Source: Vicinamibacteria bacterium
Lineage (GTDB): Bacteria; Acidobacteriota; Vicinamibacteria; Marinacidobacterales; Marinacidobacteraceae
DNA: 64,000 bases
Direction of reading: 5' to 3'
Assembly: GCA_963668695.2 (NCBI GenBank)
Contig: CAXXLQ010000004.1
Location: 1,152,001-1,216,000 of the forward strand
Shown here in pieces: positions 1 through 64,000 of the stretch. Below the pieces are notes generated by a model. The model was given only the letters and a program-made list of their open reading frames with translations, did not search any database and had not been told where the DNA came from. Every line of letters starts with the position of its first letter. Position 1 is the first letter of the stretch. The position numbers and the translations under genes were made by a program.

Positions 1-1
1 C

Positions 2-1114
2 GATCTTCTAGATTTGCCAGACCGGTTCAATTCTGAATTCGCGGAGGAGGGATGGATTGCAACGTCATCGCTGTCGGTGGATGTGATGCGGCAGGCATTG
101 GCCTACAGGAAAGGCGGTCAGCCCGACCAAGCAGAGCAAACAATCTTTGAGTGGTTTTCTGAAGAGCGCATTAGGCTGTTTGCTATTCAGCGTAGCAAAT
201 CCTTCAACAAGGCTCGAGGACGTGTAGATCAACTGGTTGAGGCATTGGCGCTGACGACGGAGCAACGCTACATAGCCGCCGTCCCATTGATTCTAATTTC
301 CTGTGATGGGTTTGCATCCGATGTCCTCGGAACTAGTCCGTTCGAGAAGAATGCGGATCTGAGTGTTTTCGATTCTGTTGTGGGACATCCAACGTCCTTG
401 CCGGCGCTCATAGGAAAACTCGCCAAGGGTGTCCGGAAATCGTCAGATCAGACGCTGGACGTGCCCTTGCGGCATGGCATTCTGCACGGCAGGTCATTGG
501 GATATGCGAACAAGCGGGTCTGCTACAAAGCGTGGATGCTGATGATTGCGGTTGTTGACTGGGCCGTTGACAAACAAAGTGAAGATGATCGAAGGAAAGA
601 GCACGAGGAAGATCACAACCTCAGCTGGCGAGACGTGGTTGGCCGCTTGCGGAAGAATGCGGCCGACAAAGAAGCGCTCGACGCGTTCGAGCCCGTGGAA
701 TGGAGAGGTCCTTACGACACAACCACAAGACGGGATGAACCACCCTATGCATTTTGGGAGTTTCTTAGCGCTTGGAAGGAGAAGAAGTTTGGAACCATGG
801 CCGGCCGTGCGGTAAACATGAGAGACGAATCGCACGCACGTCTAGCCGGCAGCATTCGCAGAGACGCAGAACTCGTGGAACTATCGGCCTTTGAGATCTT
901 CTCTGTACAGCAGACGGGACTATGCCGGTTGGAGGCTGTGGTTTTCATGCGCGGTACGACTCTTGGGAGACGTGTTCAGGGCCGGTTCAAGGTCCTAGCC
1001 TTTCTGCTCAAGGCAGATGGGAATGTGGCGATGCCGACCGAAAACGGGACTTGGTATGTCCAGCAGAAGTGCATCTTCGACCTGATGCACCAGCGCACGA
1101 GTTCCGTGCAATAG
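2..1114 (+). CDS. Hypothetical protein with a HEPN-like RxxxxH motif; 5'-truncated by the window edge
   Basis: The frame is open from base 2. It contains LRHGILHG, and the region is visibly AT-richer than its neighbours. Confidence 0.6.
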   Translation, partial: DLLDLPDRFNSEFAEEGWIATSSLSVDVMRQALAYRKGGQPDQAEQTIFEWFSEERIRLFAIQRSKSFNKARGRVDQLVEALALTTEQRYIAAVPLILISCDGFASDVLGTSPFEKNADLSVFDSVVGHPTSLPALIGKLAKGVRKSSDQTLDVPLRHGILHGRSLGYANKRVCYKAWMLMIAVVDWAVDKQSEDDRRKEHEEDHNLSWRDVVGRLRKNAADKEALDAFEPVEWRGPYDTTTRRDEPPYAFWEFLSAWKEKKFGTMAGRAVNMRDESHARLAGSIRRDAELVELSAFEIFSVQQTGLCRLEAVVFMRGTTLGRRVQGRFKVLAFLLKADGNVAMPTENGTWYVQQKCIFDLMHQRTSSVQ

Positions 1115-1119
1115 ACTCG

Positions 1120-2265
1120 TTATCGGTCGTTTCGTGGGAAACTGGTAGCAAACCCTGCTGGGAGCGCCACCTCCAGTATCTCCAGATCGTCCGATGGCTC
1201 GCGCATCGCAACCGCTAGGCGCGGGGGCAGCACGAACGCGTCCCCGGCCGTGAGCGCACGATCCGGATGCCCTTCGACGTCAAGCGTCATGGACCCGGCG
1301 CGTAGGAACCCGAACAGGATGTCCGTGTCGTGCCGGGTTGCCGGAACCTCGACTCCCGGGAGCCGCCGCGCCACCTGAACACCAGCGACTCCCTTGGTCG
1401 CGGCTCTGATCCCCGTCTCCCGCGCCTCGAACCCGGGGATCCGCCAGGGTTCCCAAGTCGCCTCGGACTCCCGGTGGAGGACGAACTTCGTTCCGTGGAA
1501 CTCTCGATCGGGACGGAAGTACGGGGTGGGCAGCTCCATCTCGTGGTCCACGCTGGTCAGGTGCTCGGCGGGAACGCCGATCTCGATCACTTCGACCCCT
1601 GCCGAGGCCTCGAGGACCCGGTGGCGGATTTCCGGGGGCTGGATCACGCAGTCCCCGGCACCGAGCACGAACGGCGGCCCCTGGTCTTCGTAAACGAGCC
1701 GCACCCAGCCGCGGTGGCAGAAGATGAGTTGGAACCCGACCGCGTGGTAGTGAACCATGTCGGCGACCGGCCCGGCTTCGGCGATGCGAATGTGCGAGGC
1801 GATGATGGCGCCTCCCAGACGATCGGGGAGCAGGTCGCGGTAGTGCATGCCGGCGCGGCCGATGACCCAGGAATCGCGCTCCACCAGTCGCCGGACGATG
1901 AATTCGTGCGAAGACTCGGGGATGACGAGCGGCGGGTTCGCGTCCTCGATGGCGACCCGGTGGCCGCCGGGGGTGGTGAGATCGGTCTCGCCGCTCGCGA
2001 ATTGGTGGGGATCGTCGGCGTAGAGCCGAAGCGACACGGGCGCTGAGTCCGCGCTCCGCTCCAGGAGGATCGCCGTTCCGTGTCCCGAAAGCGCCGCGAA
2101 GGCGGGGCCGTCAGCCGGCCAGATCCGGTCGAGCCGGAAGCCGAGCGCGTCGATGAAATAGCGCATGTCCCCGTCGAAGTCCGATGTGGGGACACGGATC
2201 TCGGCGCGGCGGATCAGGTCCGTCCGGATTTTGGGAGTGGTTGCGGGCGCCGCAGTGTCAGGCAT
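1120..2265 (-). CDS. VOC/glyoxalase-like plus cupin-domain protein
   Basis: N-terminal 'YFIDALGFRL' VOC-like motif and cupin motifs HYH..FQLIFC..GW and IQPPEIRH. Start placed at ATG 2265. Confidence 0.75.
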   Translation of the reverse strand: MPDTAAPATTPKIRTDLIRRAEIRVPTSDFDGDMRYFIDALGFRLDRIWPADGPAFAALSGHGTAILLERSADSAPVSLRLYADDPHQFASGETDLTTPGGHRVAIEDANPPLVIPESSHEFIVRRLVERDSWVIGRAGMHYRDLLPDRLGGAIIASHIRIAEAGPVADMVHYHAVGFQLIFCHRGWVRLVYEDQGPPFVLGAGDCVIQPPEIRHRVLEASAGVEVIEIGVPAEHLTSVDHEMELPTPYFRPDREFHGTKFVLHRESEATWEPWRIPGFEARETGIRAATKGVAGVQVARRLPGVEVPATRHDTDILFGFLRAGSMTLDVEGHPDRALTAGDAFVLPPRLAVAMREPSDDLEILEVALPAGFATSFPRNDR

Positions 2266-2338
2266 CTCGGGTTCGGCAGAGGCTATCGCGATGCGAGGCT
2301 GCGGTAGCTTTCCCGGCCCACCGAACGGAGAGAAGCTC

Positions 2339-3025
2339 ATGACTACGCAGCCGATCACCACCGCGCTCTTCGATTTCCTGCGCGACCTGCGGGAGAACAA
2401 CGATCGCGAGTGGTTCCAGGCCAACAAGGGCCGCTACCTGGCTGAGGTACGCGACCCGATGCTGGACTTCATCGGCGCCTTTGCCGCTCCGCTCGCCGAG
2501 ATCAGCCCCCATTTCGTGGCCGACCCGCGGCCGAACGGCGGATCGCTGTTCCGGATTTATCGGGACACCCGGTTCTCGCGGGACAAGACGCCGTACAAGA
2601 CGAACGTGGGCGCGCACTTCCGCCACGCCGCGGGAAAGGACGCGCATGCGCCGGGCTTCTATCTCCATCTGGAGCCCGGGATGTGCTTTGCCGGGTGCGG
2701 GATCTGGAGGCCGGACGGCCCAACCGTGGCGAAGATCCGCGAAGCGATCGACGGTGAGCAGCAGGCCTGGACGCGGATCACCACGGCGCGGGCGTTCACC
2801 GAGACGTTCGAACTGGCGGGCGAATCACTCAAGCGGTCGCCGCGGGGCTACGAACCGGATCACCCGCTGGTCGAGGATCTGAAGCGCAAGGACTTCGTCG
2901 CCGCTACGAGCTTCTCGGAAGCCGAAGTGGTGGAGTCGGACTTCCTGGACTGGTTCGCGGGGATCGCGCGGCGGGGAGCGCCGCTCGTCGAGTTCCTGTC
3001 GAGGGCGGTGGGGGTGGATTTCTAG
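2339..3025 (+). CDS. DUF2461 / TIGR02453 family protein
   Basis: NNDREWF, FRIYRDTRFSRDKTPYK and LKRKDF signatures. Confidence 0.9.
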   Translation: MTTQPITTALFDFLRDLRENNDREWFQANKGRYLAEVRDPMLDFIGAFAAPLAEISPHFVADPRPNGGSLFRIYRDTRFSRDKTPYKTNVGAHFRHAAGKDAHAPGFYLHLEPGMCFAGCGIWRPDGPTVAKIREAIDGEQQAWTRITTARAFTETFELAGESLKRSPRGYEPDHPLVEDLKRKDFVAATSFSEAEVVESDFLDWFAGIARRGAPLVEFLSRAVGVDF

Positions 3026-3030
3026 GCCGG

Positions 3031-3426
3031 CTACGGCAGGTTCAGCTGCCAGGACACGCCGAAGCGGTCCTGCACCCACGCGAAGCGGCGGCTGAACCCG
3101 TAGTTGTCGAGCGGCATCAGGAATTTGCCGCCCTCGACGAGAGCGGTGCTGAGTTCAGCGATCTCCTTTTCGCTCCGGCATGCCACGAATAGCGAGATCG
3201 CCGGGGTGAAGGTGAAGTCATGGGAGACGTAGCTGTCGTTCAGGAGCACGGGCTGGCCCCGGAGGGAGATGGAGGCGAGCAACACGGAGCCTTCCGGCCC
3301 GGGGCCGTCCGGGCCGTACTTCTGGACGTTCAGGATCTCGCTGTCCGGGATGGTCCGGACATAGAGGTTCATGGCTTCTTCGGCTTGGCCCTCGAACATG
3401 AGGAAGGGGGTAACGGCGCTTTGCAT
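3031..3426 (-). CDS. VOC family (PhnB / 3-demethylubiquinone methyltransferase-like) protein
   Basis: TPFLMFEGQAEEA...FTFTPAISL...WVQDRFGVSWQL. Confidence 0.88.
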   Translation of the reverse strand: MQSAVTPFLMFEGQAEEAMNLYVRTIPDSEILNVQKYGPDGPGPEGSVLLASISLRGQPVLLNDSYVSHDFTFTPAISLFVACRSEKEIAELSTALVEGGKFLMPLDNYGFSRRFAWVQDRFGVSWQLNLP

Positions 3427-3499
3427 GGGGTCCTCCGGGGTGGGATTGTGGACGGCGGTGCGCGGTGAGGGGGTTTGTGCGTTCGCCGCGCTCCGCGCG

Positions 3500-3610
3500 G
3501 CGCTGCCGGTCTGAGGTCGGCGTTCCAAGCCGTCCCCGCGCTCTTGCTCGATCGGCGGTGGGAGTTTCGCCCGCTGCGCGGGCGATGCCGGTCTGAAGAC
3601 CGGCGCTCCT
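3500..3610. repeat. REP-like palindromes (GCCGGTCTGAAGACCGGCGCTCC family)
   Basis: Hairpin copies at ~3500-3526 and ~3565-3609. Relatives lie at ~15212, 25565, 35055, 47093 (x3), 55024 and 62136. Confidence 0.7.
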
Positions 3611-3650
3611 TTGCTTCTGCGCCGTGATGCCGTGGGGGGCCGGCGTTCCG

Positions 3651-5195
3651 TCAGCCCTTCAGGTAGGCGTCGCGGAGGGGGGGCTTTTGGACTTTGCCGG
3701 AGGGGGTGCGGGGGATCGTGTCCACGAAGACGATCTCGCGGGGGCGCTTGTAGCGGGCCAGGCGGCTCTCGCAGTGAGCGATCAGAGCGTCCGCCGTCAC
3801 CTCGGCCGACCGGGCCACAAGTGCGACGGGCGCCTCCCCCCAGCGTTCGTCCGGGACGCCGAAGACGGTGCAGTCCTCAACCGCCGGATGGCTCCCGAGC
3901 GCCGTTTCGAGCTCGGCGGGGTGAATGTTGAAACCGCCCGAGATGATGATCTCCCGGGATCTCCCGACCAGCGTGATGTAGCCGTCCTCGTCGGATTTCG
4001 CGAGGTCCCCCGTCCAACCCCAGCCGTCGCGGAAATAACGGGCGGTTTCCTCCTCGTCCTCGAAGTAGCCCTCCATCAGGAACGGCCCCCGCGCCACCAC
4101 CTCTCCGATGGTGCCTGGTGGGACCGGGTTTCCGTCCGGGTCCACGATCCGGAGGTCCACTCCCGCTGCTGCCTGACCGACGGTGCCGGCGTGCGCCTCG
4201 GTGTCCCGGGGTTTGAGGATCGTCAGCGGTCCGGTCTCGGATTGCCCGTAGTGATCGGTGTAACCGCAGTGCGGCAGGGCCTTCCGGCATTCCGCGATCA
4301 GACCCGGAGGCGTCGGCGCGCCACCCACTCCGATGTTTCTGAGCGAAGCCAGCCGCTCCCGATCGAAGGCGGGCCAACGGAGCAGATCGCGGACCTGGAC
4401 CGGCACCAGGAACACCGATGAGATCCGGTGCCGCTCGGTTGCGGCGATGAACTCCGCGGGATCCCACTTGTGGAAGATCACGGCAGTGCTCCCAACCAGG
4501 ATCGAGGCCTGGTACCAGATCATCAGTCCCACGGCGTGGAACATGGGGGTAACCACGCCGACGACGTCCTGAGCCGTGACTTGGTGTTCGCGGGCGGTGC
4601 TGGCTGCCGAGACGAAGCGCGCCGTGTGACTGACCACCGCCCCCTTCGGGCGGCCCGTGGTGCCGCCGGTGAACGTCATGGCGACGGGCGCCGCCGGGTT
4701 GATGTCCCGGTTGATCTCCCCGTCGATTTCCTGGTCCGGAGGGGTGTCGGGCTGGGCCGCGACCGCTTCGCCGAATTCGAGCGCTCCGTCGAGCGCTCCG
4801 TCGAGCGTCGGAACTCCGGTGACGATCAGCGTCGGGATGGCCGACAAGCAGGCGTCGCTCAGCCGATTCTGGACAGCGGAATCCACTACCAGCACCCGCG
4901 GGCGGGTGCGCTCCAGAATGTCGGCGATCTCGGCCGCCGCGTAGAGCGGCGGAATGTGCACCAACACGCTGCCGGCCCGGGCGTTTCCGAAATGGACAAC
5001 GCCGTATTCCGGGCTGTTGAACAGCAGGCTCGCGATCCGGTCGCCGGGGCCTACCCCCGCCGAGATCAGCAGGTTCGCGAAGCGGTTCGCCAGCCGGTCG
5101 TATTCCCCGAAGTCGAACCGCCGGTCGCCGGCGATGACCGCGGTCTTCCGCGGCGCCCGCCGGGCGGCGAGCCGCAGGATTTCGCCGAGCGTCAA
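3651..5195 (-). CDS. AMP-binding acyl-CoA synthetase / CoA ligase
   Basis: FTGGTTGRPKG, YGQSE, TGDLA and PRTPSGKV adenylation motifs. Confidence 0.92.
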   Translation of the reverse strand: MTLGEILRLAARRAPRKTAVIAGDRRFDFGEYDRLANRFANLLISAGVGPGDRIASLLFNSPEYGVVHFGNARAGSVLVHIPPLYAAAEIADILERTRPRVLVVDSAVQNRLSDACLSAIPTLIVTGVPTLDGALDGALEFGEAVAAQPDTPPDQEIDGEINRDINPAAPVAMTFTGGTTGRPKGAVVSHTARFVSAASTAREHQVTAQDVVGVVTPMFHAVGLMIWYQASILVGSTAVIFHKWDPAEFIAATERHRISSVFLVPVQVRDLLRWPAFDRERLASLRNIGVGGAPTPPGLIAECRKALPHCGYTDHYGQSETGPLTILKPRDTEAHAGTVGQAAAGVDLRIVDPDGNPVPPGTIGEVVARGPFLMEGYFEDEEETARYFRDGWGWTGDLAKSDEDGYITLVGRSREIIISGGFNIHPAELETALGSHPAVEDCTVFGVPDERWGEAPVALVARSAEVTADALIAHCESRLARYKRPREIVFVDTIPRTPSGKVQKPPLRDAYLKG

Positions 5196-5211
5196 GAAAC
5201 TGTCGCCGGGC

Positions 5212-6459
5212 TCAGACGGCTCCCACGCTCCGGTCTTCCGGGAGCCGGCACATGCGCTCCATGGGCTCGAAGATGCTCTCCACCCCCGAGCCGAAGACGT
5301 TGCCGGCCAGGATGTCGATGACTCCCTGCCGGCATTCCGGATGGGCCTTGAGGAAGTCCGCGAAGTTGAAGTGGCGGTCGTAGAAGGCGTACACCAGTTT
5401 GCGAAAGGCGCGCATTCCCGCGAGGAACTCCTCGCCGAAGGCTCCGAGCGCGGCGCCAGAGAGGTCGCCCTTGGTCAGACAATGACAAATTGTGTCGGCC
5501 GCCAACTCTCCGGATTTGAGGGCCAGCAGCACCCCGGTCGAATAGATGGGATCCAGGAACGCGAAGGCGTCGCCGACGAGCACCCAGCCGTCTCCGGCGA
5601 TCTGTTCCGCGCAGTAGGAAAAATCCTGAACAACCCTGACGGGAAAACCCTGCTCGGCGCCGGCCACGCGCTCCTCGAGGGCCGGACAATTCCGGATCTC
5701 CGCTTCGAACCGGGTCTGGGCATCGCTCCCTCGTCCCAACAGGTACTCCAGGTCGCCTACCACCCCGACGCTCACGATGTCGCCGGCGAGTGGGATGTAC
5801 CAGAACCAGGAATCCCGGTTCCGGGTGTGCATGATCAGGGTCGCCCCTTCGTCGATGCCGGCGTCGCGCCGGGCGCCCCGAAAGTGAGAGAAGATGGAAA
5901 CCTTCTTGAGGTTCGGCTCCGCTACCCGAAGTCCCAGTTTCCTGGCGAGGAGGGCATTGCGTCCGGTGGCGTCCACCACCACCCGCGCCGGAACCTCCGC
6001 GACGGTCGCGGTCGCGTCTTGCGCCCGGATCCCGACCGCCTGCTCCCCTTCGAACATCACGTCCCGTACCTGGACGCCGCGGCGGAACTGAACCCCCAGT
6101 TCCACCGCCCGCTCCAGCAGCAGGCCATCGAACTCGCTGCGCCGCACCTGCCAGGTGGTGGAGCGTTCGTGGGGGTCGGTCTCCGAGAAGTAGAAGGGTG
6201 CGGAACCGCGGCCCGAAGCGCTGAAGAACTGGACGCTGTGCTTGCGCTGGAATTGGCTCTTCTTGAGGCGCTCGACGAGTCCCAGCCGCTCGAAGGTGCC
6301 GTAGGTATAGGGCACCAGGGATTCCCCGACCTTGAACGGCGGGCTCTTCTCGCGCTCCAGCAGGCCGACGCGGAAACCCTGCTCCGCGACCAGCGCGGCC
6401 ACGGTGCTGCCGGCGGGCCCGCCGCCCATGACCACGACGTCCAGCGGGTCCTGAAACAC
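5212..6459 (-). CDS. FAD-dependent halogenase-family oxidoreductase
   Basis: GGGPAG, WFWYIP (WxWxIP), FQRK (candidate catalytic Lys) and GDAFAFLDPIYSTGV. Confidence 0.8.
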   Translation of the reverse strand: MFQDPLDVVVMGGGPAGSTVAALVAEQGFRVGLLEREKSPPFKVGESLVPYTYGTFERLGLVERLKKSQFQRKHSVQFFSASGRGSAPFYFSETDPHERSTTWQVRRSEFDGLLLERAVELGVQFRRGVQVRDVMFEGEQAVGIRAQDATATVAEVPARVVVDATGRNALLARKLGLRVAEPNLKKVSIFSHFRGARRDAGIDEGATLIMHTRNRDSWFWYIPLAGDIVSVGVVGDLEYLLGRGSDAQTRFEAEIRNCPALEERVAGAEQGFPVRVVQDFSYCAEQIAGDGWVLVGDAFAFLDPIYSTGVLLALKSGELAADTICHCLTKGDLSGAALGAFGEEFLAGMRAFRKLVYAFYDRHFNFADFLKAHPECRQGVIDILAGNVFGSGVESIFEPMERMCRLPEDRSVGAV

Positions 6460-6498
6460 GGTGTCAGGGAAGGGAAGCGAGCCGACGGCCGATCCCCG

Positions 6499-7812
6499 TC
6501 AGACGTAGGCGACGCCCCGGTTCGCGGGTTCGTAGAACTCGGGCAGCAGGGAATCCACTCGCAGGAGGCCCTGGGGAGTCAGCCGGATGTCGTCCCCGTA
6601 GAGCGTCACCATGCTCTCTCGTTTCAGCTTGTCGAAGGCGGAACTGAACTCGTCGGTCAGCTCGACGCCGAATTTGTCGCGGAAGTACGTGGGGTCGAGG
6701 TGTCCCAGTTTCAGTTGCAGGATGGTTTCGCGGATCAGCCGTTCCCGCGAGGACGTAGGGAACGCGCGGTCGATGGGAAACGAGCCCCCTTCGAGCGCCG
6801 AAAGGTAGGTGTCCCACGAAGAGGTGTTTTGGTAGTGCACGCCCTGCAGGTATCCGAACGAAGCCACCCCGGTCGCCAGCATGTCCGAACCGCGCCATAA
6901 AGCGTCACGGTAGACGAAGCGGGCGACGCGCCCCTTCTTCTTCACCGTGTAGGCGCTCGAGGGTTCGAAGCCGGCGGCCCGGAACTGTTCGAACGCGTAC
7001 GCGTGCCAGTCGCGCCGCGTCTGCCAGCTGGCGAAGAGCGGAGTTTCCCCGTCGCTTCCCAGGATCTTCTGCGCGTACACCGTGTTGTAGGGCAGTTCCA
7101 TCTGATAGACGGTGATGCTGTCGGGGTCGAGATCGATCGTCTCCTGCACCGTCCGGCGCCAGAGATCCCAGGTTTCGCCCAGCATGCCGGCGATCAGGTC
7201 CACGTTGACCTGCTCGAAGTCGGCCTCCCGGATCCAGGGCATGCACCGGTGGATTTCCTTCGTAGTGTGAGCCCGGCCGTTTTCCCGGAGGATCTCGTCG
7301 TTCATGTTTTCGAGGCCCAGGCTCAGCCGGGTGACCCCGATGTCCTTGATCGCGTGGACCTTGGCCTCGGTCAGGGTGCCCGGTTCGCACTCGAACGCCA
7401 CCTCCTCCAGATCGGACCAGGAGAAGGCGTCCTTCAGGCGAACGACCAGGCCGAGAAGCTGTTTGGGACTGATGAAGGACGGCGTTCCGCCACCGAAATA
7501 GACGAAGCGGAGGGGCCGGCCAAGGACGGCCGGCTGCGTTGAATAGAGCTCCGCCTCCCGCCCCAGAGCGTCCAGATACCGTTCGACCTCCTTGCTGTTC
7601 TTGTCGGTATAGACCCGGAAATAGCAGAACTTGCAGCGTTTCCGGCAGAAGGGAATGTGGAGGTAGAGCCCGAGGCTGTTCCTTCCGGGGCCCGCGGGCC
7701 GGCCGAGGGCCTCCTGGAACGCGGGAAGGTGGTCCGGGGTCCAGCGGGAGTACGGCGGGTAATTGGAGACGAAAACGTTGCCGAGGTCGGCTTCGCGCGC
7801 TGGCTCAGTCAT
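6499..7812 (-). CDS. HemN-like radical SAM enzyme
   Basis: LYLHIPFCRKRCKFC (CxxxCxxC) and YFGGGTPS. Confidence 0.88.
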   Translation of the reverse strand: MTEPAREADLGNVFVSNYPPYSRWTPDHLPAFQEALGRPAGPGRNSLGLYLHIPFCRKRCKFCYFRVYTDKNSKEVERYLDALGREAELYSTQPAVLGRPLRFVYFGGGTPSFISPKQLLGLVVRLKDAFSWSDLEEVAFECEPGTLTEAKVHAIKDIGVTRLSLGLENMNDEILRENGRAHTTKEIHRCMPWIREADFEQVNVDLIAGMLGETWDLWRRTVQETIDLDPDSITVYQMELPYNTVYAQKILGSDGETPLFASWQTRRDWHAYAFEQFRAAGFEPSSAYTVKKKGRVARFVYRDALWRGSDMLATGVASFGYLQGVHYQNTSSWDTYLSALEGGSFPIDRAFPTSSRERLIRETILQLKLGHLDPTYFRDKFGVELTDEFSSAFDKLKRESMVTLYGDDIRLTPQGLLRVDSLLPEFYEPANRGVAYV

Positions 7813-7938
7813 TTCTCAGAACCCGGTTCTTCCGGGGGAATCTCGGCTGCCTTGCGGGTGCGGCTTCGAGGGTAAGGAGTCGGATTCTACCGGCAGGGGC
7901 GGTTCGGAACGCTCGTCGGCTACGGGCGAAGGGGCCGC

Positions 7939-9297
7939 TTAGCGCCGGCTCAGGGTGACCGGGATTCCGTAGCGCGGTTTCAGCGTGACTTTGGCGGCCG
8001 CTTCGATCGGATGGTCCGGGGCCACCCGGACCCGGAAGCGCTGGACGATCTGGGCCAAGACGAGCTGGATCTCGAGCATCGCCATGCCGGCGCCGATACA
8101 GGTTCTCGGGCCCGCGCCGAACGGCAGATACGAGAAGAAATGCCGATTCTTGCTGCGTTCCGGATGGAAGCGCTCCGGGTCGAATCGCTCGGCGTCGGGC
8201 CAGAACTCCGGGTGCCGGTGCAGGGCGTAGGGAATGATGGCCACGTAGGCGCGCGCTGGTAGCAGATATCCGTCGAACACTTCTTCATGCTCTGCGCGCC
8301 GAGCGAAGGCCCACACCGGGGGATAAAGGCGCATCGCTTCCTGAACGACCTGTTTCAAGTACGGGAAATGTGACAAGTTTTGTCCCGTTAGCGATTCTCC
8401 GCCGAGCCCGGAAGCGAGGTGGTGCACCAATTCCGCTTCGATCTCCGGATGGGTGGCGAGCAGGTAGAGAGTCCACGAGAGCGCGGTAGCTGACGTTTCG
8501 TGTCCTGCCAGCATGAGGGTCACCACTTCGTCGCGGAGCTGGCGGTCGTCCATGCCTTCGCTCGAATCCTCGTCACGCGCCTGAATCAGGCGGTCGAGGA
8601 TGTCCCCTGTCCCGTCGCCGGCGCGGCTGCGGGTGGCGAGTATTCCGTAGACGACGCTGTCCAGCCGTTTCCGGGCGCGCTTGAATTTGCGGTTGTAGGG
8701 GGTGGGAAGCCAGGAATAGAGGGTCATCAGGGCGCGCGGTTCGAAAGGCTGCAGGTTGGTGATTTCCGAAATCTCACGAACTTCGTCGGCATAGCCCTCG
8801 ATGTTGCGTCCGAACAGGGTCGCTCCGACGATCCGGAACGTGAGCTTGCTCATCTCCCGGTCGAGCCAGATGCGGTCGTCGCCCGCCCGCCGATCCCACT
8901 CGTCCAGCATGGACGCCGCCAGCGCGTTGATCGTCCGGTCGAAGCCCTGGACCGTCCGGTGGCTGAAGGAAGGCTGGACGAGTCGCCGCTGCCGAACCCA
9001 GTCGGGCCCGTCGTTTGTAACGAGGCCGTTGCCCATGATCTGCGCGAGCACGCGGTAGCCGAGCGTCTTCTTGGAAAAATGCTGGTAGCTCTGCGAGAGG
9101 ACCGGACGCAGGAACTCAGGGTTGTTCACGAGATAGACGTCTCGCAGACTGCGCCAAAGCATGAAATCGCCGTACTCGCGCAGCAGTTCGTGCATCCAGA
9201 GATGCGGCGTCCGCTGGTATTCGAAAAACCCGTGAAAGAACCCGTGAAACCGCCGCGTCGTCGGCGGGCGTTGGAGACGGCGGCGGTTGGCGGTCAC
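7939..9297 (-). CDS. Cytochrome P450
   Basis: AGHETSA, EAMR (ExxR), PERF and FGAGPRTCIG heme motif. Start uncertain. Confidence 0.95.
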   Translation of the reverse strand: MTANRRRLQRPPTTRRFHGFFHGFFEYQRTPHLWMHELLREYGDFMLWRSLRDVYLVNNPEFLRPVLSQSYQHFSKKTLGYRVLAQIMGNGLVTNDGPDWVRQRRLVQPSFSHRTVQGFDRTINALAASMLDEWDRRAGDDRIWLDREMSKLTFRIVGATLFGRNIEGYADEVREISEITNLQPFEPRALMTLYSWLPTPYNRKFKRARKRLDSVVYGILATRSRAGDGTGDILDRLIQARDEDSSEGMDDRQLRDEVVTLMLAGHETSATALSWTLYLLATHPEIEAELVHHLASGLGGESLTGQNLSHFPYLKQVVQEAMRLYPPVWAFARRAEHEEVFDGYLLPARAYVAIIPYALHRHPEFWPDAERFDPERFHPERSKNRHFFSYLPFGAGPRTCIGAGMAMLEIQLVLAQIVQRFRVRVAPDHPIEAAAKVTLKPRYGIPVTLSRR

Positions 9298-9321
9298 GGT
9301 CCCGATCGGCCTCCGGGGACT

Positions 9322-9576
9322 AGCGGCCGGTGGTGGAACCCGGGTGAGCGCCGAGAGCGCCAGTTCTCCCGGTGGGGGGGAGGCGCCCGGCTGACAAGGC
9401 GCGTGAGGGAGGAGCCCCCACCGGGAGAACTGGCCCGGGTGTATTGCGACCGAAACGCAACGCAGAACGCCAGTTCTCCCGGTGGGAGGGCGAAGCGGAG
9501 TGGTTCAGCCGGGATGCATCGCCGCTCGAGCCCCCACCGGGAGAACTGGGCCGCCTGGGTTTCACCACCGGCTGCT
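9322..9576. mobile_element. MITE-like element, copy 1
   Basis: Terminal inverted repeats AGCGGCCGGTGGTGGAACCC / GGGTTTCACCACCGGCTGCT. Non-coding; its core is shared with four other copies. Confidence 0.75.
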
Positions 9577-9622
9577 GGGGTGTAAGGGATCGTCGGAGTT
9601 GTCAAGTGAGACACGGAGCGCG

Positions 9623-10459
9623 TCACACCAGCACCACCGCCGCCGGCGGCAGCGCGCCGGCAGCGGCCTCCGCCCGGTAGCACTCCCCTGCGGTGGCGGC
9701 GAGGGGAGGAGTCAGGGTTCCCGTGGTGATGACCTCCCCGGGGCAGAGCGGATTCCCCTGATCCGCCGCCATTTCGGCCAGCACCCCGACCGCGTCCAGC
9801 GGGTTCCCGAGGACCATGCGGCCAGCCCCGTCCGCCACGTGTCCGGCGGCCGCGGGATCGTCCGCCGGCGCCCGGGTCATGGACACCACGAGTGCGGCCA
9901 TCGCGGCCGCGGCGGCCTCCGGATCGTCCACCGGGACGAGCGGCCCCACGGCGAGCCCGTGATGGATCCCGCCGGCGGCTACCGCGTCAGCGGGGCGCAT
10001 GTTCCAACCGGGATACGGCGAGTCCACGACCTCGAAGCCGAGGCCGATCTCGGCCACGTGGCGGGCGACAGCGGCGCCCCGGTCTCCCTTTTCGGGGGTG
10101 GAGCGGAGCACCACCACGACCTCGCATTCGATCTTCGGCTCGACGGCGCCCGCCATGGAAATGGCCGGGGCCTGGCCGCCCGGCCCGGTGCGGGTCACCG
10201 ACTCTTCGAACATGGATCCCCACACCGGCAGGGTCAGCCCGGCCTTTTCCCAGAGCGCGGGGTTCGTGAACCCGATCTTGCGACCGACCACCGGGGACCG
10301 GGCGGCCCGGCGGCAGGCGACGATCCCGGCCACCTGGTACGCCTCGGCAAGGCCGAACCCGGAGACGCGGCCGGTAAAGGGAGCGAGCCGGCCGCCGGCG
10401 GCGCGGGCGGCGATGATTTCCTCGGCGATGGCCATGGGATCGAACGATGGGTCAGTCAT
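9623..10459 (-). CDS. 2-keto-4-pentenoate hydratase-like (FAH family)
   Basis: GRKIGFT, PKIECE, EVVDS, GNPL and GEVITTGT. Confidence 0.85.
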   Translation of the reverse strand: MTDPSFDPMAIAEEIIAARAAGGRLAPFTGRVSGFGLAEAYQVAGIVACRRAARSPVVGRKIGFTNPALWEKAGLTLPVWGSMFEESVTRTGPGGQAPAISMAGAVEPKIECEVVVVLRSTPEKGDRGAAVARHVAEIGLGFEVVDSPYPGWNMRPADAVAAGGIHHGLAVGPLVPVDDPEAAAAAMAALVVSMTRAPADDPAAAGHVADGAGRMVLGNPLDAVGVLAEMAADQGNPLCPGEVITTGTLTPPLAATAGECYRAEAAAGALPPAAVVLV

Positions 10460-10526
10460 GGAATTCCTCCGGCCGGCAGTGTACGGATTCGGGTAGAGTC
10501 GGCCGCCCGCCGAAGGCGTTTCTCCA

Positions 10527-10910
10527 GTGTTCAGCATCTCCGTCCGGGACCACGTCATGTGCTCGCACGCGCTGCGCGGCGAGATCTTCGGCCCGGCCCA
10601 GAATCGCCACGGGGCCACCTACGCAGTCACCGCCGAGTTCCGCGGCCCGGAACTCGACGAACACGGCGTGTTGCTGGATCTCGGCTGGGCCAAGGAAGCG
10701 CTCGGCGAGACGCTCGCGCCGCTCCGTTACGCGGACCTCGACGAGGTGTTCCCGGGCGAGAACACCACCACCGAGTTCCTCTGCCGCTATGTGCACGGGG
10801 AGCTGGCGCGGCGCCTCCCGGCGAGCTTCCAGGGCGCGATCCGGGTGGAGCTCGTCGAAAATCCCCTGATGGCGGCTGCTTACGAAGCCCCCGTCGCCAA
10901 CCGCTCCTGA
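10527..10910 (+). CDS. 6-pyruvoyl/6-carboxy-tetrahydropterin synthase (QueD/PTPS-like)
   Basis: H..HGATY.V...F, NTTTEFL and VELVENP T-fold motifs. Confidence 0.8.
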   Translation: MFSISVRDHVMCSHALRGEIFGPAQNRHGATYAVTAEFRGPELDEHGVLLDLGWAKEALGETLAPLRYADLDEVFPGENTTTEFLCRYVHGELARRLPASFQGAIRVELVENPLMAAAYEAPVANRS

Positions 10911-10921
10911 AGGAGTTCCGC

Positions 10922-12079
10922 TTGTCTGACGACGATCGTCCCCAGAGCCTCGATACCCGCGCCGTCCACGAAGGCGCGCTGCACCCCCGTCCGTTCGGCG
11001 CCGTCTCGACGCCGGTGTTCCAGACCGCGAACTTCGAGTACCACGGCGAGGAGTACCACGACGTCGGGTACCTGCGGCTCTCGAACAGCCCGAACCATCT
11101 CGTCCTCCACCGGCGGATCGCTTCGCTGGAGGGAGCGGAAGACGCGCTCGTCACCGGCAGCGGCATGGCTGCGATCTCGTCGGCGCTCCTCACGTTTTTG
11201 AGCGCCGGGGATCACCTGTTGGTCCAGGACGTGGTGTACGGCGGGACCGCCAACATGCTGGAGCACGATCTGCCTCGTTGGGGGATCAACCACACCAAGA
11301 TCGATCCGCAGGATCCGGCGTCCTGGGAGGCGGCGCTCACGCCTTCGACGCGGTTGATCTACGTCGAGACCCTGACGAATCCATTGGTTCAGATGGCCGA
11401 TCTCGAGGCGGTGGCAGCGTTCGCGAAAAGCAGCGGGCTGATCTCCATGATCGACAACACCTTCGCGAGCCCGGTGCTCTGCCGTCCGGCGGAATTGGGC
11501 TTCGATCTGGTGATGGAGAGCGCCACCAAGTACATGAACGGGCACAACGACCTGGTGGCGGGCTCGATTTCGGGCTCCGCGGAACGGGTGCGGCGGATCA
11601 AGCTCACGCTCGACCATCTCGGTGGCTCGCTCGATCCGCACGCGTGTGTGCTGCTGGAACGCGGGCTCAAGACCATCGGCCTCCGGGTGCGCCGGCAGTC
11701 GGCGAGCGCGCTTGAGATCGCCCGCTTCCTCGAGGGCCGCCCCGAGATCGCCGAGATCCACTATCCCGGCCTGCCCTCGCACGCCCAGCACGCCCGGGCC
11801 GCCCGCCTGCTCGGCGGCGGTTTCGGGGGGATGCTGGCGTTCGTGCACGCCGGCGGAGGGGAGGTTGCCGACGCCTTCGCGTCGCGCCTCGAGCTGCCGA
11901 CGGTGGCGGCGAGCCTCGGCGGGGTGGAGTCGCTCATCATCCGCCCGGCTGCCGCCATCCACAGCGGCCTGCCACCGGAAGCCCGCGCCGGCATGGGGAT
12001 CTCCGAGGGACTCATGCGGTTTTCCACCGGGGTGGAGGCCGTGGAAGACCTGATCGCCGATTTCACGCAGGCGCTCTGA
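10922..12079 (+). CDS. PLP-dependent trans-sulfuration enzyme (Met gamma-lyase / cystathionine gamma-synthase family)
   Basis: SGMAAI, ETLTNP, DNTFASP, SATKYMNGH and SLGGVESL. TTG start after an AGGAG RBS. Confidence 0.92.
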   Translation: MSDDDRPQSLDTRAVHEGALHPRPFGAVSTPVFQTANFEYHGEEYHDVGYLRLSNSPNHLVLHRRIASLEGAEDALVTGSGMAAISSALLTFLSAGDHLLVQDVVYGGTANMLEHDLPRWGINHTKIDPQDPASWEAALTPSTRLIYVETLTNPLVQMADLEAVAAFAKSSGLISMIDNTFASPVLCRPAELGFDLVMESATKYMNGHNDLVAGSISGSAERVRRIKLTLDHLGGSLDPHACVLLERGLKTIGLRVRRQSASALEIARFLEGRPEIAEIHYPGLPSHAQHARAARLLGGGFGGMLAFVHAGGGEVADAFASRLELPTVAASLGGVESLIIRPAAAIHSGLPPEARAGMGISEGLMRFSTGVEAVEDLIADFTQAL

Positions 12080-12094
12080 CGCCGAGCCGGACCG

Positions 12095-12712
12095 GTGTTT
12101 CCCCCGCTTCCTCCGGAACGCTTCGGCATCATCTACGCCGACCCGCCCTGGGATTACAAGGGCCAGTTGCAGCACGCGGGGCCGGCCAGCGGCGACACCG
12201 GCGGCGCCATCCGGCACTACGGGACCGTCACCCTCGACGACCTCATAAAGCTCCCGGTCGGAACGATTGCGGCGGACGAGTGCCTCCTGTTCCTTTGGGC
12301 CACGAGCCCCCATCTGGACCAGGCGATCGAGTTGGGCAAGGCCTGGGGATTCGCCTGGGCGACCGTCGCTTTCGTCTGGGACAAGGTCCGGGTGAATCCG
12401 GGCTTTTACACGATGAGCCAGTGCGAGTTGTGCCTCGTGTTCCGCCGCGGCCGGATCCCCACGCCCCGCGGCGCGCGCAACGAACGCCAGCTCGTCCAGG
12501 CGGAGCGCGGGCCCCACTCGGAGAAGCCGGAGGAAGTGCGGCGCCGGATCGAACGGATGTTTCCGGAGCAGACGAAAATCGAACTCTTCGCCCGGCGGGA
12601 ACTCCCCGGCTGGCAGCCGTGGGGGCTGGAAACCGCTCTGGAATCCAGGGTTTCCGCACCGGAAGCGAGCTCCGCACCCGCCACCGGTGGAACGGGGCGC
12701 CGCTTCGGCTAG
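12095..12712 (+). CDS. MT-A70 family N6-adenine methyltransferase
   Basis: IYADPPW, LFLWAT, HSEKP and IELFAR. Confidence 0.92.
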   Translation: MFPPLPPERFGIIYADPPWDYKGQLQHAGPASGDTGGAIRHYGTVTLDDLIKLPVGTIAADECLLFLWATSPHLDQAIELGKAWGFAWATVAFVWDKVRVNPGFYTMSQCELCLVFRRGRIPTPRGARNERQLVQAERGPHSEKPEEVRRRIERMFPEQTKIELFARRELPGWQPWGLETALESRVSAPEASSAPATGGTGRRFG

Positions 12713-12738
12713 CCGGCCCACGCTGTCTCCGGGCTGCC

Positions 12739-13163
12739 AGCAGCCGGTGGTGGAACCCACGTGAGCGCCGAGGCTGGCCAGTCCCGGTGGGGGCGAGGCG
12801 CCCGGCTGACAAGGCGCGTGAGGAAGGAGCCCCCACCGGGAGAACTGGCCCGGTGTATTTCGACCGAAACGCAACGATGAGCGGCGCGAAGCGACGCGGT
12901 TTCAGACCGAGAACTGGGCCGCGTGGGTTTCATCAAGGCTGTTTGGCCGGGATGGATCGCCGGCCGAGCCCCCACCGGGAGAACTGGCCCGGGTGTATTT
13001 CGACCGAAACGAACGATGAGCGGCGCGAAGCGACGCGGTCAGCCGGGATGGATTGCCGGCCGAGCCCCCACCGGGAGAACTGGGCCGCGCGGGTTTCATT
13101 ACAGGCTGTTTGGCCGGGATGGATTGCCGGCCGAACGCCGCGTGGGTTTCGCTACCGGCTGCT
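12739..13163. mobile_element. MITE-like element, copy 2, internally amplified
   Basis: TIRs AGCAGCCGGTGGTGGAACCC / GGGTTTCGCTACCGGCTGCT(AG). Repeated internal modules and internal right-end-like copies at ~12926 and ~13091. Confidence 0.75.
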
Positions 13164-13176
13164 AGAGTCCGGATCA

Positions 13177-13596
13177 GTGGCTTGGTCGATCTGGGTAGTT
13201 GCCGGGGTCGCCCTCGCCGCGCTTGAACTCCTGGCCGGCGGCGAACTCTGGCTTCTCTTCGCGGGTGTCGCGGCGGTCGTCGTCGGACTGTTGGCCGGCG
13301 TGGGATTGACCGGGCTGGCGCCGCAGTTTCTCGTCTTCTCCGTTCTTGCGGCCTCCGCCTTCTTCGTGAGGCGGCGCCTCTTGGCTCCCGCGGACAAAAG
13401 TCCCGTCGGCAGCGACTCGCTCGCGGGAGAGGTCGGAACGGCTACTTCGGAGATCCTGCCGAACCAGCCGGGGCACGCGGAATTCCGTGGTTCCCGGTGG
13501 CCAGCGCGAACGGCGTCCGGGCAACCGATCGAGGCCGGAAGCAGCGTGCGGGTTGCGCGGATGGAAGGCATCACCCTGTTTGTCGAGCCCGAATGA
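13177..13596 (+). CDS. NfeD family membrane protein (short form)
   Basis: Hydrophobic N-terminus plus OB-fold G..W.A...G..V.V....G..L.VEP, directly upstream of an SPFH gene. Confidence 0.88.
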   Translation: MAWSIWVVAGVALAALELLAGGELWLLFAGVAAVVVGLLAGVGLTGLAPQFLVFSVLAASAFFVRRRLLAPADKSPVGSDSLAGEVGTATSEILPNQPGHAEFRGSRWPARTASGQPIEAGSSVRVARMEGITLFVEPE

Positions 13597-13636
13597 CGCC
13601 TCGCTGATGCGGGGCCACTGAAAAAGGAAAAAGTCT

Positions 13637-14572
13637 GTGACGCCATTTCAAATTATCGCGGGATTGATCGCCCTGATCGTCGTGATCACGCTCTTCCGCA
13701 CCGCCCGGGTCGTTCCCCAGCAGCAGGTGTTCGTGGTGGAGCGGCTCGGCCGCTACCACGACAGTCTCAAGGCCGGTTTCCACCTGTTGGTGCCTTTCGT
13801 GGACCGCGTCGCCTACCGGCATTCGTTGAAGGAGCGCGCCATCGATGTCCCGCAGCAGGTGTGCATCACCCGCGACAACGTCCAGATCTCCGTGGACGGC
13901 GTGCTCTACATCCAGGTCGTGGACGGGCGGCGCGCCTCCTACGGCATCGGCGACTATACGTTCGCGATCGCGCAGCTCGCGCAGACGACGCTTCGTAGCG
14001 AGATCGGGAAAATCGATCTTGATCGGACCTTCGAGGAGCGGTCGACGATCAACGCTTGCGTGGTCGAGGCAGTGGACCGTGCCAGCGACCCTTGGGGCGT
14101 GAAGGTCCTCCGCTACGAAATCCGCGACATCGCGCCGCCGTCCGACGTGCTGAGCGCCATGGAAAAGCAGATGCGCGCCGAACGGGAGAAGCGCGCGACC
14201 ATCCTCGCCTCCGAAGCTGACCGCGACTCGCAGATCAACCGGGCGGAGGGCGAGAAGCAGCGCGTCCTGCGGGAATCGGAAGCCCAGCGTCAGCGGCAGA
14301 TCAACGAGGCGGAAGGCGAGGCGCAGGCCATCATCGCGGTGGCCACAGCCACCGCCGAGGGGATTCGCCAGGTGGGAGAAGCCATCTCCGGCCCCGGCGG
14401 GCAGGAATCCGCCCGCATCCGGGTGGCCGAGCAGTACGTGTCCGAATTCGGCAAGCTCGCGCGGTCCACGAACACCCTCATTCTCCCCGCCAACCTCGCG
14501 GATATCGGCGGTTTCGTCGCTACCGCGATGGAAGTCATCAAGAGTACGGACAAGACCTCAGCGAGTTCGTAG
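13637..14572 (+). CDS. SPFH/band-7 (QmcA/paraslipin-like) protein
   Basis: VVERLGRY, CITRDNV, QTTLRSEIG and MEKQMRAEREKRA. Confidence 0.95.
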   Translation: MTPFQIIAGLIALIVVITLFRTARVVPQQQVFVVERLGRYHDSLKAGFHLLVPFVDRVAYRHSLKERAIDVPQQVCITRDNVQISVDGVLYIQVVDGRRASYGIGDYTFAIAQLAQTTLRSEIGKIDLDRTFEERSTINACVVEAVDRASDPWGVKVLRYEIRDIAPPSDVLSAMEKQMRAEREKRATILASEADRDSQINRAEGEKQRVLRESEAQRQRQINEAEGEAQAIIAVATATAEGIRQVGEAISGPGGQESARIRVAEQYVSEFGKLARSTNTLILPANLADIGGFVATAMEVIKSTDKTSASS

Positions 14573-14848
14573 CCCGCGTGCCGAGTCGGCGGGCGGCCCG
14601 GAGGCTGTCGGTCGGATCGGATAGTGCCGGTTTATGTCGCTGCGACGGTGCGACGGCGCAGCGGCAGGCGGTGAAACCGGCACCCCGGCAGTTCGGGGTG
14701 TCTCACGCGCCGGGATGGAACGACGCGGTGAAGGACAAGTTAGGTCGTGTATGGCTACCCGGCGTGACCCCGGTTCGTGGCGTCACTCCCAGGCGCCCGA
14801 CAGACAGATGTTGGAGAGCGACAAATACCGTCGTTCTATGGTTCCGCC

Positions 14849-14912
14849 CAGTCCGGCATCGCGCGCCAGACCTTCTCCGGGCTCAGCGGGGTGTCGAGGT
14901 GTTCCACCCCGA
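14849..14912 (-). pseudogene. Displaced copy of the 3' end of the molybdo-hydroxylase gene
   Basis: 64 nt matching 15498-15561 with 5 mismatches (GVEHLDTPLSPEKVWRAMPD vs GVEHLDTPLTPEKVWRAMQD). Confidence 0.85.
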
Positions 14913-14974
14913 GCGGGTGAGGACGCCGGGATCAGGGGCTCGGGATGTGCTTTCATATATCGGCATCACACATC

Positions 14975-15193
14975 ATGCGGACGAGCATCTCTCTCCCCGA
15001 CGAGCAGGCCGAGCGGCTCGCGGAGGTGTGTCGTAATCAGGGCATCTCCCGCGCCGAGGCAGTGCGGCGCGCGCTCGCCCGGTATCTCGACGAACATCGG
15101 CGCCGTCGCCAGGAAGACGTGTTCGGGATCTGGCGCGGACGCCACCCGGACGGGCTCGACTACGAGCGCCGGTTGCGGGGAGAGTGGTCCTGA
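14975..15193 (+). CDS. CopG/ribbon-helix-helix antitoxin-like protein (orphan)
   Basis: MRTSISLPD...GISRAEAVRRAL...FGIW...R.EW, a VapB-like pattern. No PIN gene follows. Confidence 0.8.
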   Translation: MRTSISLPDEQAERLAEVCRNQGISRAEAVRRALARYLDEHRRRRQEDVFGIWRGRHPDGLDYERRLRGEWS

Positions 15194-15496
15194 ACGGGAG
15201 CTGCCCGGTGGGCGATGCCGGTCTGAAGACGCCCACCGGGGGAGACCTTCCCGGGGGAGACCTTCATCGTCGGGTCCTCCTGCACACCCCGGCGGTCATG
15301 AAAAAGGCGCGCGGGTGCTTCGGGCAAGGGGAGCGGTGAGTGGTCGCACGATCCGAGGTTGGAGGAGGGTGCGGACTTCACGTTGGCATGACGCCGCATC
15401 ATCGGCGCTGGTTTCGCGCTCCCTCGCGGCCGGCACCATCTGGACCGTTGGCGGTCCCGCCGGATCGCGGTTCCCCGTCGCCTCGGCGTCGAGCGC

Positions 15497-17807
15497 TCAG
15501 TCCTGCATCGCCCGCCAGACCTTTTCCGGGGTCAGCGGGGTGTCGAGGTGTTCCACGCCGAAGGGGCGTAGCGCGTCCATCACGGCGTTGACGACCGCCG
15601 GCGTCGAGCCGATGGTCGCCGCCTCGCCGATCCCCTTGACTCCGAGCGGGTTGACGTGGGTCGGCGTGACCGTTCGGTGCAGTTCGTAGGAGGGGAGCAT
15701 GTCGGCCCTCGGGACCGCGTATTCGAGCAGGGACGGGGTCAGGAAGTTGCCGTCCGCGTCGTAGACCGCTTCTTCGTAGAGTGCCTGCGCGATTCCCTGG
15801 GCCAGCCCGCCGTGCACCTGCCCCTCGGCGAGCAGCGGGTTGATCACCCGGCCGCAGTCGTCCACCGAGATGTAGCGGAGGATCTCGACGGCGCCGGTAT
15901 CGGGATCGATCTCCACCGCGCAGAGGTGGGATCCGAACGGGAAGGTCTCGCCGGGGGGCTTGAAGTCCACATCGGCAGAAAGTTCGGCGGCGGCGCCCTC
16001 GGGGGAGTCCGCCGAGTAGGCGAACGCCGCGATCTCCGACCAGCCGACAGCGCGGGCGGGCGAGCCGGCGACGAAGAATTGCCCCGCCTCGAAGCGGATG
16101 TCCTCGGGAGCCGCTTCCAGGAGCTTGGCGGCGAGCTGCTTTGCATGTTCGCGGACGGTTTCGGCGTTGTTGAAGATCGCCGACCCTCCCACCGGAGCGC
16201 TCCGGCTTCCGAAGGTCCCGATGCCGCGCGGACACTCGTCGGTGTCACCGTGGAGCACCGTCACGTCGTCCATTTGGACGCCGAGCTGCTCCGCGGCGAT
16301 CTGCGCCCACGCCGTCTCGTGTCCCTGCCCGTGCGGCGAGGTGCCGCTCCGAACGGTGACCGAACCGTCGGGTTCGACGGTCACGCCCCCGGCCTCCCAG
16401 GGGCCGAATCCGCAGATCTCCACGTAGCAGGCGAGGCCGATCCCGAGCAGCTTTCCGCCGCCCTCGGCCCGCCGCCGGGCCTGTTCGGCCCGAAGACTCG
16501 CGTAGTCGCCGGCCTCCAGCGCCAGATCGAGCGCCTTTTCGTAGTCCCCGCTGTCGTAGGTCAGCCCCGTCGCCGTCCGGTAGGGGAACTTGTGCGCCGG
16601 GATCAGGTTGCGGCGGCGGATGTCCGCCGGGTCCATCCCGAGCCGGCCGGCCAGCACGTCGAGCGCCCGCTCGATCAGGTAGGTGGCCTCCGGGCGGCCG
16701 GAGCCCCGGTAGGGCTCGTTCGGCGCGGTGTTCGTGAACGCCCCCTCGGCCCGGGCGTGGGCGGAGCGGATGTCGTAGGGACCGACGATCATGCTCCCGG
16801 TGAGGGAGGGAGTGGTGGGTCCGGGCCGGCTGAAGTAGGCGCCCGAGTCGTAGAGGATGTCCAGATCGCAGTGCCGTCACCCGCCCGTCGCGGTCGGCCG
16901 AGACGCCGAGCGTCACGAAGAGGTTTCGGCCGTGGGTGGTGGTCTGGAAGTCCTCGGTCCGGGTGGCGTACCAGCGGACCGGGCGGCCGAGCCGCAGGGC
17001 GAGCCAGGGGACCAGGACCTCCTCGGCGTAGAGGTTCGCCTTGGCGCCGAAGCCGCCGCCGACCTCGGGGGCGATGGTCCGGATGCGTTCCTCGGGGATT
17101 CCCAGGATGCGCGCCACGCTCGACTTCACCCGATGCGCGGACTGGGTGGAGGTCCACATCGTGATCCGGTCGCCGTCCACCCGGGCGGCGACCGCCCGCG
17201 GTTCCATGGCGCTTGGGATCAGGCGCTGGATCCGGAAGTCGAGCGACACCTCGACCTCACCCTGCGCGGCCTCGGGCGCGCCCTCGGGATGGAGTTCCCA
17301 GACGAAGGATCGGTTCCCTGCCACCTCGGGATAGAGGAGCTCCGCGCCCTCGGCGCGCGCCGCCCGGGAGTCGCCGGCTCCGGGGAGGTCCCGGTAGTCC
17401 ACGAAGACCAGCGCGGCGGCGTCGGCCGCCTGTTCGGGCGTCTCGGCGACCACCGCCACCACCGGATCGCCGACCGTGAGGACCTTGCCGTCGGCGAGCG
17501 CCCACCGCGGCGGCAGGTGGAGTTCGGTGAACGCGCCGGCGTCCGGCGCCCGGGCCACGGGGAAGGGCTTTTTCAACGTCGGCAGGATGTCCGCCGCGGT
17601 GAAGATCCCGACGACGCCAGGCGCGGCGGCGGCTTCCTCGCTATCGATCTCGACGATCTCGGCGTGCGGATAGGGACTGCGGACGACCGCGAGATGGAGG
17701 GCGCCGGGAAGCGGGATGTCCGGGGTGTAATGCGCCTGACCGGTGATGAGCCGCGGGTCTTCCCGCCTTCGCACCCGATCGCCGATGGTCTGGGTTCTGA
17801 TTGCCAA
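15497..17807 (-). pseudogene. Xanthine dehydrogenase/CoxL-like molybdopterin-binding large subunit, frameshifted near 16868
   Basis: RREDPRLITG and VGGGFGAK lie in one frame; PYRGSGR, GQGHET and GVKGIGE lie in another. This could be a sequencing error. Confidence 0.85.
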
Positions 17808-17946
17808 GCTGTAACTGCGTCCGAAGGGGAGCGATTCTAGCGATGGCGCCCAGCGCGCCCGTAAACCGACCCCGCAAGCCCGCTCTGTATTAGGCTGCCG
17901 CGCGCCTCAGGTTTCGTCAGTTCCCGCCGTCTCCGTTCGAACCCTC

Positions 17947-18900
17947 TTGATTTCCACCCCCTCGCCCGCTGCGCGGGAATCCGCCCCGCCGCTCGCGCGG
18001 CTCGAAGGCGTCACCCACCGCTACGGGGACGTCCTGGCGCTCGACCGGCTCGATCTGGGGGTGCGGGAAGGCGAGGTGCTGGCGGTGCTCGGCCCGAACG
18101 GCGCCGGCAAGACCACCGCGGTCAGCCTGCTCCTCGGCACCCTCCAGGTCCAGCAGGGGACCGCGCGGGTGTTCGGCAGCGTCCCGGACGCCGCGGACGT
18201 CCGTCTCCGGCGGGGCGCGATGCTCCAGGTCTCCGGCGTTCCGGACACCCTCACCGTCGGGGAGCACCTGGCGCTCTTTCGGGCGTACTACCCGGCGCCG
18301 CTGCCGATGGGGCGGCTGCTGGACATGGCGGGTCTGGGAGAACTCCGCGACCGGCGGTTCGGGAAGCTCTCCGGCGGGCAGAAGCAGCGGGTGATGTTTG
18401 CGCTCGCCATGGCGGGGGATCCCGAGCTGGTGTTCCTCGACGAGCCGACCGCCGGCCTCGACCTCGACGGACGCCGCCGTCTCTGGGACGAGATCCGGGG
18501 GCTCAAGGCGGCGGGGCGCACCGCCGTGCTCACGACGCATCACCTCGAGGAGGCGGATGCCCTCGCCGACCGGATCGCCGTGATCCACCGCGGGCGGTTG
18601 ATCGCCGAGGGGAGCCCGTCGGCGATCAAGTCCCGCACCTCCGGCCGCGTCGTGCGCTGCGTCACGAGCATCCGCCCCGAAGCGGCGCGCGACTTCCCCG
18701 AGGCCGCCCGGGTGGAGACGAAGGGACAGCACCTCGAGATCGTGAGCGCCGAGCCGGAGGCGCTGCTCCGCCGGATGTTCGCCCTCGACCCGGAGCTGAG
18801 CGACCTGACGGTGGCCGGCGTGGGGCTCGAGGAGGCGTTCCTCGCGCTCACCGGCGGCGGCGCGGGGGAAAACGGCGCCAGGCCGGAGGGGGGTTCGTAG
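17947..18900 (+). CDS. ABC transporter ATP-binding protein
   Basis: GPNGAGKT, LSGGQ, FLDEPT and H-loop. Confidence 0.95.
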   Translation: MISTPSPAARESAPPLARLEGVTHRYGDVLALDRLDLGVREGEVLAVLGPNGAGKTTAVSLLLGTLQVQQGTARVFGSVPDAADVRLRRGAMLQVSGVPDTLTVGEHLALFRAYYPAPLPMGRLLDMAGLGELRDRRFGKLSGGQKQRVMFALAMAGDPELVFLDEPTAGLDLDGRRRLWDEIRGLKAAGRTAVLTTHHLEEADALADRIAVIHRGRLIAEGSPSAIKSRTSGRVVRCVTSIRPEAARDFPEAARVETKGQHLEIVSAEPEALLRRMFALDPELSDLTVAGVGLEEAFLALTGGGAGENGARPEGGS

Positions 18901-18947
18901 ATGCCGGCGTCCGCTGCCCCCGCCTTCCGCCGCGGATTCCGGGGCAC

Positions 18948-19688
18948 GTGCGGATCGCGCTGCTGGAAGCGCGCTTCCAGTTCCTCAGTTCCCTGCGGCT
19001 GCCGGCGTTCGCGGTCCCGACGCTCCTCTTCCCGCTGTTTTTCTACCTGTTCTTCGGGGTGGTGTTCCAGCGGGGCGGAGTCTCCCTCGCCGCGCCGACC
19101 TACATGCTCGCTACCTACGGCGTGTTCGGCATTCTCGGCCCGTCGCTCTTCGGATTCGGAGTGGGTCTCGCGCAGGAGCGCGACTCCGGCGCCCTGCTGC
19201 TGAAGCGGACCACCCCCATGCCCGCGGGGGCCTACCTGTTCGCGCGGGTGGCGGTGGCGATGATCTTCGGCGCCGTGGTGCTGCTCGGGCTGTTCCTGCT
19301 CGGCGCCTACGCCGCCGGCGTTGAACTCCACCGCTCGCAGTGGTTCGGGCTCGCCGGAGTCACCCTCGCCGGCGTGCTGCCGCTCTGCGCCCTCGGGCTC
19401 GCGATGGGGGCATGGGCGAAACAACAGGCGGCGGTAGCGGTGGTGAACCTGGTGTTCATCTCGATGTCGGTGCTGTCGGGGCTCTGGTTCCCGATCCAGA
19501 TGCTCCCCGGGTTCTTGCAGGACTTGGCGATCGTCTTTCCGGCGTACCACCTCGGACAACTCGCGCTGAAGGTGATCGACCTCGACCTGGGGCAACCGGC
19601 CGCGCTTCATGTGGGCCTGTTGGCAGGGCAGGCCGCCGTCTTCCTCGCCGTCGCGGCGGCGGGGCTGCGGCGCTTCGCGGGCCGCTGA
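18948..19688 (+). CDS. ABC-2 type permease
   Basis: About 6 hydrophobic segments and LSGLWFP, following the ATPase gene. Confidence 0.88.
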   Translation: MRIALLEARFQFLSSLRLPAFAVPTLLFPLFFYLFFGVVFQRGGVSLAAPTYMLATYGVFGILGPSLFGFGVGLAQERDSGALLLKRTTPMPAGAYLFARVAVAMIFGAVVLLGLFLLGAYAAGVELHRSQWFGLAGVTLAGVLPLCALGLAMGAWAKQQAAVAVVNLVFISMSVLSGLWFPIQMLPGFLQDLAIVFPAYHLGQLALKVIDLDLGQPAALHVGLLAGQAAVFLAVAAAGLRRFAGR

Positions 19689-19690
19689 TC

Positions 19691-21028
19691 ATGACCTCCC
19701 GACAAGTGCCGGAGCGCCCGCCCTGGCGCCGCGACCCGCTGATCGCCGGAGTGGCGATCGCGGTATTCGTCGGCGTGCTCATGACGCTGCCGGTCCCGGA
19801 ACCGGCGGACCCGCCGGGCGGGCCGCTGCCGGAGACGGATTTCGCGGTGGTGGACGTGACGGTTTTCGACGGGGAGGAGTTCCTGCCGCACCGGGACGTC
19901 TGGGTCGAGGAGGGCCGGATCCGATCGGTCGGCCAGCGGCTCAACCTGCCTGAGGGCCTTCCCCGGGTGGACGGGCGCGGCTACACCCTGACCCCCGGAC
20001 TGATCGACGCGCACGCCCACAGCTTCGGATCGGCGTTGAGCGACGCGCTTCGCTTCGGGGTGACGACGGTGCTGGATCAGTTCACCGCGCCGATGCTCGC
20101 CCGGGGAAAGCGGCGCGCCCGCGAGACGCTCAGCCGCGGTAGCGAGGCAGACCTCTTCTCCGCCGGCAACCTGGCGACTGCGCCCGGCGGGCACGGCACC
20201 CAGTTCGGGGTCCCGGTTGCGACGCTCACCAGTGCGGCCGAGGCGCCGGATTTCGTGGCGGCGCGCAAGGAGGAAGGTTCCGACTGGATCAAGATCGTCT
20301 GGGAGGACGGCAGCACCTTCGGGACATCGCTTCCGACGCTCGACCGGGAGACGATCGCGGCGGTCATCGAGGCCGCCCACGCCGAGGAGTTGCTGGCGGT
20401 GATCCACGTGAGCACGCTCGAACACGGGCTTGCCGCCCTTGCAATGGGAGTGGACGGGCTGGTCCACATCTGGGGAGATGAGGTCCTCGCCGAGGAGGAC
20501 GCCGCCCGCTTCGCCGAAGCCGGAGTCTTTGTGGCTCCGACGCTCTCGGTGCGGGTCGCCGGCGCGGGAGATTCCATGGGGCCCGAGTTGCTGGAGGAGA
20601 CGCGGCCGGACGAGGTGTCGGAGATGCAGCGCCAGACGCTGATGGGGACCTTTCCCCGGCCGGTCGGAACCAGCGAGGCGGCGATCGAGAGCGTCCGCCG
20701 GCTCCACGCCGCCGGGGTGCGGATCGTCGCGGGGACCGACGCGCCGAATCCCGGGACCGGCTTCGGGATCTCGATGCACGGCGAGCTGCGGTTGTTGCAG
20801 CGCGCTGGGCTCAGCGCGGCCGAGGCCTTGGCGGCGGCGACAGGGAGCGCTGCCGACGCCTTCGGGATCGCGGATCGGGGGCGGCTCGAAGAGGGCCGGA
20901 TCGCCGACCTGCTGCTGGTGGCGGGGGATCTCGAGAGTGACCTGACTCGGAGCGCGGCGATCGCCGGGGTCTGGAAGGACGGGTTTTCGGTGGAGGCGGC
21001 GTGGGCCGTCCCGGAGGAACCGGAATAG
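19691..21028 (+). CDS. Amidohydrolase family protein with N-terminal membrane anchor
   Basis: PGLIDAHAH, AGTDA and GRIADLLLV. Confidence 0.9.
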   Translation: MTSRQVPERPPWRRDPLIAGVAIAVFVGVLMTLPVPEPADPPGGPLPETDFAVVDVTVFDGEEFLPHRDVWVEEGRIRSVGQRLNLPEGLPRVDGRGYTLTPGLIDAHAHSFGSALSDALRFGVTTVLDQFTAPMLARGKRRARETLSRGSEADLFSAGNLATAPGGHGTQFGVPVATLTSAAEAPDFVAARKEEGSDWIKIVWEDGSTFGTSLPTLDRETIAAVIEAAHAEELLAVIHVSTLEHGLAALAMGVDGLVHIWGDEVLAEEDAARFAEAGVFVAPTLSVRVAGAGDSMGPELLEETRPDEVSEMQRQTLMGTFPRPVGTSEAAIESVRRLHAAGVRIVAGTDAPNPGTGFGISMHGELRLLQRAGLSAAEALAAATGSAADAFGIADRGRLEEGRIADLLLVAGDLESDLTRSAAIAGVWKDGFSVEAAWAVPEEPE

Positions 21029-21354
21029 GGGTCGGATGTCCCTGGTTCGCGCCGCGTTCGCGATTGTGTTCGGCGACCGCTTCCCGGTCGAGGTCGTGTG
21101 AGCCCGCCCCGCACCGCCCCCCACAGAGCGGCCGCCGCCCGGCCTTGCGGCCTCCCGGCTGGTTGGCGCAGGCCTCGCCCGGAGCCCGTGGAAATCGCGG
21201 CGCCCGTGGCGACCGGATCGCGAGGGACCCCTTCATCCGGAGCGATTCCCCCAGGATTAGGAAAACGCTGGCGCCGCATTGCGCCTGACGGCCGGACACG
21301 GCCTACATACGGAATTCCTGACAGTCCTGGTGGCCCAGTTTTAGGTGTCGCCTG

Positions 21355-22470
21355 ACGCGCATGCTCCAGTCATCCGAACCGGAAATAGACGCATGCTCCG
21401 GCCATCCGACCCCGAAATAGACGCATGCTCCGGCCATCCGACCCCGAAATAGACGCATGCTCCGGCCATCCGACCCCGAAATAGACGCATGCTCCGGACC
21501 CCCAGACGCCGGGATCAACCGACCCGGGCCACCGACCCCGAAATAGACGCCGGAAATAGACGCATGACGCATGGGTCAACCGACCCCGAAATAGACGCAT
21601 GCCCGGAGTCAACCGACCCCGAAATAGACGCATGCTTGGGTCAACCGACCCCGAAATAGACGCATGCCTGGGCTCAACCGACCCCGAAATAGACGCATGT
21701 CAACCGACCCCGAAATAGACGCATGGTCTAACCGACCCCGAAATAGAGGGTCAACCGACCCCGAAATAGACGCATGCTTGGGTCAACCGACCCCGAAATA
21801 GACGCATGCCTGGAACCGACCCCGAAATAGACGCATGCCTGGGCTAACCGACCCCGAAATAGACCCATGCCTGGGCTAACCGACCCCGAAATAGACGCAT
21901 GCTTGGGTCAGCCGAAATAGACGCATGCCTGGGCTAACCGACCCGGATATCGACCGACCCGGATATCGCACCGCACCCGCGAAATCGCGCAGTTCCGGCG
22001 AGCCGACCCGGATAGACGCAGTTCCGGCCAGCCGACCCGGATATCGCACCCAGTTCCGGTCAGCCGACCCGGATATCGCACCCAGTTCCGGCCAGCCGAC
22101 CCGGATATCGCACCCAGTTCCGGCCCGCCGACCCGGATATCGCACCCAGTTCCGGCGAGCCGACCCGGATATTGCACCCAGTTCCGGCCCGCCGACTCGT
22201 TTATCGCACCCAGTTCCGGCCCGCCGATCCGGATATCGCACCCAGTTCCGGCGAGCCGACCCGGATATCGCACCCAGTTCCGGCCCGCCGATCCGGATAT
22301 CGCACCCAGTTCCGGCCCGCCGACCCGGATATCGCACCCAGTTCCGGCCCGCCGACCCGGATATCGCACCCAGTTCCGGCCCGCCGATCCGGATATCGCA
22401 CCCAGTGCCGGCCCGCCGATCCGGATATCGCACCCAGTTCCGGCCCGCCGACCCGGATATCGCACCCAGC
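21355..22470. repeat. Bipartite tandem array of 32-nt units
   Basis: About 18 type A units (CCGACCCCGAAATAGACGCATG-variable) at 21355-21935, hybrid units, then about 14 type B units (CCGACCCGGATATCGCACCCAGTTCCGGCCCG) at 22032-22470. Confidence 0.95.
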
Positions 22471-22503
22471 CCGCGCCGTCCGGCTCCATGCTCAGGAGCA
22501 ATG

Positions 22504-22556
22504 ATTGAAATAAGCCAAACCGCTATTTCAAAGCGGGACCCGAAATTGAAATAAGC
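22504..22556. promoter_or_regulatory. AT-rich putative operator/promoter of the GGT operon
   Basis: ATTGAAATAAGC direct repeats at 22504 and 22545, with an imperfect inverted copy GCTATTTCAA at 22522. Confidence 0.5.
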
Positions 22557-22600
22557 AAACGGCCGGCAATGGTAGGTTCGCCCTCCCCGGAGGTCCCCCC

Positions 22601-24301
22601 ATGAAAGTCCGCACTTCCCGGAGAACGTTCATCGAAGCGACCGCGGCCGGCCTCGCCGGCGCCGCGCTCCCCGCATCGCGCGCGGTGGCCGCGCCCGCGG
22701 CCCCCGACGCCGTAGAGCGCCGACGCCTCATCGAACTCGCCCACTTCGGCAAGAAGGCGCCGGCCGAAGGAACCGGCGGGATGGCGATCACCTCGCACCC
22801 GCTCGCGACCCGCGCCGCCGTCGAGGTCCTGCAAAAGGGCGGCAACGCCTGCGACGCGGCGCTCGCCGCCTCGATCACCCAGACCGTGGTTGAACCGCAC
22901 ATGACCACCATCACCGGCTGCCTCTCCCAGATGTATTTCGACCAGGCGACCGGCGAGACGACCTACGTCAACGGCAACGTGAACACGCCGATGGCGCCGC
23001 TTCCCGGCTACGGCGCGCACGACCTCGCCACGGGGCGCGGGGTGGCGGTGCCCGGCTGGTGGGGCGGCTTCGAGGCGGCCCACGACCGCCACGCTTCGCT
23101 GCCGCGAAAAGAACTGATGGCGGACGCGATCGCCTACGCCCGGGGCGGCTTCGAGATGCACCCGTTCCTCTGGGGCGAGGTCTTCATCCAGTCCGAGAAG
23201 ATCGGCCGCACCGCCGCGGGCCGCGAGATCTTCTTCGACGGGCACGCGATCCCCCGCCCCGGCGCGACGCTCTACCAGAAGCAGGCCGCGGACACCCTGG
23301 AGCGGCTCGCCGAGGAGGGGAACGACTACTTCTACCGGGGGGACTTCGCGAAGAAGGTCTGCGAGGTGGTCCAGGCCGCGGGCGGCGTCCTGACCCCCGA
23401 GGACTTCGAACGCTGGGAGCCGCGCTGGCAGGAGCCGGCGTGGGGGTCGTACCGGGATCTCAAGATCGCCGGTTCCCCGCCCCCGGACAACGGCGGCACC
23501 CACATCATCGAGATGCTGCACATGCTGGAGTTCCTCGATCTGGAGGGACTCGGCCCGCCGGTCGAATCCGCCGAGAGCCTGCTCCAGATGATCCGGATCA
23601 GCCACCTGGTCTATTCCGAGGGCGGCCGGCAGAACGATCCCAAGAGCCATCCGCTGCCGCTCGAGACGATCCTCTCGAAGGACTACGCGCGGATGCGGTT
23701 CGACCTGCTCCAGATGGGGCACCCGGTCTCGGGCGCCGGCGAGCCACCCCCGCCCGCGGGCAGCAACCACGTGACGGTGGTGGACGCGGCCGGCAACGTC
23801 TCGACCATCCTCCACTCGTGCATGTCCTACCCGTGGAGCAACGGCCTCTTCGCCGAGGGGGTGAGCATCTGCGCCGCGGGCGCCCACTTCCTGCGGGTCA
23901 TGCCCCGCCCCGGCCACCGGATCTCGGCCTACGTGGCCCCGAACATCATCTTCCGGGGCGACCGGCCGGTGATGGCTTCCGGCTCGCCGAGCGTCAGCCT
24001 GCTCCAGAACGTCCTGCAGAACAGCCTTAACGTGCTGCAGTTCGGGGTGCCGGTGGCGGAATCGGTGAACCGGCCGCGGTTCGGCGGCCCGTCATTGAAC
24101 ACCCCGGGCGCGGTGCTGATCGAGGCGGACTTCCCGGAGAAGATCCGGGAGCAGGCGGCCGAGCGCGGCATCCGGTTCGACGTGGTGAACCCCTGGAACT
24201 GGCACCACGGCTCGTTCGAGGGCATCCACATCGGCGAGGACGGAGTTCGGCGCGCCTGCGGCGATCCGCGGCGCTGCAGCATGGCGGAGGCGACGGCATG
24301 A
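22601..24301 (+). CDS. Gamma-glutamyltransferase (Ntn hydrolase) family, Tat-exported
   Basis: SRRTFIE Tat motif, GGNACDAA, VAVPG, FYRG and CGDPRR. Confidence 0.9.
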   Translation: MKVRTSRRTFIEATAAGLAGAALPASRAVAAPAAPDAVERRRLIELAHFGKKAPAEGTGGMAITSHPLATRAAVEVLQKGGNACDAALAASITQTVVEPHMTTITGCLSQMYFDQATGETTYVNGNVNTPMAPLPGYGAHDLATGRGVAVPGWWGGFEAAHDRHASLPRKELMADAIAYARGGFEMHPFLWGEVFIQSEKIGRTAAGREIFFDGHAIPRPGATLYQKQAADTLERLAEEGNDYFYRGDFAKKVCEVVQAAGGVLTPEDFERWEPRWQEPAWGSYRDLKIAGSPPPDNGGTHIIEMLHMLEFLDLEGLGPPVESAESLLQMIRISHLVYSEGGRQNDPKSHPLPLETILSKDYARMRFDLLQMGHPVSGAGEPPPPAGSNHVTVVDAAGNVSTILHSCMSYPWSNGLFAEGVSICAAGAHFLRVMPRPGHRISAYVAPNIIFRGDRPVMASGSPSVSLLQNVLQNSLNVLQFGVPVAESVNRPRFGGPSLNTPGAVLIEADFPEKIREQAAERGIRFDVVNPWNWHHGSFEGIHIGEDGVRRACGDPRRCSMAEATA

Positions 24302-25557
24302 CCCGGTTGGTTCGACTTTTCCTGTTTCCGGCGGCTCTTCTTGTCGGGTCGTCGGTTTTCGCGCAGGACACGGTGCTCCGCTGCGGGGCGGTGTTCGACG
24401 GCGAGGCCATGACCGGTGCCGGGGACATCGTCGTCCGCGACGGGGCGATCGTTTCCGGGTCGGCGGGCGCCGATGCGGAAGTGGTCGACCTCTCGGGGTA
24501 CACCTGCCTTCCGGGGCTCATCGACCTCCACGCCCACCTCACGATCAACCCGGACACCCTGACCGCGATCGACATGACCCGCTCGAGCGCGGCGCGGGCG
24601 CTCGATGCGCTCCACAACGCCCAGAAGATGCTGGGAGCCGGGTTCACCACCCTGCGGACGCCGGGCGAGTTCGATGGCTGGTACGGCACGATCGACCTCA
24701 AGCACGCCATCAACAGCGGCCAGCACATGGGGCCGCGGCTGCTCGTCGCGCCGCACGCGATCTCGGCCACCGGCGGCCACGGGGACTTCAACAACCTGAT
24801 GGCGGATCTCATGATCGAGACACCGACCCGGATCGCCGACGGGCCGGAGGGGCTGCGCCTCGCAATCCGGCGGGAGTTCAAGTACGGCGCCGACTGGATC
24901 AAGCTGATGATGACCGGCGGGGTCATGTCGGCGGGCGACGACCCGAACGTCAGCACCTACACCGAGGAGGAAGTCCGGGCCGCGGTCGAGGAGGTGCACC
25001 GCCACCAGAAGCGGATCACGGTCCACGCGCACGGCGCGGCCGGGATCAATACTGCGCTCCGCGCCGGGGTGGACTCCGTCGAGCACGCGACGCTGGTGGA
25101 CGCGGAGGGGATTCGGCTTTTCAAGGAACGGGGCGTCCCGATGGTGCCCACCCTCTACGTCATGAACTACATCGTGGAAGAGGGAGAGGCGATCGGCTTC
25201 CCGCGGGAGAGCATCGAGAAGGCGCGCGCCCTCATGGAAGAGCGCGACCGCCGGATCGGGGAAGCATTCGCGGCCGGAGTCCCGGTGGCCTTCGGCTCCG
25301 ACACCATCTTTCCCCACGAGACCGCGGCCCGCGAGTTCGCGGTGATGGTGGGGCTGGGTTTGAGTCCCACGGACGCGCTCCGCTCGGCGATGACGGTGCC
25401 GGCGCGGGTCTTGGGTCTGGAGGACGAGATCGGGCGGATCCAGCCCGGGTTCGCCGCCGACGTGATCGCGGTGGAGGGCAATCCGCTCGACAACATCCGG
25501 GTGATGGAGGATGTCAAGTTCGTGATGCGGGCCGGGCGGGTGGTGAAGTCGCCGTAA
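24298..25557 (+). CDS. Amidohydrolase (Xaa-Pro dipeptidase-like), secreted
   Basis: PGLIDLHAH, TGGHGD, HAHG, EH and FGSD, plus a signal peptide. Confidence 0.92.
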   Translation: MTRLVRLFLFPAALLVGSSVFAQDTVLRCGAVFDGEAMTGAGDIVVRDGAIVSGSAGADAEVVDLSGYTCLPGLIDLHAHLTINPDTLTAIDMTRSSAARALDALHNAQKMLGAGFTTLRTPGEFDGWYGTIDLKHAINSGQHMGPRLLVAPHAISATGGHGDFNNLMADLMIETPTRIADGPEGLRLAIRREFKYGADWIKLMMTGGVMSAGDDPNVSTYTEEEVRAAVEEVHRHQKRITVHAHGAAGINTALRAGVDSVEHATLVDAEGIRLFKERGVPMVPTLYVMNYIVEEGEAIGFPRESIEKARALMEERDRRIGEAFAAGVPVAFGSDTIFPHETAAREFAVMVGLGLSPTDALRSAMTVPARVLGLEDEIGRIQPGFAADVIAVEGNPLDNIRVMEDVKFVMRAGRVVKSP

Positions 25558-25711
25558 GGGACAAGGACCGCCGGCCTTCATTCAGATCAGACCGGCATCG
25601 CCCGCGCAGCGGACGAAATTGCGTATCGCTGATCGAGACGAACCGCGAGGTCGGCTGCGCGGCGAGATCCCGGATCTTCTCGCTGGGCCGGCCCCGTTGG
25701 TGGTTCCTGAA

Positions 25712-25742
25712 TATACGTATGAAGAATTCTTCGATACGTATA
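25712..25742. promoter_or_regulatory. Palindromic operator/promoter of the TA pair
   Basis: TATACGTAT-GAAGAATTCTTC-G-ATACGTATA, overlapping a TATAAT box just upstream of the antitoxin. Confidence 0.7.
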
Positions 25743-25761
25743 ATGGTGGCCGGCGACTTGA

Positions 25762-25983
25762 ATGAAGAAAAAACTGACGATCACGGTGGATAGTGATCTG
25801 CTTCCCCGAGCCAAGCAGTCCGCGCGCGCTCGCGGCGTGTCCTTGTCTTCCCTCGTCGAAGCGTCGCTCCGAGAGATCGCGGAAGAGGACACCCCCTCCT
25901 TCGCGTCACGGTGGAGAGGCAGATTCCAGGCAGCGGGACGGGACGACCGCCGCTACCGGGCGCTGTCCCGGAAGTATTTGTGA
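25762..25983 (+). CDS. Antitoxin (DUF6364/RHH-like)
   Basis: MKKKLTITVD...AK..AR..G.SLS.LVE; overlaps the PIN gene. Confidence 0.85.
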   Translation: MKKKLTITVDSDLLPRAKQSARARGVSLSSLVEASLREIAEEDTPSFASRWRGRFQAAGRDDRRYRALSRKYL

Positions 25984-26387
25984 TCCTGCTCGACACGGAC
26001 GTGTTGATCGACGTCGCCCTCGATCGGCACCCGCATTCGGGACCATCTTCCGAGCTCCTTGATCGGGTAGAGCGCGGTGTGCGCCGCGCATTCGTCGCGT
26101 GGCACACCCTGTCGAATTTCTACTACCTCGTGACTCCCGCCCGCGGGGATGCGGACACCCGCGACTTCATCGCCGAACTCACCCGGTTCGTGATGGTTGC
26201 GCCCGGGGACACCGCGGCTCTCCGCTATGCGATTTCGCTTCCGATGGCCGACTTCGAGGACGCAATGCAGGTCGCGGCGGCACGGGCGTGCGGGGCGCGG
26301 CATATCGTGACGAGGAACGTCAGAGACTTCGCGCATTCGCCGATTCCGGCCATGACCCCCCGGGAAGCCCTCCCGCAGTTGTTCTGA
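25980..26387 (+). CDS. PIN-domain (VapC-like) toxin
   Basis: ILLDTDVLID, DFEDAMQ and IVTRN.RDF. The GTG start overlaps the antitoxin stop. Confidence 0.9.
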   Translation: MILLDTDVLIDVALDRHPHSGPSSELLDRVERGVRRAFVAWHTLSNFYYLVTPARGDADTRDFIAELTRFVMVAPGDTAALRYAISLPMADFEDAMQVAAARACGARHIVTRNVRDFAHSPIPAMTPREALPQLF

Positions 26388-26605
26388 GACCCGCGTCCTT
26401 GATCGGGCTCCGAGATCGGTGCTGGGAGAAGGACACCCGGCCAGTTGCCGGCGCGGTCGCCGAGACCGATACGGACGACCTGCGCCAATGCCTAATGAAC
26501 TTGTCGTTGGTCTCCAGGCTCAGACTGGCATGAAACCGCCTCCCGCTGGGGGACGGGCGGGCAATTAACGCCGCGCCCGCGGCGCCACTCCCACAGGAGA
26601 GAGTC

Positions 26606-28051
26606 ATGTCCAGAGTTCGATGGTTTCCGCTGAGCGTTTTCCTTGGCGCCGCCTGGGTTCTGGCGGTTCCGGGCGAGGCGGCACCCCAGCCCGAACCGCA
26701 GCAGCGTCCGATCGACCGGCGGGCCTACCTGAACGATGTCCAGACGAGCGACGACCCCCGCCGGGTCCCGGCGCCGCCCGGTCCCCGCGGACCGGAGGGG
26801 ACGACGGTGCTGCGCGGCGGCCTCGTCTTCGACGGGACCGGCTCGGAGCCGGCCGCCGGGACGGTGGTGATGGAGCGCAACCGGATCGCCGCGGTGTTGT
26901 TTGACAGTGCCGCCGGCTGGCCGGAGGGCGCCACCGACTGGCCCGAAGGCGCCCGGGTGCTGGATGTGTCCGGGCACACGGTGCTTCCCGGGCTGATGGA
27001 CCTCCACACCCACCTCACCTACACCGAACTCGATGTGCCGCAGGCGCTGACGGTGCACCCGGCGCACGCCGCGCTGCGCGGCGTCGAACGTCTCCACGCC
27101 TTCATCGGCTCCGGAATCACCTCGGTGCGCGACACCTCGTCCTTCGGAACCGTGCCGTTCATCTTGAAAGAGTGGGTCCGGGACAACAGGATCCCCGGCC
27201 CGCGGGTCTTCGCCGCCGGGCAACTGATCACCGCGACCGGCGGTCACAGCGCCGAAGGGTTGTCCGTCCACTCCGGGGTGTACGGAGCGGTCGTCGAGGC
27301 ATCGGGAGCCGACGGATTCCGGGAGGCCGTCCGGGAGCAGTTCAAGCGCGGCGCCGATCTGATCAAGGTGGCGAGCCACTTCAGCCGCGAGGAGATCGCG
27401 GCGGCGGTGGACGAGGCGCATACGCTCGGCCTCCGGATCACCGTGGACTCGGAGACCATCTACACCGAATGGGCGGTGGAGGCCGGCGTCGACGCGATCG
27501 AGCACCCGCTGCCGCGCACCGACGAAGTCGTCGCCATGATGGCGCAGCGCGGGATCGCCTCGGTGCCGACGGTCGTCCCCTACGACTACATCTTCGAGTG
27601 GATGGGCAGCTACCACAGCTCGACGTCCCGGCGATTCGAGCTCACCGGCGAAACGACCCGCGCGATGCTGCGAAAGATGAAGGAGGCCGGGGTCCTGATC
27701 GGGCTCGGCACCGACCTGGTCTTCGACTGGTTCCGCGATCTCCCCTACGCCTACATCCAGGAGCTGGAGGTGTATCTGGAGTGCGGCTTCACCCCCACCG
27801 AAGCGCTCCTCGCCGCCACCCGCGACAACGCCCGAATCCTCGGCATGGACGACAAGCTCGGCACCCTGGAAGTGGGCAAACTGGCCGATGTCCTGGTCGT
27901 CGAGGGCAACCCGCTTGAGGGCTTTGCCGCCCTGGCGAACGTCGCCCAGGTCTTTCGGGACGGCTACTGGGTGGTGCGGGACGGGGTGGTCCAGTCCACG
28001 CCACCGAAGCTCCGCGTGCCCGAGGGCTCGGGCGAGCCGGCCCGGCAGTGA
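26606..28051 (+). CDS. Amidohydrolase family protein, secreted
   Basis: PGLMDLHTH, TGGH, EH, LGTD and GKLADVLVV. Confidence 0.92.
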   Translation: MSRVRWFPLSVFLGAAWVLAVPGEAAPQPEPQQRPIDRRAYLNDVQTSDDPRRVPAPPGPRGPEGTTVLRGGLVFDGTGSEPAAGTVVMERNRIAAVLFDSAAGWPEGATDWPEGARVLDVSGHTVLPGLMDLHTHLTYTELDVPQALTVHPAHAALRGVERLHAFIGSGITSVRDTSSFGTVPFILKEWVRDNRIPGPRVFAAGQLITATGGHSAEGLSVHSGVYGAVVEASGADGFREAVREQFKRGADLIKVASHFSREEIAAAVDEAHTLGLRITVDSETIYTEWAVEAGVDAIEHPLPRTDEVVAMMAQRGIASVPTVVPYDYIFEWMGSYHSSTSRRFELTGETTRAMLRKMKEAGVLIGLGTDLVFDWFRDLPYAYIQELEVYLECGFTPTEALLAATRDNARILGMDDKLGTLEVGKLADVLVVEGNPLEGFAALANVAQVFRDGYWVVRDGVVQSTPPKLRVPEGSGEPARQ

Positions 28052-28060
28052 GGCCGCTGG

Positions 28061-28387
28061 CTACACATCCAGCAGGCGCCGCTCCAGCAACGCCCGCATG
28101 TCCCGCCGCCCGTCCGCGATCACCAGCACGTACACACCGTCTCCCATCACGCGGTAGATGATCCGGTACGGCTTGAAGCACACCTCCCGGTATTCCCGAA
28201 TCCCCAGCTCCAGCAGTTCCCGCGGGTAGCTGCCGCGTTCGGGGAGCTCGGACGACGACTGGAAGGCCTGCTCGATCCGCTTCAGGACATGTTCCGCCGT
28301 ACCTGTCCCGTCTTGCCGGGACAGGTAGTCGAAGATCTCTTCGAGGTCGCGGGCGGCGTCGTCGGTCAGTTGAACCGCGAACGGCAT
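28061..28387 (-). CDS. RelE/ParE family toxin
   Basis: A.RDLEEI.DY, YRIIYRV and DGRRDM. Confidence 0.9.
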   Translation of the reverse strand: MPFAVQLTDDAARDLEEIFDYLSRQDGTGTAEHVLKRIEQAFQSSSELPERGSYPRELLELGIREYREVCFKPYRIIYRVMGDGVYVLVIADGRRDMRALLERRLLDV

Positions 28388-28662
28388 CAGTCCGCCCGTC
28401 GGCGCTGCCGAAGCCGCGCGATCACCTCAGCGGCGGGCTGCACCTGACCGGCTTCGATCTGACGGTCGCCCAGCGCCAGCATCTTGAGAAGGGCCACGCT
28501 CTCCTGCATCCGCTCGTAGCTGGCGATGTCCTGCACGACGGCCTTGGCTTCGCCGTTCTGGGTGATGATCAACGGCTCCGGCCGGTCCCCGAGCGTGCGG
28601 ATGATCTCGGCGGCGTGAGCCTTCAGGTAACTGATCGGCTTGATGCGGTCGGACAGTGACAT
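28387..28662 (-). CDS. Phd/YefM family antitoxin
   Basis: IKPISYLKAHAAEI...IITQNGEAKAVV. Confidence 0.92.
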   Translation of the reverse strand: MSLSDRIKPISYLKAHAAEIIRTLGDRPEPLIITQNGEAKAVVQDIASYERMQESVALLKMLALGDRQIEAGQVQPAAEVIARLRQRRRAD

Positions 28663-28686
28663 GGGCCACCTCCCTGTCAGACGGAG

Positions 28687-28704
28687 TGGACTAAATATAG
28701 TCCA
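28687..28704. promoter_or_regulatory. Palindromic TA operator
   Basis: TGGACTA-AATA-TAGTCCA, about 25 nt upstream of the antitoxin start. Confidence 0.65.
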
Positions 28705-28922
28705 TGAACAGGTCCGAGACAGCCGGCCCTGGATCTGTCATCGTCAGGTCGCCGTGGCCGTGCGACAGTAGGGGCGTCGTCACCCCTCCGGGGTACAAGG
28801 TCCCTGGCGGAACCCGGAGGGCCGGCGGTTCGTTCGACCCGAAGGCGAGGCGGAAGCAGCTCGGATGGGGCCGTCCCACCGGCGGTGTGACGACGAAGCG
28901 CCCGAACGAGGAGAAGCGTCCC

Positions 28923-30761
28923 ATGTGCGGCATCATCGGCTATCTGGGTCCCCGCCCGGCCGCCCCGATTCTTCTGGAGGGGCTGAAGCGCCTCGAGTAC
29001 CGGGGCTACGACTCCGCCGGACTGGCCGTCCTGGACGGCGGCGCCCTCACCGTCGAGAAGCGCGCGGGAAAGATCAGTGACCTCACGGCGGCGCTGCACG
29101 GCGCTCTGCCACCCGGCGGATGCGGCATCGCCCACACCCGTTGGGCCACTCACGGGGCTCCCAACCGGGTCAACGCCCATCCGCAGGTCTCGGCGGCAGG
29201 CGACATCGCCGTCGTCCACAACGGCATCATCGAGAACGCAGCCCGGTTGCGCCCGTGGCTGCGCGACCGGGGGTACGCGCTGTGCAGCGAAACGGACACC
29301 GAAGTCCTGGTCCACCTCATGGACTTCGCCTTCCGGGACACCGATCTGCTGGAGGACGCGGTGGCGAGTGCGCTGGCGCGGGCGGAGGGCGCCTACGGCA
29401 TTGCCGTGGTCACCTCGCGGGACCCCGGCAAGATCGTGGTGGCGGCGAACGGCAGCCCCTTGCTACTCGGCATCGGTTCCGGGAACGAGCTCTTCGCGGC
29501 TTCGGATGCGGCGGCGGTGGTCGGGCACACCCGGAAAGTCGTGCGGCTCAGCGATGGGGATTCCGCTGTTCTCACCCCGGAGGGTTACCGGACCTTCGAC
29601 CCGGCGCGGCGGGCGGTGCTGCGCGGGTTCTCGGAGGTCGCGTGGGGCGCGGAGGCAGTCGGCAAGGACGGCTACGACCACTTCATGTACAAGGAGATCC
29701 GCGAACAGCCCGCCACCCTGCGTGATGTCCTGCGGGGACGGCTCGTCGAGAAGGACGGGGTTTCCCAGCTCGGCGGCGTCACCATGTCCGACCGCGAGCT
29801 CCGGGCGGTGGACCGGATCCTCATCACCGCCTGCGGAACCAGCCGCTACGCCGGGATGATCGGGGCCCGGATGATCGAGGACCTCGCCCAGGTTCCGGCG
29901 GCCGTGGAGTACGCCTCCGAATTCCGCTACCGCAACAGCGTGCTCACTCCGAACACGCTGGTCATCGGGATCAGCCAGTCGGGCGAGACCGCCGACACCC
30001 TGGCCGCGCTCCGCGAAGCCCGGCGCCGCGGCTGCCGCATCATGGGCATCGTGAACACGGTCGGCTCCACGATCGCGGTCGAGACGGATTTCGGGGTGTA
30101 CCTGCACGCCGGCCCCGAGATCGGCGTCGCTTCCACCAAGTCCTTCACGAGCCAGGTGATCGCGCTCGCGCTGTTCACGCTCTACCTCGGCCGCCGGCGC
30201 AACCTCTCGCTGCGGGACGGACGCCGCCTGGTGCGCGCCCTGGAGCAGCTCCCCGGCCAGGTGGAAGAGGCGCTCCTCGTGGACCCCCAGATCAAGGAAC
30301 TCGCCCGGAAGTACCAAGACGCCCCGGGCTTTTTGTTCATGGGCCGCGGCTACCAGTATCCGGTCGCCCTCGAGGGCGCCCTGAAGCTGAAGGAAGTGAG
30401 CTACGTCCACGCCGAGGGCTACCCGGCCGGGGAGATGAAGCATGGACCCATCGCCCTCGTGGACCGGGACGTGGCGGTGGTCGTGCTGGCGACGCGGGGC
30501 GAGGGGATGTACACCAAGACCCTCTCGAACATCGAGGAGGTGCGCGCCCGCGGGGGCCGGGTCATCGCGGTGGTGAACGACCTGGATGATGAACTTGCCG
30601 GCCGGGTGGACGACCGGATCGTGATTCCCCGGACGGACCCCGTCCTGATGCCGGTGCTCGCCTCAGTGCCCCTCCAGCTCCTCGCCTACCACGCGGCGGT
30701 GCTGCGCGGCTGCGATGTGGACCAGCCCCGCAACCTTGCCAAGTCCGTCACCGTGGAGTAG
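28923..30761 (+). CDS. glmS: Glutamine-fructose-6-phosphate transaminase
   Basis: MCGIIGY, LEYRGYDSAG, HTRWATHG, SQSGETADT and PRNLAKSVTVE. Confidence 0.97.
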   Translation: MCGIIGYLGPRPAAPILLEGLKRLEYRGYDSAGLAVLDGGALTVEKRAGKISDLTAALHGALPPGGCGIAHTRWATHGAPNRVNAHPQVSAAGDIAVVHNGIIENAARLRPWLRDRGYALCSETDTEVLVHLMDFAFRDTDLLEDAVASALARAEGAYGIAVVTSRDPGKIVVAANGSPLLLGIGSGNELFAASDAAAVVGHTRKVVRLSDGDSAVLTPEGYRTFDPARRAVLRGFSEVAWGAEAVGKDGYDHFMYKEIREQPATLRDVLRGRLVEKDGVSQLGGVTMSDRELRAVDRILITACGTSRYAGMIGARMIEDLAQVPAAVEYASEFRYRNSVLTPNTLVIGISQSGETADTLAALREARRRGCRIMGIVNTVGSTIAVETDFGVYLHAGPEIGVASTKSFTSQVIALALFTLYLGRRRNLSLRDGRRLVRALEQLPGQVEEALLVDPQIKELARKYQDAPGFLFMGRGYQYPVALEGALKLKEVSYVHAEGYPAGEMKHGPIALVDRDVAVVVLATRGEGMYTKTLSNIEEVRARGGRVIAVVNDLDDELAGRVDDRIVIPRTDPVLMPVLASVPLQLLAYHAAVLRGCDVDQPRNLAKSVTVE

Positions 30762-30904
30762 CGAGGGCCGACCGCCGGCGAGGGCGCCCCTACCGGGAGG
30801 ACCCGGCCGATCTCTGATCGGCGCACGGTGGCGCACGGGTGGCGAGCTCACCCGGGGAGGCCTTTTCTCCGAGCCGAACCCGCTCGGCCGGTCTCGACGG
30901 GCCG

Positions 30905-31480
30905 CTATGCGCTGACGCGGATGCGCGATGCAGCGCCCATTGCCAGGCGATCGAATACCCCGTCAACCGAATCGGCCACCGCGTAGAGGTCGCGTGACTC
31001 GGTCTGGGCGAAACCCTCGGCCACGATATGGTCGAACAGAGACAGGAGTGGATTCCAAAAACCTCGATGGTTTGCAAGAACGATCGGCTTGTCGTGGAAG
31101 CCGAGCTGTCGCCAGGTGAGCACTTCGAGGGTTTCCTCAAGGGTTCCGAAACCGCCCGGCAGCGACACGAAGCCATCGGCGCGGTGGAACATCTGCTGCT
31201 TCCGCTCGTGCATGCTGTCCACTACGACAAGTTCTGTCAGTCCCGGGAAGGGAGGTTCCGATTCCATGAGTGAACGGGGGATAATTCCGACCACGCGTCC
31301 GCCGCCCGCCAGCGCCGCGTCCGCCACCGCACCCATCAGGCCGGTGCCGCCGGCACCGAAGATGAGCTCGATGCCGCGTGCAGCGCAGGCGGAACCGAAT
31401 GCGCGCGCGAAGTCTTCCTGTTCGCCATCATCTCCGCTCGACGACCCACAATAGACACAAAGTGCCCTGATCTCAGCCAA
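30905..31480 (-). CDS. LOG family (TIGR00730) nucleotide phosphoribohydrolase
   Basis: CVYCGSS, GLMGAVA, MHERK and PGGFGTLEE. Start uncertain (TTG 31480). Confidence 0.9.
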   Translation of the reverse strand: MAEIRALCVYCGSSSGDDGEQEDFARAFGSACAARGIELIFGAGGTGLMGAVADAALAGGGRVVGIIPRSLMESEPPFPGLTELVVVDSMHERKQQMFHRADGFVSLPGGFGTLEETLEVLTWRQLGFHDKPIVLANHRGFWNPLLSLFDHIVAEGFAQTESRDLYAVADSVDGVFDRLAMGAASRIRVSA

Positions 31481-31556
31481 CGCAGACCCTACATATCGGG
31501 TATTCAGTTCATGATCTTCATACATTTCGAATAACAGCATCTAGCTTACCGCGATC

Positions 31557-31638
31557 GCCGTCACCCGCGACAACGCCCGAATTCTCGGCATGGACGACAA
31601 GCTCGGCACCCTGGAGGTGGGCAAGCTGGCCGATGTCC
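31557..31638 (+). pseudogene. Copy of a 3' segment of amidohydrolase 26606-28051
   Basis: 82 nt matching 27812-27893 with 4 mismatches, 3 of them synonymous. Confidence 0.9.
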
Positions 31639-31741
31639 GACCGCACAGCGCGATGAGCGTCATTCCCGCCATCTGGTTGTGCTGGGCCGGCGGCATGCCC
31701 AAGGTTTCGAGGATCTCCTGTACTTCTCCGACGTCAGCCAA
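31639..31741 (-). pseudogene. N-terminal remnant of a BsuBI/PstI-like restriction endonuclease
   Basis: MADVGEVQEILETLGMPPAQHNQMAGMTLIALCG, coupled to the MTase stop and cut off at the duplicated segment. Confidence 0.65.
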
Positions 31742-33392
31742 CGGCTGCCTCCTTGAACGCTGGAGGGGCGATCACGCTTGTGACCAGCGTATCGAGCTCG
31801 GCCACTGGATCGGCAAGATGCTTCGCCCGGCGTCCGAGCGCGACGATCGTCTCGCGCGCGGGAAGCGGCATGGCGCGCAGTTCGGTGGCGCTTACCTGGG
31901 TGTTGCCGTTGACCGCTCGGAACCAGGTGTCGAGGAGGCGGCTGTTGTAGAGCGCCGCCAGACCCCAGGCCTCGTCCTCCGAGAGTTGGCCTCCGGGCCG
32001 GTGAACGTAGTTGAGATGGTTCTCCAGCCCGATTTCCGGCACGGCGAAGTCGGCGGCGATATAAGGGGCGGCCGTCAACCGGCGCGGTTCTTCCTTGGCG
32101 CTGAAGCGCCGGATGAGCACGTAGTTGCTGCTCGGAACAAGAAGCGCCTTGGCCGTTCGCGCGATGCACTCGGGTTTGTGGCGATCTAACGGCCACGTAG
32201 CCTTCATGGCGCGCACATGGTTCATCCAGAGGAGAGGCACGTGGCTCGCCGGGACATTCCCCTCCCCCGCAATGAGTTCCGTCGCTCGAAATGGCACCAC
32301 GGGCCCGGTTGAGATGTTCAGCCCCTGCTCGGCCAGACTGCTCGGCCACGAATCCACCAGTGCCAGCGTTTCCTCGTCGTCGTCGCAGACCGGCAGCCGG
32401 AGGACCTTGTCCACCGAAGCAAGATCAAGCACCTTCTCTGCGGAAACCTCCCGGACGCTCGGCTTGTGGATGTCGTCGACTCCGAAGCTCGACGATATTG
32501 CGAGAGGCATGGTGCCGCGGTTCCGGTGCCAGCGGTCCTGGCGGACGCCAGAGACGATGACGTTCTCCTGAAGCACCGCGTCCCGGCGGAACGCGTCGCG
32601 CCGGGAGCCGAACACATGGACTCCGGTCGGCCGGATCATGTCGAAGAAAACGGTGCGGAACTGCCGAAAATACGGACCCGACGCGAAGCTGCGTGGCGTG
32701 ATGAACACGAAGTCCCCGTGCTGCCGCAACAGCGAGGCGCCGACCGCCATGAACAGCGCGTAGATGTTCGGCTGGCCGTGGACCACCTCGGACGCGGCCG
32801 CCGCGCGGGGATCGTCCTTGCCGATCTTGAAGTAGGGCGGGTTGGCGATGACGACGTCGAAGTTTTCGGTGTCCGCCCGCCCGGGGAAAAGCCCGCGCGG
32901 ACGCAAAGCGCCGGGATTCGCCATGATGAAGTCGGCGGCTTCGATGTGGACTGAGACCGTCACTTCATAGCGGGTGCGGCACCAATCGGCGAGATGGTCG
33001 AGGACGGCCCTTAGCGGCGCCAGCAGATCCTTGTCGATCTCGTAGGCGACCAACTCGACGACACCGGGCTTCGGCCGCCGGGAGACGAGTGCCTGCACCG
33101 CGGCGCAGCAGAGGATGCCGACGCCCGCGGCGGGATCGAGGACCCGGGCCTCTTGCGCCTCGCTCGTGATCCTCCCGGCCATGAAATCAGCGACTGGCGC
33201 CGGCGTGAGAAAGAGACCGTGGTCCTTCCGCTCCTGATCGGATTTCTGTCTGATGCACCATTCGCCGATGCGGTCGGCATAGGCCGTGGGTCGCTCCGTC
33301 GTGCGGGGTCCGGGCATGGTTCGGTACGGCTGCGCGGGCGCAGCGCCGGGGTGCTTTCCGAGCGCCTGGTTCAAGATCGGCCTTCTCGACAC
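31734..33392 (-). CDS. Type II N6-adenine DNA methyltransferase (M.BsuBI/PstI-like, Eco57I domain)
   Basis: FLTP, LDPAAGVG, ANPPY, LENHLN and GNTQV.ATEL. Confidence 0.9.
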   Translation of the reverse strand: MSRRPILNQALGKHPGAAPAQPYRTMPGPRTTERPTAYADRIGEWCIRQKSDQERKDHGLFLTPAPVADFMAGRITSEAQEARVLDPAAGVGILCCAAVQALVSRRPKPGVVELVAYEIDKDLLAPLRAVLDHLADWCRTRYEVTVSVHIEAADFIMANPGALRPRGLFPGRADTENFDVVIANPPYFKIGKDDPRAAAASEVVHGQPNIYALFMAVGASLLRQHGDFVFITPRSFASGPYFRQFRTVFFDMIRPTGVHVFGSRRDAFRRDAVLQENVIVSGVRQDRWHRNRGTMPLAISSSFGVDDIHKPSVREVSAEKVLDLASVDKVLRLPVCDDDEETLALVDSWPSSLAEQGLNISTGPVVPFRATELIAGEGNVPASHVPLLWMNHVRAMKATWPLDRHKPECIARTAKALLVPSSNYVLIRRFSAKEEPRRLTAAPYIAADFAVPEIGLENHLNYVHRPGGQLSEDEAWGLAALYNSRLLDTWFRAVNGNTQVSATELRAMPLPARETIVALGRRAKHLADPVAELDTLVTSVIAPPAFKEAAVG

Positions 33393-33652
33393 GCGGCCTC
33401 TTTACTGCTGCCCGCTTGCTCCCCCAGGGTGAGAAGCCACTCGGGTTGGGTGTGGTGTCGCCGTCCACAGCTTCGGCTTGCCCGCGGGGTCATCCAGGCA
33501 GGGGGCGCGTTGCGTCGGGATGCCGGGGCGTTGAACGCGGCGTAGTCTGCCTGGTCCAGGCTCACGGTCAGCCCTCTTCACCCCACGTTGGCCATCGCCT
33601 CTTCATGGCTGCATCCTGAACCCGTTCGGCAGCGTACATTGCTACCCACCAG

Positions 33653-33733
33653 TCAGCAATAGGCGCGATGCAGAGCGCGGCTCCGGACGCGTCGCCGGAT
33701 GGCGGCGGCCATGTCTCCCATCGGCGGGATCAC
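33653..33733 (-). pseudogene. Possible AbiEii toxin N-terminal remnant
   Basis: GTG overlaps the AbiEi stop; reads ..DMAAAIRRRV.. and then hits an early stop. Confidence 0.35.
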
Positions 33734-34320
33734 ACTGATAGCGCCTCGAGAACCGGGCCGACGAGCGACTTTGCGCGGCAAACCTCGGCCGCGCGCCAGA
33801 CTTCGTCGGAACTCGCTTTGCGCTCACGCAGGGCGTCGCGGAGCGCCTCGAGGGCCACGTCCATGCCGACCAGTCGGCGGAAGCGGAAGCAGTCCACGAC
33901 GGTGCGGGCTGGGCTGGTGATACGCGCGGGAACGCCTTCGAAGACTGTTTTCTCGACCCCGTAGAGCAGCGAGGCTCCGGAGAAGCGGACCACCCTGACC
34001 GGCAGCTCCGGAATGCGGGGCGTGCGGGCCTTGTGCGGGATCGCGATCCAGACATCGCGCGGAAGCTGGGTGCCGATTTCGTAAATGCACAGGGCGGTCA
34101 GCAGACAGACGATGGCGCGCGGGACCCGCACGCACACGGCAGCGTGGGTGTAATGCTCGGTCAATTCGGCCTCAGCGAGGCGGTAGACGCCGCGCGCTAC
34201 GCGCTCCACCGATCCATCGTTCACCAGGCGTCCGAGCGCGCGGGAGTGGACGCCCAGTTCGGCAGCTTCGTGCGCCCGGAAGAAGGTCTTCCCGGCGAGG
34301 TCCGATAGCCCGGCGACACC
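33730..34320 (-). CDS. Type IV TA antitoxin, AbiEi family
   Basis: ERVARGVY, AIVCLLTAL and ITSPARTVVDCFRFR..VG.DVALEAL. Start codon not clear. Confidence 0.85.
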   Translation of the reverse strand, partial: GVAGLSDLAGKTFFRAHEAAELGVHSRALGRLVNDGSVERVARGVYRLAEAELTEHYTHAAVCVRVPRAIVCLLTALCIYEIGTQLPRDVWIAIPHKARTPRIPELPVRVVRFSGASLLYGVEKTVFEGVPARITSPARTVVDCFRFRRLVGMDVALEALRDALRERKASSDEVWRAAEVCRAKSLVGPVLEALSV

Positions 34321-34767
34321 CGCCGAGGAGTGCTGTCCGAACCTATCAGGAGATGCCGCCGACTGCCTCGGTCCAGACCAGACAAGCTCCGACCAGGCAT
34401 CAAGTTGCAGGAGTCCGCTCCGACCATCGCGAACGCGGTCCTTTCCTGTGAACCTGCATCGGTTGCAGGCAGCTCCGACCATCGTGGTCCGGTTCCTTCT
34501 CCCACAACGCGCCCGGTGGACGCTAGTAGATTGCCTGCTCCCGGACACGGTGCGCCCGAGATCGCCCGGCGACAGCTGCCTCTCCATCAAGCCGGCAGGC
34601 ATCTCTGTTCACAATTGCCTACGATAGTCCATCCGCAGAGGGTTGCGCGCCAACATCTGTGCGAGCTTTCGATAGTCCCGCGGATGTCCTAGGCTCTTCA
34701 AGCGACGACCTCCTCGAAGAGGGTTTTCTGTTGACCATCAGCCGGCATCTCTGTGGCATGACTACGA

Positions 34768-34984
34768 CGACCATCTCTCCAGGTGACGGCGAGTTCGCGG
34801 TAATGATGGGGCTGGCGATTCCGCCCGACGGATGCGTATCCTCCGGTCGGCGATGACGGTGGCGGTCGGGTGCTGGGTCTGGAGGGCGAGATCGGCTGGT
34901 TCCACCCAGGTTCGGCGCCTGTGTGGATCGCGGTGGAGGGAATCGGCTCGACAACATCCGGGTGATGGAGGATGTGCGCTTCGT
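34768..34984 (+). pseudogene. Degenerate copy of the 3' end of amidohydrolase 24298-25557
   Basis: Aligns to ~25300-25524 with indels; shared blocks include GCTCGACAACATCCGGGTGATGGAGGATGT. Confidence 0.85.
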
Positions 34985-35220
34985 TGGGGTTGTCACGATA
35001 TGCCGATCCCCCTCCAGAGTATTGAAGAACGTGGAAAGCACAGACGGTCTAGGCGTTTCGCGGCCTGCGGCCGCGATGCCGGTCTGAAGACCGGCGGTCC
35101 CTCTCCAGCTCTGTCGCCAAGGCCGGGTCGGCGATTCCCGGCGGGGCACCGGCGCCCACGTCTAACCCGCTGAAGCGGCAAGTGTTTCGCTCGAGGAAGC
35201 GTTACGGCGCACCGTTTCCG

Positions 35221-35499
35221 GGCGGTCCCTATACTCGCTGACCCCCACTCAGGAAGGACGGAGGTCCTCGTTCACCGGGAGGTGACTCATGCGAAAGCGA
35301 TTTACCAGGTTCGGCCGCCGGCCTGGCATCGCTTGACCCTGGTGGCTTGGCCGTCGTCACGGGACGCAGTCCCAAACCGGCTCGGCGCGCGCTGGCCGTG
35401 ACCGGCCGGCGGTCCCTATACTCGCTGACCCCCACTCAGGAAGGACGGAGTCCTCGTTCACCGGGAGGTGACTCATGCGAAAGCGATTTACCAGGTTCG
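35221..35499 (+). repeat. Duplicated promoter/RBS/first codons of the TonB receptor gene
   Basis: 35221-35313 and 35408-35499 are identical except for a 1-nt indel. Confidence 0.9.
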
Positions 35500-38342
35500 C
35501 GATCCTTGGGGTCGCGCTAGCGCTCGCGCTGGGTGCAGGAGCTCAGACGTCCACGGTGAGCGACGCCACCGGAGCGGTGCTCCCGGGCGTCACCGTCACC
35601 GCGTCCAGCCCGGCGCTGATCCAGGACCAGGTGGTGGTCAGCGGCGGCCAGGGGACCTACGTCTTCCCGGCGCTCCCCACCGGGGCGTACACGGTCGGCT
35701 TCGCCCTGCCCGGGTTCGGTTCGGTGGTCCGCGAAAACATCCAGATGACCCTGAACACCACGCTCACCGTGAACACCACGCTGAATGTGGGCACCCTCGA
35801 AGAGGTGATCACCATCACCGGCCAGGCTCCGGTGGTGGACGTCAAGACCACCACCACCGGCGTGAACTTCACCGAGGAACTCCTCGAGGACATCCCGAAC
35901 GCCCGTGACATCTGGGCGGCGATGGCGCAGGCCCCCGGCTTCCAGATGGAGGGCTACGACGTCGGCGGCTCCCACATGGGCACCCAGACGGGATTCCAGG
36001 CCTTCGGCTTCGGGGACCAGCACCGCACGATGCTCGAGGGAATCAACGTCACCGAGACGACCTCGGGGAACGCCGGCTACTTCGACTACGGCAGCTTCGA
36101 GGACTTCCAGCTCGGCGGCTCGGGGAACATGGGCGAGACCCACGGACTCGGCGCCTTCTTCAACCTCACGGTGAAGTCCGGCGGCGACCGCTTCAATGGC
36201 GACATCTACGTGGACTTCGAGAACGACAGCACCGTCGGCGACAACGTCCCGGACGCGCTCCGGACCGGCGGCGGGACCAGCGGCCCCTACAAGGCGGGGT
36301 CCCGGGGCCTTGAAGCCGGCAACCCGATCACCCTCCAGAGCGACATCAACATCGGCATCGGCGGTCCGCTCTATCCCGGGAAGGCCTGGTTCTACGGCGG
36401 CTACCGGCTGAACCACCAGGAGAAGCTCACCATCGGGAACCCCGATCCGGCGACCACCCAGCTCGGCAACTGGACCGCGAAGGCGACCTACCAGCTCAGC
36501 GATTCCAGCCAGTTGATCGGTTTCTTCAACCGGCGCACCAAGCTGCAGGCGGAGCGCAACCTGGGGCCGACGATTCCGGTGGACGCCGCCTGGTACCAGA
36601 GTTCGGTGAACAAGCCGATGAAGCTCGGGTACACGAACGTCCTCACCGACAAGGTCTTCCTGAACCTGCAGCTCAGCCACTGGATCAACCAGTTCCCGCT
36701 GTTCTCGACCCAGACGAAGACGGAGAGCGTGGAAGGGCTGCTGCCCGGCCGGCTGGAGGTCAACACGGGCGACATCACCAACGCCCAGAACTACTACCAC
36801 TTGCGCAACGTCACCAAGCCGCAGATCTCCGGCAACCTGACCTACTTTGCGGACGACTTCGCCGGGCAGCACACGCTCAAGATCGGGACCGAGATCTACC
36901 GGGAACGCCGGAAATTCCTGCGGATGCAGCCGGGGGACATCTTCTATCGGGATCGTGACGGCGTGCCTTCCGAGGTGGACATCTACAACACCCCGAACAC
37001 CGGCGTGAACGACATCTTCCTCACCGCGATTTACGGGCAGGACTCCTGGACCCTCAACAACCGGCTGACCCTGAACCTCGGCTTCCGGTTCGACCGCTAC
37101 GTGATGGGCTGGCCGGACCAGTCCATGTCTCCGACCCACTCCGACATCTTCCCGCCGCTCGAAGTGGCGCAGCGGGACGTGCTGACCATGTCGAACATCG
37201 GGCCGCGCCTCGGCGCCGCTTTCGATCTGACCGGGAAGGGCCAGACGGTGGTGAAGCTGTTCTTCGGCCGCTTCTACTGGAACCCGAGCACCACCATCGT
37301 GGATGACGAGAACCCGGTGGGACAGGCCGCCTTCCGCCACGAGTTCAACGACCTGAACGGGAACCGGGTCCTGGACCCGGGTCCGAGCGGCCTCGGCGAC
37401 TCGCCCGAGCTCGGGGAAAAGATCAGCACCCTGGGGGGCGCGGGGTTCGTAACCGTGGACCCGAACCTGACGAACTCCTACGGTCACGAACTGTCGGCCC
37501 ACTTCGAGCAGCAGCTCGCCGACAACTTCTCCTTCCGGGCCTCCTACGTCAACAAGACCTCCCGGAACGGCTACGGGATCGTGGACCTGAACCGCGCCTT
37601 CGCCTACAACGTCCCCTACACCTTCGAAGACCGCGGGCCGGACAACGTGGCCGGGACCGGAGACGACCAGGCGGTCCAACTCATGGACCGCCAGCCGGGA
37701 GTCCCGGAAGACCGCCAGTACGTGAACCCCGGCGCCTACGGGCTTCCGAACCCGGACGGCAACTACCACACCGTGGAGGTGGCGCTGAACCGCCGCTTCG
37801 CGAACCGCTGGATGTTCCTGACCTCGTTCCTGCACACCTGGTCGAACGCCTACCTGCGCACCACGTCCTCGACGAGCGTGCGCGCCGCCGCCCGCTTTGA
37901 CTTCATCGAGGGCACGACCTACGAATGGCGGGCGAACCAGTCGCTCCGCCTGGGGCCGATCGACACCACCTACTGGAACTACAAGCTGGTGGCTCGCTAC
38001 ATCTTTCCCTGGGATCTCGGGGTGAGCGCCTCCTACAAACTCCAGAGCGGGTATGAGACCGGACGCCGCGTCAGCGTGCGGCTGCCGAACGCCGGCAGCG
38101 AGCGCGTGATGCCGGACGGCTACAACGACCGGGCGCCGAACGTCGGCATCTTCGACATGCGCGCCGAGAAGTCGTTCGGCCATCCGGGAGGAGCGACGAT
38201 GGCCCTTCTGTTCGACGGCTTCAACCTGACCAACAGCGCGACGGTGCTCAACTACCGGACCATCTCGGGTAACCGCTACAACGAGATCGTGGCGATTCTC
38301 GACCCCCGGGTGTTCCGGCTCGGCGTCCGGCTCGAGTTCTGA
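35475..38342 (+). CDS. TonB-dependent receptor-like outer-membrane protein (carboxypeptidase-regulatory domain plus Oar-type barrel)
   Basis: D.TGAVLPGVTVT, QDSW....LTLNLG.R.D, PRLG.A.DLTG.G.TV and C-terminal ...GVRLEF. Confidence 0.9.
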   Translation: MRKRFTRFAILGVALALALGAGAQTSTVSDATGAVLPGVTVTASSPALIQDQVVVSGGQGTYVFPALPTGAYTVGFALPGFGSVVRENIQMTLNTTLTVNTTLNVGTLEEVITITGQAPVVDVKTTTTGVNFTEELLEDIPNARDIWAAMAQAPGFQMEGYDVGGSHMGTQTGFQAFGFGDQHRTMLEGINVTETTSGNAGYFDYGSFEDFQLGGSGNMGETHGLGAFFNLTVKSGGDRFNGDIYVDFENDSTVGDNVPDALRTGGGTSGPYKAGSRGLEAGNPITLQSDINIGIGGPLYPGKAWFYGGYRLNHQEKLTIGNPDPATTQLGNWTAKATYQLSDSSQLIGFFNRRTKLQAERNLGPTIPVDAAWYQSSVNKPMKLGYTNVLTDKVFLNLQLSHWINQFPLFSTQTKTESVEGLLPGRLEVNTGDITNAQNYYHLRNVTKPQISGNLTYFADDFAGQHTLKIGTEIYRERRKFLRMQPGDIFYRDRDGVPSEVDIYNTPNTGVNDIFLTAIYGQDSWTLNNRLTLNLGFRFDRYVMGWPDQSMSPTHSDIFPPLEVAQRDVLTMSNIGPRLGAAFDLTGKGQTVVKLFFGRFYWNPSTTIVDDENPVGQAAFRHEFNDLNGNRVLDPGPSGLGDSPELGEKISTLGGAGFVTVDPNLTNSYGHELSAHFEQQLADNFSFRASYVNKTSRNGYGIVDLNRAFAYNVPYTFEDRGPDNVAGTGDDQAVQLMDRQPGVPEDRQYVNPGAYGLPNPDGNYHTVEVALNRRFANRWMFLTSFLHTWSNAYLRTTSSTSVRAAARFDFIEGTTYEWRANQSLRLGPIDTTYWNYKLVARYIFPWDLGVSASYKLQSGYETGRRVSVRLPNAGSERVMPDGYNDRAPNVGIFDMRAEKSFGHPGGATMALLFDGFNLTNSATVLNYRTISGNRYNEIVAILDPRVFRLGVRLEF

Positions 38343-38375
38343 CGAAAACCAGTTCTGACGAAACCCTGAAGGGAA

Positions 38376-38403
38376 GGAGCGCCGGCTTTCGGGCCAGCGC
38401 TCC
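38376..38403. terminator. Hairpin between convergent genes
   Basis: GGAGCGCCGGC-TTTCGG-GCCAGCGCTCC. A similar hairpin lies at 40464-40490. Confidence 0.5.
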
Positions 38404-38421
38404 GGACGCGGCGCCGCGGTC

Positions 38422-38650
38422 TTAGCCGCCGAACCGCGCCAGTCCGAAGAAGGGCTCCTTCTCGCGCTCGCTGAGCGCCTGCCCGGCCAGCATTTCGCCG
38501 AGGGCCGGGCCGAGCTGGTAGCCGTGCCCGGACCCGCCGCCGGCGATCCAGGCGTTCGCCGCCTCCGGGTGGGTGTCCACGATGACGTGCCCGTCGGCGC
38601 TTTGCTCGTACTGGCAGACCCGCGCCTCGATCAGCGGGGCGCCGCGCATT
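38422..38650 (-). pseudogene. C-terminal fragment of the FAD oxidoreductase
   Basis: MRGAPLIEARVCQYEQ...GGGSGHGYQLGP...FFGLARF matches the end of 40521-41825. Confidence 0.9.
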
Positions 38651-38818
38651 GTCATTGCCCTTTTCTTTCCCGGACGCCTGAGCGCAGGGCCCGGGGACTC
38701 GTACCCGGAGCCCGGGATTCGGCCGGGCCGGTGGGCGTACACTCGATCCGGAGGGCAGCGGTCCCTTGAGCGCCCGCCTGCCCGATTCCCATCCCCGATT
38801 CCCATCAAGGAGAGACCC

Positions 38819-40105
38819 ATGAAGCCACCGGAACACAGCAGTCCATGGAATCGGCGACGCTTCCTCCAGACTACGGCGGCCGCCGGGCTGGCCGCGCTTC
38901 CCGGCGTCGGCGCGCTCGCGAGCCCAGCGGAATCCGGCGGGCGCGCCCGACCCCGCACCCAGCCGGAATCGCCGGGCCCCACCCCGAGCGATCCTCTCGG
39001 CGTCCGGGCCAGTTTTCCGGTCACCGAGGAACTCGCCTACCTCAACAATGCGGCGGTGGGACCGCTGCCGGTGCCCGTCCGCGACGCCCTCCACCGCTAC
39101 GCGGACAACAAGATGCGGCGCCGCGACGCCGCGGCGGGTAGCGAGGCCGTGGCGGGTGCGCGCTCCCGCTTCGCCAGCCTGTTCGGCGCCGAAGAGGACG
39201 AGCTCGCCTTCCTCTACTCCACCAGCGGGGCCGAGAACATCATCGTGAACGCGATGGACTGGCGGCCGGGCGACAACGTGGTCGTGGACGAGCTGCACTT
39301 CGTCACCACCTTCGTGCTCTACCGCGAACTCGAGCGCCGGGAGGGGGTCGAACTGAGGATCGTCCCGTCGCGGGACGGCGTCGTGACGGTCGACGACTTC
39401 GCCGCGCGGACCGACGCCCGGACGCGGCTGCTCAGCGTGGCGTGGGTGTCGAACCGCAACGGCTTCCGCTATGACCTGCCCGCGCTGGCCGACCTCGCCC
39501 ATGCTCACGGGGGCTACCTCTACGCCGACGCCATCCAGGCGTGGGGCACGTTCCCGACCAACCTCCACGACGAGAAGGTCGACTTCGCCTGCGGCAATGG
39601 GTACAAGTGGCTGCACGCGGACTTCGGCTGCGCACCCTTCTACGTGCGCCGCGAGCACCTGGACTGGATGACGCCCGACCGGCACGGGCATCGTCAGGTC
39701 GCCGAGTCGCTGCCCGGGCATCGCTACCGCCTCGAAACCAGCGCGGCCAAGCTCGAGTACGGGAGCCCGGCCTACGGTCCGGTGGCCGCGATGGACGCTG
39801 CGCTCGCGTTTGTCGGGGAGGTTGGGCTCGATCGCATCGCCGGGCACACGCACGCCCTCGCGGGCGAACTGCGCGAGGCCGCCGCGGCGCTGGGGATGCG
39901 GATGTTCACCCCGCCGAAGAACCCGTCCGCCATTGTCAGCTTCTACCATGGGCTCGATCACGAACGGCTGAGCCGGGCGCTCGCCGACGAGGACGTGTCC
40001 GTCACCTTTCAGGAGGACGGGCAACTGCTGCGCGCCGGCCTGGGGATGTTCAACAGCCGCGACGACCTCGACCGGCTGCTGGGGGTGATCCGGCGGCTGG
40101 TGTAG
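38819..40105 (+). CDS. Class V PLP aminotransferase / cysteine desulfurase-like, Tat-exported
   Basis: NRRRFLQ, YLNNAA.GP, DAIQ and GYKWL. Confidence 0.9.
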   Translation: MKPPEHSSPWNRRRFLQTTAAAGLAALPGVGALASPAESGGRARPRTQPESPGPTPSDPLGVRASFPVTEELAYLNNAAVGPLPVPVRDALHRYADNKMRRRDAAAGSEAVAGARSRFASLFGAEEDELAFLYSTSGAENIIVNAMDWRPGDNVVVDELHFVTTFVLYRELERREGVELRIVPSRDGVVTVDDFAARTDARTRLLSVAWVSNRNGFRYDLPALADLAHAHGGYLYADAIQAWGTFPTNLHDEKVDFACGNGYKWLHADFGCAPFYVRREHLDWMTPDRHGHRQVAESLPGHRYRLETSAAKLEYGSPAYGPVAAMDAALAFVGEVGLDRIAGHTHALAGELREAAAALGMRMFTPPKNPSAIVSFYHGLDHERLSRALADEDVSVTFQEDGQLLRAGLGMFNSRDDLDRLLGVIRRLV

Positions 40106-40111
40106 GCCGGC

Positions 40112-40297
40112 CGCGCCGTGAAACCGATGCCGCGCCGTGAAACCGATGTCGCGCCGTGAAACCGATGTCGCGCCGTGAAACCGATGCCGCGCCGTGAAAC
40201 CGATGTCGCGCCGGTGAAACCGACGGTCGGGACCGCCCGTGAAACCGATGTCGCGCCGTGAAACCGATGTCGCGTCGTGGAACCGATGCCGCGCCGG
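40112..40297. repeat. 19-nt tandem repeat, about 9 units
   Basis: GCCGTGAAACCGATG(T/C)CGC repeated. Confidence 0.92.
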
Positions 40298-40328
40298 CAC
40301 GAAGGCAAAAGGTCTGGTCGGGCGGCAG

Positions 40329-40446
40329 TGCGGTGCTCAACTACGAGACCATCTCCGGGGGGACCATCTCCGGGTCGCGGTACAACGAGATCGTCGCCAT
40401 CCTCGACCCGCGGGTCTTCCGGGTGGGCGTCCGGATCGAGTTCTGA
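40329..40446 (+). pseudogene. Second copy of the TonB receptor 3' end
   Basis: VLNY.TISG..YNEIVAILDPRVFRVGVRIEF*, with mostly third-position differences from 38240-38342. Confidence 0.9.
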
Positions 40447-40520
40447 TCCGATCCTGAACCCCGGGGCGCCGGCCTTCGGGTCGGCGTCCCTTTCGGCCTG
40501 ACTCCTCCGCCTGACTCCCC

Positions 40521-41825
40521 TCAGGCGAACCGCGCCAGTCCGAAGAAGGGTTCCTTCTCGCGCTCGCCGAGCGCCTGCCCGGCCAGCATCTCGCCGAGCG
40601 CCGGGCCGAGCTTGTAGCCGTGCCCGGACCCGCCGCCGGCGATCCAGGCGTTCACCGCCTCCGGGTGGGTGTCCACGATGAGGTGCCCGTCGGCGCTCTG
40701 TTCGTACTGGCAGACCCGCGACTCGATCAGCGGGGCGCCCCGCATCGCCGGAAAGCGGCGCTCCATGTAGGTCCGCCCCGTCCGGATGGCTTCCGGGGAG
40801 GGCGTGCGGTCCCCGTTCGTGGGATCGAACGGCGCGCCCCGGGAGTCGTCCGCCACCTTGAAGCCGCGGTAGTTGCTCCCGGGGACTCCGTAGAACAGGC
40901 TCGCCCCCGTCTCGACCCAGACCGGCAGCTCGGCGTCGGTCAGATCGGTGCGGCCGGGAGGCGTGCCGAAATAGAGGATCTCCTGCCGCGTGGGGCTCAC
41001 GAGGGGCGGATCGAATCCGGGGAAGAGTTGCGCGAGCCAGGGGCCGCCCGCAAAGACGAAGAGGTCGGCTTCCAGGGTTTCACCGCTCGCCAGCCGGACG
41101 TCCCGCATTGTCCCGTTCGCGACGGTTCCCGCCGCCGCCTTGGCCTGCCGGTACTCGCCTCCCTCGGCCAGGAAGCCCTCGAGCACCCGCTGGCAGCCGC
41201 GCCGCGCGAGCAGGTAGCCGGCGCTCTTCTCGTAGAGCGCGTAGGCGAGGCCTTCGGGGTTGATCTGGGGGAAGCGGCGCGCGAGGTCCTCGCCGGTCAG
41301 CTCCTCGAAGGGGACGCCGAGGTCGGCGAGGATCGGGACCGCATCGGTCGCGTAGCGGTCCACGCCGTCGCTCATCCAGAGCGCGCCGGTCTCGAAGAAC
41401 AGTTGGTCGTGCCAGCGTTCCCCGGCCTCTTTCCAGATCTCGAGCGCCCGGACCACCATCTCGGAATAGATGCGGTCGGGGCCGTAGGTGGCGCGGATGA
41501 CCCGCGTTTCTCCCCCCGAGCTCGCCCGCGAGTTGCCGGGGCCCCAGGCGTCGACCACGGTGACCTGGGCGCCGCGCCGCAGGAGTTCGAGCGCCGTCCA
41601 GCCGCCAAAAGCGCCGGCGCCCACCACGACGGCGCGGACTCCGCGTCCGGCCTGGGACGCGCTTCCGCTCGCGGTGCGGGCTTTTGCCGTTCCGGCGGGG
41701 GCTTCTGCCGTTTTGCCGGGGTCACTCCCGGCGCCCTCGCCGCAGGCGGCGAACGCCCCGGCGGCAGCCCCCGCGGCAAGTCCGGTCGCGATCGCTTCGC
41801 GGCGTGAAATCCGGCGTTTCGTCAT
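40521..41825 (-). CDS. FAD-dependent oxidoreductase (sarcosine oxidase/DAO family), Tat lipoprotein
   Basis: SRREAI, FAAC lipobox, VVGAGAFG, SSGGETR.IR and GSGHGYK. Confidence 0.9.
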   Translation of the reverse strand: MTKRRISRREAIATGLAAGAAAGAFAACGEGAGSDPGKTAEAPAGTAKARTASGSASQAGRGVRAVVVGAGAFGGWTALELLRRGAQVTVVDAWGPGNSRASSGGETRVIRATYGPDRIYSEMVVRALEIWKEAGERWHDQLFFETGALWMSDGVDRYATDAVPILADLGVPFEELTGEDLARRFPQINPEGLAYALYEKSAGYLLARRGCQRVLEGFLAEGGEYRQAKAAAGTVANGTMRDVRLASGETLEADLFVFAGGPWLAQLFPGFDPPLVSPTRQEILYFGTPPGRTDLTDAELPVWVETGASLFYGVPGSNYRGFKVADDSRGAPFDPTNGDRTPSPEAIRTGRTYMERRFPAMRGAPLIESRVCQYEQSADGHLIVDTHPEAVNAWIAGGGSGHGYKLGPALGEMLAGQALGEREKEPFFGLARFA

Positions 41826-41837
41826 GACCCGGCCATC

Positions 41838-43118
41838 CTAAGCCGCGGGCTGGGGGAGCAATCGGGAGAGCGAGAAGAACGGCTCCTTTTCGCGCTGACC
41901 GAGCGCTTGGTCGGCGAGCATCTCGCCGAGCGCGGCGCCCAGCTTGTAGCCGTGCCCGGAGCCGCCGCCCGCGATCCAGGCGTTCGCCGCCTCGGGGTGG
42001 GTGTCCACGATCAGGTTCCCGTCCGCGCTTTGCTCGTACTGGCAGACGCGCGCCTCGAGCAGGGGCGCTCCCCGCATCGCCGGGAACCGGCCCTCCATGT
42101 ACTCCCGCGCCGCCCGCATCCCCGCGGCCGACGGCGTCCGGTCGCCGGTTGTGGGATCGAAGGGCGCGCCGCGGGTGTCGTCCGCGATCTTGAAGCCGCG
42201 GCCGGCACTCCCCGGAACGCCGTAGAAGGGCCCCTCGTCGATCCAGGTCGGGAACGCCTTGTCGGTCAGGTCGGAATAGCCCGCCGGCGGACCGAAGAAG
42301 AAGACCTCCTGGCGGGTAGGCCGAACGAGCGGTGGGTCGAACTCGGGGAAGAGGCGGGCGAGCCACGGGCCGCAGGCGAATACGAAGAGGTCGGCCTCGA
42401 CAGAGCTGCCGTCCGAGAGGCGGATGTCCCGCATCCGCCCGCCGCCGGTCGTTCCCGGCGCTGCTTCCGCCCGCAGGAAGCGGCCGCCTTCCGCGAGAAA
42501 GTCCCGCAGCACCCGCTCGCAGCCGCGGCGGGCCAACAGGTAGCCGGCATCTCTTTCGAACAGCGCGTAGGAGATTCCTTCCGGGTTGATCTGGGGGTAC
42601 CGGCGGGCGAGTTCGTCGCCGTCGAACTCCTCGACGGTGAGTCCGAGCTCCCGAAGAATCGGCACCGCCGCCTTCGCGTACTCCGATTCCCCGCTGCTCA
42701 TCCGGAGCATTCCGACGGGAAAGAACAACGGCTCGCCCCACCGGGCCTGGTGATCCCTCCAGATTTCGAGCGCCCGCGCCACCATCGCGCTGTAAACGCG
42801 CCGGGGTCCGTAGGAGGCGCGGATCAACCGGGTCTCGCCGCCCGAGCTCGCGCGGGAGTTGCCCGGCCCCCACGCATCCACGAGCGTCACCTCCGCGCCC
42901 GCGCGGCGCAGCCAGAGCGCCGTCCAGCCGCCGAACGCCCCGGCGCCCACCACCACGGCGCGGACCCCGCTTCCGGCTCCGGAGGCGTTTGTGGTTGCGG
43001 GGGCTTCTTTGGTTCCGCCCCCGGTTCCGTCGCCGCACGCGCCGAGCGCCGCGCTGGCGGCGGCTCCGGCGAGTCCGGTGGCGATCGCTTCGCGGCGGGA
43101 GATCTTGCGGCTCGTCAT
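41838..43118 (-). CDS. FAD-dependent oxidoreductase paralogue, Tat lipoprotein
   Basis: Same motifs (LGAC lipobox); tandem paralogue of 40521-41825. Confidence 0.9.
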   Translation of the reverse strand: MTSRKISRREAIATGLAGAAASAALGACGDGTGGGTKEAPATTNASGAGSGVRAVVVGAGAFGGWTALWLRRAGAEVTLVDAWGPGNSRASSGGETRLIRASYGPRRVYSAMVARALEIWRDHQARWGEPLFFPVGMLRMSSGESEYAKAAVPILRELGLTVEEFDGDELARRYPQINPEGISYALFERDAGYLLARRGCERVLRDFLAEGGRFLRAEAAPGTTGGGRMRDIRLSDGSSVEADLFVFACGPWLARLFPEFDPPLVRPTRQEVFFFGPPAGYSDLTDKAFPTWIDEGPFYGVPGSAGRGFKIADDTRGAPFDPTTGDRTPSAAGMRAAREYMEGRFPAMRGAPLLEARVCQYEQSADGNLIVDTHPEAANAWIAGGGSGHGYKLGAALGEMLADQALGQREKEPFFSLSRLLPQPAA

Positions 43119-44209
43119 GACTCCGCGATCCTATGCGCCGGCCCGGTCGGGGTCCCCAGCGCGATGTGGACCGCGTCCCGCAGCACCGCCGCCGCGGTGG
43201 GGATCGCGTCGCCCTCGGTGGAGATGAGCCGCTGGGTCGAAAAGAGGTCGGTCTCCCATTCCACCGCCATGTCCAGCGTGCCGATCGATCCGAAGAAGCT
43301 CTCGCGCGGCATCGCGACCGGGGAAACCGTCATCCGCACCCCGTCGCCATCGGGGACCGCTTCGCCGAGCAGGCGGATCACTTCGCCGGGGCCGGGGGTC
43401 GGCGCCCCCTCGATGCCCGTGCGCCGCACTTCCGCCAGGGAGGCCTTTCGCCGCATCACCGTGCGCACCAGGATCAGCAGCTTGAGCGCGGTGTCGGTTC
43501 CGTTCAGGTCGTTCGTGGGGTCCGTCTCGGCGATTCCGCGCCGCTGGGCCTCCGCTACCGCTTCTTCGAGGCTCACCCCCTCGGCCATCCGGCCGAGGAC
43601 CAGGTTGCTGGTGCTGTTGAACACGCCGCGGAGCCGCAGGAACTCGGCCGCCACCAGGTCGCGCCGCCCGGCGTTCACCACCGGGAGCCCGCCGCACACG
43701 GTGGCGCTCCAGCCGAGCCCGGCGCCGTTGTCCCGGGCCAGCGCCTCGATCTCGTCGAAGGCGAGCGCCACCGCGGATTTGTTGGCGAAGACCACCGAGG
43801 TGCCCCGCCCGAGCGCGGTGCGCGCCGCCGTCAGGCCGATCCCTCCGGTTTCGATGTCCATCGAGGCCGCATCGAGCAGGATTCCGCGCGGTCCGGCCGC
43901 GAACAGGGCCTCCTCGAGCGAGACGGGCTCCGCCTCGGGGATTTCGCGGAGCCGCGCTCCCCGTTTCTTGGCGGCGAGCATGGCGGCTTCCGTCAGCCGG
44001 CTTCCCGGGGCGTCCGGGCCCCGCACGAAACCGCTCCGGTCCGCGCACGCCACGACCGGGAACGTCACCCCGTAGCGGCGCGCGAGGGTCCCGGCCTTCC
44101 TTCGGAGGATGCCGAGCAGTTCCCGATGGACGTTCCCCATCCCCAGCAGGACCAGGGGACACGTCCAGAATTGTCCCGTTTCGTTCTCCGGCGGCGTTCG
44201 CATCGGCAT
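43115..44209 (-). CDS. Homoserine dehydrogenase-like protein (no ACT domain)
   Basis: LLGMGNV, VVFANK, ATVCGGLP, GVFNSTSN and GIAETDP..D..G.DTA.K. Confidence 0.82.
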   Translation of the reverse strand: MPMRTPPENETGQFWTCPLVLLGMGNVHRELLGILRRKAGTLARRYGVTFPVVACADRSGFVRGPDAPGSRLTEAAMLAAKKRGARLREIPEAEPVSLEEALFAAGPRGILLDAASMDIETGGIGLTAARTALGRGTSVVFANKSAVALAFDEIEALARDNGAGLGWSATVCGGLPVVNAGRRDLVAAEFLRLRGVFNSTSNLVLGRMAEGVSLEEAVAEAQRRGIAETDPTNDLNGTDTALKLLILVRTVMRRKASLAEVRRTGIEGAPTPGPGEVIRLLGEAVPDGDGVRMTVSPVAMPRESFFGSIGTLDMAVEWETDLFSTQRLISTEGDAIPTAAAVLRDAVHIALGTPTGPAHRIAES

Positions 44210-44222
44210 TCTCCTTCTGATC

Positions 44223-45779
44223 TTACGCAGCGCCGGCCTGTACCCGGGCAGCGCGCAAACCCTTCCAGATGCTGTAGCACATGGCGATCAGCATCAGCGC
44301 GATGGGGAAGCCGGTGATGAGGGCGGCCGTTTGCAGCGCCACCAGCCCGCCGCTGATCAGCAGGGTGATGGCGACGATTCCTTCGAACGAACACCAGAAG
44401 ACGCGTTGAACGACCGGAGCGTCGAGCTTGCCGCCGGCGGTGATGGTGTCGATCACCAGCGATCCGGAATCGGAGGAGGTGACGAAGAAGAGGATCACGA
44501 GGACGATGCCGATGAACGAGGTGAGGTCGGCGAGCGGCAGTACCTCCAGCATCCGGAAGAGAGCCAGTTCCGGCTGCCCGGCCTGCACGGCATCGACCAT
44601 TCCGGTCTGCCCGTCGAGATGGAGCGACAGCGCCGTGGCGCCGAACGTGTTGAACCAGAGCGCGGTGAGCAGCAACGGGAGGACCAGCATGCAGCCGACG
44701 AGGCCGCGCACGGTGCGGCCGCGCGAAACCCGGGCGATGAACATGCCGACGAAGGGCGCCCACGAGAGCCACCACGCCCAGAAGAAGGTGGTCCAGCCGT
44801 GCAGGAAGTCGAAGTCGTCGCGGCCCACCCAGTTGCTGAGCGGTCCGATCGCCGCGAAGTAGTGGCCGAGACTGCCGACGAATCCGGCGAGCAGCTCGAG
44901 GGTCGGCCCGACCGCCAGCACGAACCCGAGCAGCAGCAGCGCGAGCACCATGTTGGCCTGGCTCAGGCGCTTGACGCCCTTGTCCATGCCCAGGACCACC
45001 GACGCCAGCGCGACGGCCGTGATGCCGGCGATCAGCAGCACCTGGGTCGTCTCGGTTGCGGGGACGCCGAACAGATGGTCCAGCCCCGCCGCCGTCTGCT
45101 CGGCGCCCAGACCGAGCGAGGTCGCCAGCCCGAAGAGCGTGGCGAACACGGCGAGGATGTCGATGACGTGGCCGACCGGGCCCCACACTCGATCGCCCAG
45201 GACCGGGTAGAACGCCGACCGGACGCTCATCGGCAACCCGAGGTTGTAAGCGGCGAAAGATAGAGCGACCGCGACCACCGCGTACATGGCCCAGGCGTTC
45301 AGGCCCCAGTGGTAGATGGCGGAGGCGACCGCCAGGCTCTGCACGGCGGCGGTGTCCGCGGTGTCCACCCCGAGCGGCGGACTCAGGAAATGATCGACCG
45401 GCTCGGCCACGCCGAAGAACATCAGGCCAATGCCGATCCCGGCCGCGAACAGCATGGAGAACCACGACCAGTTGGAGTAGTCCGGCCGGGCGTCCGGACC
45501 GCCCAGGCGGATGCGGCCGAGGGGTGTCGCCAGCAGCAGCAGGCAGAAGAGGATGAAGACGTTGCCGGCGACCATGAACACCCAATCGAACGTCGAGGTC
45601 AGCCAGGCGTACAGCGCGTCGAAGACGCCCGCGGCGGCGTCCCGGAACAAGAGCACGCCGGCAACGAAAGCGATGATGGTGAGGCTCGAGACAACGAAGA
45701 CAGGGTTGTGGATATCGAGGCCGAGGAGCCGGATGTTGTCGCGGCCGAGCTCGGAGTCGGTCTTCCGGGCGATGGCCAT
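44223..45779 (-). CDS. BCCT family transporter
   Basis: SWFSMLFAAGIGIG, HWG, WTTFFWAWWLSWAPFVGMFIARVSRGRT and TSSDSG. Confidence 0.96.
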   Translation of the reverse strand: MAIARKTDSELGRDNIRLLGLDIHNPVFVVSSLTIIAFVAGVLLFRDAAAGVFDALYAWLTSTFDWVFMVAGNVFILFCLLLLATPLGRIRLGGPDARPDYSNWSWFSMLFAAGIGIGLMFFGVAEPVDHFLSPPLGVDTADTAAVQSLAVASAIYHWGLNAWAMYAVVAVALSFAAYNLGLPMSVRSAFYPVLGDRVWGPVGHVIDILAVFATLFGLATSLGLGAEQTAAGLDHLFGVPATETTQVLLIAGITAVALASVVLGMDKGVKRLSQANMVLALLLLGFVLAVGPTLELLAGFVGSLGHYFAAIGPLSNWVGRDDFDFLHGWTTFFWAWWLSWAPFVGMFIARVSRGRTVRGLVGCMLVLPLLLTALWFNTFGATALSLHLDGQTGMVDAVQAGQPELALFRMLEVLPLADLTSFIGIVLVILFFVTSSDSGSLVIDTITAGGKLDAPVVQRVFWCSFEGIVAITLLISGGLVALQTAALITGFPIALMLIAMCYSIWKGLRAARVQAGAA

Positions 45780-45921
45780 ACGGAATCGCTAAGCGAACCT
45801 GCGGATCAGTCGGAGATCCAGAGCTGCGGCCTCGCCGCATCGGATAGGACCGGGGAATACGCCAAAACCTGTCCCGTACGACGTACCGAAGCGGGCATTC
45901 CGATTTGCATCCTTCCACCCT

Positions 45922-45941
45922 TATGGTCAAAATATGTCATA
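45922..45941. promoter_or_regulatory. Imperfect palindrome, candidate WYL operator
   Basis: TATGGTCAAAATATGTCATA in the divergent BCCT/WYL intergenic region. Confidence 0.4.
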
Positions 45942-45998
45942 GCGGCCGGGAACGCGGAGAACGACCCGCCGGAGATCAGGGGCCGCAGGGAGAGTCTC

Positions 45999-47075
45999 GT
46001 GGCCAGTTCGATTGCCCGCACCGCAACCCTTTTCCGCAAGCTGCTCAGCGGCAGGCGAATCACCTACCGGGAACTGGAGGACGAGGAGAGCATCAACCGG
46101 CGTACCGCGCTGCGTTGGATCGCGGAAGGGCGCCGCGTCTTCGGGGACGCACTGAAGGAGACAACCCGAGGCGCCGGAGAGAAGGAGTTCTGGCTGGACG
46201 CCACGGGGAACAAGTGGATCCATGGATTCAAGACCCAGAAGCCGAGCGCCGAGGAAATGGCGGCTCTGGATGAGATGCTGCGGTTTCTCAACAGCCAGAA
46301 CATGCACGACCAGCACGCCCGGCTGACGGGCCTGCGCAGCAAGCTGCACGGGGCGCTGGAGGCCCTCAAAGAGGCCCCCCGGGCCGACACGGATATTCAG
46401 GCGATCACGGATGCCTTCGGGATCGCGTCCCGGCCGGGTCCCCACGTGCCGGTCAGCGAGAACGTGACGGCGCCCCTCAGGGAGGCCATCCTGAAACAGC
46501 ACAAGGTCGCCTTCCGCTACCGCGCCGGGACCGGTCAGGAGAAGGACAAAGTGGCGGAACCGGCGGGCCTGCTCTACGGCGGGGCCCCGCGCCTGGTCGC
46601 TCGGGAGAACGAGGAGAGGGGCCTCGCGCAGTACCGCCTCGACCGGATGAGCGGCGTCGAGGTCCTGGACGAGGGGCATCGCCTCCCGGAGGACGCCCTC
46701 CAGGGCTACCTCCACACGCTGTTCGGTTCCTTCGGAGAAAAACCGGTGAACGTCAGGTGGCGGTTCCACCCCGACGCGCCCGAGCCCGAGAAGTGGACCT
46801 TCCACCCGACCCAGAAGGTCGAGAAGAAACCCGACGGTTCCGTCATCGTCAGTTTCCGCGCCGGCGGCCTGGACGACATGGCGCGTCACGTGATCGGCTG
46901 GTGGGACTGGATCCAGGTGGACAAACCGGCACAGTTGCGGAAGGCCATCCTGAAGATGCGGCTGGCCGGCCTCGCCCCGCTGCTCTACGAGTTCGCCGAT
47001 CAACGGACGGCGACCCGCATCTGGAACCTTGCCGTGGAACTCGGCGCGAACAAGGTGGACGACTGGTGGGAGTGA
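45999..47075 (+). CDS. wHTH-WYL-WCX transcriptional regulator
   Basis: N-terminal HTH (RRTALR), LREAI...V.FRY, EP.GLL, YRLDRM and FHPTQ. Confidence 0.88.
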   Translation: MASSIARTATLFRKLLSGRRITYRELEDEESINRRTALRWIAEGRRVFGDALKETTRGAGEKEFWLDATGNKWIHGFKTQKPSAEEMAALDEMLRFLNSQNMHDQHARLTGLRSKLHGALEALKEAPRADTDIQAITDAFGIASRPGPHVPVSENVTAPLREAILKQHKVAFRYRAGTGQEKDKVAEPAGLLYGGAPRLVARENEERGLAQYRLDRMSGVEVLDEGHRLPEDALQGYLHTLFGSFGEKPVNVRWRFHPDAPEPEKWTFHPTQKVEKKPDGSVIVSFRAGGLDDMARHVIGWWDWIQVDKPAQLRKAILKMRLAGLAPLLYEFADQRTATRIWNLAVELGANKVDDWWE

Positions 47076-47092
47076 GCGGGATGGCGCACTTG

Positions 47093-47391
47093 GGAGCGCC
47101 GGTCTTCAGGCCCCCACCGGGAAAACTGGCCAGCATCGCGGCCGCAGGCCGCGAAACTCCCATCGCCAACCACGAAAAAGCGCGGGGACGGCTTGGAGCG
47201 CCGGTCTTCAGGCCCCCACCGGGAGAACTGGCCAGCATCGCGGCCACAGGCCGCGAAACTCCCATCGCCGACCGCGAAGAAGCGCGGGGACGGCTAGGAG
47301 CGCCGGTCTTCCGGCCCCCACCGGGAGAACTGGCCAGCATCGCGGCCACAGGCCGCGAAACTCCCATCGCCGACCGCGAAGAAGCGCCGGG
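47093..47391. repeat. Three tandem 102-bp REP-derived units, each carrying the 18-nt motif
   Basis: Units start at 47093, 47195 and 47297. Confidence 0.92.
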
Positions 47392-47490
47392 CTAGTTTGC
47401 CCCGGTTTATCGGACCAGTAGGAACGGCCGAAACGCCGGTTCGCGCCGGCCCCGGGAGTTGTTCTTCGAAGTTCGCGGGGCTCTTGACGG

Positions 47491-48225
47491 TTAGCGCTTT
47501 CCCGGCACCATGGGGACGAAGGCGACTCCTCCGTGGTCCTGAATCTCGATCTCCCCGTCTGCGCCGCGGGTGGCGACCACGAGGCGCTGACTCCACGGAT
47601 CCGGCCCGACCGGCGCCACCAGCCGTCCCCCCGGGGCGAGCTGATCGAGGAGCGCCTGCGGGAGCTCCGGAGGCGCCGCGGTCACCACGATCCGGTCGAA
47701 AGGTGCGGCTTCCGGCCAGCCGAGGTAGCCGTCACCGACCCGGAGCTGGATGGACTCGTACCCGAGGTCGCGGAGGGTCGTTTCCGCCCGGGCGCCGATC
47801 CTCGGCAGCAACTCGATGGACCAGACCTCCGCTTCCAGTTCGGCGAGCACCGCCGCCTGGTAGCCGGAGCCGGTCCCGATCTCAAGGATCCGCGTCCCCG
47901 GGGTGATTTGCGCCAGCGAGCTCATCAGCGCCACGATGTAGGGCTGGGAGATCGTCTGCCCCTCGCCGATCGGGAGTGGGCGGTCGGAGTACGCCCGGCT
48001 TCGCTCCGACGCGGGGACGAACTCCTCCCGGGGCACCGTCTGCATGGCCCGCAGCACCGCCTCGTCGCGGATGCCGCGGCGTTCGATCTGGTTCCGCACC
48101 ATCAGCAGCCGTTCTGCCCGGAAGGCGTCCTCCTGTCCGCTGTTCCCGCTCGCTCCGTCGCTGCCGCAGGCGGCGGCGAGGAGGGTCAGGGCCGCAAGCG
48201 CAGCCGTTCGGACACTGCACCTCAT
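47491..48225 (-). CDS. pcm: Protein-L-isoaspartate O-methyltransferase with lipoprotein signal
   Basis: VPREEF, GQTISQPYIVA, LEIGTGSGYQAA and FVPM; N-terminal LLAAAC. Confidence 0.93.
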   Translation of the reverse strand: MRCSVRTAALAALTLLAAACGSDGASGNSGQEDAFRAERLLMVRNQIERRGIRDEAVLRAMQTVPREEFVPASERSRAYSDRPLPIGEGQTISQPYIVALMSSLAQITPGTRILEIGTGSGYQAAVLAELEAEVWSIELLPRIGARAETTLRDLGYESIQLRVGDGYLGWPEAAPFDRIVVTAAPPELPQALLDQLAPGGRLVAPVGPDPWSQRLVVATRGADGEIEIQDHGGVAFVPMVPGKR

Positions 48226-48251
48226 AGAGATCCCTCCAGCTGCCGCCAAGT

Positions 48252-48393
48252 CTAAACAACCTGTGGACAAAGCCACGCGGCCCAGTTCTCCCGGTGGGGG
48301 CTCCTCCCTCACGCGCCTTGTCAGCCGGGCGCCTCGCCCCCACCGGGAGGACTGGCCGCTCTCGGCGCTCACGTGGCTTTGCCCACCGGCTGT
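48252..48393. mobile_element. MITE-like element, copy 3 (short, reverse orientation)
   Basis: Shared core CCCTCACGCGCCTTGTCAGCCGGGCGCCTC with diverged TIRs. Confidence 0.65.
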
Positions 48394-48426
48394 CACGTCC
48401 GTGGTGGTGCTCCAGGATGTGATGGA

Positions 48427-49227
48427 ATGACCGCCGTGGAACGGGTGCGAAGGGTTTCCTGGTGGGTGGTGCTCGTGGGGCTTGCGCTGCCCCTGTCCGC
48501 CGGGGCCCAGGGCTTCAGCCGGACCGAGTTTCAGTACCAGGGCGGATCGGCGTGGGTCGAGGGTCTGCTCAGTCCGCCGGGATTTCAGCACACCTTCACC
48601 CTGCAGCACGCGAGCGCCTGGAGTCACGGATCCAACTTCTTCTTCGTGGACCTGGTCTGCTGCGACGAGCCGGTTTCCAACCGGGACGCCTACCTGGAGT
48701 GGTATTCCTACCTGAGCCTTGGCGCGCTCAGCGGCAAGAAAATCTCCTTCGGGCCCATCAGTAATATCAATGTCACCGGAGGCATCAACTGGGGATCGCA
48801 GGCGCGCCTCGTCAAGTTGACCCCCGGAATCCAGTTCGCCCTCGATCTGCCCGGATTCGCTTTCGCGAACCTGGATTTCGTCTATCTCGTAGATTTGAGC
48901 GCGGGCCTCGAAGGCGGCGGGGTACCCAAGGCCGACGGGATCTTCGGAGTGGATTTCAACTGGGCGTATCCCTTCCAGATCGGTGAGGGCTCCTTCTCGG
49001 TAGAGGGGCACGGTGAATGGCAGAGTTCTGCGGGGAACGAAACCGGCGGGCGTCAGCCATACCAGATCCTCCTTCAGCCCCAGATCCGCTACGACATCGG
49101 AAAGGCCATGTGGGGCGCGGAAAACCGCGTCCTGGTCGGAACCGAGCTTCAGGTCTGGATCAACAAGTTCGCCGTCGACGGGGCGAACGAATTCCTGCCG
49201 CAGTTCGTCCTGGTCTTCGGGTTCTGA
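48427..49227 (+). CDS. Tsx/DUF5020-like outer-membrane channel
   Basis: TLQHA..W..GSNFFFVD, QPQIRYD, GTE.Q.W.NKF and terminal Phe. Confidence 0.78.
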   Translation: MTAVERVRRVSWWVVLVGLALPLSAGAQGFSRTEFQYQGGSAWVEGLLSPPGFQHTFTLQHASAWSHGSNFFFVDLVCCDEPVSNRDAYLEWYSYLSLGALSGKKISFGPISNINVTGGINWGSQARLVKLTPGIQFALDLPGFAFANLDFVYLVDLSAGLEGGGVPKADGIFGVDFNWAYPFQIGEGSFSVEGHGEWQSSAGNETGGRQPYQILLQPQIRYDIGKAMWGAENRVLVGTELQVWINKFAVDGANEFLPQFVLVFGF

Positions 49228-50045
49228 GCATCAGGGACACGGGGACGTCCGTCCTCCTGCTTGCCCTGGCGTTCGGCGCCTGCGGGGATCCGTCCGGGTC
49301 CCCGTCCGGGCCCCCGTCCGGACCGCAGCCGCCGGGGACCGTCGGGATTCCGGCGGGCGGCGAAGTGGACGCTTTCTTTCTGGACCGCGAAGAGGTCACG
49401 ACCGCCCGCTTCGCCGCCTTCGTGACGGAGAGCGGCCACCAGACCGACGCGGAAGACTACGGCTGGTCGCTCGTCTTCCACGACCCCGGGACCGAGCCTG
49501 AAGGCGCGCGGGTGGTCGCCGCGACCCCCTGGTGGGTCATGGTGGAGCGCGCCGACTGGCGGCGGCCGCGCGGCCCCGAACACCCCCCCGCCGAGGACGA
49601 CCACCCGGCCACCCAGGTGAGCTGGAACGACGCGGCCGCCTTCTGCGCCGCGGCCGGCGGCCGCCTTCCCACCCGAGCCGAATGGGGGCACGCCGCCCGC
49701 GGGGGCCAGGCCGGGAGCCCATTCCCCTGGGGCGACCGGTCGCCGTTCGCCGGAGAGCCGCTCGCCAACCTCTGGGACGGCCTCTTTCCCATGCACCCGG
49801 GACCCGGGGACCGCTTTCCCGGGATCGCCCCGGTGGGGATGTTCCCGCCGAATCCCTACGGGCTCCTCGACATGGCGGGGAACGTGTGGGAGTGGGTGGA
49901 CGGCGGCGAGCCGGAATTCCGGCCGCTCCGGGGCGGGTCCTTCCTCTGCGCCGAGAACTCCTGCCAGGGGTATCGGATCGACTGGGAGAACCGGGCGTCC
50001 GACGATTCCGCCTGGAACCACACCGGCTTCCGCTGCGCGTTTTAG
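49224..50045 (+). CDS. Formylglycine-generating enzyme (SUMF1/FGE) family lipoprotein
   Basis: EVT...F..FV, HP..VSWNDA, RLPT.AEW, GNVWEW, RGGSFLC...SC..YR and GFRC. Start uncertain. Confidence 0.88.
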   Translation: MSIRDTGTSVLLLALAFGACGDPSGSPSGPPSGPQPPGTVGIPAGGEVDAFFLDREEVTTARFAAFVTESGHQTDAEDYGWSLVFHDPGTEPEGARVVAATPWWVMVERADWRRPRGPEHPPAEDDHPATQVSWNDAAAFCAAAGGRLPTRAEWGHAARGGQAGSPFPWGDRSPFAGEPLANLWDGLFPMHPGPGDRFPGIAPVGMFPPNPYGLLDMAGNVWEWVDGGEPEFRPLRGGSFLCAENSCQGYRIDWENRASDDSAWNHTGFRCAF

Positions 50046-50280
50046 CAGCCTGTGGTGGAACCCGGGTGAGCGCCGAGGCCGGCGAGGCGCCCGGTGGGGG
50101 CGAGGCGCCCGGCTGACAAGGCGCGTGAGGGAGGAGCCCCCACCGGGAGAACTGGCCCGAGTGTATTTCGACCGAAACGCAACGCAGAGCGCCGCAAAGC
50201 GGCAGTTCTCCCGGTGGGGGGCGGTTCAGCCGGGATGCATAGCTGGCCGGACGCCGCGCCATGTCGTCCACGGACTGTTT
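50044..50280. mobile_element. MITE-like element, copy 4
   Basis: Left TIR AGCAGCCTGTGGTGGAACCC overlaps the upstream TAG stop; shared core. Confidence 0.7.
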
Positions 50281-50310
50281 GGGAGTCCTCCAGCGGTACA
50301 CTGCGCCGCC

Positions 50311-51114
50311 GTGCCGACTGTCGCTGGAGCCCTTCCCGAGCAGCAGGGGTTCGGTGTCACGCGCCGCCGTGACACGTGGTGGGTCGTCCCCGCGGCGACC
50401 TTCGCCGTGCTGTCCGGGTTCATCGTTTACTCGACCTGGGCCGCCTTCCAGAACGCTCATTACGACTTCGGGAACTACCTCTCGCCGATGTACTCGCCGG
50501 TGCTGTTCGGCGATTCCCACCACGCCTGGCTCGGAGGCAAGCCGAGCATCTGGCCGGCCTTCCTCCCCTGGTCTCCGGCGCTCCTGATCCTGTGGGCGCC
50601 GGCCGGTTTCCGGCTCACTTGCTACTACTACCGCGGGTCGTACTACAAGGCGTTTTGGGCCAGTCCCACGAACTGCACGGTCGGCAAGCCCTGGAAGACC
50701 TACCGCGGGGAAAACAGCCTGCCGCTGATCCTCCAAAACGTCCACCGCTACTTCCTCTACCTGGCGGTGGGATTCATCGGGATCCTCGCCTGGGACGCCT
50801 GGAAGGCGATGTGGTTCGCGGACTCAACCGGCGCCGAGCAGTTCGGAATCGGGGTCGGCACCCTGGTGCTCGCCACCAACGTGATCCTGCTCGGGGGGTA
50901 CACCTTCGGCTGCCACTCCTTCCGTCACCTGGTCGGCGGTTTCCTCGACCGGATCTCGGGAAAGCCGGCCCGGCTCTGCGCCTACGAGTGTTCGAGCTGG
51001 CTGAACCTGCGGCATATGAAGTTCGCCTGGTGCAGCCTCTTCTGGGTGGCGTTCTCCGACATCTATGTCCGGCTCTGCTCCATGGGCGTCTGGACTGATT
51101 TCAGGATTCTCTGA
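50311..51114 (+). CDS. Succinate dehydrogenase membrane anchor (Sdh1/Rv0249c-like)
   Basis: FRLTCYYYR..YY.AFW..P..C, QN.HRYF and GCHS.RH; coupled to sdhA. Confidence 0.85.
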   Translation: MPTVAGALPEQQGFGVTRRRDTWWVVPAATFAVLSGFIVYSTWAAFQNAHYDFGNYLSPMYSPVLFGDSHHAWLGGKPSIWPAFLPWSPALLILWAPAGFRLTCYYYRGSYYKAFWASPTNCTVGKPWKTYRGENSLPLILQNVHRYFLYLAVGFIGILAWDAWKAMWFADSTGAEQFGIGVGTLVLATNVILLGGYTFGCHSFRHLVGGFLDRISGKPARLCAYECSSWLNLRHMKFAWCSLFWVAFSDIYVRLCSMGVWTDFRIL

Positions 51115-52937
51115 TGCAGGTAGCGGAACACGATGTCCTGGTCATCGGCGCCGGGGGCGCCGGACTCCGCGCGGCCATCGAGGCGTCGGCGACGGGCGCC
51201 AGCGTGGGCCTCGTCACCAAGTCGCTGCTCGGCAAGGCGCACACCGTGATGGCGGAGGGCGGGATCGCCGCCGCCCTCGGCAACGTGGACGGCCGCGACG
51301 ACTGGAAGACCCACTTCGCGGACACCATGCGGGGCGGCCAGTACGTCAACAACCCGACGATGGCCGAGCTCCACGCCCAGGAAGCGCCGGACCGGGTCCG
51401 GGAGCTGGAGGCCTGGGGGGCGGTGTTCGACCGCACGACCGACCAGAAAATCCTCCAGCGCAACTTCGGCGGCCACAAGTACCCGCGGCTCGCGCACGTC
51501 GGAGACCGGACCGGGCTGGAGATGATCCGCACCCTCCAGGACCACGGGATCCATCTCGGCATCGACGTCCACATGGAGTGGACGGTCACCGGGCTGATCA
51601 CCGATGGCGGCCGGGTGGTCGGCGCCTTCGGCTACGACCGCGAGAAGGGGCGCTTCCAGCTCTTCCGGGCGTCGGCGGTGGTGCTCGCCACCGGCGGGAT
51701 CGGGCGGGCGTTCCGGATCACCTCCAACAGTTGGGAATACACCGGTGACGGCCACGCGCTCGCCTACGAGGCCGGGGCCGAGTTGATCGACATGGAGTAC
51801 GTCCAGTTCCACCCGACCGGGATGGTCTGGCCGCCGAGCGTCCGGGGCATCCTGGTGACCGAGGGAGTGCGCGGCGAAGGCGGCGTCCTCCGGAACAGCG
51901 AGGGGCGCCGGTTCATGTTCGACGACATTCCGGACCCCTACAAGAACTCGACGGCGAGCGATCCGGAAGAGGGCTGGCGCTACACCCAGCGCGACAAGGA
52001 AGCGCGGCGGCCGCCTGAGCTGCTGACCCGCGACCACGTCGCCCGCTGCATCGTCCGGGAGATCCGGGAGGGCCGGGGCAGCCCGCACGGCGGGGTGTTC
52101 CTCGACATCTCCTGGATCAAGGAAAAGCTGAAGGACAGCGAAGCGCACATCCGGCGCAAGCTCCCGAGCATGTACCACCAGTTCAAGGAGTTGGCCGGGA
52201 TCGACATCACGAAGGAAGCGATGGAAGTCGGCCCCACCACCCACTACGTGATGGGCGGGGTCAAGGTGGACGGGGAGACCCAGATGTCCCGCGTCCCCGG
52301 CCTCTTCGCCGCCGGCGAGTGCGCGGGCGGCCTCCACGGGGCGAACCGGCTGGGCGGGAACTCGCTCTCCGACCTGCTGGTCTTCGGCAAGCGGGCCGGC
52401 GAGCAGGCGGCGGCGTTCGCGAGCGCGAATCCGCGGTCCGGCGCCGCCGGGGCCGAGGCCGAGCAGGTCGAAGCGGCCACCCGGGACGCCCTCGCCCCGC
52501 TTGAGCGGCAGGACGGCGGCGGCGGCGGGGTCGGTTCCTACGCCATCCAGAGCGAGCTCCAGGATCTCATGCAGACGAAAGTCGGCATCGTGCGCAACCA
52601 GGCGGAGCTGGAATCCGGGCTCGAGGGAGTGCTGGCGCTGAGAAAGCGAGCCGCAAACGTCAGCGCCTCCGGCAACCGCGCCTACAACCCCGGTTGGCAC
52701 ACCGCACTTGATCTGCCCAACCTGCTGCTCGTCTCCGAGGCGGTGGCGCGGGCCGCCGCGCTCCGGAAGGAGAGCCGCGGCGCCCACTTCCGCGAGGACC
52801 ACATCGGCAAGGACGAGCGCTGGGGGAACACCACCCTGGTGGTCCGGAAGGGCGCGGACGGCGGGATGGAAATCGTGGAAGAGCCGGTGACGCCGCCGCG
52901 GGAAGAGTTGCAGCAGATCATCGAGGAGAACCGCTGA
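51114..52937 (+). CDS. sdhA: Succinate dehydrogenase/fumarate reductase flavoprotein
   Basis: GAGGAG, HTVMAEGG, QFHPT, HGANRLGGNSL and ESRGAH. Confidence 0.95.
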   Translation: MQVAEHDVLVIGAGGAGLRAAIEASATGASVGLVTKSLLGKAHTVMAEGGIAAALGNVDGRDDWKTHFADTMRGGQYVNNPTMAELHAQEAPDRVRELEAWGAVFDRTTDQKILQRNFGGHKYPRLAHVGDRTGLEMIRTLQDHGIHLGIDVHMEWTVTGLITDGGRVVGAFGYDREKGRFQLFRASAVVLATGGIGRAFRITSNSWEYTGDGHALAYEAGAELIDMEYVQFHPTGMVWPPSVRGILVTEGVRGEGGVLRNSEGRRFMFDDIPDPYKNSTASDPEEGWRYTQRDKEARRPPELLTRDHVARCIVREIREGRGSPHGGVFLDISWIKEKLKDSEAHIRRKLPSMYHQFKELAGIDITKEAMEVGPTTHYVMGGVKVDGETQMSRVPGLFAAGECAGGLHGANRLGGNSLSDLLVFGKRAGEQAAAFASANPRSGAAGAEAEQVEAATRDALAPLERQDGGGGGVGSYAIQSELQDLMQTKVGIVRNQAELESGLEGVLALRKRAANVSASGNRAYNPGWHTALDLPNLLLVSEAVARAAALRKESRGAHFREDHIGKDERWGNTTLVVRKGADGGMEIVEEPVTPPREELQQIIEENR

Positions 52938-53683
52938 TGGCCAGCAGGACCTTCCGCGTCTGGCGCGGAGAACGGGACGGCGAAGGCGGGTTCGCCGACT
53001 ACTCGACGGACATCACCGAGGGAATGGTCGTCCTCGACGCCGTCCACCAGATCCAGGCGGAGTCGGCGGGAGATCTCGCGGTCCGCTGGAACTGCAAGGC
53101 GGGCAAGTGCGGCTCCTGCAGCGCCGAGGTCAACGGCAATCCCCGGCTCATGTGCATGACCCGGATGAGCGATCTCCCCGAGGGCGAGCCGGTCACGATC
53201 GAGCCGATGCGGGCCTTCCCGCTGCTGAGGGATCTGGTGACCGACGTGAGCTGGAACTTCGAGGTCAAGAAGCGGATCAAGAAGTTCAAGCCCCGGGCGC
53301 CGGACGCCCCCGATGGAACCTGGCGGATGGAACAGCGCGACGTGGACCGCGTCCAGGAGTTCCGGAAGTGCATCGAATGCTTCCTCTGCCAGGACGTCTG
53401 CCACGTGCTCCGGGATTCGCAAAAGCACGACGAGTTCATCGGGCCCCGGTTCTTCGTCCACACCGCCGCCCTCGAGATGCACCCGCTCGATACCGAGGAC
53501 CGGCTCGAGGAGCTGAAGGAAGCCCAGGGCGTCGGCTACTGCAACATCACGAAGTGCTGCACCGAGGTCTGCCCGGAGCACATCACGATCACCGACAACG
53601 CGATCATCCCGCTCAAGGAGCGGGTGGTGGACCGCTTCTACGATCCGGTAAAGAACCTCTTCCGCATCATCACCGGCGGTTGA
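52937..53683 (+). CDS. sdhB: Succinate dehydrogenase iron-sulfur subunit
   Basis: CKAGKCGSC, CIECFLCQDVC and CNITKCCTEVCP. Confidence 0.95.
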   Translation: MASRTFRVWRGERDGEGGFADYSTDITEGMVVLDAVHQIQAESAGDLAVRWNCKAGKCGSCSAEVNGNPRLMCMTRMSDLPEGEPVTIEPMRAFPLLRDLVTDVSWNFEVKKRIKKFKPRAPDAPDGTWRMEQRDVDRVQEFRKCIECFLCQDVCHVLRDSQKHDEFIGPRFFVHTAALEMHPLDTEDRLEELKEAQGVGYCNITKCCTEVCPEHITITDNAIIPLKERVVDRFYDPVKNLFRIITGG

Positions 53684-53857
53684 TCCGCGCCCCTGCTGCC
53701 GGCCTGGGGCTTAACAGCCCCAGCCAGTCCGGCCCTCGGTGGTTGTTGCCGGGCGTCCGGCCCAGCCTTGGAAACCGGCGGGTTGCAATGACTTACGGCC
53801 TCCGACAAGATCCCGGGTCCGCTCCGGCCGCAACGGACCGGGGGAAAGGAATCACCC

Positions 53858-54229
53858 ATGAACACTTCGGGAATCATCAAGGGCGGGCTCGTAGCCGGTC
53901 TGCTCATCAACGTCAGCGAGTACGTGCTGAACATGATGGTGGTGCCGGTCGAAGGCGGCGGTGGATCCATCGCCTTCTGGGTCGTGTACGCCTTCGTGCT
54001 CGGCCTGCTGACCGCCTATCTGTACGCGCTGGTCCGTCCGCGCTGCGGCGGGGGGCCGAAGACGGGTGTCTGCGCCGGGTTGATCGTGTGGGCACTCCAC
54101 ACCTTGCTCCCCGCCGCCGGCATCGCCAACATGGGCCTCATGGATCTGAACGTGCTCGGGTTGGTGTGGACCGCCGTGGAGATGTCGCTCGCCGGCGTCC
54201 TGGCCGGGATGCTCTACAGCGAAGCCTAG
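53858..54229 (+). CDS. Small 4-TM hypothetical membrane protein
   Basis: Hydrophobic, has an RBS, and is a paralogue of 54673-55023. Confidence 0.8.
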   Translation: MNTSGIIKGGLVAGLLINVSEYVLNMMVVPVEGGGGSIAFWVVYAFVLGLLTAYLYALVRPRCGGGPKTGVCAGLIVWALHTLLPAAGIANMGLMDLNVLGLVWTAVEMSLAGVLAGMLYSEA

Positions 54230-54672
54230 GGAGCGGCCTCCGCGGCCAGCAGCATGGTCAGGCAAGGGAACGCCGACCTCCGGGCGGCAGAGAAGGACCC
54301 CCAGTTCGGGGGTGTCCGTTTCTCGGCGAAATCCCGTGGTTCGGCATCATCCGGGGAGCTGCGTGGGGACGATTCGCTGCGCCTTGCGCAGCGGTGCCGG
54401 GTCCCACCGGTAGGACGGGCAAGGTCCGCGTTCCCGTGTCGACGGCGCCATCGGCACGGTTAGCGCCCTAGCGCGAACAGCACTTTCACAGGGCCGGGCG
54501 GTTCTACTCCGAAGCCTGAGCCTTCCGGAGCGCGGACGCGAAGCACAACCCAAAGACTGGTCTCCGCGTCGGGCGTCGCCCCCTGTTCGGGATTTGAATT
54601 TCCAGGCAGTCTCGAAAAGCATTGCCGTACCGCGCCGGGTTCCGTCAGGACCCGAGGGAGAAGAGACGCCTA

Positions 54673-55023
54673 ATGAACAAGTTGCAATTCATCAAGAGCG
54701 GGTTGGTGGCTGGCCTGTTCATCAACGTCAGTGAGTACTTCGTGAGCGCGATGGTGCTCCAGGTACCGAGCGAATCCATGATGTTCTGGGTGGTTTACCG
54801 TTTCGCGCTCGGGTTCCTCGTCGCCACCATGTATGCGTTCCTGCTCCGGCGCGACTGGATCTCCGGACCCAAGACCGCCGCCTGCGCCGGGATCATCGTC
54901 TGGTTCGCCGCCGCCGGCCTGAACAATGTCGTACTGGGATTCAGCGTCGTCGCCCTGGTCTGGATCTTCGCGGAGATGACCGTTGCCGGTCTCCTGGCCG
55001 GCAAGCTCTACAGCGAAGCCTAA
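54673..55023 (+). CDS. Small 4-TM hypothetical membrane protein (paralogue)
   Basis: IKSGLVAGLFINVSEY...GPKT...LYSEA is shared with the upstream gene. Confidence 0.8.
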   Translation: MNKLQFIKSGLVAGLFINVSEYFVSAMVLQVPSESMMFWVVYRFALGFLVATMYAFLLRRDWISGPKTAACAGIIVWFAAAGLNNVVLGFSVVALVWIFAEMTVAGLLAGKLYSEA

Positions 55024-55112
55024 GAACGCCGGCCAGTTCTTCCGGTGGGGCTTCACACCGGCATCGCCCGCCCGCCGGGCGGGCGAAACCCGCGCGTCGC
55101 TCGCTCGGGCGG

Positions 55113-58100
55113 CTACCTCCCCCCGAGCACCTCCCGCGCACGCCGGACCTGCTCCTCATCCCCCGCCCGGGCGGCGGCTTCCAGCAGACCCCGATAGAGG
55201 TTGAGGTCCGTGGGATCGCGGTCCACCGCCTCCCGGTAGAGCCGGACCGCCTCTGAGGGGCGTCCCGACGCCAGCTCGAAGGCCCCGAAGTTCGCCCAGT
55301 GGAACGCCGGGCCCGGCGACTGCGCGACGAGGTTCGAAAAGGCTTCCCGCGCCTCGGTCGTCCGTCCGAGTTCCGCGAGCGCCACCGCCCGAACGCGGAG
55401 CGCCCGTTCCGTCTCCGGCCGGGCCGCCAGGATGGCGGCGGACTGTTCGGCGGCTTCCTCCGCCCTGCCGCGGCGCACGCTCAGCTCGGCGAGCCAGGCC
55501 GCCGCCTCCGCATCCTGCGGGTCGCTTCCGAGCACCGCCAGCACCAGCGCCTCGGCGGAGTCCCAGGCGCCGCGTTCGACCTGGACTTCGGCTGACAGGA
55601 GCAGCGCCTCGCGATCCTCGGCCAGCTCGGCCGGTCCGCCCTCGAGTACCGCCGCCGCTTCGTCGGGCCTGCGCGCCCGCAGCAGGAGCTGGGCGAGCGA
55701 AACGGTGAGCGCCCGCGCGGTCTCGCTCGCCGCTGGAACGGTCCCCAGCGCGGCCCGCAGGGCTTCCGCACCCTCTGCCGCCCTGCCGCTCGCCAGCGCG
55801 GCTGCACCAGCCGCCGCTGCTGCGCTTCGGTTCGGCGGGATCGAGTTCGAGCGCCTGCCGGGCCAGCTCGAGCGCCCAGTCCGGGTTCTGGGCGGAGAGG
55901 AGTCCGGCGGCGCGGCCCGCGAGCCTTCCGGCGTCGGGTGAAGGCGCCGGCCCGAAGGGCCCGAAAGGCGGTTCCGAGGCGAGCCGCTCGAGCGCCCGGC
56001 GGTTTTGGAAAGCGGTGGTGGCGTGGACGGACAGCGGCGCCCGGAACTCCAGGATCGGATGGTCGTCCCGGTGCCGCGGCGCCCCGGCGGCCCAGGCTGC
56101 CAGTTCCGGACCCGCCGCCGTAAGCCAGCCGCGGAGCGCACGGAAGTCCGTGATGCCGTAAGGGGCGAGCTCGTCAGCCAACCGGGCGATGCGGGGCTCG
56201 ATATTGCGCCCCGGAACCGGCGGGAACGCCCCGTTCGAGCCGATCAGCAGCGCGTCCCCGTCGTGGAGCACGAAGAGCACGGCTTGCGGGAAGACATCGG
56301 TGAACCCGCCCACCACCGTCCGCAGGCTCTCCTCCGCGAGGTTGTAGAGGTGGATCCACTGGCAGAAGAGGCCGCCGTCCTTGAGCCGCGAGCGCACCAG
56401 CTCGAAGAACTCCACCGTGAAGAGCGGTGAAACGCCGCTCATCCAGGGGTTCGACGGTTCCGAGATCACGACATCGAACGAATCGCGGGAGAAGAGCAGG
56501 TGGTTCCGCGCGTCCACCTCCAGGAGCGAAAAGCGTTCGTCCGCCCACGGCGCACGGTTGCTCTCTCCGAAGAGCCGGGACGCCTGCGCCACCTCCGGGG
56601 AGATTTCGGCGGCGGTCACCCGCTTTACCCCGTGCCGGAGGGCGGCGCCGGCGGTGACCCCGCTCCCGTGTCCCACGATGAACACCGAGTCCGGCGCGGG
56701 GTGGAGGAGGAGCGGCAGGTGCGCCAGCATCCGCTGCGTCAGCATGTCCGCCCCGTCGGTCGCGTCCACCTTCCCGTCGATGGCGAGCGAGAGTTCGCCG
56801 CCCACCTCCTTCACGGACACCGTCGCGGCGGCGCCCTGCTCCAGGAAGCGCAGCTCGCCCCGGCGCAGGAAGTCCCGGTGGCGGGAAACCTCCATCTGCG
56901 GCGCAACGCGGTAGAGCCCGCCGGAGAGCGCCTCCCAGTCCCAGGATGCCGTGGCGCCGACGCCGAAGGCAGCAAGCGAGCCGGCGAACAGCAACGTCAG
57001 GACCCGGGGCTTCGCCACGAGCGCGGCCGCGAGCTGGGCGAGCACGGCAGCGAGCAGCGCCGCCTCGATGCCGAGCCAGGGGATGATGAGGAAACCCGCC
57101 GCGAGCGCGCCGAGTACGTTCCCGCTGGCGTTCGTCGCGTAGATCGTCCCGGTGGCGCGCCCGGCGTCTCCGGCGGAGGAACCGCCGGAGGTTGCGGCGC
57201 CCCCCACCGCCAGCGGAAAGGTGGCGCCGAAGGCGAGGCCGGGCAGGAGCAGCACTGCCGCGGTGCCCAGGAACTGGAGGTTGAGGAGGTGCGGCACGTC
57301 CGCGGCGTTTTCGGCGACCAGTTCCCCGATCGGGAGCACGAGACGGCTTCCGAACCACGCGACGGCGGCCGAAGCGGCCGCTCCCCCGAGCTGGACGATC
57401 GCCAACCAGGTGCGGGCGCTTCCGCCGCCGCGCCACCGCTCCGCGAGTCGCCCGGCGGCCGCGCTGCCGAGCGCGACCCCCAGGATCACCGACGCCACCA
57501 CGCAGGCGAAGGTGTAGATCGTGGGCCCGAAGAGCAGGGAGGCGAGTCGCGCCCAGCCGATTTCGGCGGCCATCGCGGCGAACCCGGAGAGCGCCGCGAT
57601 CCCGGAGAAGGGCGCCGTCCCGCGCCCTCCGAACCACGGGCCCCGGGTTGCCTGCGGGAGGCTCCCGGCCGGAGCCCTGCCGAAGCGGGTCCACACCAGG
57701 ACTCCGGCCAGCAGGTTTGCGGCGATCCCGCAGACCGAGGACCCGGTGAGGCCCAGTTCGGGAATCAGCATCCGGGCGGCGGCCACGCTCCCGATGAGGG
57801 CGCCCACGGTGTTCACGGCATAGAGCCAGCCGGCGGCGCCCGCTTCGCCGCGGTCCCGAACCCGGCGGCTGAGCGCGGTGAGCGTCGGCAGGGTGGCGCC
57901 CATCAGGGTGGCGGCGGGCAGGAGGAAAAGAGCGGCCAGCATCGCGGTGGGCGCCAGCGCGCTCTCCGGGGTCGCCGCCGCTCTGACGAGGGGCACGGTT
58001 CCGGCCAGATAGAGCGGCAACCCCGCCGCGAATCCCGCTGCCCCCAGTTCCAGGACCAGGAACCGTCGCGCCAGCCGCGCGGCCCCGAGTCTTCCGCCCG

Positions 58101-58296
58101 AGCGCGCGGCCAGGATCGCACCCAGCCCGAGTCCGCCAAGGAACATGGCGAGCACCACGGTCACTGCGGCGTTCGTCGTCCCGAGCACGACGGCGAAGCG
58201 CCGCACCCAGACGATCTGGTAGGTCAGCGACGCGAAGCCCGAGAGCAGGATCGCGAAGCCGAGCAGGGCGCCTCTACCTCCGCGCGCGGCGTTCAT
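55113..58296 (-). pseudogene. Fused membrane domain / spermidine synthase-like methyltransferase / TPR protein, frameshifted near 55830
   Basis: Two membrane repeats (LYAVNTVGA, IYATNASG), G.GSGVT and FDVVISEPSNPW. The TPR tail is in another frame (55113-~55830). Confidence 0.8.
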
Positions 58297-58327
58297 CGCA
58301 CAGGCAGCGTAGTGCCTGGCCCGCGTC

Positions 58328-59380
58328 CTATCGCTGTTCCGGTTCGCCTCCGGTCCGGTGCAGATACCCGCTCCGCGCCCGGACGTTCGCCCCGTCCCGG
58401 TTCACCGTGACTTCCAGCGAGCGCCAGCCCGGGGGCTGATCGGGGTCCGGCACGAAGGCGAGTGCGTAGCGGGACCGCATTTCCTCCAGGATCTCTCCGT
58501 AGGCAGCCAGCAGGCGCCGTTCGTCACGGCTCTGCACCAGTCGGCCGCCGCTTAGTTCGGCGACGTGGCGCAGGAGCTGGAGTTCCGAGGGGGCGCGCAT
58601 GCCGGCGCGCGTCCGGAGGTTCCGGCGCGGCCCGTCGAGCAGGATCTCGAGTGCATCGGGGGCGATTCCGCCGTTCATGCGCCGGATGCCGATGCGCCGC
58701 CGGCGCGCCACCGAGGGGGGGACGAAATCCTGATTCCGGTAGCGGTATCGCTGGCGGGCCGTGCCCCGGGTGTCCGGGGGAATGACGACGTAAAGCACCG
58801 CCTCGCTGCCCTGGAGCGCCGGCTCCACGAACCCCTCCGGCGTCCAGCTCATGGTGTCCGCGCCGTCGGTAAACATGATGACCACCTTCCGTCCGGGCTC
58901 CTCCTCGACGAGCGCCGTGGAAAGCACGACCGAATCCCAAAGCGCCGTGCCCCCGACGACTCCCTCCGGGGGGAAGGGGTTCGGGGGAAGGTCCGAACAG
59001 CCGGCGAAGTCGTGGGTCACAGCGGGTTCGGAAGCGAAGGTGACGACCGCACAGCGGTCCTGTCCGGACAGTTGGCCGGAGAACTGCCGGGCCGCCTCCG
59101 CGAGGCGCTGCCGGCGTTCCTGTGTGACGCTCTGGCTCATGTCCATCACGAAGAGCACCGAGACCGGCAGGTCTTCGAGCGGCACCAGCCGGACGTCCCG
59201 GCGGACGCCCCCGTCGAGGAGGACGAAATCCCGCGCCGTGAGGTCCGCCACCGGGCGGTCCCGCCGGGTGACGACGACGTCCACGAGGACCTCTTCCACC
59301 GTGACGCGGAAACGGACCTGCCCGGACGCGGCGGAGGCCAGGACAGGGACGAGCAGCGCGGCGGTGAGGAACGTGCGCAT
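58328..59380 (-). CDS. VWA domain protein (acidobacterial type)
   Basis: DMSQS MIDAS, GTALWD, FTDG.DT.S and RARSGY. Confidence 0.9.
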   Translation of the reverse strand: MRTFLTAALLVPVLASAASGQVRFRVTVEEVLVDVVVTRRDRPVADLTARDFVLLDGGVRRDVRLVPLEDLPVSVLFVMDMSQSVTQERRQRLAEAARQFSGQLSGQDRCAVVTFASEPAVTHDFAGCSDLPPNPFPPEGVVGGTALWDSVVLSTALVEEEPGRKVVIMFTDGADTMSWTPEGFVEPALQGSEAVLYVVIPPDTRGTARQRYRYRNQDFVPPSVARRRRIGIRRMNGGIAPDALEILLDGPRRNLRTRAGMRAPSELQLLRHVAELSGGRLVQSRDERRLLAAYGEILEEMRSRYALAFVPDPDQPPGWRSLEVTVNRDGANVRARSGYLHRTGGEPEQR

Positions 59381-59386
59381 CAGGGA

Positions 59387-60391
59387 CTAATCCTGCGGCA
59401 ACAGGACCAGGCCCCGAAGCCGGTCCAGGCGCACGATCTCGTCCGCGAGCGGCTGGACGAGAAAGCGCCACCAGGTGTCCTGTCCGGTGCTCTGGGATAA
59501 GAAGCCGCGCACCGCTTCCGCAGCGCCCTCGCCGTCCCCGAGCGTCTGGCGCGCGGCGGCGAGGCCGGCGGCCGCCGACATCGAACCCAGGTGAACGGCC
59601 TGCGCTTCGGCGAAGGCCGCTTCCGCCGCCGCCGCGCGCTCGAGCCAGAGCAGGGTTTCGCCGCGCAGCAACAAGGAGACAAAGCGATGCACCGCGCTCA
59701 GGTTGTCGCCCGCCATCCCCAGCCGCTTGAGCGCGTCCTCGGGGTCGCCCGCCCGCAACGTGAGGTGGGCGATCCGGAGGTGGAGTGCCGCCGGGTCTCC
59801 CTCGCCCTCCAGCAGCAGATCCTCATAGCCGGCCTGCGCCTGATCCATGAACCGCTCGTCGTGGAGACCCCAGCCGATGAACTCCGCGAGGTGCGCCCGG
59901 GCGAAGCGGACCTCGGTGAAATCCGGATACCGGTCGGCCAGGAACTTGCCCATCCGCGCCGCGCCGTCAAGCCGCCCGCGATCCACGTACACCCCGAGAA
60001 GCCCCAGGTGAGCGTCCCGAATCCAGGCGTCGCGCCGCGTGCCGCTGACCCGGTTCAGCAGGTCGCGCGCGATGCTTTCGTTCTTTTCGGGCTCCATCTC
60101 CGCTGCCCACGCCAGGTCGAAATGGAGCATCGCGGCAGCGAGCACATCAAGGTCCCGTGCCACGTCCGTCCGCTGGCGGAAGTACTCCTCGGCCTGGTCG
60201 CGGAGGCGGCCGACGGAGAACGCCATGCTCGCCTGGAGGGCGGTCCGGAAGTCGCCGCTCCGGTATACCGCGAGCCGGGATGCGTAGGCATCGAGGTTCC
60301 GCTGCTGGGAGTGCGCCCCGCCGGGCAGCAGGCACAGGGTGGCCGCCGCGAACGCCGCTGCGGGCAGCCCCCGCGCGCGAATTCTTCGCAT
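59387..60391 (-). CDS. Secreted helical/TPR-like hypothetical protein
   Basis: Signal peptide and Ala/Leu-rich helices; in an operon with the VWA gene. Confidence 0.7.
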   Translation of the reverse strand: MRRIRARGLPAAAFAAATLCLLPGGAHSQQRNLDAYASRLAVYRSGDFRTALQASMAFSVGRLRDQAEEYFRQRTDVARDLDVLAAAMLHFDLAWAAEMEPEKNESIARDLLNRVSGTRRDAWIRDAHLGLLGVYVDRGRLDGAARMGKFLADRYPDFTEVRFARAHLAEFIGWGLHDERFMDQAQAGYEDLLLEGEGDPAALHLRIAHLTLRAGDPEDALKRLGMAGDNLSAVHRFVSLLLRGETLLWLERAAAAEAAFAEAQAVHLGSMSAAAGLAAARQTLGDGEGAAEAVRGFLSQSTGQDTWWRFLVQPLADEIVRLDRLRGLVLLPQD

Positions 60392-60539
60392 CCGGTCTCC
60401 GCGGGCTCGCATGCCGGCAGCCCGTAGGCAAAGTGACACGGCGTTCCCGAGCCAGAAGGGATGGGGGTCGGGTAGCCCCGCCCCCCGTCCCTTCCGCTCC
60501 GGGGTCTCCGCGGTGCTGGCGCCCCGCTCCGGAAACGAG

Positions 60540-60713
60540 CGGTGATTCATCCTGGCTGAACCGCTTCGCTCATCGTTGCGCGTCGGTCGAAATACACCAG
60601 GGCCAGTTCTCCCGGTGGGGGCTCCTCCCTCGCGCGCCTTGTCAGCCGGGCGCCTCGCCCCCACCGGGAGAACTGGCGCTCTCGGCGCTCGCGCCACTTT
60701 ACCCACGGACTGC
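60540..60713. mobile_element. MITE-like element, copy 5 (reverse orientation)
   Basis: Reverse complement of the shared core, with two 18-nt motifs. Confidence 0.65.
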
Positions 60714-60833
60714 ACAAAAGCCATTGTCCCACCGGCGCCCCGCCCACCTGACGCCGGCTGGTACCATGATGTGTTTCCCGGTCTCCGCCGGATGCATTCG
60801 CATCTTCTCCGGCGCCGGAAACGAGGAAGCTCC

Positions 60834-62126
60834 ATGTCGTTGAAAAACCGTTCCCTTCTGCTTGGCGGCGGGGCGCTGGTCGTCCTGATGGCCGCTTTCT
60901 TGTCCGGTTGCGGCGGCGGTGAGGAAGAACCCGCCGCAATGACTGAGGAAGATCAGATCCTCGCGGACGCCCGGCGCATCCACGACGCGGTGATGACCCT
61001 CGACACCCATATCGACATCCCCTTCAACTACGCGACCGAGGAGGTGGACCCCGGGAACCTCAACGAGGACTTCCAGGTGGACTATCCCCGGATGCAGGAA
61101 GGCGGCCTGAATGTCGGCTTCTTCATCGTGTACTTCGGCCAGACCGAGCGGACGCCCGAGAACTACGAAGCCGCCAAAGAGGGGGCGCTGACGAAGTTCG
61201 ATTCCATCCACCGCGCCACCTCGATGCATGCGGACGTCATCGAACTCGCCCACACCGCGGACGATGCGGAGCGCATCCACGCCGAGGGGAAACTGGTCGC
61301 GATGATCGGGATCGAGAACGGCTATGTGATCGGCAAGGACCTCTCGCTTCTCGAGACGTACCACGGACTCGGCGCCCGCTACATCACCCTCGCCCACAAC
61401 GGGCATAACGACATCGCCGACTCCTGCAACCCGCGGGAGGAACTCGGCGATGCCGAAGCGGAGCACGGCGGGATCAGCGAGTTCGGCAAAGAGGTGATCG
61501 CCGAGATGAACCGGCTCGGCATCCTGGTGGACGTCTCCCACATCTCGAAGGACGCCATGCTGCAGGCGGCGGAACTCTCGGCCGCCCCGGTCATCGCGTC
61601 GCACTCGGGCACCAAGGCGCTCGCCGACGTCTCCCGGAACATGGACGACGAGCAGCTCCGCGCGCTCGCCGCGAACGGCGGCGTGATGCAGACGGTGGCG
61701 CTCCGGGGCTTCGTCAGGACTGATCCCCCCGGCAAGACCCAGGCAACGAGCGATCTCATGGCGGAGTACGGGATCTCCTCCCGCGGCGAAATTGGCTCGC
61801 TGAGCGAGGAGGACCAGGCCGCGCTCCGGAACCGGATGATGGACATCAGCGCCGAGTTTCCCGTGGCCGTGGGCGATTTCGTGGATCACATCGACCACGG
61901 GGTCGAGGTGATGGGTCTCGACCACGTCGCGATCTCGTCGGACTTCGACGGCGGCGGCGGCGTGGACGGCTGGGACAGCGCCGCGGAGACGCTCAACGTG
62001 ACGATCGAGCTGGTGCGCCGTGGCTACACCGAAGACCAGATCGCCCAGCTCTGGAGCGGGAACACGCTGCGGATCCTCCGGGAGGCCGAGCGGGTGGCCG
62101 CGGAGATGCAGGCGCCCGGTTCGTGA
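60834..62126 (+). CDS. Membrane dipeptidase (M19) lipoprotein
   Basis: LSGC lipobox, DTHID, GIENG, DVSH, ASHS and SDFDG. Confidence 0.93.
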   Translation: MSLKNRSLLLGGGALVVLMAAFLSGCGGGEEEPAAMTEEDQILADARRIHDAVMTLDTHIDIPFNYATEEVDPGNLNEDFQVDYPRMQEGGLNVGFFIVYFGQTERTPENYEAAKEGALTKFDSIHRATSMHADVIELAHTADDAERIHAEGKLVAMIGIENGYVIGKDLSLLETYHGLGARYITLAHNGHNDIADSCNPREELGDAEAEHGGISEFGKEVIAEMNRLGILVDVSHISKDAMLQAAELSAAPVIASHSGTKALADVSRNMDDEQLRALAANGGVMQTVALRGFVRTDPPGKTQATSDLMAEYGISSRGEIGSLSEEDQAALRNRMMDISAEFPVAVGDFVDHIDHGVEVMGLDHVAISSDFDGGGGVDGWDSAAETLNVTIELVRRGYTEDQIAQLWSGNTLRILREAERVAAEMQAPGS

Positions 62127-63322
62127 ACTTCCGTCGGAACGCCGCCAGTTCTCCCGGTGGGGGCCTCCGAACGGAATCGCCCGCTACCGGCGGGCGAAAC
62201 CGCGTACGGCTGTCCGCCCGCGGGGCGCCGCTTTCCACCGAGGCTCCCGCGGAGTTCAACCAGGAGCTCCGCGCCTACGAGCAGGTCGCGAAGTTCCAGC
62301 GCTACCGGCTCGCGGAGGGCGCCGAGGAGGAGTTTGACGAGGACTTTGTCCTGAATCCGTGCGATCTGTCGCTGCTCGGTTCGTCCCGGGCCGCTGACCG
62401 CGAGCGGTTCAACCGGGACCTCGGCGAATCACTGGAGGACACCGGCTTTGCGATCCTCGCCGGACACGGGGTGGACCCGGCGCTCTACGCGGAGGCCCAC
62501 CGCCGGACGCGGGAGTTCTTCGAAAGCCACGCGCTTGAGGAGAAGCTCCGCTACCGGGCGCGCCGGCAGGGTTCGGTGAACCAGGGTTACTTCCCGATGC
62601 GGGAAACCACCATGATCCACCCGGATCTCGTGGAGGGCTGGGTCTTCTGCCGCCGGGCCTTCGATCTGGGGGAGGACCCGGACTGGGACGAGGCGGCGTT
62701 TTGGCCCTCGCCGGGGTGGGAGCCCTTCTTCCGGCGGGTGGTCCAGGCCCACGAGCGGCTGATCCACCCGATCATGCGGTCCGTTCTCTCGTACCTCGGC
62801 GAGGATCCCGCGCTCTTCGACGAGCGGCTCACCGCTACCAACTTCGGCTTCCGGCTGAACTACTACCCGGCGATGACCGACGTTCCGGAGGGGACCACCG
62901 GCAGGATGCTCGGTCACGAAGACGTGGACCTCTTCACCATCCTCCCCGCCGCCGAGACCGAGGGCCTGCAGCTCCTCCACCGCAAGACCATGAAGTGGGT
63001 GCGGGTGGCCGCCCCGCCGGGCACCATCGTGCTGAACACCGGCGACTACATGCAGCGGATCACGAACAACCGGCTGCCGTCCACCACCCACCGGGTGAGC
63101 GCGCCCCGCGACCCCGCCGCGCGGTCGCAACCGCGAACCTCGTTCCCGATGGCGATCTACGTCTGGGAGGACGACCTCCTCGAAGTTCTCCCGAACCAGG
63201 GCGCCCCGCACTACCCCCCGGTCCGTGCCGAGGACTTCCACACCCGCATCACGAGCAAGTACTACGGCGACAGCTACCACACGACCGGCGAAGAGGGCGC
63301 CGTCTCCCGCCGGGTGCGCTAA
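62123..63322 (+). CDS. Isopenicillin N synthase-like 2OG-Fe(II) oxygenase
   Basis: RLNYYP, HEDVD (HxD), NTGD, THRV and R.S. Start uncertain. Confidence 0.88.
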   Translation: MNFRRNAASSPGGGLRTESPATGGRNRVRLSARGAPLSTEAPAEFNQELRAYEQVAKFQRYRLAEGAEEEFDEDFVLNPCDLSLLGSSRAADRERFNRDLGESLEDTGFAILAGHGVDPALYAEAHRRTREFFESHALEEKLRYRARRQGSVNQGYFPMRETTMIHPDLVEGWVFCRRAFDLGEDPDWDEAAFWPSPGWEPFFRRVVQAHERLIHPIMRSVLSYLGEDPALFDERLTATNFGFRLNYYPAMTDVPEGTTGRMLGHEDVDLFTILPAAETEGLQLLHRKTMKWVRVAAPPGTIVLNTGDYMQRITNNRLPSTTHRVSAPRDPAARSQPRTSFPMAIYVWEDDLLEVLPNQGAPHYPPVRAEDFHTRITSKYYGDSYHTTGEEGAVSRRVR

Positions 63323-63339
63323 CCCGCCCGGAGCACCAG

Positions 63340-64000
63340 ATGCGCGCGGCAAATTCCGGACGGTTGACGCCGGGGGTAGCCGGCCAGGTTTCAACCCGCC
63401 AACTTCCGAAGTGGGCCGCCATTCTGCCCCCGCTGGTGTTCGCCCTTGCAATTCCGGTCGCCGCGACCCCTCAGGAAGATCCCTCGGCGGCAGGCTCCCG
63501 GATTCACCGATCGATTCCTCCCCCGGGCGCCACGACGCACCTGGTGGTTCCCGGAGAAAGGTTCCGGGCCAGCCCGTCCGAACGTTGGTTCTACGGCGAC
63601 AACTATCGGGATCTCTGGACCACACCCATCGAGGTTGCGGTCCTCGACCTCGATAGCGTCGGGGGCGGTTTGACGCCGCTTCGGACCGGCGGGTTCGGGC
63701 AGTCCATCTCGCTTCACTTCACCGGGGAAGACGGCCGCCGCTACACGGTTCGCTCTCTCGACAAAGACCCCACCAAGAGGTTGGAGGACGAAATCAAGAA
63801 CACGATCGTGGGTGAAGTTCTTCAGGATCTGATCAGCACGCTGCTGCCAACCGCGTCGCTGGTGGTCGATCCGCTCATGGAGGCCACCGGCATCCTCCAT
63901 TCGAAGCACACGCTCGTGGTGATTCCGGACGATCCCAGGCTCGGGGAATACCGCGAGGATTTTGCCGGCCTGATCGGGACGCTGCAGGAACATCCCTCCG
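63340..64000 (+). CDS. Large secreted/outer-membrane protein (resembles the N-terminal part of BamA/TamA-fused family); runs off the window
   Basis: Open frame from ATG 63340: G.NYR.LWTTPIEV.VLDL...GGL.P...GG.GQS.SL...DG..Y..RS.DKDP...PDDPRLGEYR..FAG. Confidence 0.7.
   Translation, partial: MRAANSGRLTPGVAGQVSTRQLPKWAAILPPLVFALAIPVAATPQEDPSAAGSRIHRSIPPPGATTHLVVPGERFRASPSERWFYGDNYRDLWTTPIEVAVLDLDSVGGGLTPLRTGGFGQSISLHFTGEDGRRYTVRSLDKDPTKRLEDEIKNTIVGEVLQDLISTLLPTASLVVDPLMEATGILHSKHTLVVIPDDPRLGEYREDFAGLIGTLQEHPS

Follow-up and report, generated by a model that had tools for sequence, protein, structure and literature searches.

An 18-nt word that behaves as an insertion within the dispersed repeats of a marine acidobacterial genome

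The marine acidobacterial genome G000 (4.1 Mb) carries an 18-nt word, CCCCACCGGGAGAACTGG (hereafter M), which is non-coding, non-palindromic and behaves as an insertion. A genome-wide count, as suggested in an earlier note on a 64,000-nt stretch of this genome (the window), gave 1,288 exact copies, or 1,631 copies when up to two mismatches were allowed. M is a separate insert and not an ancestral component of one repeat, and the proposal that it enters other repeats independently, without a consistent target duplication, was borne out. M is a discrete repeat insert, most of whose copies are second-hand, and its primary insertion is tentatively suggested here to be a copy-and-paste event of replication or repair.

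Around M, information content falls steeply beyond about positions -2 to +20. The word starts with CCCC, finishes with CTGG and is flanked by GC and CC, and its termini offer only three complementary bases as a terminal inverted repeat. An imperfect palindrome or hairpin was looked for in the single unit, which has no stable fold: M with 2-nt flanks reaches -1.4 kcal/mol (z +0.70), no better than 153 of 200 shuffled sequences. Both orientations are equally frequent genome-wide. Inverted pairs are common and form perfect stems of 18-23 bp; their spacings, 49 nt (n = 139), 52 nt (n = 26) and 56 nt (n = 57), but also 64, 111 and 117 nt, are set by the host MITE. Tandem runs reach five units. Intermediate-frequency variants are rare in M (per site, non-majority bases make up 1.4% in M and 9.1% in the MITE skeleton), and rare private variants lie within twofold of the skeleton (0.51% against 0.92%). 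Positions -1 and 18 co-vary, reading G..C in 32 copies scattered over four contexts and C..G in 1,362, as might be expected if its ends were paired or recognised. Two of the approximately 1,631 copies with up to two mismatches lie in probable genes, representing one locus and its duplicate. An Rfam search of the window matched no family.

The 18 window copies with at most one mismatch were recovered at the coordinates given earlier, except that one starts at 50202 and not at 50203, and the partial copies at 12778, 12908, 15232 and 50090 were also seen. No match at this threshold appeared in any of 100 shuffled windows (0 expected by chance). The principal host is a TA-flanked hairpin MITE of about 190 nt, present in about 650 copies in G000, which together hold 1,273 of the 1,631 M copies. 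The MITE copy at 9321..9577 folds into a single long hairpin (dG -96.9 kcal/mol, z -10.65) with M at site a1 in the left arm (9360..9377, minus strand), site b (9416..9433, plus), the rare site c' at query position 116 (9470..9487, minus, one mismatch) and site d in the right arm (9532..9549, plus). In its fold, M at a1 pairs with M at d, and M at b pairs with M at c'. The composite MITE at 12737..13165, in which right-arm units are repeated and M survives twice as a degenerate remnant (12778 and 12908), carries three plus-strand copies: one at site b (12831..12848), one with a d-type left and a b-type right flank, forming a recombinant joint at M (12970..12987), and one at site d (13066..13083), after which the next 71-nt arm unit, near 13131, lacks M. 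The pair of alleles noticed here, ccgaac/gccgcg near 13131 (the slash marks the empty site) and ccgagc[M]gccgcg at 13060, was found again. In the short-form MITE 48253-48394, an example of deletion between two direct M copies, b-type and d-type flanks are joined at M (48282..48299, minus), and the variant M', GAGGACTGG, occupies site a1 (48338..48355, plus). Further copies are found at site b (50138..50155, plus) and site c (50202..50219, minus, one mismatch). As described earlier, the MITE copies at 9470 and 50202 carry M on different sides of the GCRAAGCG segment, one opposite to the other. The left-truncated MITE 60538-60713 holds M at site b in reverse-strand reading (60603..60620, minus) and at site a1 (60659..60676, plus). 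Both this element and the whole short-form MITE are missing from G001, G004 and G008.

M is also found at the stem-loop of a REP-like repeat consisting of two hairpins. Intact, empty elements on the reverse strand, located earlier at about 3582 and 35072, span 3560..3615 (two tight hairpins, dG -20.9 kcal/mol, z -5.2) and 35050..35105 (dG -19.1 kcal/mol, z -4.0). Filled hairpins occur in three 102-nt tandem units, all on the plus strand (47112..47129 with one mismatch, 47214..47231 and 47316..47333), as well as at 55033..55050 (minus, one mismatch), where CACCGG of M itself pairs with the 5' stem half, and at 62145..62162 (minus). The earlier note placed M at different offsets at 47112, 55033 and 62145. 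These hairpins are palindromic, and M is read on one or the other strand; all three copies in fact lie at the loop/3'-stem junction, within 1 nt. Throughout the genome, M fills 113 REP-like hairpins, against about 129 that are empty and perfect. M recurs at the same relative place in two variants of the REP-like stem, on either strand.

The statement that M occurs only inside repeats is correct for the window but not for the whole genome, where 14 copies have unique sequence on both sides; for 1,394 of 1,630 copies, both 40-nt flanks are repeated at least 10 times. The hosts are unrelated repeat families. In the MITE, M takes at least nine positions, and each of the main sites is occupied in 10-49% of the MITE copies; almost all combinations of filled sites occur, and 103 of the 408 full-length MITEs have no M at all. 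Left and right flanks nearly always belong to the same site, with two different named sites joined in about 40 of 1,630 copies, which makes M an insert into a stable skeleton and not a joint of shuffled cassettes. Linkage between MITE polymorphisms decays within about 20 nt over the whole element, so that repeated insertion and exchange between copies would leave the same site-by-site occupancy.

The bases adjoining M distinguish filled from empty alleles, with complete or near-complete linkage (r2 0.95-0.99). Examples are aAT/ACc, which becomes aGC[M]CCc, and gaAC/gcc, which becomes gaGC[M]gcc; a CCAG or CTGG flank is confined to filled sites. No target-site duplication was found in the comparison of filled and empty alleles. 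Instead, 0-3 target bases are replaced, and M arrives with 1-4 bases of donor flank, which are GC at its 5' end and CC, CCGG or CCAG at its 3' end. The junctions vary by 1-3 nt, with target bases deleted. Given the missing duplication, the replaced target bases and the donor-flank bases, primary insertion would proceed by copy-and-paste during replication or repair, and not by the cut-and-paste of a classical transposase. It may involve a microhomology-guided template switch or the end-joining capture of an M-bearing fragment. Both routes are deduced from the anatomy of the junctions, no intermediate having been seen.

The same word recurs unchanged in each of the 15 other genomes of the genus, as well as in four further genera, whereas the host MITE has diverged between genera. 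Because the word is the same across five genera, some factor probably reads it. Within one marine Vicinamibacteria family, M occurs in 20 of 24 genomes, compared with none of 16 genomes in two sister families, and nearly all matches listed in a GTDB-wide scan are marine Vicinamibacteria MAGs from several projects. Copy number differs widely among near-complete genomes (1-4 contigs), from 1 in G020 and 6 in G010 to 1,288 in G000, and near-complete genomes of the same genus span 6 to 1,288 copies. In an RND transporter gene, M is carried in frame by G000 and its sister G001, and exactly 18 nt are missing from the remaining 14 genomes of this genus. At this junction, GC plus M replaces two target bases. 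This shows a derived insertion into unique DNA on one occasion. No other copy of M lies within 4.3 kb, which makes a local template switch unlikely there.

Most of the 1,300-1,600 copies have been shown to be second-hand, produced by amplification of the host repeats, tandem slippage (1-5 units) and very short exchange tracts. Orthologous repeats of G000 and G001 were compared in blocks that are mostly 92-97% identical. Of 178 analysed M copies, 14 are indels of M size in repeat copies that are conserved apart from them. Larger inserts present only in G000 hold 69 of 120 analysed G000 copies, which points to hitch-hiking.

A mobilising enzyme was sought in several genomes. The Y1/RAYT profile PF01797 had no match in G000 or G004. 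G001 encodes a RAYT-like protein, which as a query retrieved nothing in G000, G004, G018, G019 or G020. The reverse transcriptase domain RVT_1 was not found in five genomes searched, G000 among them, TnpB gave nothing above the score cut-off in G000, and an orphan Cas1 was not found. The Cas1 considered as a source locus is part of an ordinary type I-E locus, and the single IS110-family gene simply represents an IS that has inserted into a REP-like hairpin. With G000 about 92% complete, failure to find a gene there is no proof of absence. Ku was present in all five genomes searched.

A repair accident as the origin of M leaves some observations unexplained: the sharp limits of the inserted unit, the same 18 bases in five genera despite a diverged host MITE, and the co-variation of positions -1 and 18. 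These would be accommodated if M were a "nano-transposon", a non-autonomous element of 18-22 nt that a putative dedicated, sequence-specific enzyme moves in trans and places beside GC-rich hairpin sequences. The recurrent insertion at one relative place in two REP-like stem variants and the clean, derived gene insertion distant from any donor copy fit such an element, which also has a precedent in a cyanobacterial repeat, SDR5, as far as the passages describing its precise insertion within HIP1 extend. Nevertheless, this explanation is rather unlikely. None of the mobilising enzymes sought above offers a source, the junctions are variable and lose target bases, and no strand bias by replichore is observed. 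The lagging-strand orientation bias of IS200/IS605-type single-strand insertion is absent both from REP-type copies (20 plus and 31 minus on the right replichore, 11 plus and 21 minus on the left) and from all copies taken together (417/400 and 328/357). The earlier note suggested a fixed oligonucleotide written into DNA by an unknown enzyme, an idea weakened by the same imprecise junctions and by the failure to find the proposed source loci (a reverse transcriptase, a HUH/RAYT enzyme and an orphan Cas1). It is doubtful that a sequence-specific machinery conserved in this sponge-associated and marine Vicinamibacteria family writes the 18-nt word into GC-rich, hairpin-prone DNA. If it does, no mobile DNA unit smaller than M would have direct phylogenetic evidence for its insertion, the range of copy numbers within the genus would serve as a natural experiment in which to look for the machinery, and the cyanobacterial SDRs could be explained as well.

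Alternatively, M may be kept by selection as a functional site, such as a protein-binding, DNA-uptake or RNA-level signal, with the repeats being merely tolerated places. Its invariance in five genera and absence from two sister families, the equal orientations, the frequent inverted pairs with perfect stems and the paucity of intermediate-frequency variants are in line with this idea. However, it is improbable, as a conserved housekeeping signal should have a uniform density, and the uptake or binding tag envisaged earlier fits poorly with 1 to 1,288 copies among near-complete genomes of one family. Moreover, point mutation is not the source of new copies, which are inserted as whole 18-nt units, the private-variant rate is close to that of the skeleton, copies in genes are confined to one locus and its duplicate, and no Rfam family matched in the window. 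An ancestral M, with empty sites representing deletions, is very improbable. Slippage can shrink tandem units, deletions between direct copies exist, and the hairpin orthologous to 62145 is filled in G000 and G004 but empty in G001 and G008, a pattern departing from the apparent order of relatedness. Yet M does not keep to homologous positions: in the homologous MITE of other genera it is found at different, non-homologous sites, and the half-filled site of G000 is empty there. Empty sites hold a consistent alternative sequence that corresponds to the state in other genera, unrelated repeat families host M, and the transporter gene, with 14 genomes lacking M and two sister genomes carrying it, contradicts this view. 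An assembly or adapter artefact is hardly conceivable, since M is present in many independent assemblies, at orthologous positions in different species and in MAG records from several projects, and is embedded in conserved repeat structure and an open reading frame. Copy-and-paste by replication or repair, followed mostly by hitch-hiking, remains the preferred, if tentative, explanation.

M is among the smallest insertion-type repeats seen in bacteria. Small dispersed repeats (SDRs) of cyanobacteria are high-copy repeats of about 20-30 nt, reportedly 21-27 nt. M, with 18 nt and 1,288 exact copies in 4.1 Mb, is likewise small, dispersed and high-copy, and its copies are likewise precise inserts within other repeats. 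The SDRs of Nostocaceae (Elhai et al.) are its closest precedent; they share with M the very short length, high copy number, precise insertion in other repeats, tandem arrangement and lack of a known mobilising enzyme. Passages citing Elhai et al. state that SDR5 is inserted between the third and fourth bases of HIP1. The two differ in sequence and phylum, and the resemblance is one of behaviour, not of descent. Literature searches by the 18-mer sequence and by genus name returned no paper, and nothing on M was among the matches listed for Vicinamibacteria or sponge repeats and Acidobacteria MITEs. As far as seen, insertion-like repeats below about 30 nt have been reported solely in cyanobacteria (2008). 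M extends this behaviour to another phylum, and the evidence is cleaner: an in-frame insertion into a single-copy gene is both dated and derived, orthologous repeats of sister species have gained or lost M-sized segments, and near-complete genomes (1-4 contigs) differ widely in copy number. It makes the questions of a dedicated enzyme and of a repair route testable by comparative genomics. A few primary events multiplied a thousand-fold by riding in MITEs also bear on how "activity" is deduced from copy number.

Other known systems resemble M in part. Mosaic intergenic elements include the BIMEs of E. coli and the NIMEs with dRS3 repeats in Neisseria. Like these, M is a short conserved word between variable modules with occasional recombinant joints at the word, but its mostly same-site flanks show that it is not a cassette junction. 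DNA uptake sequences (DUS, USS) occur at uniformly high density in the members of a family and also inside genes. M is similarly invariant in a family, equal on both strands and found as inverted pairs behind genes; unlike them, it varies more than 1,000-fold in density among near-complete genomes (1-4 contigs), is excluded from genes and arises by whole-unit insertion. With REPs and REPINs, M shares short intergenic repeats in hundreds of copies, a copy number that is variable between relatives, and inverted doublets that form hairpins at fixed spacing (49 and 56 nt). According to PMC3733652, REPs carry a conserved tetranucleotide, GTAG or CGTC, as a tag at one of their ends. M lacks this tag and is not palindromic. 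In addition, no RAYT was found in the M-richest genomes, and M itself sits inside a REP-like element. TA-duplicating hairpin MITEs (Correia/NEMIS, RUP) have terminal inverted repeats and a target-site duplication; the host element belongs to this class and accounts for most M copies. M itself has no more than three complementary terminal bases, causes no target duplication and is about 10 times shorter.

The 18-nt word CCCCACCGGGAGAACTGG, hereafter M, is a real and unusual finding and belongs to a rare, poorly understood kind of repeat. Within the window, it matches 18 sites in both orientations with at most one mismatch, compared with none in 100 shuffled sequences. These are the copies claimed by the earlier note, at the same coordinates; the window sequence likewise shows the partial copies, an empty site near 13131 that pairs with a filled one near 13060, and, at about 3582 and 35072, REP-like hairpins that are intact. 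The copies at 47112, 55033 and 62145, which were thought to split the REP at different offsets, instead occupy the same relative place to within one base, namely the point at which the loop of a palindromic hairpin meets the 3' half of its stem, read on either strand. A genome-wide count, which the same note had recommended, gives 1,288 exact copies in the genome of the window (G000; 4.1 Mb in 4 contigs, 67% G+C, 92% complete); a further 278 copies differ at one base and 65 at two. These counts are inflated by a few tens because contig C1 repeats part of contig C4 at 100% identity (e.g. C1:39678-40278 equals C4:394138-394738). This identity, together with a contamination estimate of 9.3%, suggests that the assembly contains duplicated or alternative contigs (C1 and C3). 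On C4, 745 copies lie on the plus strand and 757 on the minus strand, evenly spread and without strand bias, and no replichore bias of orientation was found in G000. Conservation is near-total over the 18 bases and ends abruptly, within two to three bases of either end; the commonest 5' flank is GC, and the commonest 3' flanks are CC and GCC. M does not fold by itself, and the comparison of the window with Rfam returned no matching family.

Most copies are hosted by a TA-flanked hairpin repeat, the MITE. After all M had been deleted by script, a search of G000 with one M-free repeat as query gave about 650 copies of the MITE skeleton, which is 193 nt long, and 1,273 of the 1,631 M lie inside these matches. 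The main positions on the query are 43 (228 filled, 418 empty), 49 (234 and 411), 80 (317 and 331), 126 (61 and 562) and 160 (236 and 267). Position 49 is mostly a fixed doublet, a G-variant followed by M, and lesser positions are found at 40, 116, 132 and 144. Nearly all combinations of filled sites are seen, and 103 of 408 full-length MITEs carry no M. The predicted fold of a MITE copy with four M is a single long hairpin whose M copies pair two by two. Outside the MITE matches there are 351 copies, 96 of them in tandemly repeated 71-nt units from the right arm of the MITE and the rest mostly in the two-hairpin REP-like element, where insertion of M destroys or remodels the first hairpin (113 hairpins filled, about 129 perfect and empty). 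At window 47085-47395, an array is built of three 102-nt units that all contain a REP-like hairpin with M; G001 (the sister genome), G004 and G008 have quite different REP-like arrays there, and in the array of G001 a filled unit lies directly beside an empty one.

M could be an ancestral part of these repeats or an independent insert. The latter, which was the core claim of the earlier note, is borne out by three lines of evidence: other genera, a unique gene and a sister-species comparison. In other genera, M occupies different positions of the homologous MITE, and a site half-filled in G000 is empty there; in one of these genera, M also lies within unrelated repeat families. Low-copy genomes of the genus of G000 show further sites, such as the loop of the other hairpin of the REP-like element. 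The unique gene is a single-copy RND (AcrB-like) transporter gene outside the window (G000:C4:393139-396336), which carries an in-frame copy in G000 and G001, while in the 14 remaining genomes of the genus the gene is shorter by exactly 18 nt. There, GC and M stand in place of two target bases, so that one alanine becomes seven residues and a cytoplasmic loop is lengthened by six. The nearest other copies lie at distances of 4.3 and 8.3 kb.

A second in-gene insertion may be present in G012 (C59:40609-40626), where 18 extra bases include M and the 76% identical homologue of G000 has only GAAC, a tetranucleotide that also occurs inside M. G018, a member of another genus, has an M-minus/M-plus pair next to short tandem repeats (G018:C1:417200-417650 and 423750-424200). 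The pair is located in an open frame (QFSRWG ... PPPGEL), in what looks like the linker that follows a polyketide ketosynthase domain, and the insert is repeated in at least two neighbouring modules.

For the sister-species comparison, 320 kb of G000 was set against the syntenic 400 kb of G001, in blocks mostly 92-97% identical, and 49 orthologous intergenic regions were aligned. The segment contains 123 copies in G000 and 64 in G001, of which 120 and 58 were analysed. Copies common to both genomes number 26 in G000 and 24 in G001, and private host-MITE variants are common to the two as well. M-sized indels in an otherwise conserved orthologous repeat account for 6 copies in G000 and 8 in G001, M aligned to other sequence for 19 and 15, and M-sized gaps with poor flanks for 0 and 1. 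At window 62145, G000 and G004 have M in the REP-like hairpin, and G001 and G008 have the empty form. The remaining copies, 69 in G000 and 10 in G001, lie in larger one-sided inserts, mostly whole repeats. The difference in copy number thus comes mostly from the gain of whole host repeats, and most M copies are passengers in them. Whole MITEs at window 48253-48394 and 60538-60713 are present in G000, and the orthologous sites of G001, G004 and G008 are without them. In G001, a 12-kb insert adjoins the M-bearing hairpin of window 55033.

Copies also multiply in place, as tandem runs of two (about 140 cases), three, four and five units at one site. Between polymorphisms of the MITE skeleton, linkage falls off over about 20 nt (mean r2 0.20 at distances below 10 nt, about 0.05 at those above 20 nt), and the occupancies of the M sites are nearly independent of one another (r2 at most 0.16). 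The MITE family is therefore a mosaic in which M alleles are passed on like other short variants. Such a fine-grained mosaic of about 650 copies itself needs explaining, either by very short conversion tracts or by recurrent mutation. Two adjacent MITEs of G001 carry an identical degenerate M that is missing from G000, which looks like a short exchange between copies.

The junctions bear on how M enters a new site. In filled and empty alleles, the bases touching M differ, and their linkage with M is complete or near-complete (r2 0.95-0.99). At MITE position 80, empty aAT/ACc corresponds to filled aGC-M-CCc, and at position 160, gaAC/gcc corresponds to gaGC-M-gcc. At position 43, one base before CCGG is replaced by GC-M; in the REP-like hairpin, A or AC before (C)CGGC is replaced in the same way, as is CG before CGGGAT in the transporter gene. 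The net gain per insertion is 18 or 19 nt, and comparison of filled with empty sites reveals no duplicated target. In both MITE and REP-like contexts and in two species, the flanks CCAG and CTGG are exclusive to filled sites. The CCGG inside M is often repeated in the right flank, and one other genus has a 13-nt partial tandem between two CCGG. M would thus bring along a few bases of the donor flank, a few target bases would be lost, and the joints would be marked by short GC-rich matches. Because of these features, the junctions are best read, from sequence, as a signature of copying or joining during replication or repair rather than of a fixed-end transposase. Either a microhomology-guided template switch during replication or repair or the capture of a fragment by end joining could produce them; Ku is encoded in all five genomes searched.

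Several other readings fare less well. Targets are not always at hairpin apexes, since the transporter-gene target has no fold (z +0.77) and the right-arm MITE position (site d) lies between predicted hairpins. Quasi-palindrome correction between the MITE arms is opposed by the paired M copies, which are not at mirror positions. Hybrid flanks, expected of a recombination joint, occur in only roughly 40 of 1,630 copies, and there is no sign that M promotes MITE mobility, private mutation loads being no different with and without it (Mann-Whitney p 0.52). M is not the terminal repeat of a larger insertion sequence either: no multi-copy sequence lies between inverted M pairs 0.7-4 kb apart, and no recurrent long element bounded by MITE ends was found. 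A master or template locus is disfavoured by the single copy of G020, which sits in a MITE, by the copies of five low-copy genomes, which lie in varied repeats, and by the 3-mismatch relatives, which have no conserved gene context.

The enzyme that the earlier note imagined as writing M is hypothetical, and no candidate mobiliser protein emerged from the searches. At the level of Pfam searches and in a genome 92% complete, none of its suggested sources (reverse transcriptase, HUH/RAYT, orphan Cas1) was found; reverse transcriptase was absent from all five genomes searched. Most genomes of the genus, G001 among them (L210:9586-10425), encode a RAYT-like tyrosine transposase that has an HUH motif and a catalytic Tyr region, but RAYT/Y1 transposases were not found in G000 and G004, which argues against a role as mobiliser. 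No M borders the G001 gene; a single copy with two mismatches is located at a distance of 4 kb. The Y2 transposase search gave no match, the control genomes being likewise silent, and TnpB gave one sub-threshold match only. Cas1 is not an orphan: it belongs to a complete, canonical type I-E locus (G000:C4:3280875-3292775; Cas3, Cse1, Cas7, Cas5, Cas6e, Cas1), whose array of 45 repeats at 61-nt spacing has a repeat unrelated to M. A 53-nt-period satellite adjoins this locus at about C4:3276738-3278133. The sole IS110-family transposase gene of G000 (415 aa; C4:482399-483650) is a poor candidate as well: it exists as a single copy, in an element that appears to have simply landed in a REP-like hairpin, with two M-bearing hairpins 400-500 nt upstream.

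Something nevertheless seems to read the word. This is suggested by its sharp bounds and its identity in five genera whose host MITE has diverged, by its low variation, by the rarity of degenerate copies (about 8 in 408 MITEs) and by the co-variation of positions -1 and 18 in 32 copies and four contexts. Non-majority bases per site amount to 1.4% in M against 9.1% in the skeleton, with few intermediate-frequency variants in M. Rare private variants, counted for M among copies with at most two mismatches, are about half as frequent as in the skeleton (0.51% against 0.92%). A dedicated enzyme may be responsible, or else a function under selection.

By membership tests, M is neither a REP/RAYT element, nor itself a MITE, nor an IS200-type insertion, nor an uptake sequence. 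The nearest precedent would be the small dispersed repeats (SDR) of Nostocaceae, as described in passages citing Elhai et al., 2008. SDRs are, like M, tiny, high-copy, precise inserts in other repeats, with tandem copies and no known enzyme, but their sequence and lineage do not match. Literature searches found no paper on the 18-mer, the genus or repeats in these bacteria.

Counting the 18-mer in related genomes, also proposed at the outset, finds it in 20 of the 24 other family members, and the 16 genomes taken from two sister families lack it. Among genomes assembled in one to 20 contigs, the exact copies, most numerous in G000, number 631 in G004, 564 in G001, 525 in G008, 220 in G018, 83 in G009, 45 in G014, 36 in G019, 6 in G010 and 1 in G020. 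Among the matches listed, M-bearing contigs are titled Candidatus Marinacidobacterium and Vicinamibacteria MAGs, and single stray hits fall in four unrelated high-G+C genomes, which by a rough estimate is about chance level.

What the first reader, a model, noticed from the sequence alone, without database searches (positions are those of the whole stretch)
14849..40747. Recurrent 'gene - cargo - displaced copy of the gene's own 3' region' architecture without any integrase
Seen four times. (a) Mo-hydroxylase end 15498-15561 is copied at 14849-14912 around an antitoxin. (b) Amidohydrolase 25300-25524 is copied at 34768-34984 around about 9 kb. (c) Amidohydrolase 27812-27893 is copied at 31557-31638. 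(d) The TonB end plus the FAD-oxidoreductase end at 38240-38650 are mirrored at 40329-40747. In (a), (c) and (d) the copies differ mainly at synonymous positions, so they look like alleles from a diverged relative rather than fresh target duplications; (b) is degenerate with indels. Cargo is often TA/RM genes, truncated at the junctions. Inference: repeated additive capture from related strains, e.g. homology-facilitated illegitimate recombination or an unknown 3'-end-replacing integration route.
Basis: partly seen in the sequence, partly recalled or inferred. Interest (0 to 1): 0.72.

Follow-up and report, generated by a model that had tools for sequence, protein, structure and literature searches.

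The report
Recombination scars: displaced gene-end copies
Short leftover copies of gene ends mark places where this uncultured sponge-associated acidobacterium stitched in DNA from relatives by ordinary recombination instead of a dedicated integrase; the scar type is already known, but it is unusually frequent here.

Summary
All four repeat pairs are real, unique and far beyond chance, but they are not one thing. (a) is a clean case. Relatives G004 and G014 have the empty site. G000, G001 and G008 carry a VapBC-type insert (only the RHH antitoxin remains in G000) between the intact Mo-hydroxylase gene and a displaced 68-nt copy of its end, which keeps the original flank. (b) is an old, degenerate fragment shared with G004, at the edge of a defence-island hotspot. 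(c) is an internal 84-nt piece that fills a junction where a restriction-endonuclease gene was deleted. (d) flanks a core gene (an aminotransferase present in 9 of 9 relatives examined), not cargo.

A genome-wide screen found 15 loci of the type 'intact gene, then a direct downstream copy of its 3' end', against 2, 2 and 4 for the mirror classes and 0 in inverted orientation. At 9 or more loci, homology stops exactly at the stop codon. No integrase lies in any of them.

The best reading is integrase-free additive capture of DNA from relatives. It needs one homologous crossover in the gene's 3' part plus one illegitimate joint: a Campbell-type single crossover or HFIR. Comparable scars are described for RM systems and for Rhs/T6SS loci. 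Chimeric assembly is unlikely. This is a new member of a known kind, of moderate interest.

The parts
13637..14572 (+). Band 7/SPFH gene, convergent neighbour of the Mo-hydroxylase gene (native flank of site a)
   Evidence: Pfam Band_7 3e-32; conserved next to the Mo-hydroxylase gene in relatives
14845..14912 (-). Displaced copy of the last 68 nt of the Mo-hydroxylase gene (stop mutated to TGG). It keeps the downstream flank that directly follows the intact gene in G004.
   Evidence: also present in G001 and G008
14945..15193 (+). Orphan RHH (CopG/VapB-like) antitoxin, the remaining cargo of insertion (a)
   Evidence: Pfam RHH_1 3.8e-11; in G008 the homologue is followed by a PIN toxin gene; no PIN remnant in G000
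15251..15433 (.). MITE copy inserted later between the RHH gene and the Mo-hydroxylase stop (absent in G001)
   Evidence: 134 other hits in the genome; G000-G001 comparison
15497..17807 (-). Resident Mo-hydroxylase (xanthine-dehydrogenase-family) gene. The repeat partner is 15494-15561. A +1 frameshift near 16877 relative to G004 may be an assembly error.
   Evidence: Pfam MoCoBD_1/2, Ald_Xan_dh_C; frame comparison; mosaic divergence
24298..25557 (+). Amidohydrolase 2, resident gene of pair (b) (repeat part 25331-25514), core in the genus
25762..26387 (+). Antitoxin-like (DUF6364/CcdA-like) gene plus PIN toxin gene
26606..28051 (+). Amidohydrolase 3, an island paralogue found at this locus only in G000, G001, G004 and G008. 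The source-like copy of fragment (c) is at 27810-27893.
28061..28662 (-). ParE toxin / Phd antitoxin pair
31555..31638 (+). Fragment (c): 84-nt internal piece of an amidohydrolase-3 allele, lying as filler between the LOG gene start (31540) and the remnant of a restriction-endonuclease gene
   Evidence: 95-96% identical to Amh3 of G000, G004 and G008
31640..31733 (-). Remnant (about the first 90-100 nt) of a BsuBI/PstI-type restriction endonuclease gene, intact in G001, G006 and G011
   Evidence: 95.6% match to the start of the G001 REase gene; Pfam BsuBI_PstI_RE in the relatives
31734..33392 (-). Eco57I/N6-type DNA methyltransferase, now an orphan
33730..34602 (-). AbiEi antitoxin-like gene without AbiEii
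34768..34984 (+). Fragment (b): degenerate piece of an amidohydrolase-2-like gene (aa ~346-409), with both breakpoints shared with G004
35475..38342 (+). TonB-dependent receptor, resident gene of (d2) (repeat part 38257-38342)
38446..38680 (-). Fragment (d1): 3' end (about 222 nt plus stop) of a DAO1-type FAD oxidoreductase gene. It is 94.6% identical to the resident DAO1. The breakpoint is identical in G004.
38830..40105 (+). Class-V aminotransferase, a core gene that lies after the TonB receptor (or its remnant) in 9 of 9 relatives examined; not cargo
40097..40315 (.). 19-nt tandem repeat array at the junction between the aminotransferase stop and fragment d2
   Evidence: family D4
40361..40493 (+). 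Fragment (d2): last 86 nt of a TonB-receptor gene plus about 49 nt of its native downstream spacer; seen only in G000
40521..43118 (-). DAO1 (40521-41825) and DAO2 (41838-43118), tandem FAD-dependent oxidoreductase paralogues. Their order is swapped relative to outgroup species.

Best explanation
The repeats are scars of recombination in a hyper-recombining, defence-gene-rich stretch of an uncultured Vicinamibacteria (Acidobacteriota) genome.

The dominant scar has three parts: an intact gene, then extra DNA, then a short direct copy of that gene's own 3' end still joined to the gene's original downstream flank. I propose it arises when DNA from a related strain or species is added rather than swapped in. 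That DNA carries the same gene but a different downstream neighbour. One homologous (RecA-type) crossover in the 3' part of the gene joins one side. The other side is closed by an illegitimate joint. This can happen as a Campbell-type single crossover of a circularised fragment, or as one-ended homology-facilitated illegitimate recombination (HFIR) whose joint lands inside the gene. No integrase is needed.

Afterwards the direct repeats allow excision by homologous recombination and gene conversion, and the cargo decays.

Applied to the window:
- (a) is such an event. A VapBC module is now reduced to its antitoxin, with a later MITE insertion.
- (b) is an older one at a defence-island hotspot.
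- (d) is either two such events that re-added the aminotransferase to an allele lacking it, or one long target duplication.
- (c) is different: an 84-nt filler at the deletion that removed a restriction-endonuclease gene.

Shown: the anatomy, the empty sites, the directionality, the absence of recombinase genes, and the mosaic genes. Inferred: the crossover-plus-illegitimate-joint mechanism, the route of DNA entry, and the circular intermediate.
For: 1. Empty and filled sites.
- (a): G004 and G014 have Band7 and the Mo-hydroxylase gene adjacent, with one copy of the 68 nt. G000, G001 and G008 have fragment + RHH.
- M24 peptidase/HTH locus: single copy in G009, adjacency in G014.
- AcrB/RM locus: contig C1 has a 941-nt repeat (96.9%) around 9.4 kb of RM genes. 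The roughly 99.5%-identical C4 strain has one copy.

2. The fragment keeps the native flank, where this could be tested: (a) against G004, AcrB against C4, and the GntP fragment in G009 against G008.

3. Directionality. Among 55 direct resident+fragment loci, 15 are '3' end, downstream'. The other end classes hold 2 (3' end, upstream), 2 (5' end, upstream) and 4 (5' end, downstream). Binomial P = 5e-5, or 4e-4 after dropping one satellite locus and counting (d) once. Of 8 inverted-orientation loci, 0 are at a 3' end.

4. Homology ends at the stop codon in both copies at 9 G000 loci and at G008's Amh3 duplicate, sometimes with different stop codons. This is expected for two gene ends from different contexts, and not for a random staggered target duplication.

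5. Reciprocal additive structures at GntP.
- G009 has GntP, then DUF2442, then a 131-nt GntP fragment, then GFO.
- G000 and G001 have GntP, then GFO, then a 419-nt GntP fragment, then DUF2442.
- G008, G014 and G004 have plain GntP then GFO.
- In the first ~100 nt of the repeat the fragments are genus-typical, while the residents of G000/G001 are divergent.

6. Repeat length varies at the same gene: 68 nt versus about 885 nt at the Mo-hydroxylase gene (G000 vs G011), and 419 versus 131 nt at GntP. This argues against a fixed att site.

7. No integrase.
- 45 window ORFs.
- 50 ORFs from the variable segments of 9 relatives, with only one ISL3 transposase, in G010.
- 34 ORFs at 7 other loci.
- Genome-wide there are 6 tyrosine and 0 serine recombinase matches, none between a resident and its fragment.

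8. Import of diverged DNA by homologous recombination is visible. G000's Mo-hydroxylase gene differs by 22-25 per 100 nt from G001 and G004 at gene positions 1700-1900, where G001 and G004 differ from each other by 2-4. A Mo-hydroxylase/Fer2 operon is 97-98% identical across species whose flanks are 85-95% identical.

9. Experimental precedent (passages read). In E. coli, 56 of 60 presumed HFIR clones were single crossovers of circular molecules, and the 14 clones sequenced carried 109-950 bp duplications of the homologous gene end (PMC3240628).

10. Ku, ComEC and DprA genes are present.
Against: - No donor-recipient pair gives a joint with microhomology. The one joint inspected (G009 GntP) has a 27-nt filler and no clear microhomology.
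- Canonical HFIR deletes recipient DNA rather than duplicating it (PMC3240628), so the duplication needs the circular or single-crossover variant, and no circle was observed.
- In the AcrB case the resident repeat is identical to the single-copy strain, and the fragment is the 3%-diverged copy. This fits only if the crossover lay at the far end of the repeat, or if the single-copy strain is a secondary deletion.
- In (d) and at the sulfatase locus the 'cargo' is conserved in all relatives examined. The model then needs alleles lacking those genes, and none was found among the genomes searched.
- Breakpoints shared between species make (a), (b) and (d1) old, so the divergence between copies cannot be assigned to a donor.
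- pN/pS of 0.33-0.63 does not separate a foreign allele from decay in place.
- ComEC and DprA also ring in 10-11 of the 14 control genomes, so they say little about competence.
Confidence: 0.55

Rival explanations
1. In-place 'insertion with long target duplication' (Nobusato 2000 / Furuta 2010 sense). Cargo was ligated into a widely staggered break, both repeat copies come from the recipient's own sequence, and later divergence plus gene conversion produced today's 81-95% identity.
For: - (d) fits best. The duplicated unit (TonB end, spacer, DAO end) spans the whole intergenic spacer on both sides of the aminotransferase.
- For (a), the fragment-resident differences (6/68 in G000, about 10/66 in G001) are no larger than the differences between the G000 and G001 fragments (about 10/66, read). 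The copies could therefore have been identical at insertion.
- Furuta et al. report 46-423 bp repeats that often span the stop of the target gene, with no mobility genes (PMC2853133).
- Gene conversion between copies is seen.
Against: - Homology stops at the stop codon at 9 or more loci. Only (d) extends more than 3 nt past it, which a random staggered cut does not predict.
- Several pairs have different C-termini or different stop codons.
- In GntP the resident is the divergent copy and the fragment the genus-typical one.
Confidence: 0.2
2. Decayed integrase-borne islands, or cis-mobilisable remnants. A site-specific recombinase once integrated elements that carried a replacement 3' end (as recalled for e14/phage 21 in icd and for tRNA-targeting islands), and the integrase gene was later lost or acts in trans.
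For: - The repeat runs exactly to the end of the gene, as in elements whose attP restores the gene (recalled, not tested).
- One strain-variable 14-kb island on contig C1 does carry a phage-type integrase.
Against: - There is no integrase in any cargo examined.
- The genome holds only 6 tyrosine-recombinase matches, none inside a resident-fragment interval, and no serine recombinase.
- Many unrelated target genes are involved.
- Repeat length differs at the same gene: 68 vs about 885 nt, and 419 vs 131 nt.
Confidence: 0.08
3. Ordinary decay of tandem or segmental duplicates and paralogues. The fragments are what deletions left of second gene copies.
For: - The region holds many paralogues (three amidohydrolases, two DAO genes) and other gene remnants. 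In G008 these include remnants of the LOG, HSDH and TonB-receptor genes.
- 31 of 55 direct resident+fragment loci are internal pieces.
- (c) is an internal piece.
Against: - Random deletion predicts the four end classes equally, but 15, 2, 2 and 4 are seen, with none inverted.
- No second copy of the cargo is present.
- Relatives have empty sites with a single copy.
Confidence: 0.1
4. Assembly artefact. Co-assembly of strains placed pieces of a second haplotype next to the first.
For: - The assembly does contain strain variants. Contig C1 is about 99.5% identical to C4:304-421 kb, C3 is a variant of C4:3505-3538 kb, and the head of C4 overlaps its tail at about 99%.
- Single-base indels differ from public contigs: at 28920 in 4 of 4 runs, and in fragment b in 2 runs.
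Against: - The copies are 81-95% identical, far below the 99-99.7% strain level.
- (a) recurs in the independent assemblies G001 and G008, and (b) and (d1) recur in G004 with identical breakpoints.
- Contigs of public runs from 4 studies cover 30, 30, 30 and 29 of 30 bins of window 24000-41500 at 95% identity or more.
Confidence: 0.03

Closest known systems
Insertion with long target duplication of restriction-modification genes (Nobusato et al. 2000, seen only as a cited reference; Furuta, Abe & Kobayashi 2010, PMC2853133, passages read)
   Same: The insert is under 20 kb, carries no integrase or transposase, and is flanked by direct repeats of tens to hundreds of bp. The repeats align with a single copy at an empty site in a related genome and often span the stop of the target gene, leaving it intact. 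The AcrB/RM case on contig C1 and the Type ISP/GmrSD case have RM cargo.
   Different: - Most cargo here is not RM: an antitoxin, an HTH gene, metabolic operons, DUF2442.
- The repeats are more diverged (80-97%, against mostly 93-100%).
- Homology ends exactly at the stop codon.
- Resident and fragment can have different C-termini.
- The phylum is Acidobacteriota.
Displaced ('orphan') 3' ends in Rhs/CDI loci and T6SS effector-immunity arrays, attributed to HFIR-like insertion (Kirchberger et al. 2017, PMC5361080, passages read; the Rhs/CDI papers seen only as its references)
   Same: An incoming module recombines through the conserved upstream part of a gene and shifts the old 3' end, with what follows it, downstream. 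This gives strings of orphaned 3' regions without an integrase.
   Different: Those genes are polymorphic toxins with a constant 5' core and a variable 3' toxin domain, and selection keeps the immunity genes. Here the genes are ordinary enzymes and transporters, and the fragments look like non-functional scars.
HFIR and single-crossover integration of circularised fragments (Amarir-Bouhram et al. 2011, PMC3240628, passages read; de Vries & Wackernagel 2002, Prudhomme et al. 2002, Meier & Wackernagel 2003 seen only as references)
   Same: One homologous junction and one illegitimate junction. In the E. coli assay the 14 clones sequenced carried 109-950 bp duplications of the homologous gene end, the same size range as here (50-941 nt).
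   Different: Canonical HFIR deletes about as much recipient DNA as it inserts. No experiment exists for this lineage. The donor, the entry route and a circular form are all inferred.
Integrative elements that restore the 3' end of their target gene (e14 / phage 21 in icd; tRNA-gene islands).
   Same: An intact gene, then the element, then a displaced native 3' fragment, with homology running to the end of the gene and the copies differing largely at silent sites.
   Different: Those need an element-encoded integrase and a fixed crossover site. Neither is present here.

Membership tests
Insertion with long target duplication (criteria as written in PMC2853133) | Insert flanked by direct repeats longer than 30 bp | tested here: met
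   (a) 68 nt, AcrB/RM 941 nt, M24/HTH 76 nt, GntP 419 nt
Insertion with long target duplication (criteria as written in PMC2853133) | Repeats align with a single-copy sequence at an empty site in a related genome | tested here: met
   (a) in G004 and G014; M24/HTH in G009; AcrB in strain C4. Not met for (d) or for the sulfatase locus, where all relatives carry the intervening genes.
Insertion with long target duplication (criteria as written in PMC2853133) | No other mobility genes in the insert; insert under 20 kb | tested here: met
   Pfam scans; recombinase scans of the genome
Insertion with long target duplication (criteria as written in PMC2853133) | Insert contains both R and M gene homologues (a criterion of their screen) | tested here: not met
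   Cargo of (a) is an RHH antitoxin. Among the loci examined, only the AcrB case (methylase + ResIII helicase) and the Type ISP/GmrSD case are restriction-related.
HFIR / single-crossover additive integration | One junction lies within sequence homologous between donor and recipient | tested here: met
   The resident-fragment repeat is the homologous segment. Donor-type arrangements exist in relatives: RHH next to the Mo-hydroxylase gene without a fragment in G009 and G006, and GntP followed by DUF2442 versus GntP followed by GFO.
HFIR / single-crossover additive integration | The other junction is illegitimate, usually with 3-10 bp of microhomology | tested here: inconclusive
   Only one joint could be compared with a donor-like sequence (G009 GntP). 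It has 27 nt of filler and no clear microhomology.
HFIR / single-crossover additive integration | Canonical HFIR: recipient DNA next to the anchor is deleted | tested here: not met
   Recipient sequence is retained and appears duplicated. This matches the single-crossover outcome instead (PMC3240628).
HFIR / single-crossover additive integration | Dependence on RecA and on uptake of foreign DNA | not testable with these tools
   ComEC, DprA and Ku genes are present. The first two are near-universal in the control genomes.
Site-specific integrative island with a 3'-end-restoring attP | Integrase encoded in the element | tested here: not met
Site-specific integrative island with a 3'-end-restoring attP | Fixed crossover point, hence constant repeat length at a given target gene | tested here: not met
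   Mo-hydroxylase gene: 68 nt (G000, G001), about 51 nt alignable (G008), about 885 nt (G011). GntP: 419 nt versus 131 nt.
Site-specific integrative island with a 3'-end-restoring attP | Repeat extends to the end of the target gene | tested here: met
Rhs/CDI/T6SS orphan arrays | Target gene is a polymorphic toxin with a conserved core and variable toxic C-terminus, and the displaced end is followed by an immunity gene | tested here: not met
   Resident genes are a Mo-hydroxylase, amidohydrolase, TonB-dependent receptor, DAO oxidoreductase, M24 peptidase, sulfatase, GntP permease and AcrB.

The most novel reading that the evidence does not exclude
The displaced-end cassettes may form a general, recombinase-free gene-shuttling system. 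Each cassette would carry a functional replacement 3' end of a conserved host gene as its 'attachment site'. It would flip out as a circle by homologous recombination between the two copies, as the C1/C4 AcrB polymorphism and the G004 empty site would then show. It would re-enter any relative by a single crossover. The exact stop-codon boundaries and the strong 3'/downstream bias would then reflect a dedicated or selected design rather than chance scars. In sponge-associated Acidobacteria this route would move defence, TA and metabolic modules between species.
Probability: 0.12. Interest if true: 0.7.

Novelty: new member of a known kind. Interest (0 to 1): 0.4.

Why it matters
The finding suggests that in an uncultured, sponge-associated acidobacterial lineage with few integrases, new genes are often added next to conserved genes by plain homologous recombination plus one illegitimate joint. 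The process leaves a readable scar: a displaced gene end with its old flank. Such scars could be used to polarise gene gain in metagenome-assembled genomes, to find recombination hotspots and defence islands, and to avoid annotating the fragments as genes or mistaking them for assembly errors. The process itself is already described for RM systems and polymorphic-toxin loci, so the gain is in breadth (ordinary genes, TA and metabolic cargo, a new phylum, 15 loci in one genome), not in principle.

Tried and rejected
- A whole-genome self-BLAST timed out. I replaced it with 50-kb chunks, which find only repeats no more than 25 kb apart.
- The genome-wide screen uses crude ORF and GC3 rules. It missed (a) itself, includes one locus that lies in a satellite (974711), and counts (d) twice.
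- Public-run contigs are short unitigs. They cover the region, but the listed pieces do not prove that one molecule bridges every junction, so no bridging is claimed for (c) or (d2). Low-support joints with sides under 30 nt were ignored.
- No PIN remnant was found in G000 beside the RHH gene (tblastn).
- Small ORFs next to the junctions gave no Pfam hit.
- I looked for microhomology at the G009 GntP joint and found none clear.
- No sequence motif common to the cargo junctions of different loci was apparent on reading. No formal motif search was run.
- Prudhomme et al. 2002 is not held in the library.
- The scan's earlier notes hold nothing for this window.
- dN/dS could not separate 'foreign allele' from 'decay in place', because only 4-33 differences per pair are available.

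Full report
CONTEXT

The window is C4:1152001-1216000 of a 4.1-Mb, 4-contig, 68% GC assembly. Close relatives carry record titles such as 'Candidatus Marinacidobacterium sp.' and 'Vicinamibacteria bacterium' (Acidobacteriota MAGs). Public runs that hold the stretch are mostly labelled sponge metagenome.

The assembly contains strain variants:
- Contig C1 is about 99.5% identical to C4:304-421 kb, apart from island-sized indels.
- C3 is a variant of C4:3505-3538 kb.
- The first 148 kb of C4 overlap its last 130 kb at about 99%.

OBSERVATION

The four repeat pairs are present at the stated places with E-values from 3e-20 to 3e-108 inside the window. In the whole assembly each fragment has only its partner, plus a distant paralogue for c and d1.

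Gene map by Pfam:
- Band7 (13637-14572)
- RHH antitoxin (14945-15193)
- Mo-hydroxylase (15497-17807, minus strand)
- ABC transporter genes
- Amidohydrolase 1
- 32-nt satellite arrays
- GGT
- Amidohydrolase 2 (24298-25557)
- Antitoxin + PIN
- Amidohydrolase 3 (26606-28051)
- ParE/Phd
- GlmS-like gene
- LOG
- Eco57I-type methylase
- AbiEi
- TonB-dependent receptor (35475-38342)
- Class-V aminotransferase
- Two DAO oxidoreductases

No integrase or transposase family was hit among the 45 ORFs scanned.

CASE (a)

In G004 and G014 the Band7 and Mo-hydroxylase genes are adjacent (gaps of 285 and 204 nt). The 68 nt occur once there; in G004 the same 68 nt were hit by both window copies.

G001 and G008 have the fragment next to an RHH gene, as G000 does. 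In G008 the RHH gene is followed by a PIN toxin gene. G000 has no PIN remnant. Its extra 262 nt relative to G001 include a MITE with 134 other genomic hits.

The fragment is followed by the sequence that follows the intact gene in G004, whereas the resident gene is followed by unrelated sequence 3 nt after its stop. G011 has an independent event at the same gene: a partial copy of about 885 nt (aa 136-430) with the outgroup-type C-terminus, then 2.1 kb, then the resident gene with a new short end.

The two copies differ at 6 of 68 positions in G000 and about 10 of 66 in G001. The G000 and G001 fragments differ from each other at about 10 of 66 positions (read). The event is therefore old, or has been shared between species.

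CASES (b) AND (c)

Between amidohydrolase 2 and the TonB receptor, every genome of the genus examined has a different set of defence genes: Type I RM, AbiEi/AbiEii, a BsuBI/PstI-type RM, Fic, PIN, Phd/ParE and a DUF4143 ATPase. None of the 50 ORFs scanned is an integrase.

Fragment (b) is shared by G000 and G004 with both breakpoints identical. It lacks the last ~40 nt of the gene and is degenerate: 21 indel nt and pN/pS of 0.63. G000's resident gene shares a short patch with the fragments that no other genus member has, which suggests gene conversion.

Fragment (c) is an internal 84-nt piece. It lies between the LOG start codon and the first ~90-100 nt of a restriction-endonuclease gene that is intact in G001, G006 and G011. 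It therefore fills the junction of a deletion that removed the endonuclease and left the methylase as an orphan. It is 95-96% identical to amidohydrolase 3 of G000, G004 and G008, so its source cannot be named.

CASE (d)

The aminotransferase follows the TonB receptor, or its remnant, in 9 of 9 relatives examined. A match to it was listed in 14 of 15 same-genus genomes. It is a core gene, not cargo.

The DAO fragment (about 222 nt) ends at the same base in G000 and G004. It is 94.6% identical to G000's DAO1 and 93-94% identical to DAO1 of G001, G004 and G008.

The TonB fragment carries about 49 nt of the spacer that follows the TonB gene in all 9 relatives (83-88% identity). It is seen only in G000, beside a 19-nt satellite.

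The layout is: TonB, spacer, DAO fragment, aminotransferase, TonB fragment, spacer, DAO1. This is what one long target duplication of an allele lacking the aminotransferase would give. It is also what two successive one-sided captures would give. No such allele was found among the genomes searched.

BEYOND THE WINDOW

Contig C1 has a full AcrB gene, then 9.4 kb encoding an N6/N4 methylase and a ResIII helicase, then a 941-nt copy of the AcrB 3' part (96.9% identity). The C4 strain has one copy, identical to the resident copy over the repeat, but its last ~100 nt and its flank resemble the fragment's.

I screened C4 for direct repeats of 50-1500 nt, at least 75% identical and no more than 25 kb apart, in which one copy lies in a long ORF and the other does not. 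The results were:
- 55 loci in direct orientation.
- 15 of these are '3' end, fragment downstream'. They include b, and d counted twice.
- The other end classes hold 2 (3' end, upstream), 2 (5' end, upstream) and 4 (5' end, downstream).
- 32 are internal pieces, or 3'-end pieces lying inside the resident ORF.
- 8 loci are in inverted orientation, none at a 3' end.
- Binomial P = 5e-5, or 4e-4 after trimming.

At 9 loci, and at G008's 880-nt amidohydrolase-3 duplicate, homology ends at the stop codon in both copies, in some pairs with different stop codons.

Cargo at the loci examined: an HTH gene, GmrSD, a GFO/IDH/MocA oxidoreductase, and a Mo-hydroxylase + Fer2 operon. There is no integrase.

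Relatives show the following:
- Empty sites for M24/HTH (G009, G014).
- The whole Type ISP/GmrSD island is absent in 5 of 5 relatives.
- The sulfatase 'cargo' is present in 5 of 5 relatives. It is 97-98% identical across species whose flanks are 85-95% identical.

The GntP locus is the most telling:
- G008, G014 and G004 have GntP then GFO.
- G009 has GntP, DUF2442, a 131-nt GntP fragment, then GFO.
- G000 and G001 have GntP, GFO, a 419-nt GntP fragment, then DUF2442.

Each of the two alternative downstream contexts has been added to the other. In each case the fragment stays with the older flank. In the first ~100 nt of the repeat the fragments are genus-typical and the residents of G000/G001 divergent. 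A block of about 150 nt is 100% identical between G000's two copies, which points to gene conversion.

MECHANISM

The following argue against a site-specific system:
- The events are directional.
- The native flank stays on the fragment.
- Repeat length varies at one gene.
- Many unrelated genes are targeted.
- There are no recombinase genes. The genome holds 6 tyrosine-recombinase matches, none inside a resident-fragment interval, and no serine recombinase.

They also argue against random paralogue decay. Homology that ends at the stop codon argues against a simple staggered target duplication, except perhaps in (d).

The lineage clearly imports diverged DNA by homologous recombination, as the mosaic Mo-hydroxylase gene shows. 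It encodes Ku, ComEC and DprA.

The closest tested process is one homologous crossover plus one illegitimate joint. In E. coli, 56 of 60 presumed HFIR clones were single crossovers of circular molecules, and the 14 clones sequenced carried 109-950 bp duplications of the gene end (PMC3240628, passages).

The same scar type is described in two other settings:
- 'Insertion with long target duplication' of RM genes, with repeats that often span the stop codon of the target (PMC2853133, passages).
- Shifted 3' ends in T6SS and Rhs loci, attributed to HFIR (PMC5361080, passages).

I therefore read the architecture as integrase-free additive capture by this route, with confidence 0.55.

Open points:
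- No circle and no microhomology joint were seen.
- The AcrB polarity fits only with a distal crossover or a secondary deletion.
- The alleles needed for (d) and for the sulfatase case were not found.

ARTEFACT QUESTION

The copies are 81-95% identical, against 99-99.7% between the co-assembled strains. Cases (a), (b) and (d1) recur in independent assemblies of other species. Contigs of four public runs from four studies cover 30, 30, 30 and 29 of 30 bins of window 24000-41500. Those contigs are too short to prove bridging of (c) and (d2).

Single-base indels against the public contigs suggest some assembly indel errors. One base at 28920 differs in 4 of 4 runs, and several indels in fragment b differ in 2 runs. 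The Mo-hydroxylase frameshift may be such an error too.

VERDICT

This is a new member of a known kind. Interest is 0.4.

The scan had noted the 32-nt satellite family and the MITE family of this genome on other windows. It had not noted this architecture.

Noticed in passing
window 21310-22560: Two adjoining arrays of 32-nt tandem repeats (about 23 and 14 or more units, two unit types) between amidohydrolase 1 and GGT. They match the strain-variable satellite family noted earlier in this genome.
   Followed up: partly
window 40097-40315; also C4:3219978 onward: A 19-nt tandem array sits exactly at the junction next to fragment d2. A roughly 20-nt satellite follows the displaced sulfatase fragment. 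Satellites seem to accompany these junctions.
   Followed up: no
window 9321-9553, 12739-13134, 48274-48392, 50043-50243, 60567-60712; 15251-15433: Copies of dispersed MITE-like families. The 15251-15433 copy has 134 other hits in the genome and is absent at the same site in G001.
   Followed up: partly
window 35052-35100 (also 25587-25656, 3518-3609, 47130-47305): A REP-like hairpin element of about 49 nt, with dozens of 96-98% identical copies in several genus genomes, in tandem clusters in G001. It gives very high depth in public runs.
   Followed up: no
window 35221-35313 and 35408-35499: A 93-nt direct duplication (98.9%; one gap, no mismatch), 187 nt apart, that includes the ribosome-binding site, start codon and first ~25 nt of the TonB-receptor gene. 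It is either a 5'-end/upstream counterpart of the 3' scars or an assembly stutter.
   Followed up: no
window ~16877 and 28920: A +1 frameshift splits the Mo-hydroxylase gene relative to G004. One base at 28920, in the GlmS-like gene, is absent in contigs of 4 of 4 public runs. Both are probably indel errors of the assembly.
   Followed up: partly
G000 contigs C1, C3 and both ends of C4: The assembly holds strain haplotigs (C1 vs C4:304-421 kb, C3 vs C4:3505-3538 kb) and a terminal overlap of about 130 kb in C4 at about 99% identity. Contamination is listed as 9.3%.
   Followed up: partly
window 15497-17807 (gene positions 1700-1900 from the 5' end): G000's Mo-hydroxylase gene has a patch of 200-300 nt that differs by 22-25% from G001 and G004, which differ from each other by 2-4% there. 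This looks like an import from a distant relative.
   Followed up: partly
C4:3215967-3218970 (L040:3468-6471): A Mo-hydroxylase + 2Fe-2S operon is 97-98% identical in G001, G004 and G008, while the flanking genes are 85-95% identical. This suggests a recent spread across species.
   Followed up: no
window 40521-43118 versus relatives: The order of the two DAO paralogues is swapped between the G000/G001/G004/G008 subclade (DAO1 next to the aminotransferase) and the outgroup species (the DAO2-like gene next to it).
   Followed up: no
G008 locus (L017/L018): G008 has lost most of the TonB-receptor gene here. It carries remnants of the LOG, homoserine-dehydrogenase and TonB genes in a row, plus a full and a partial (aa 190-481) amidohydrolase 3.
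   Followed up: partly
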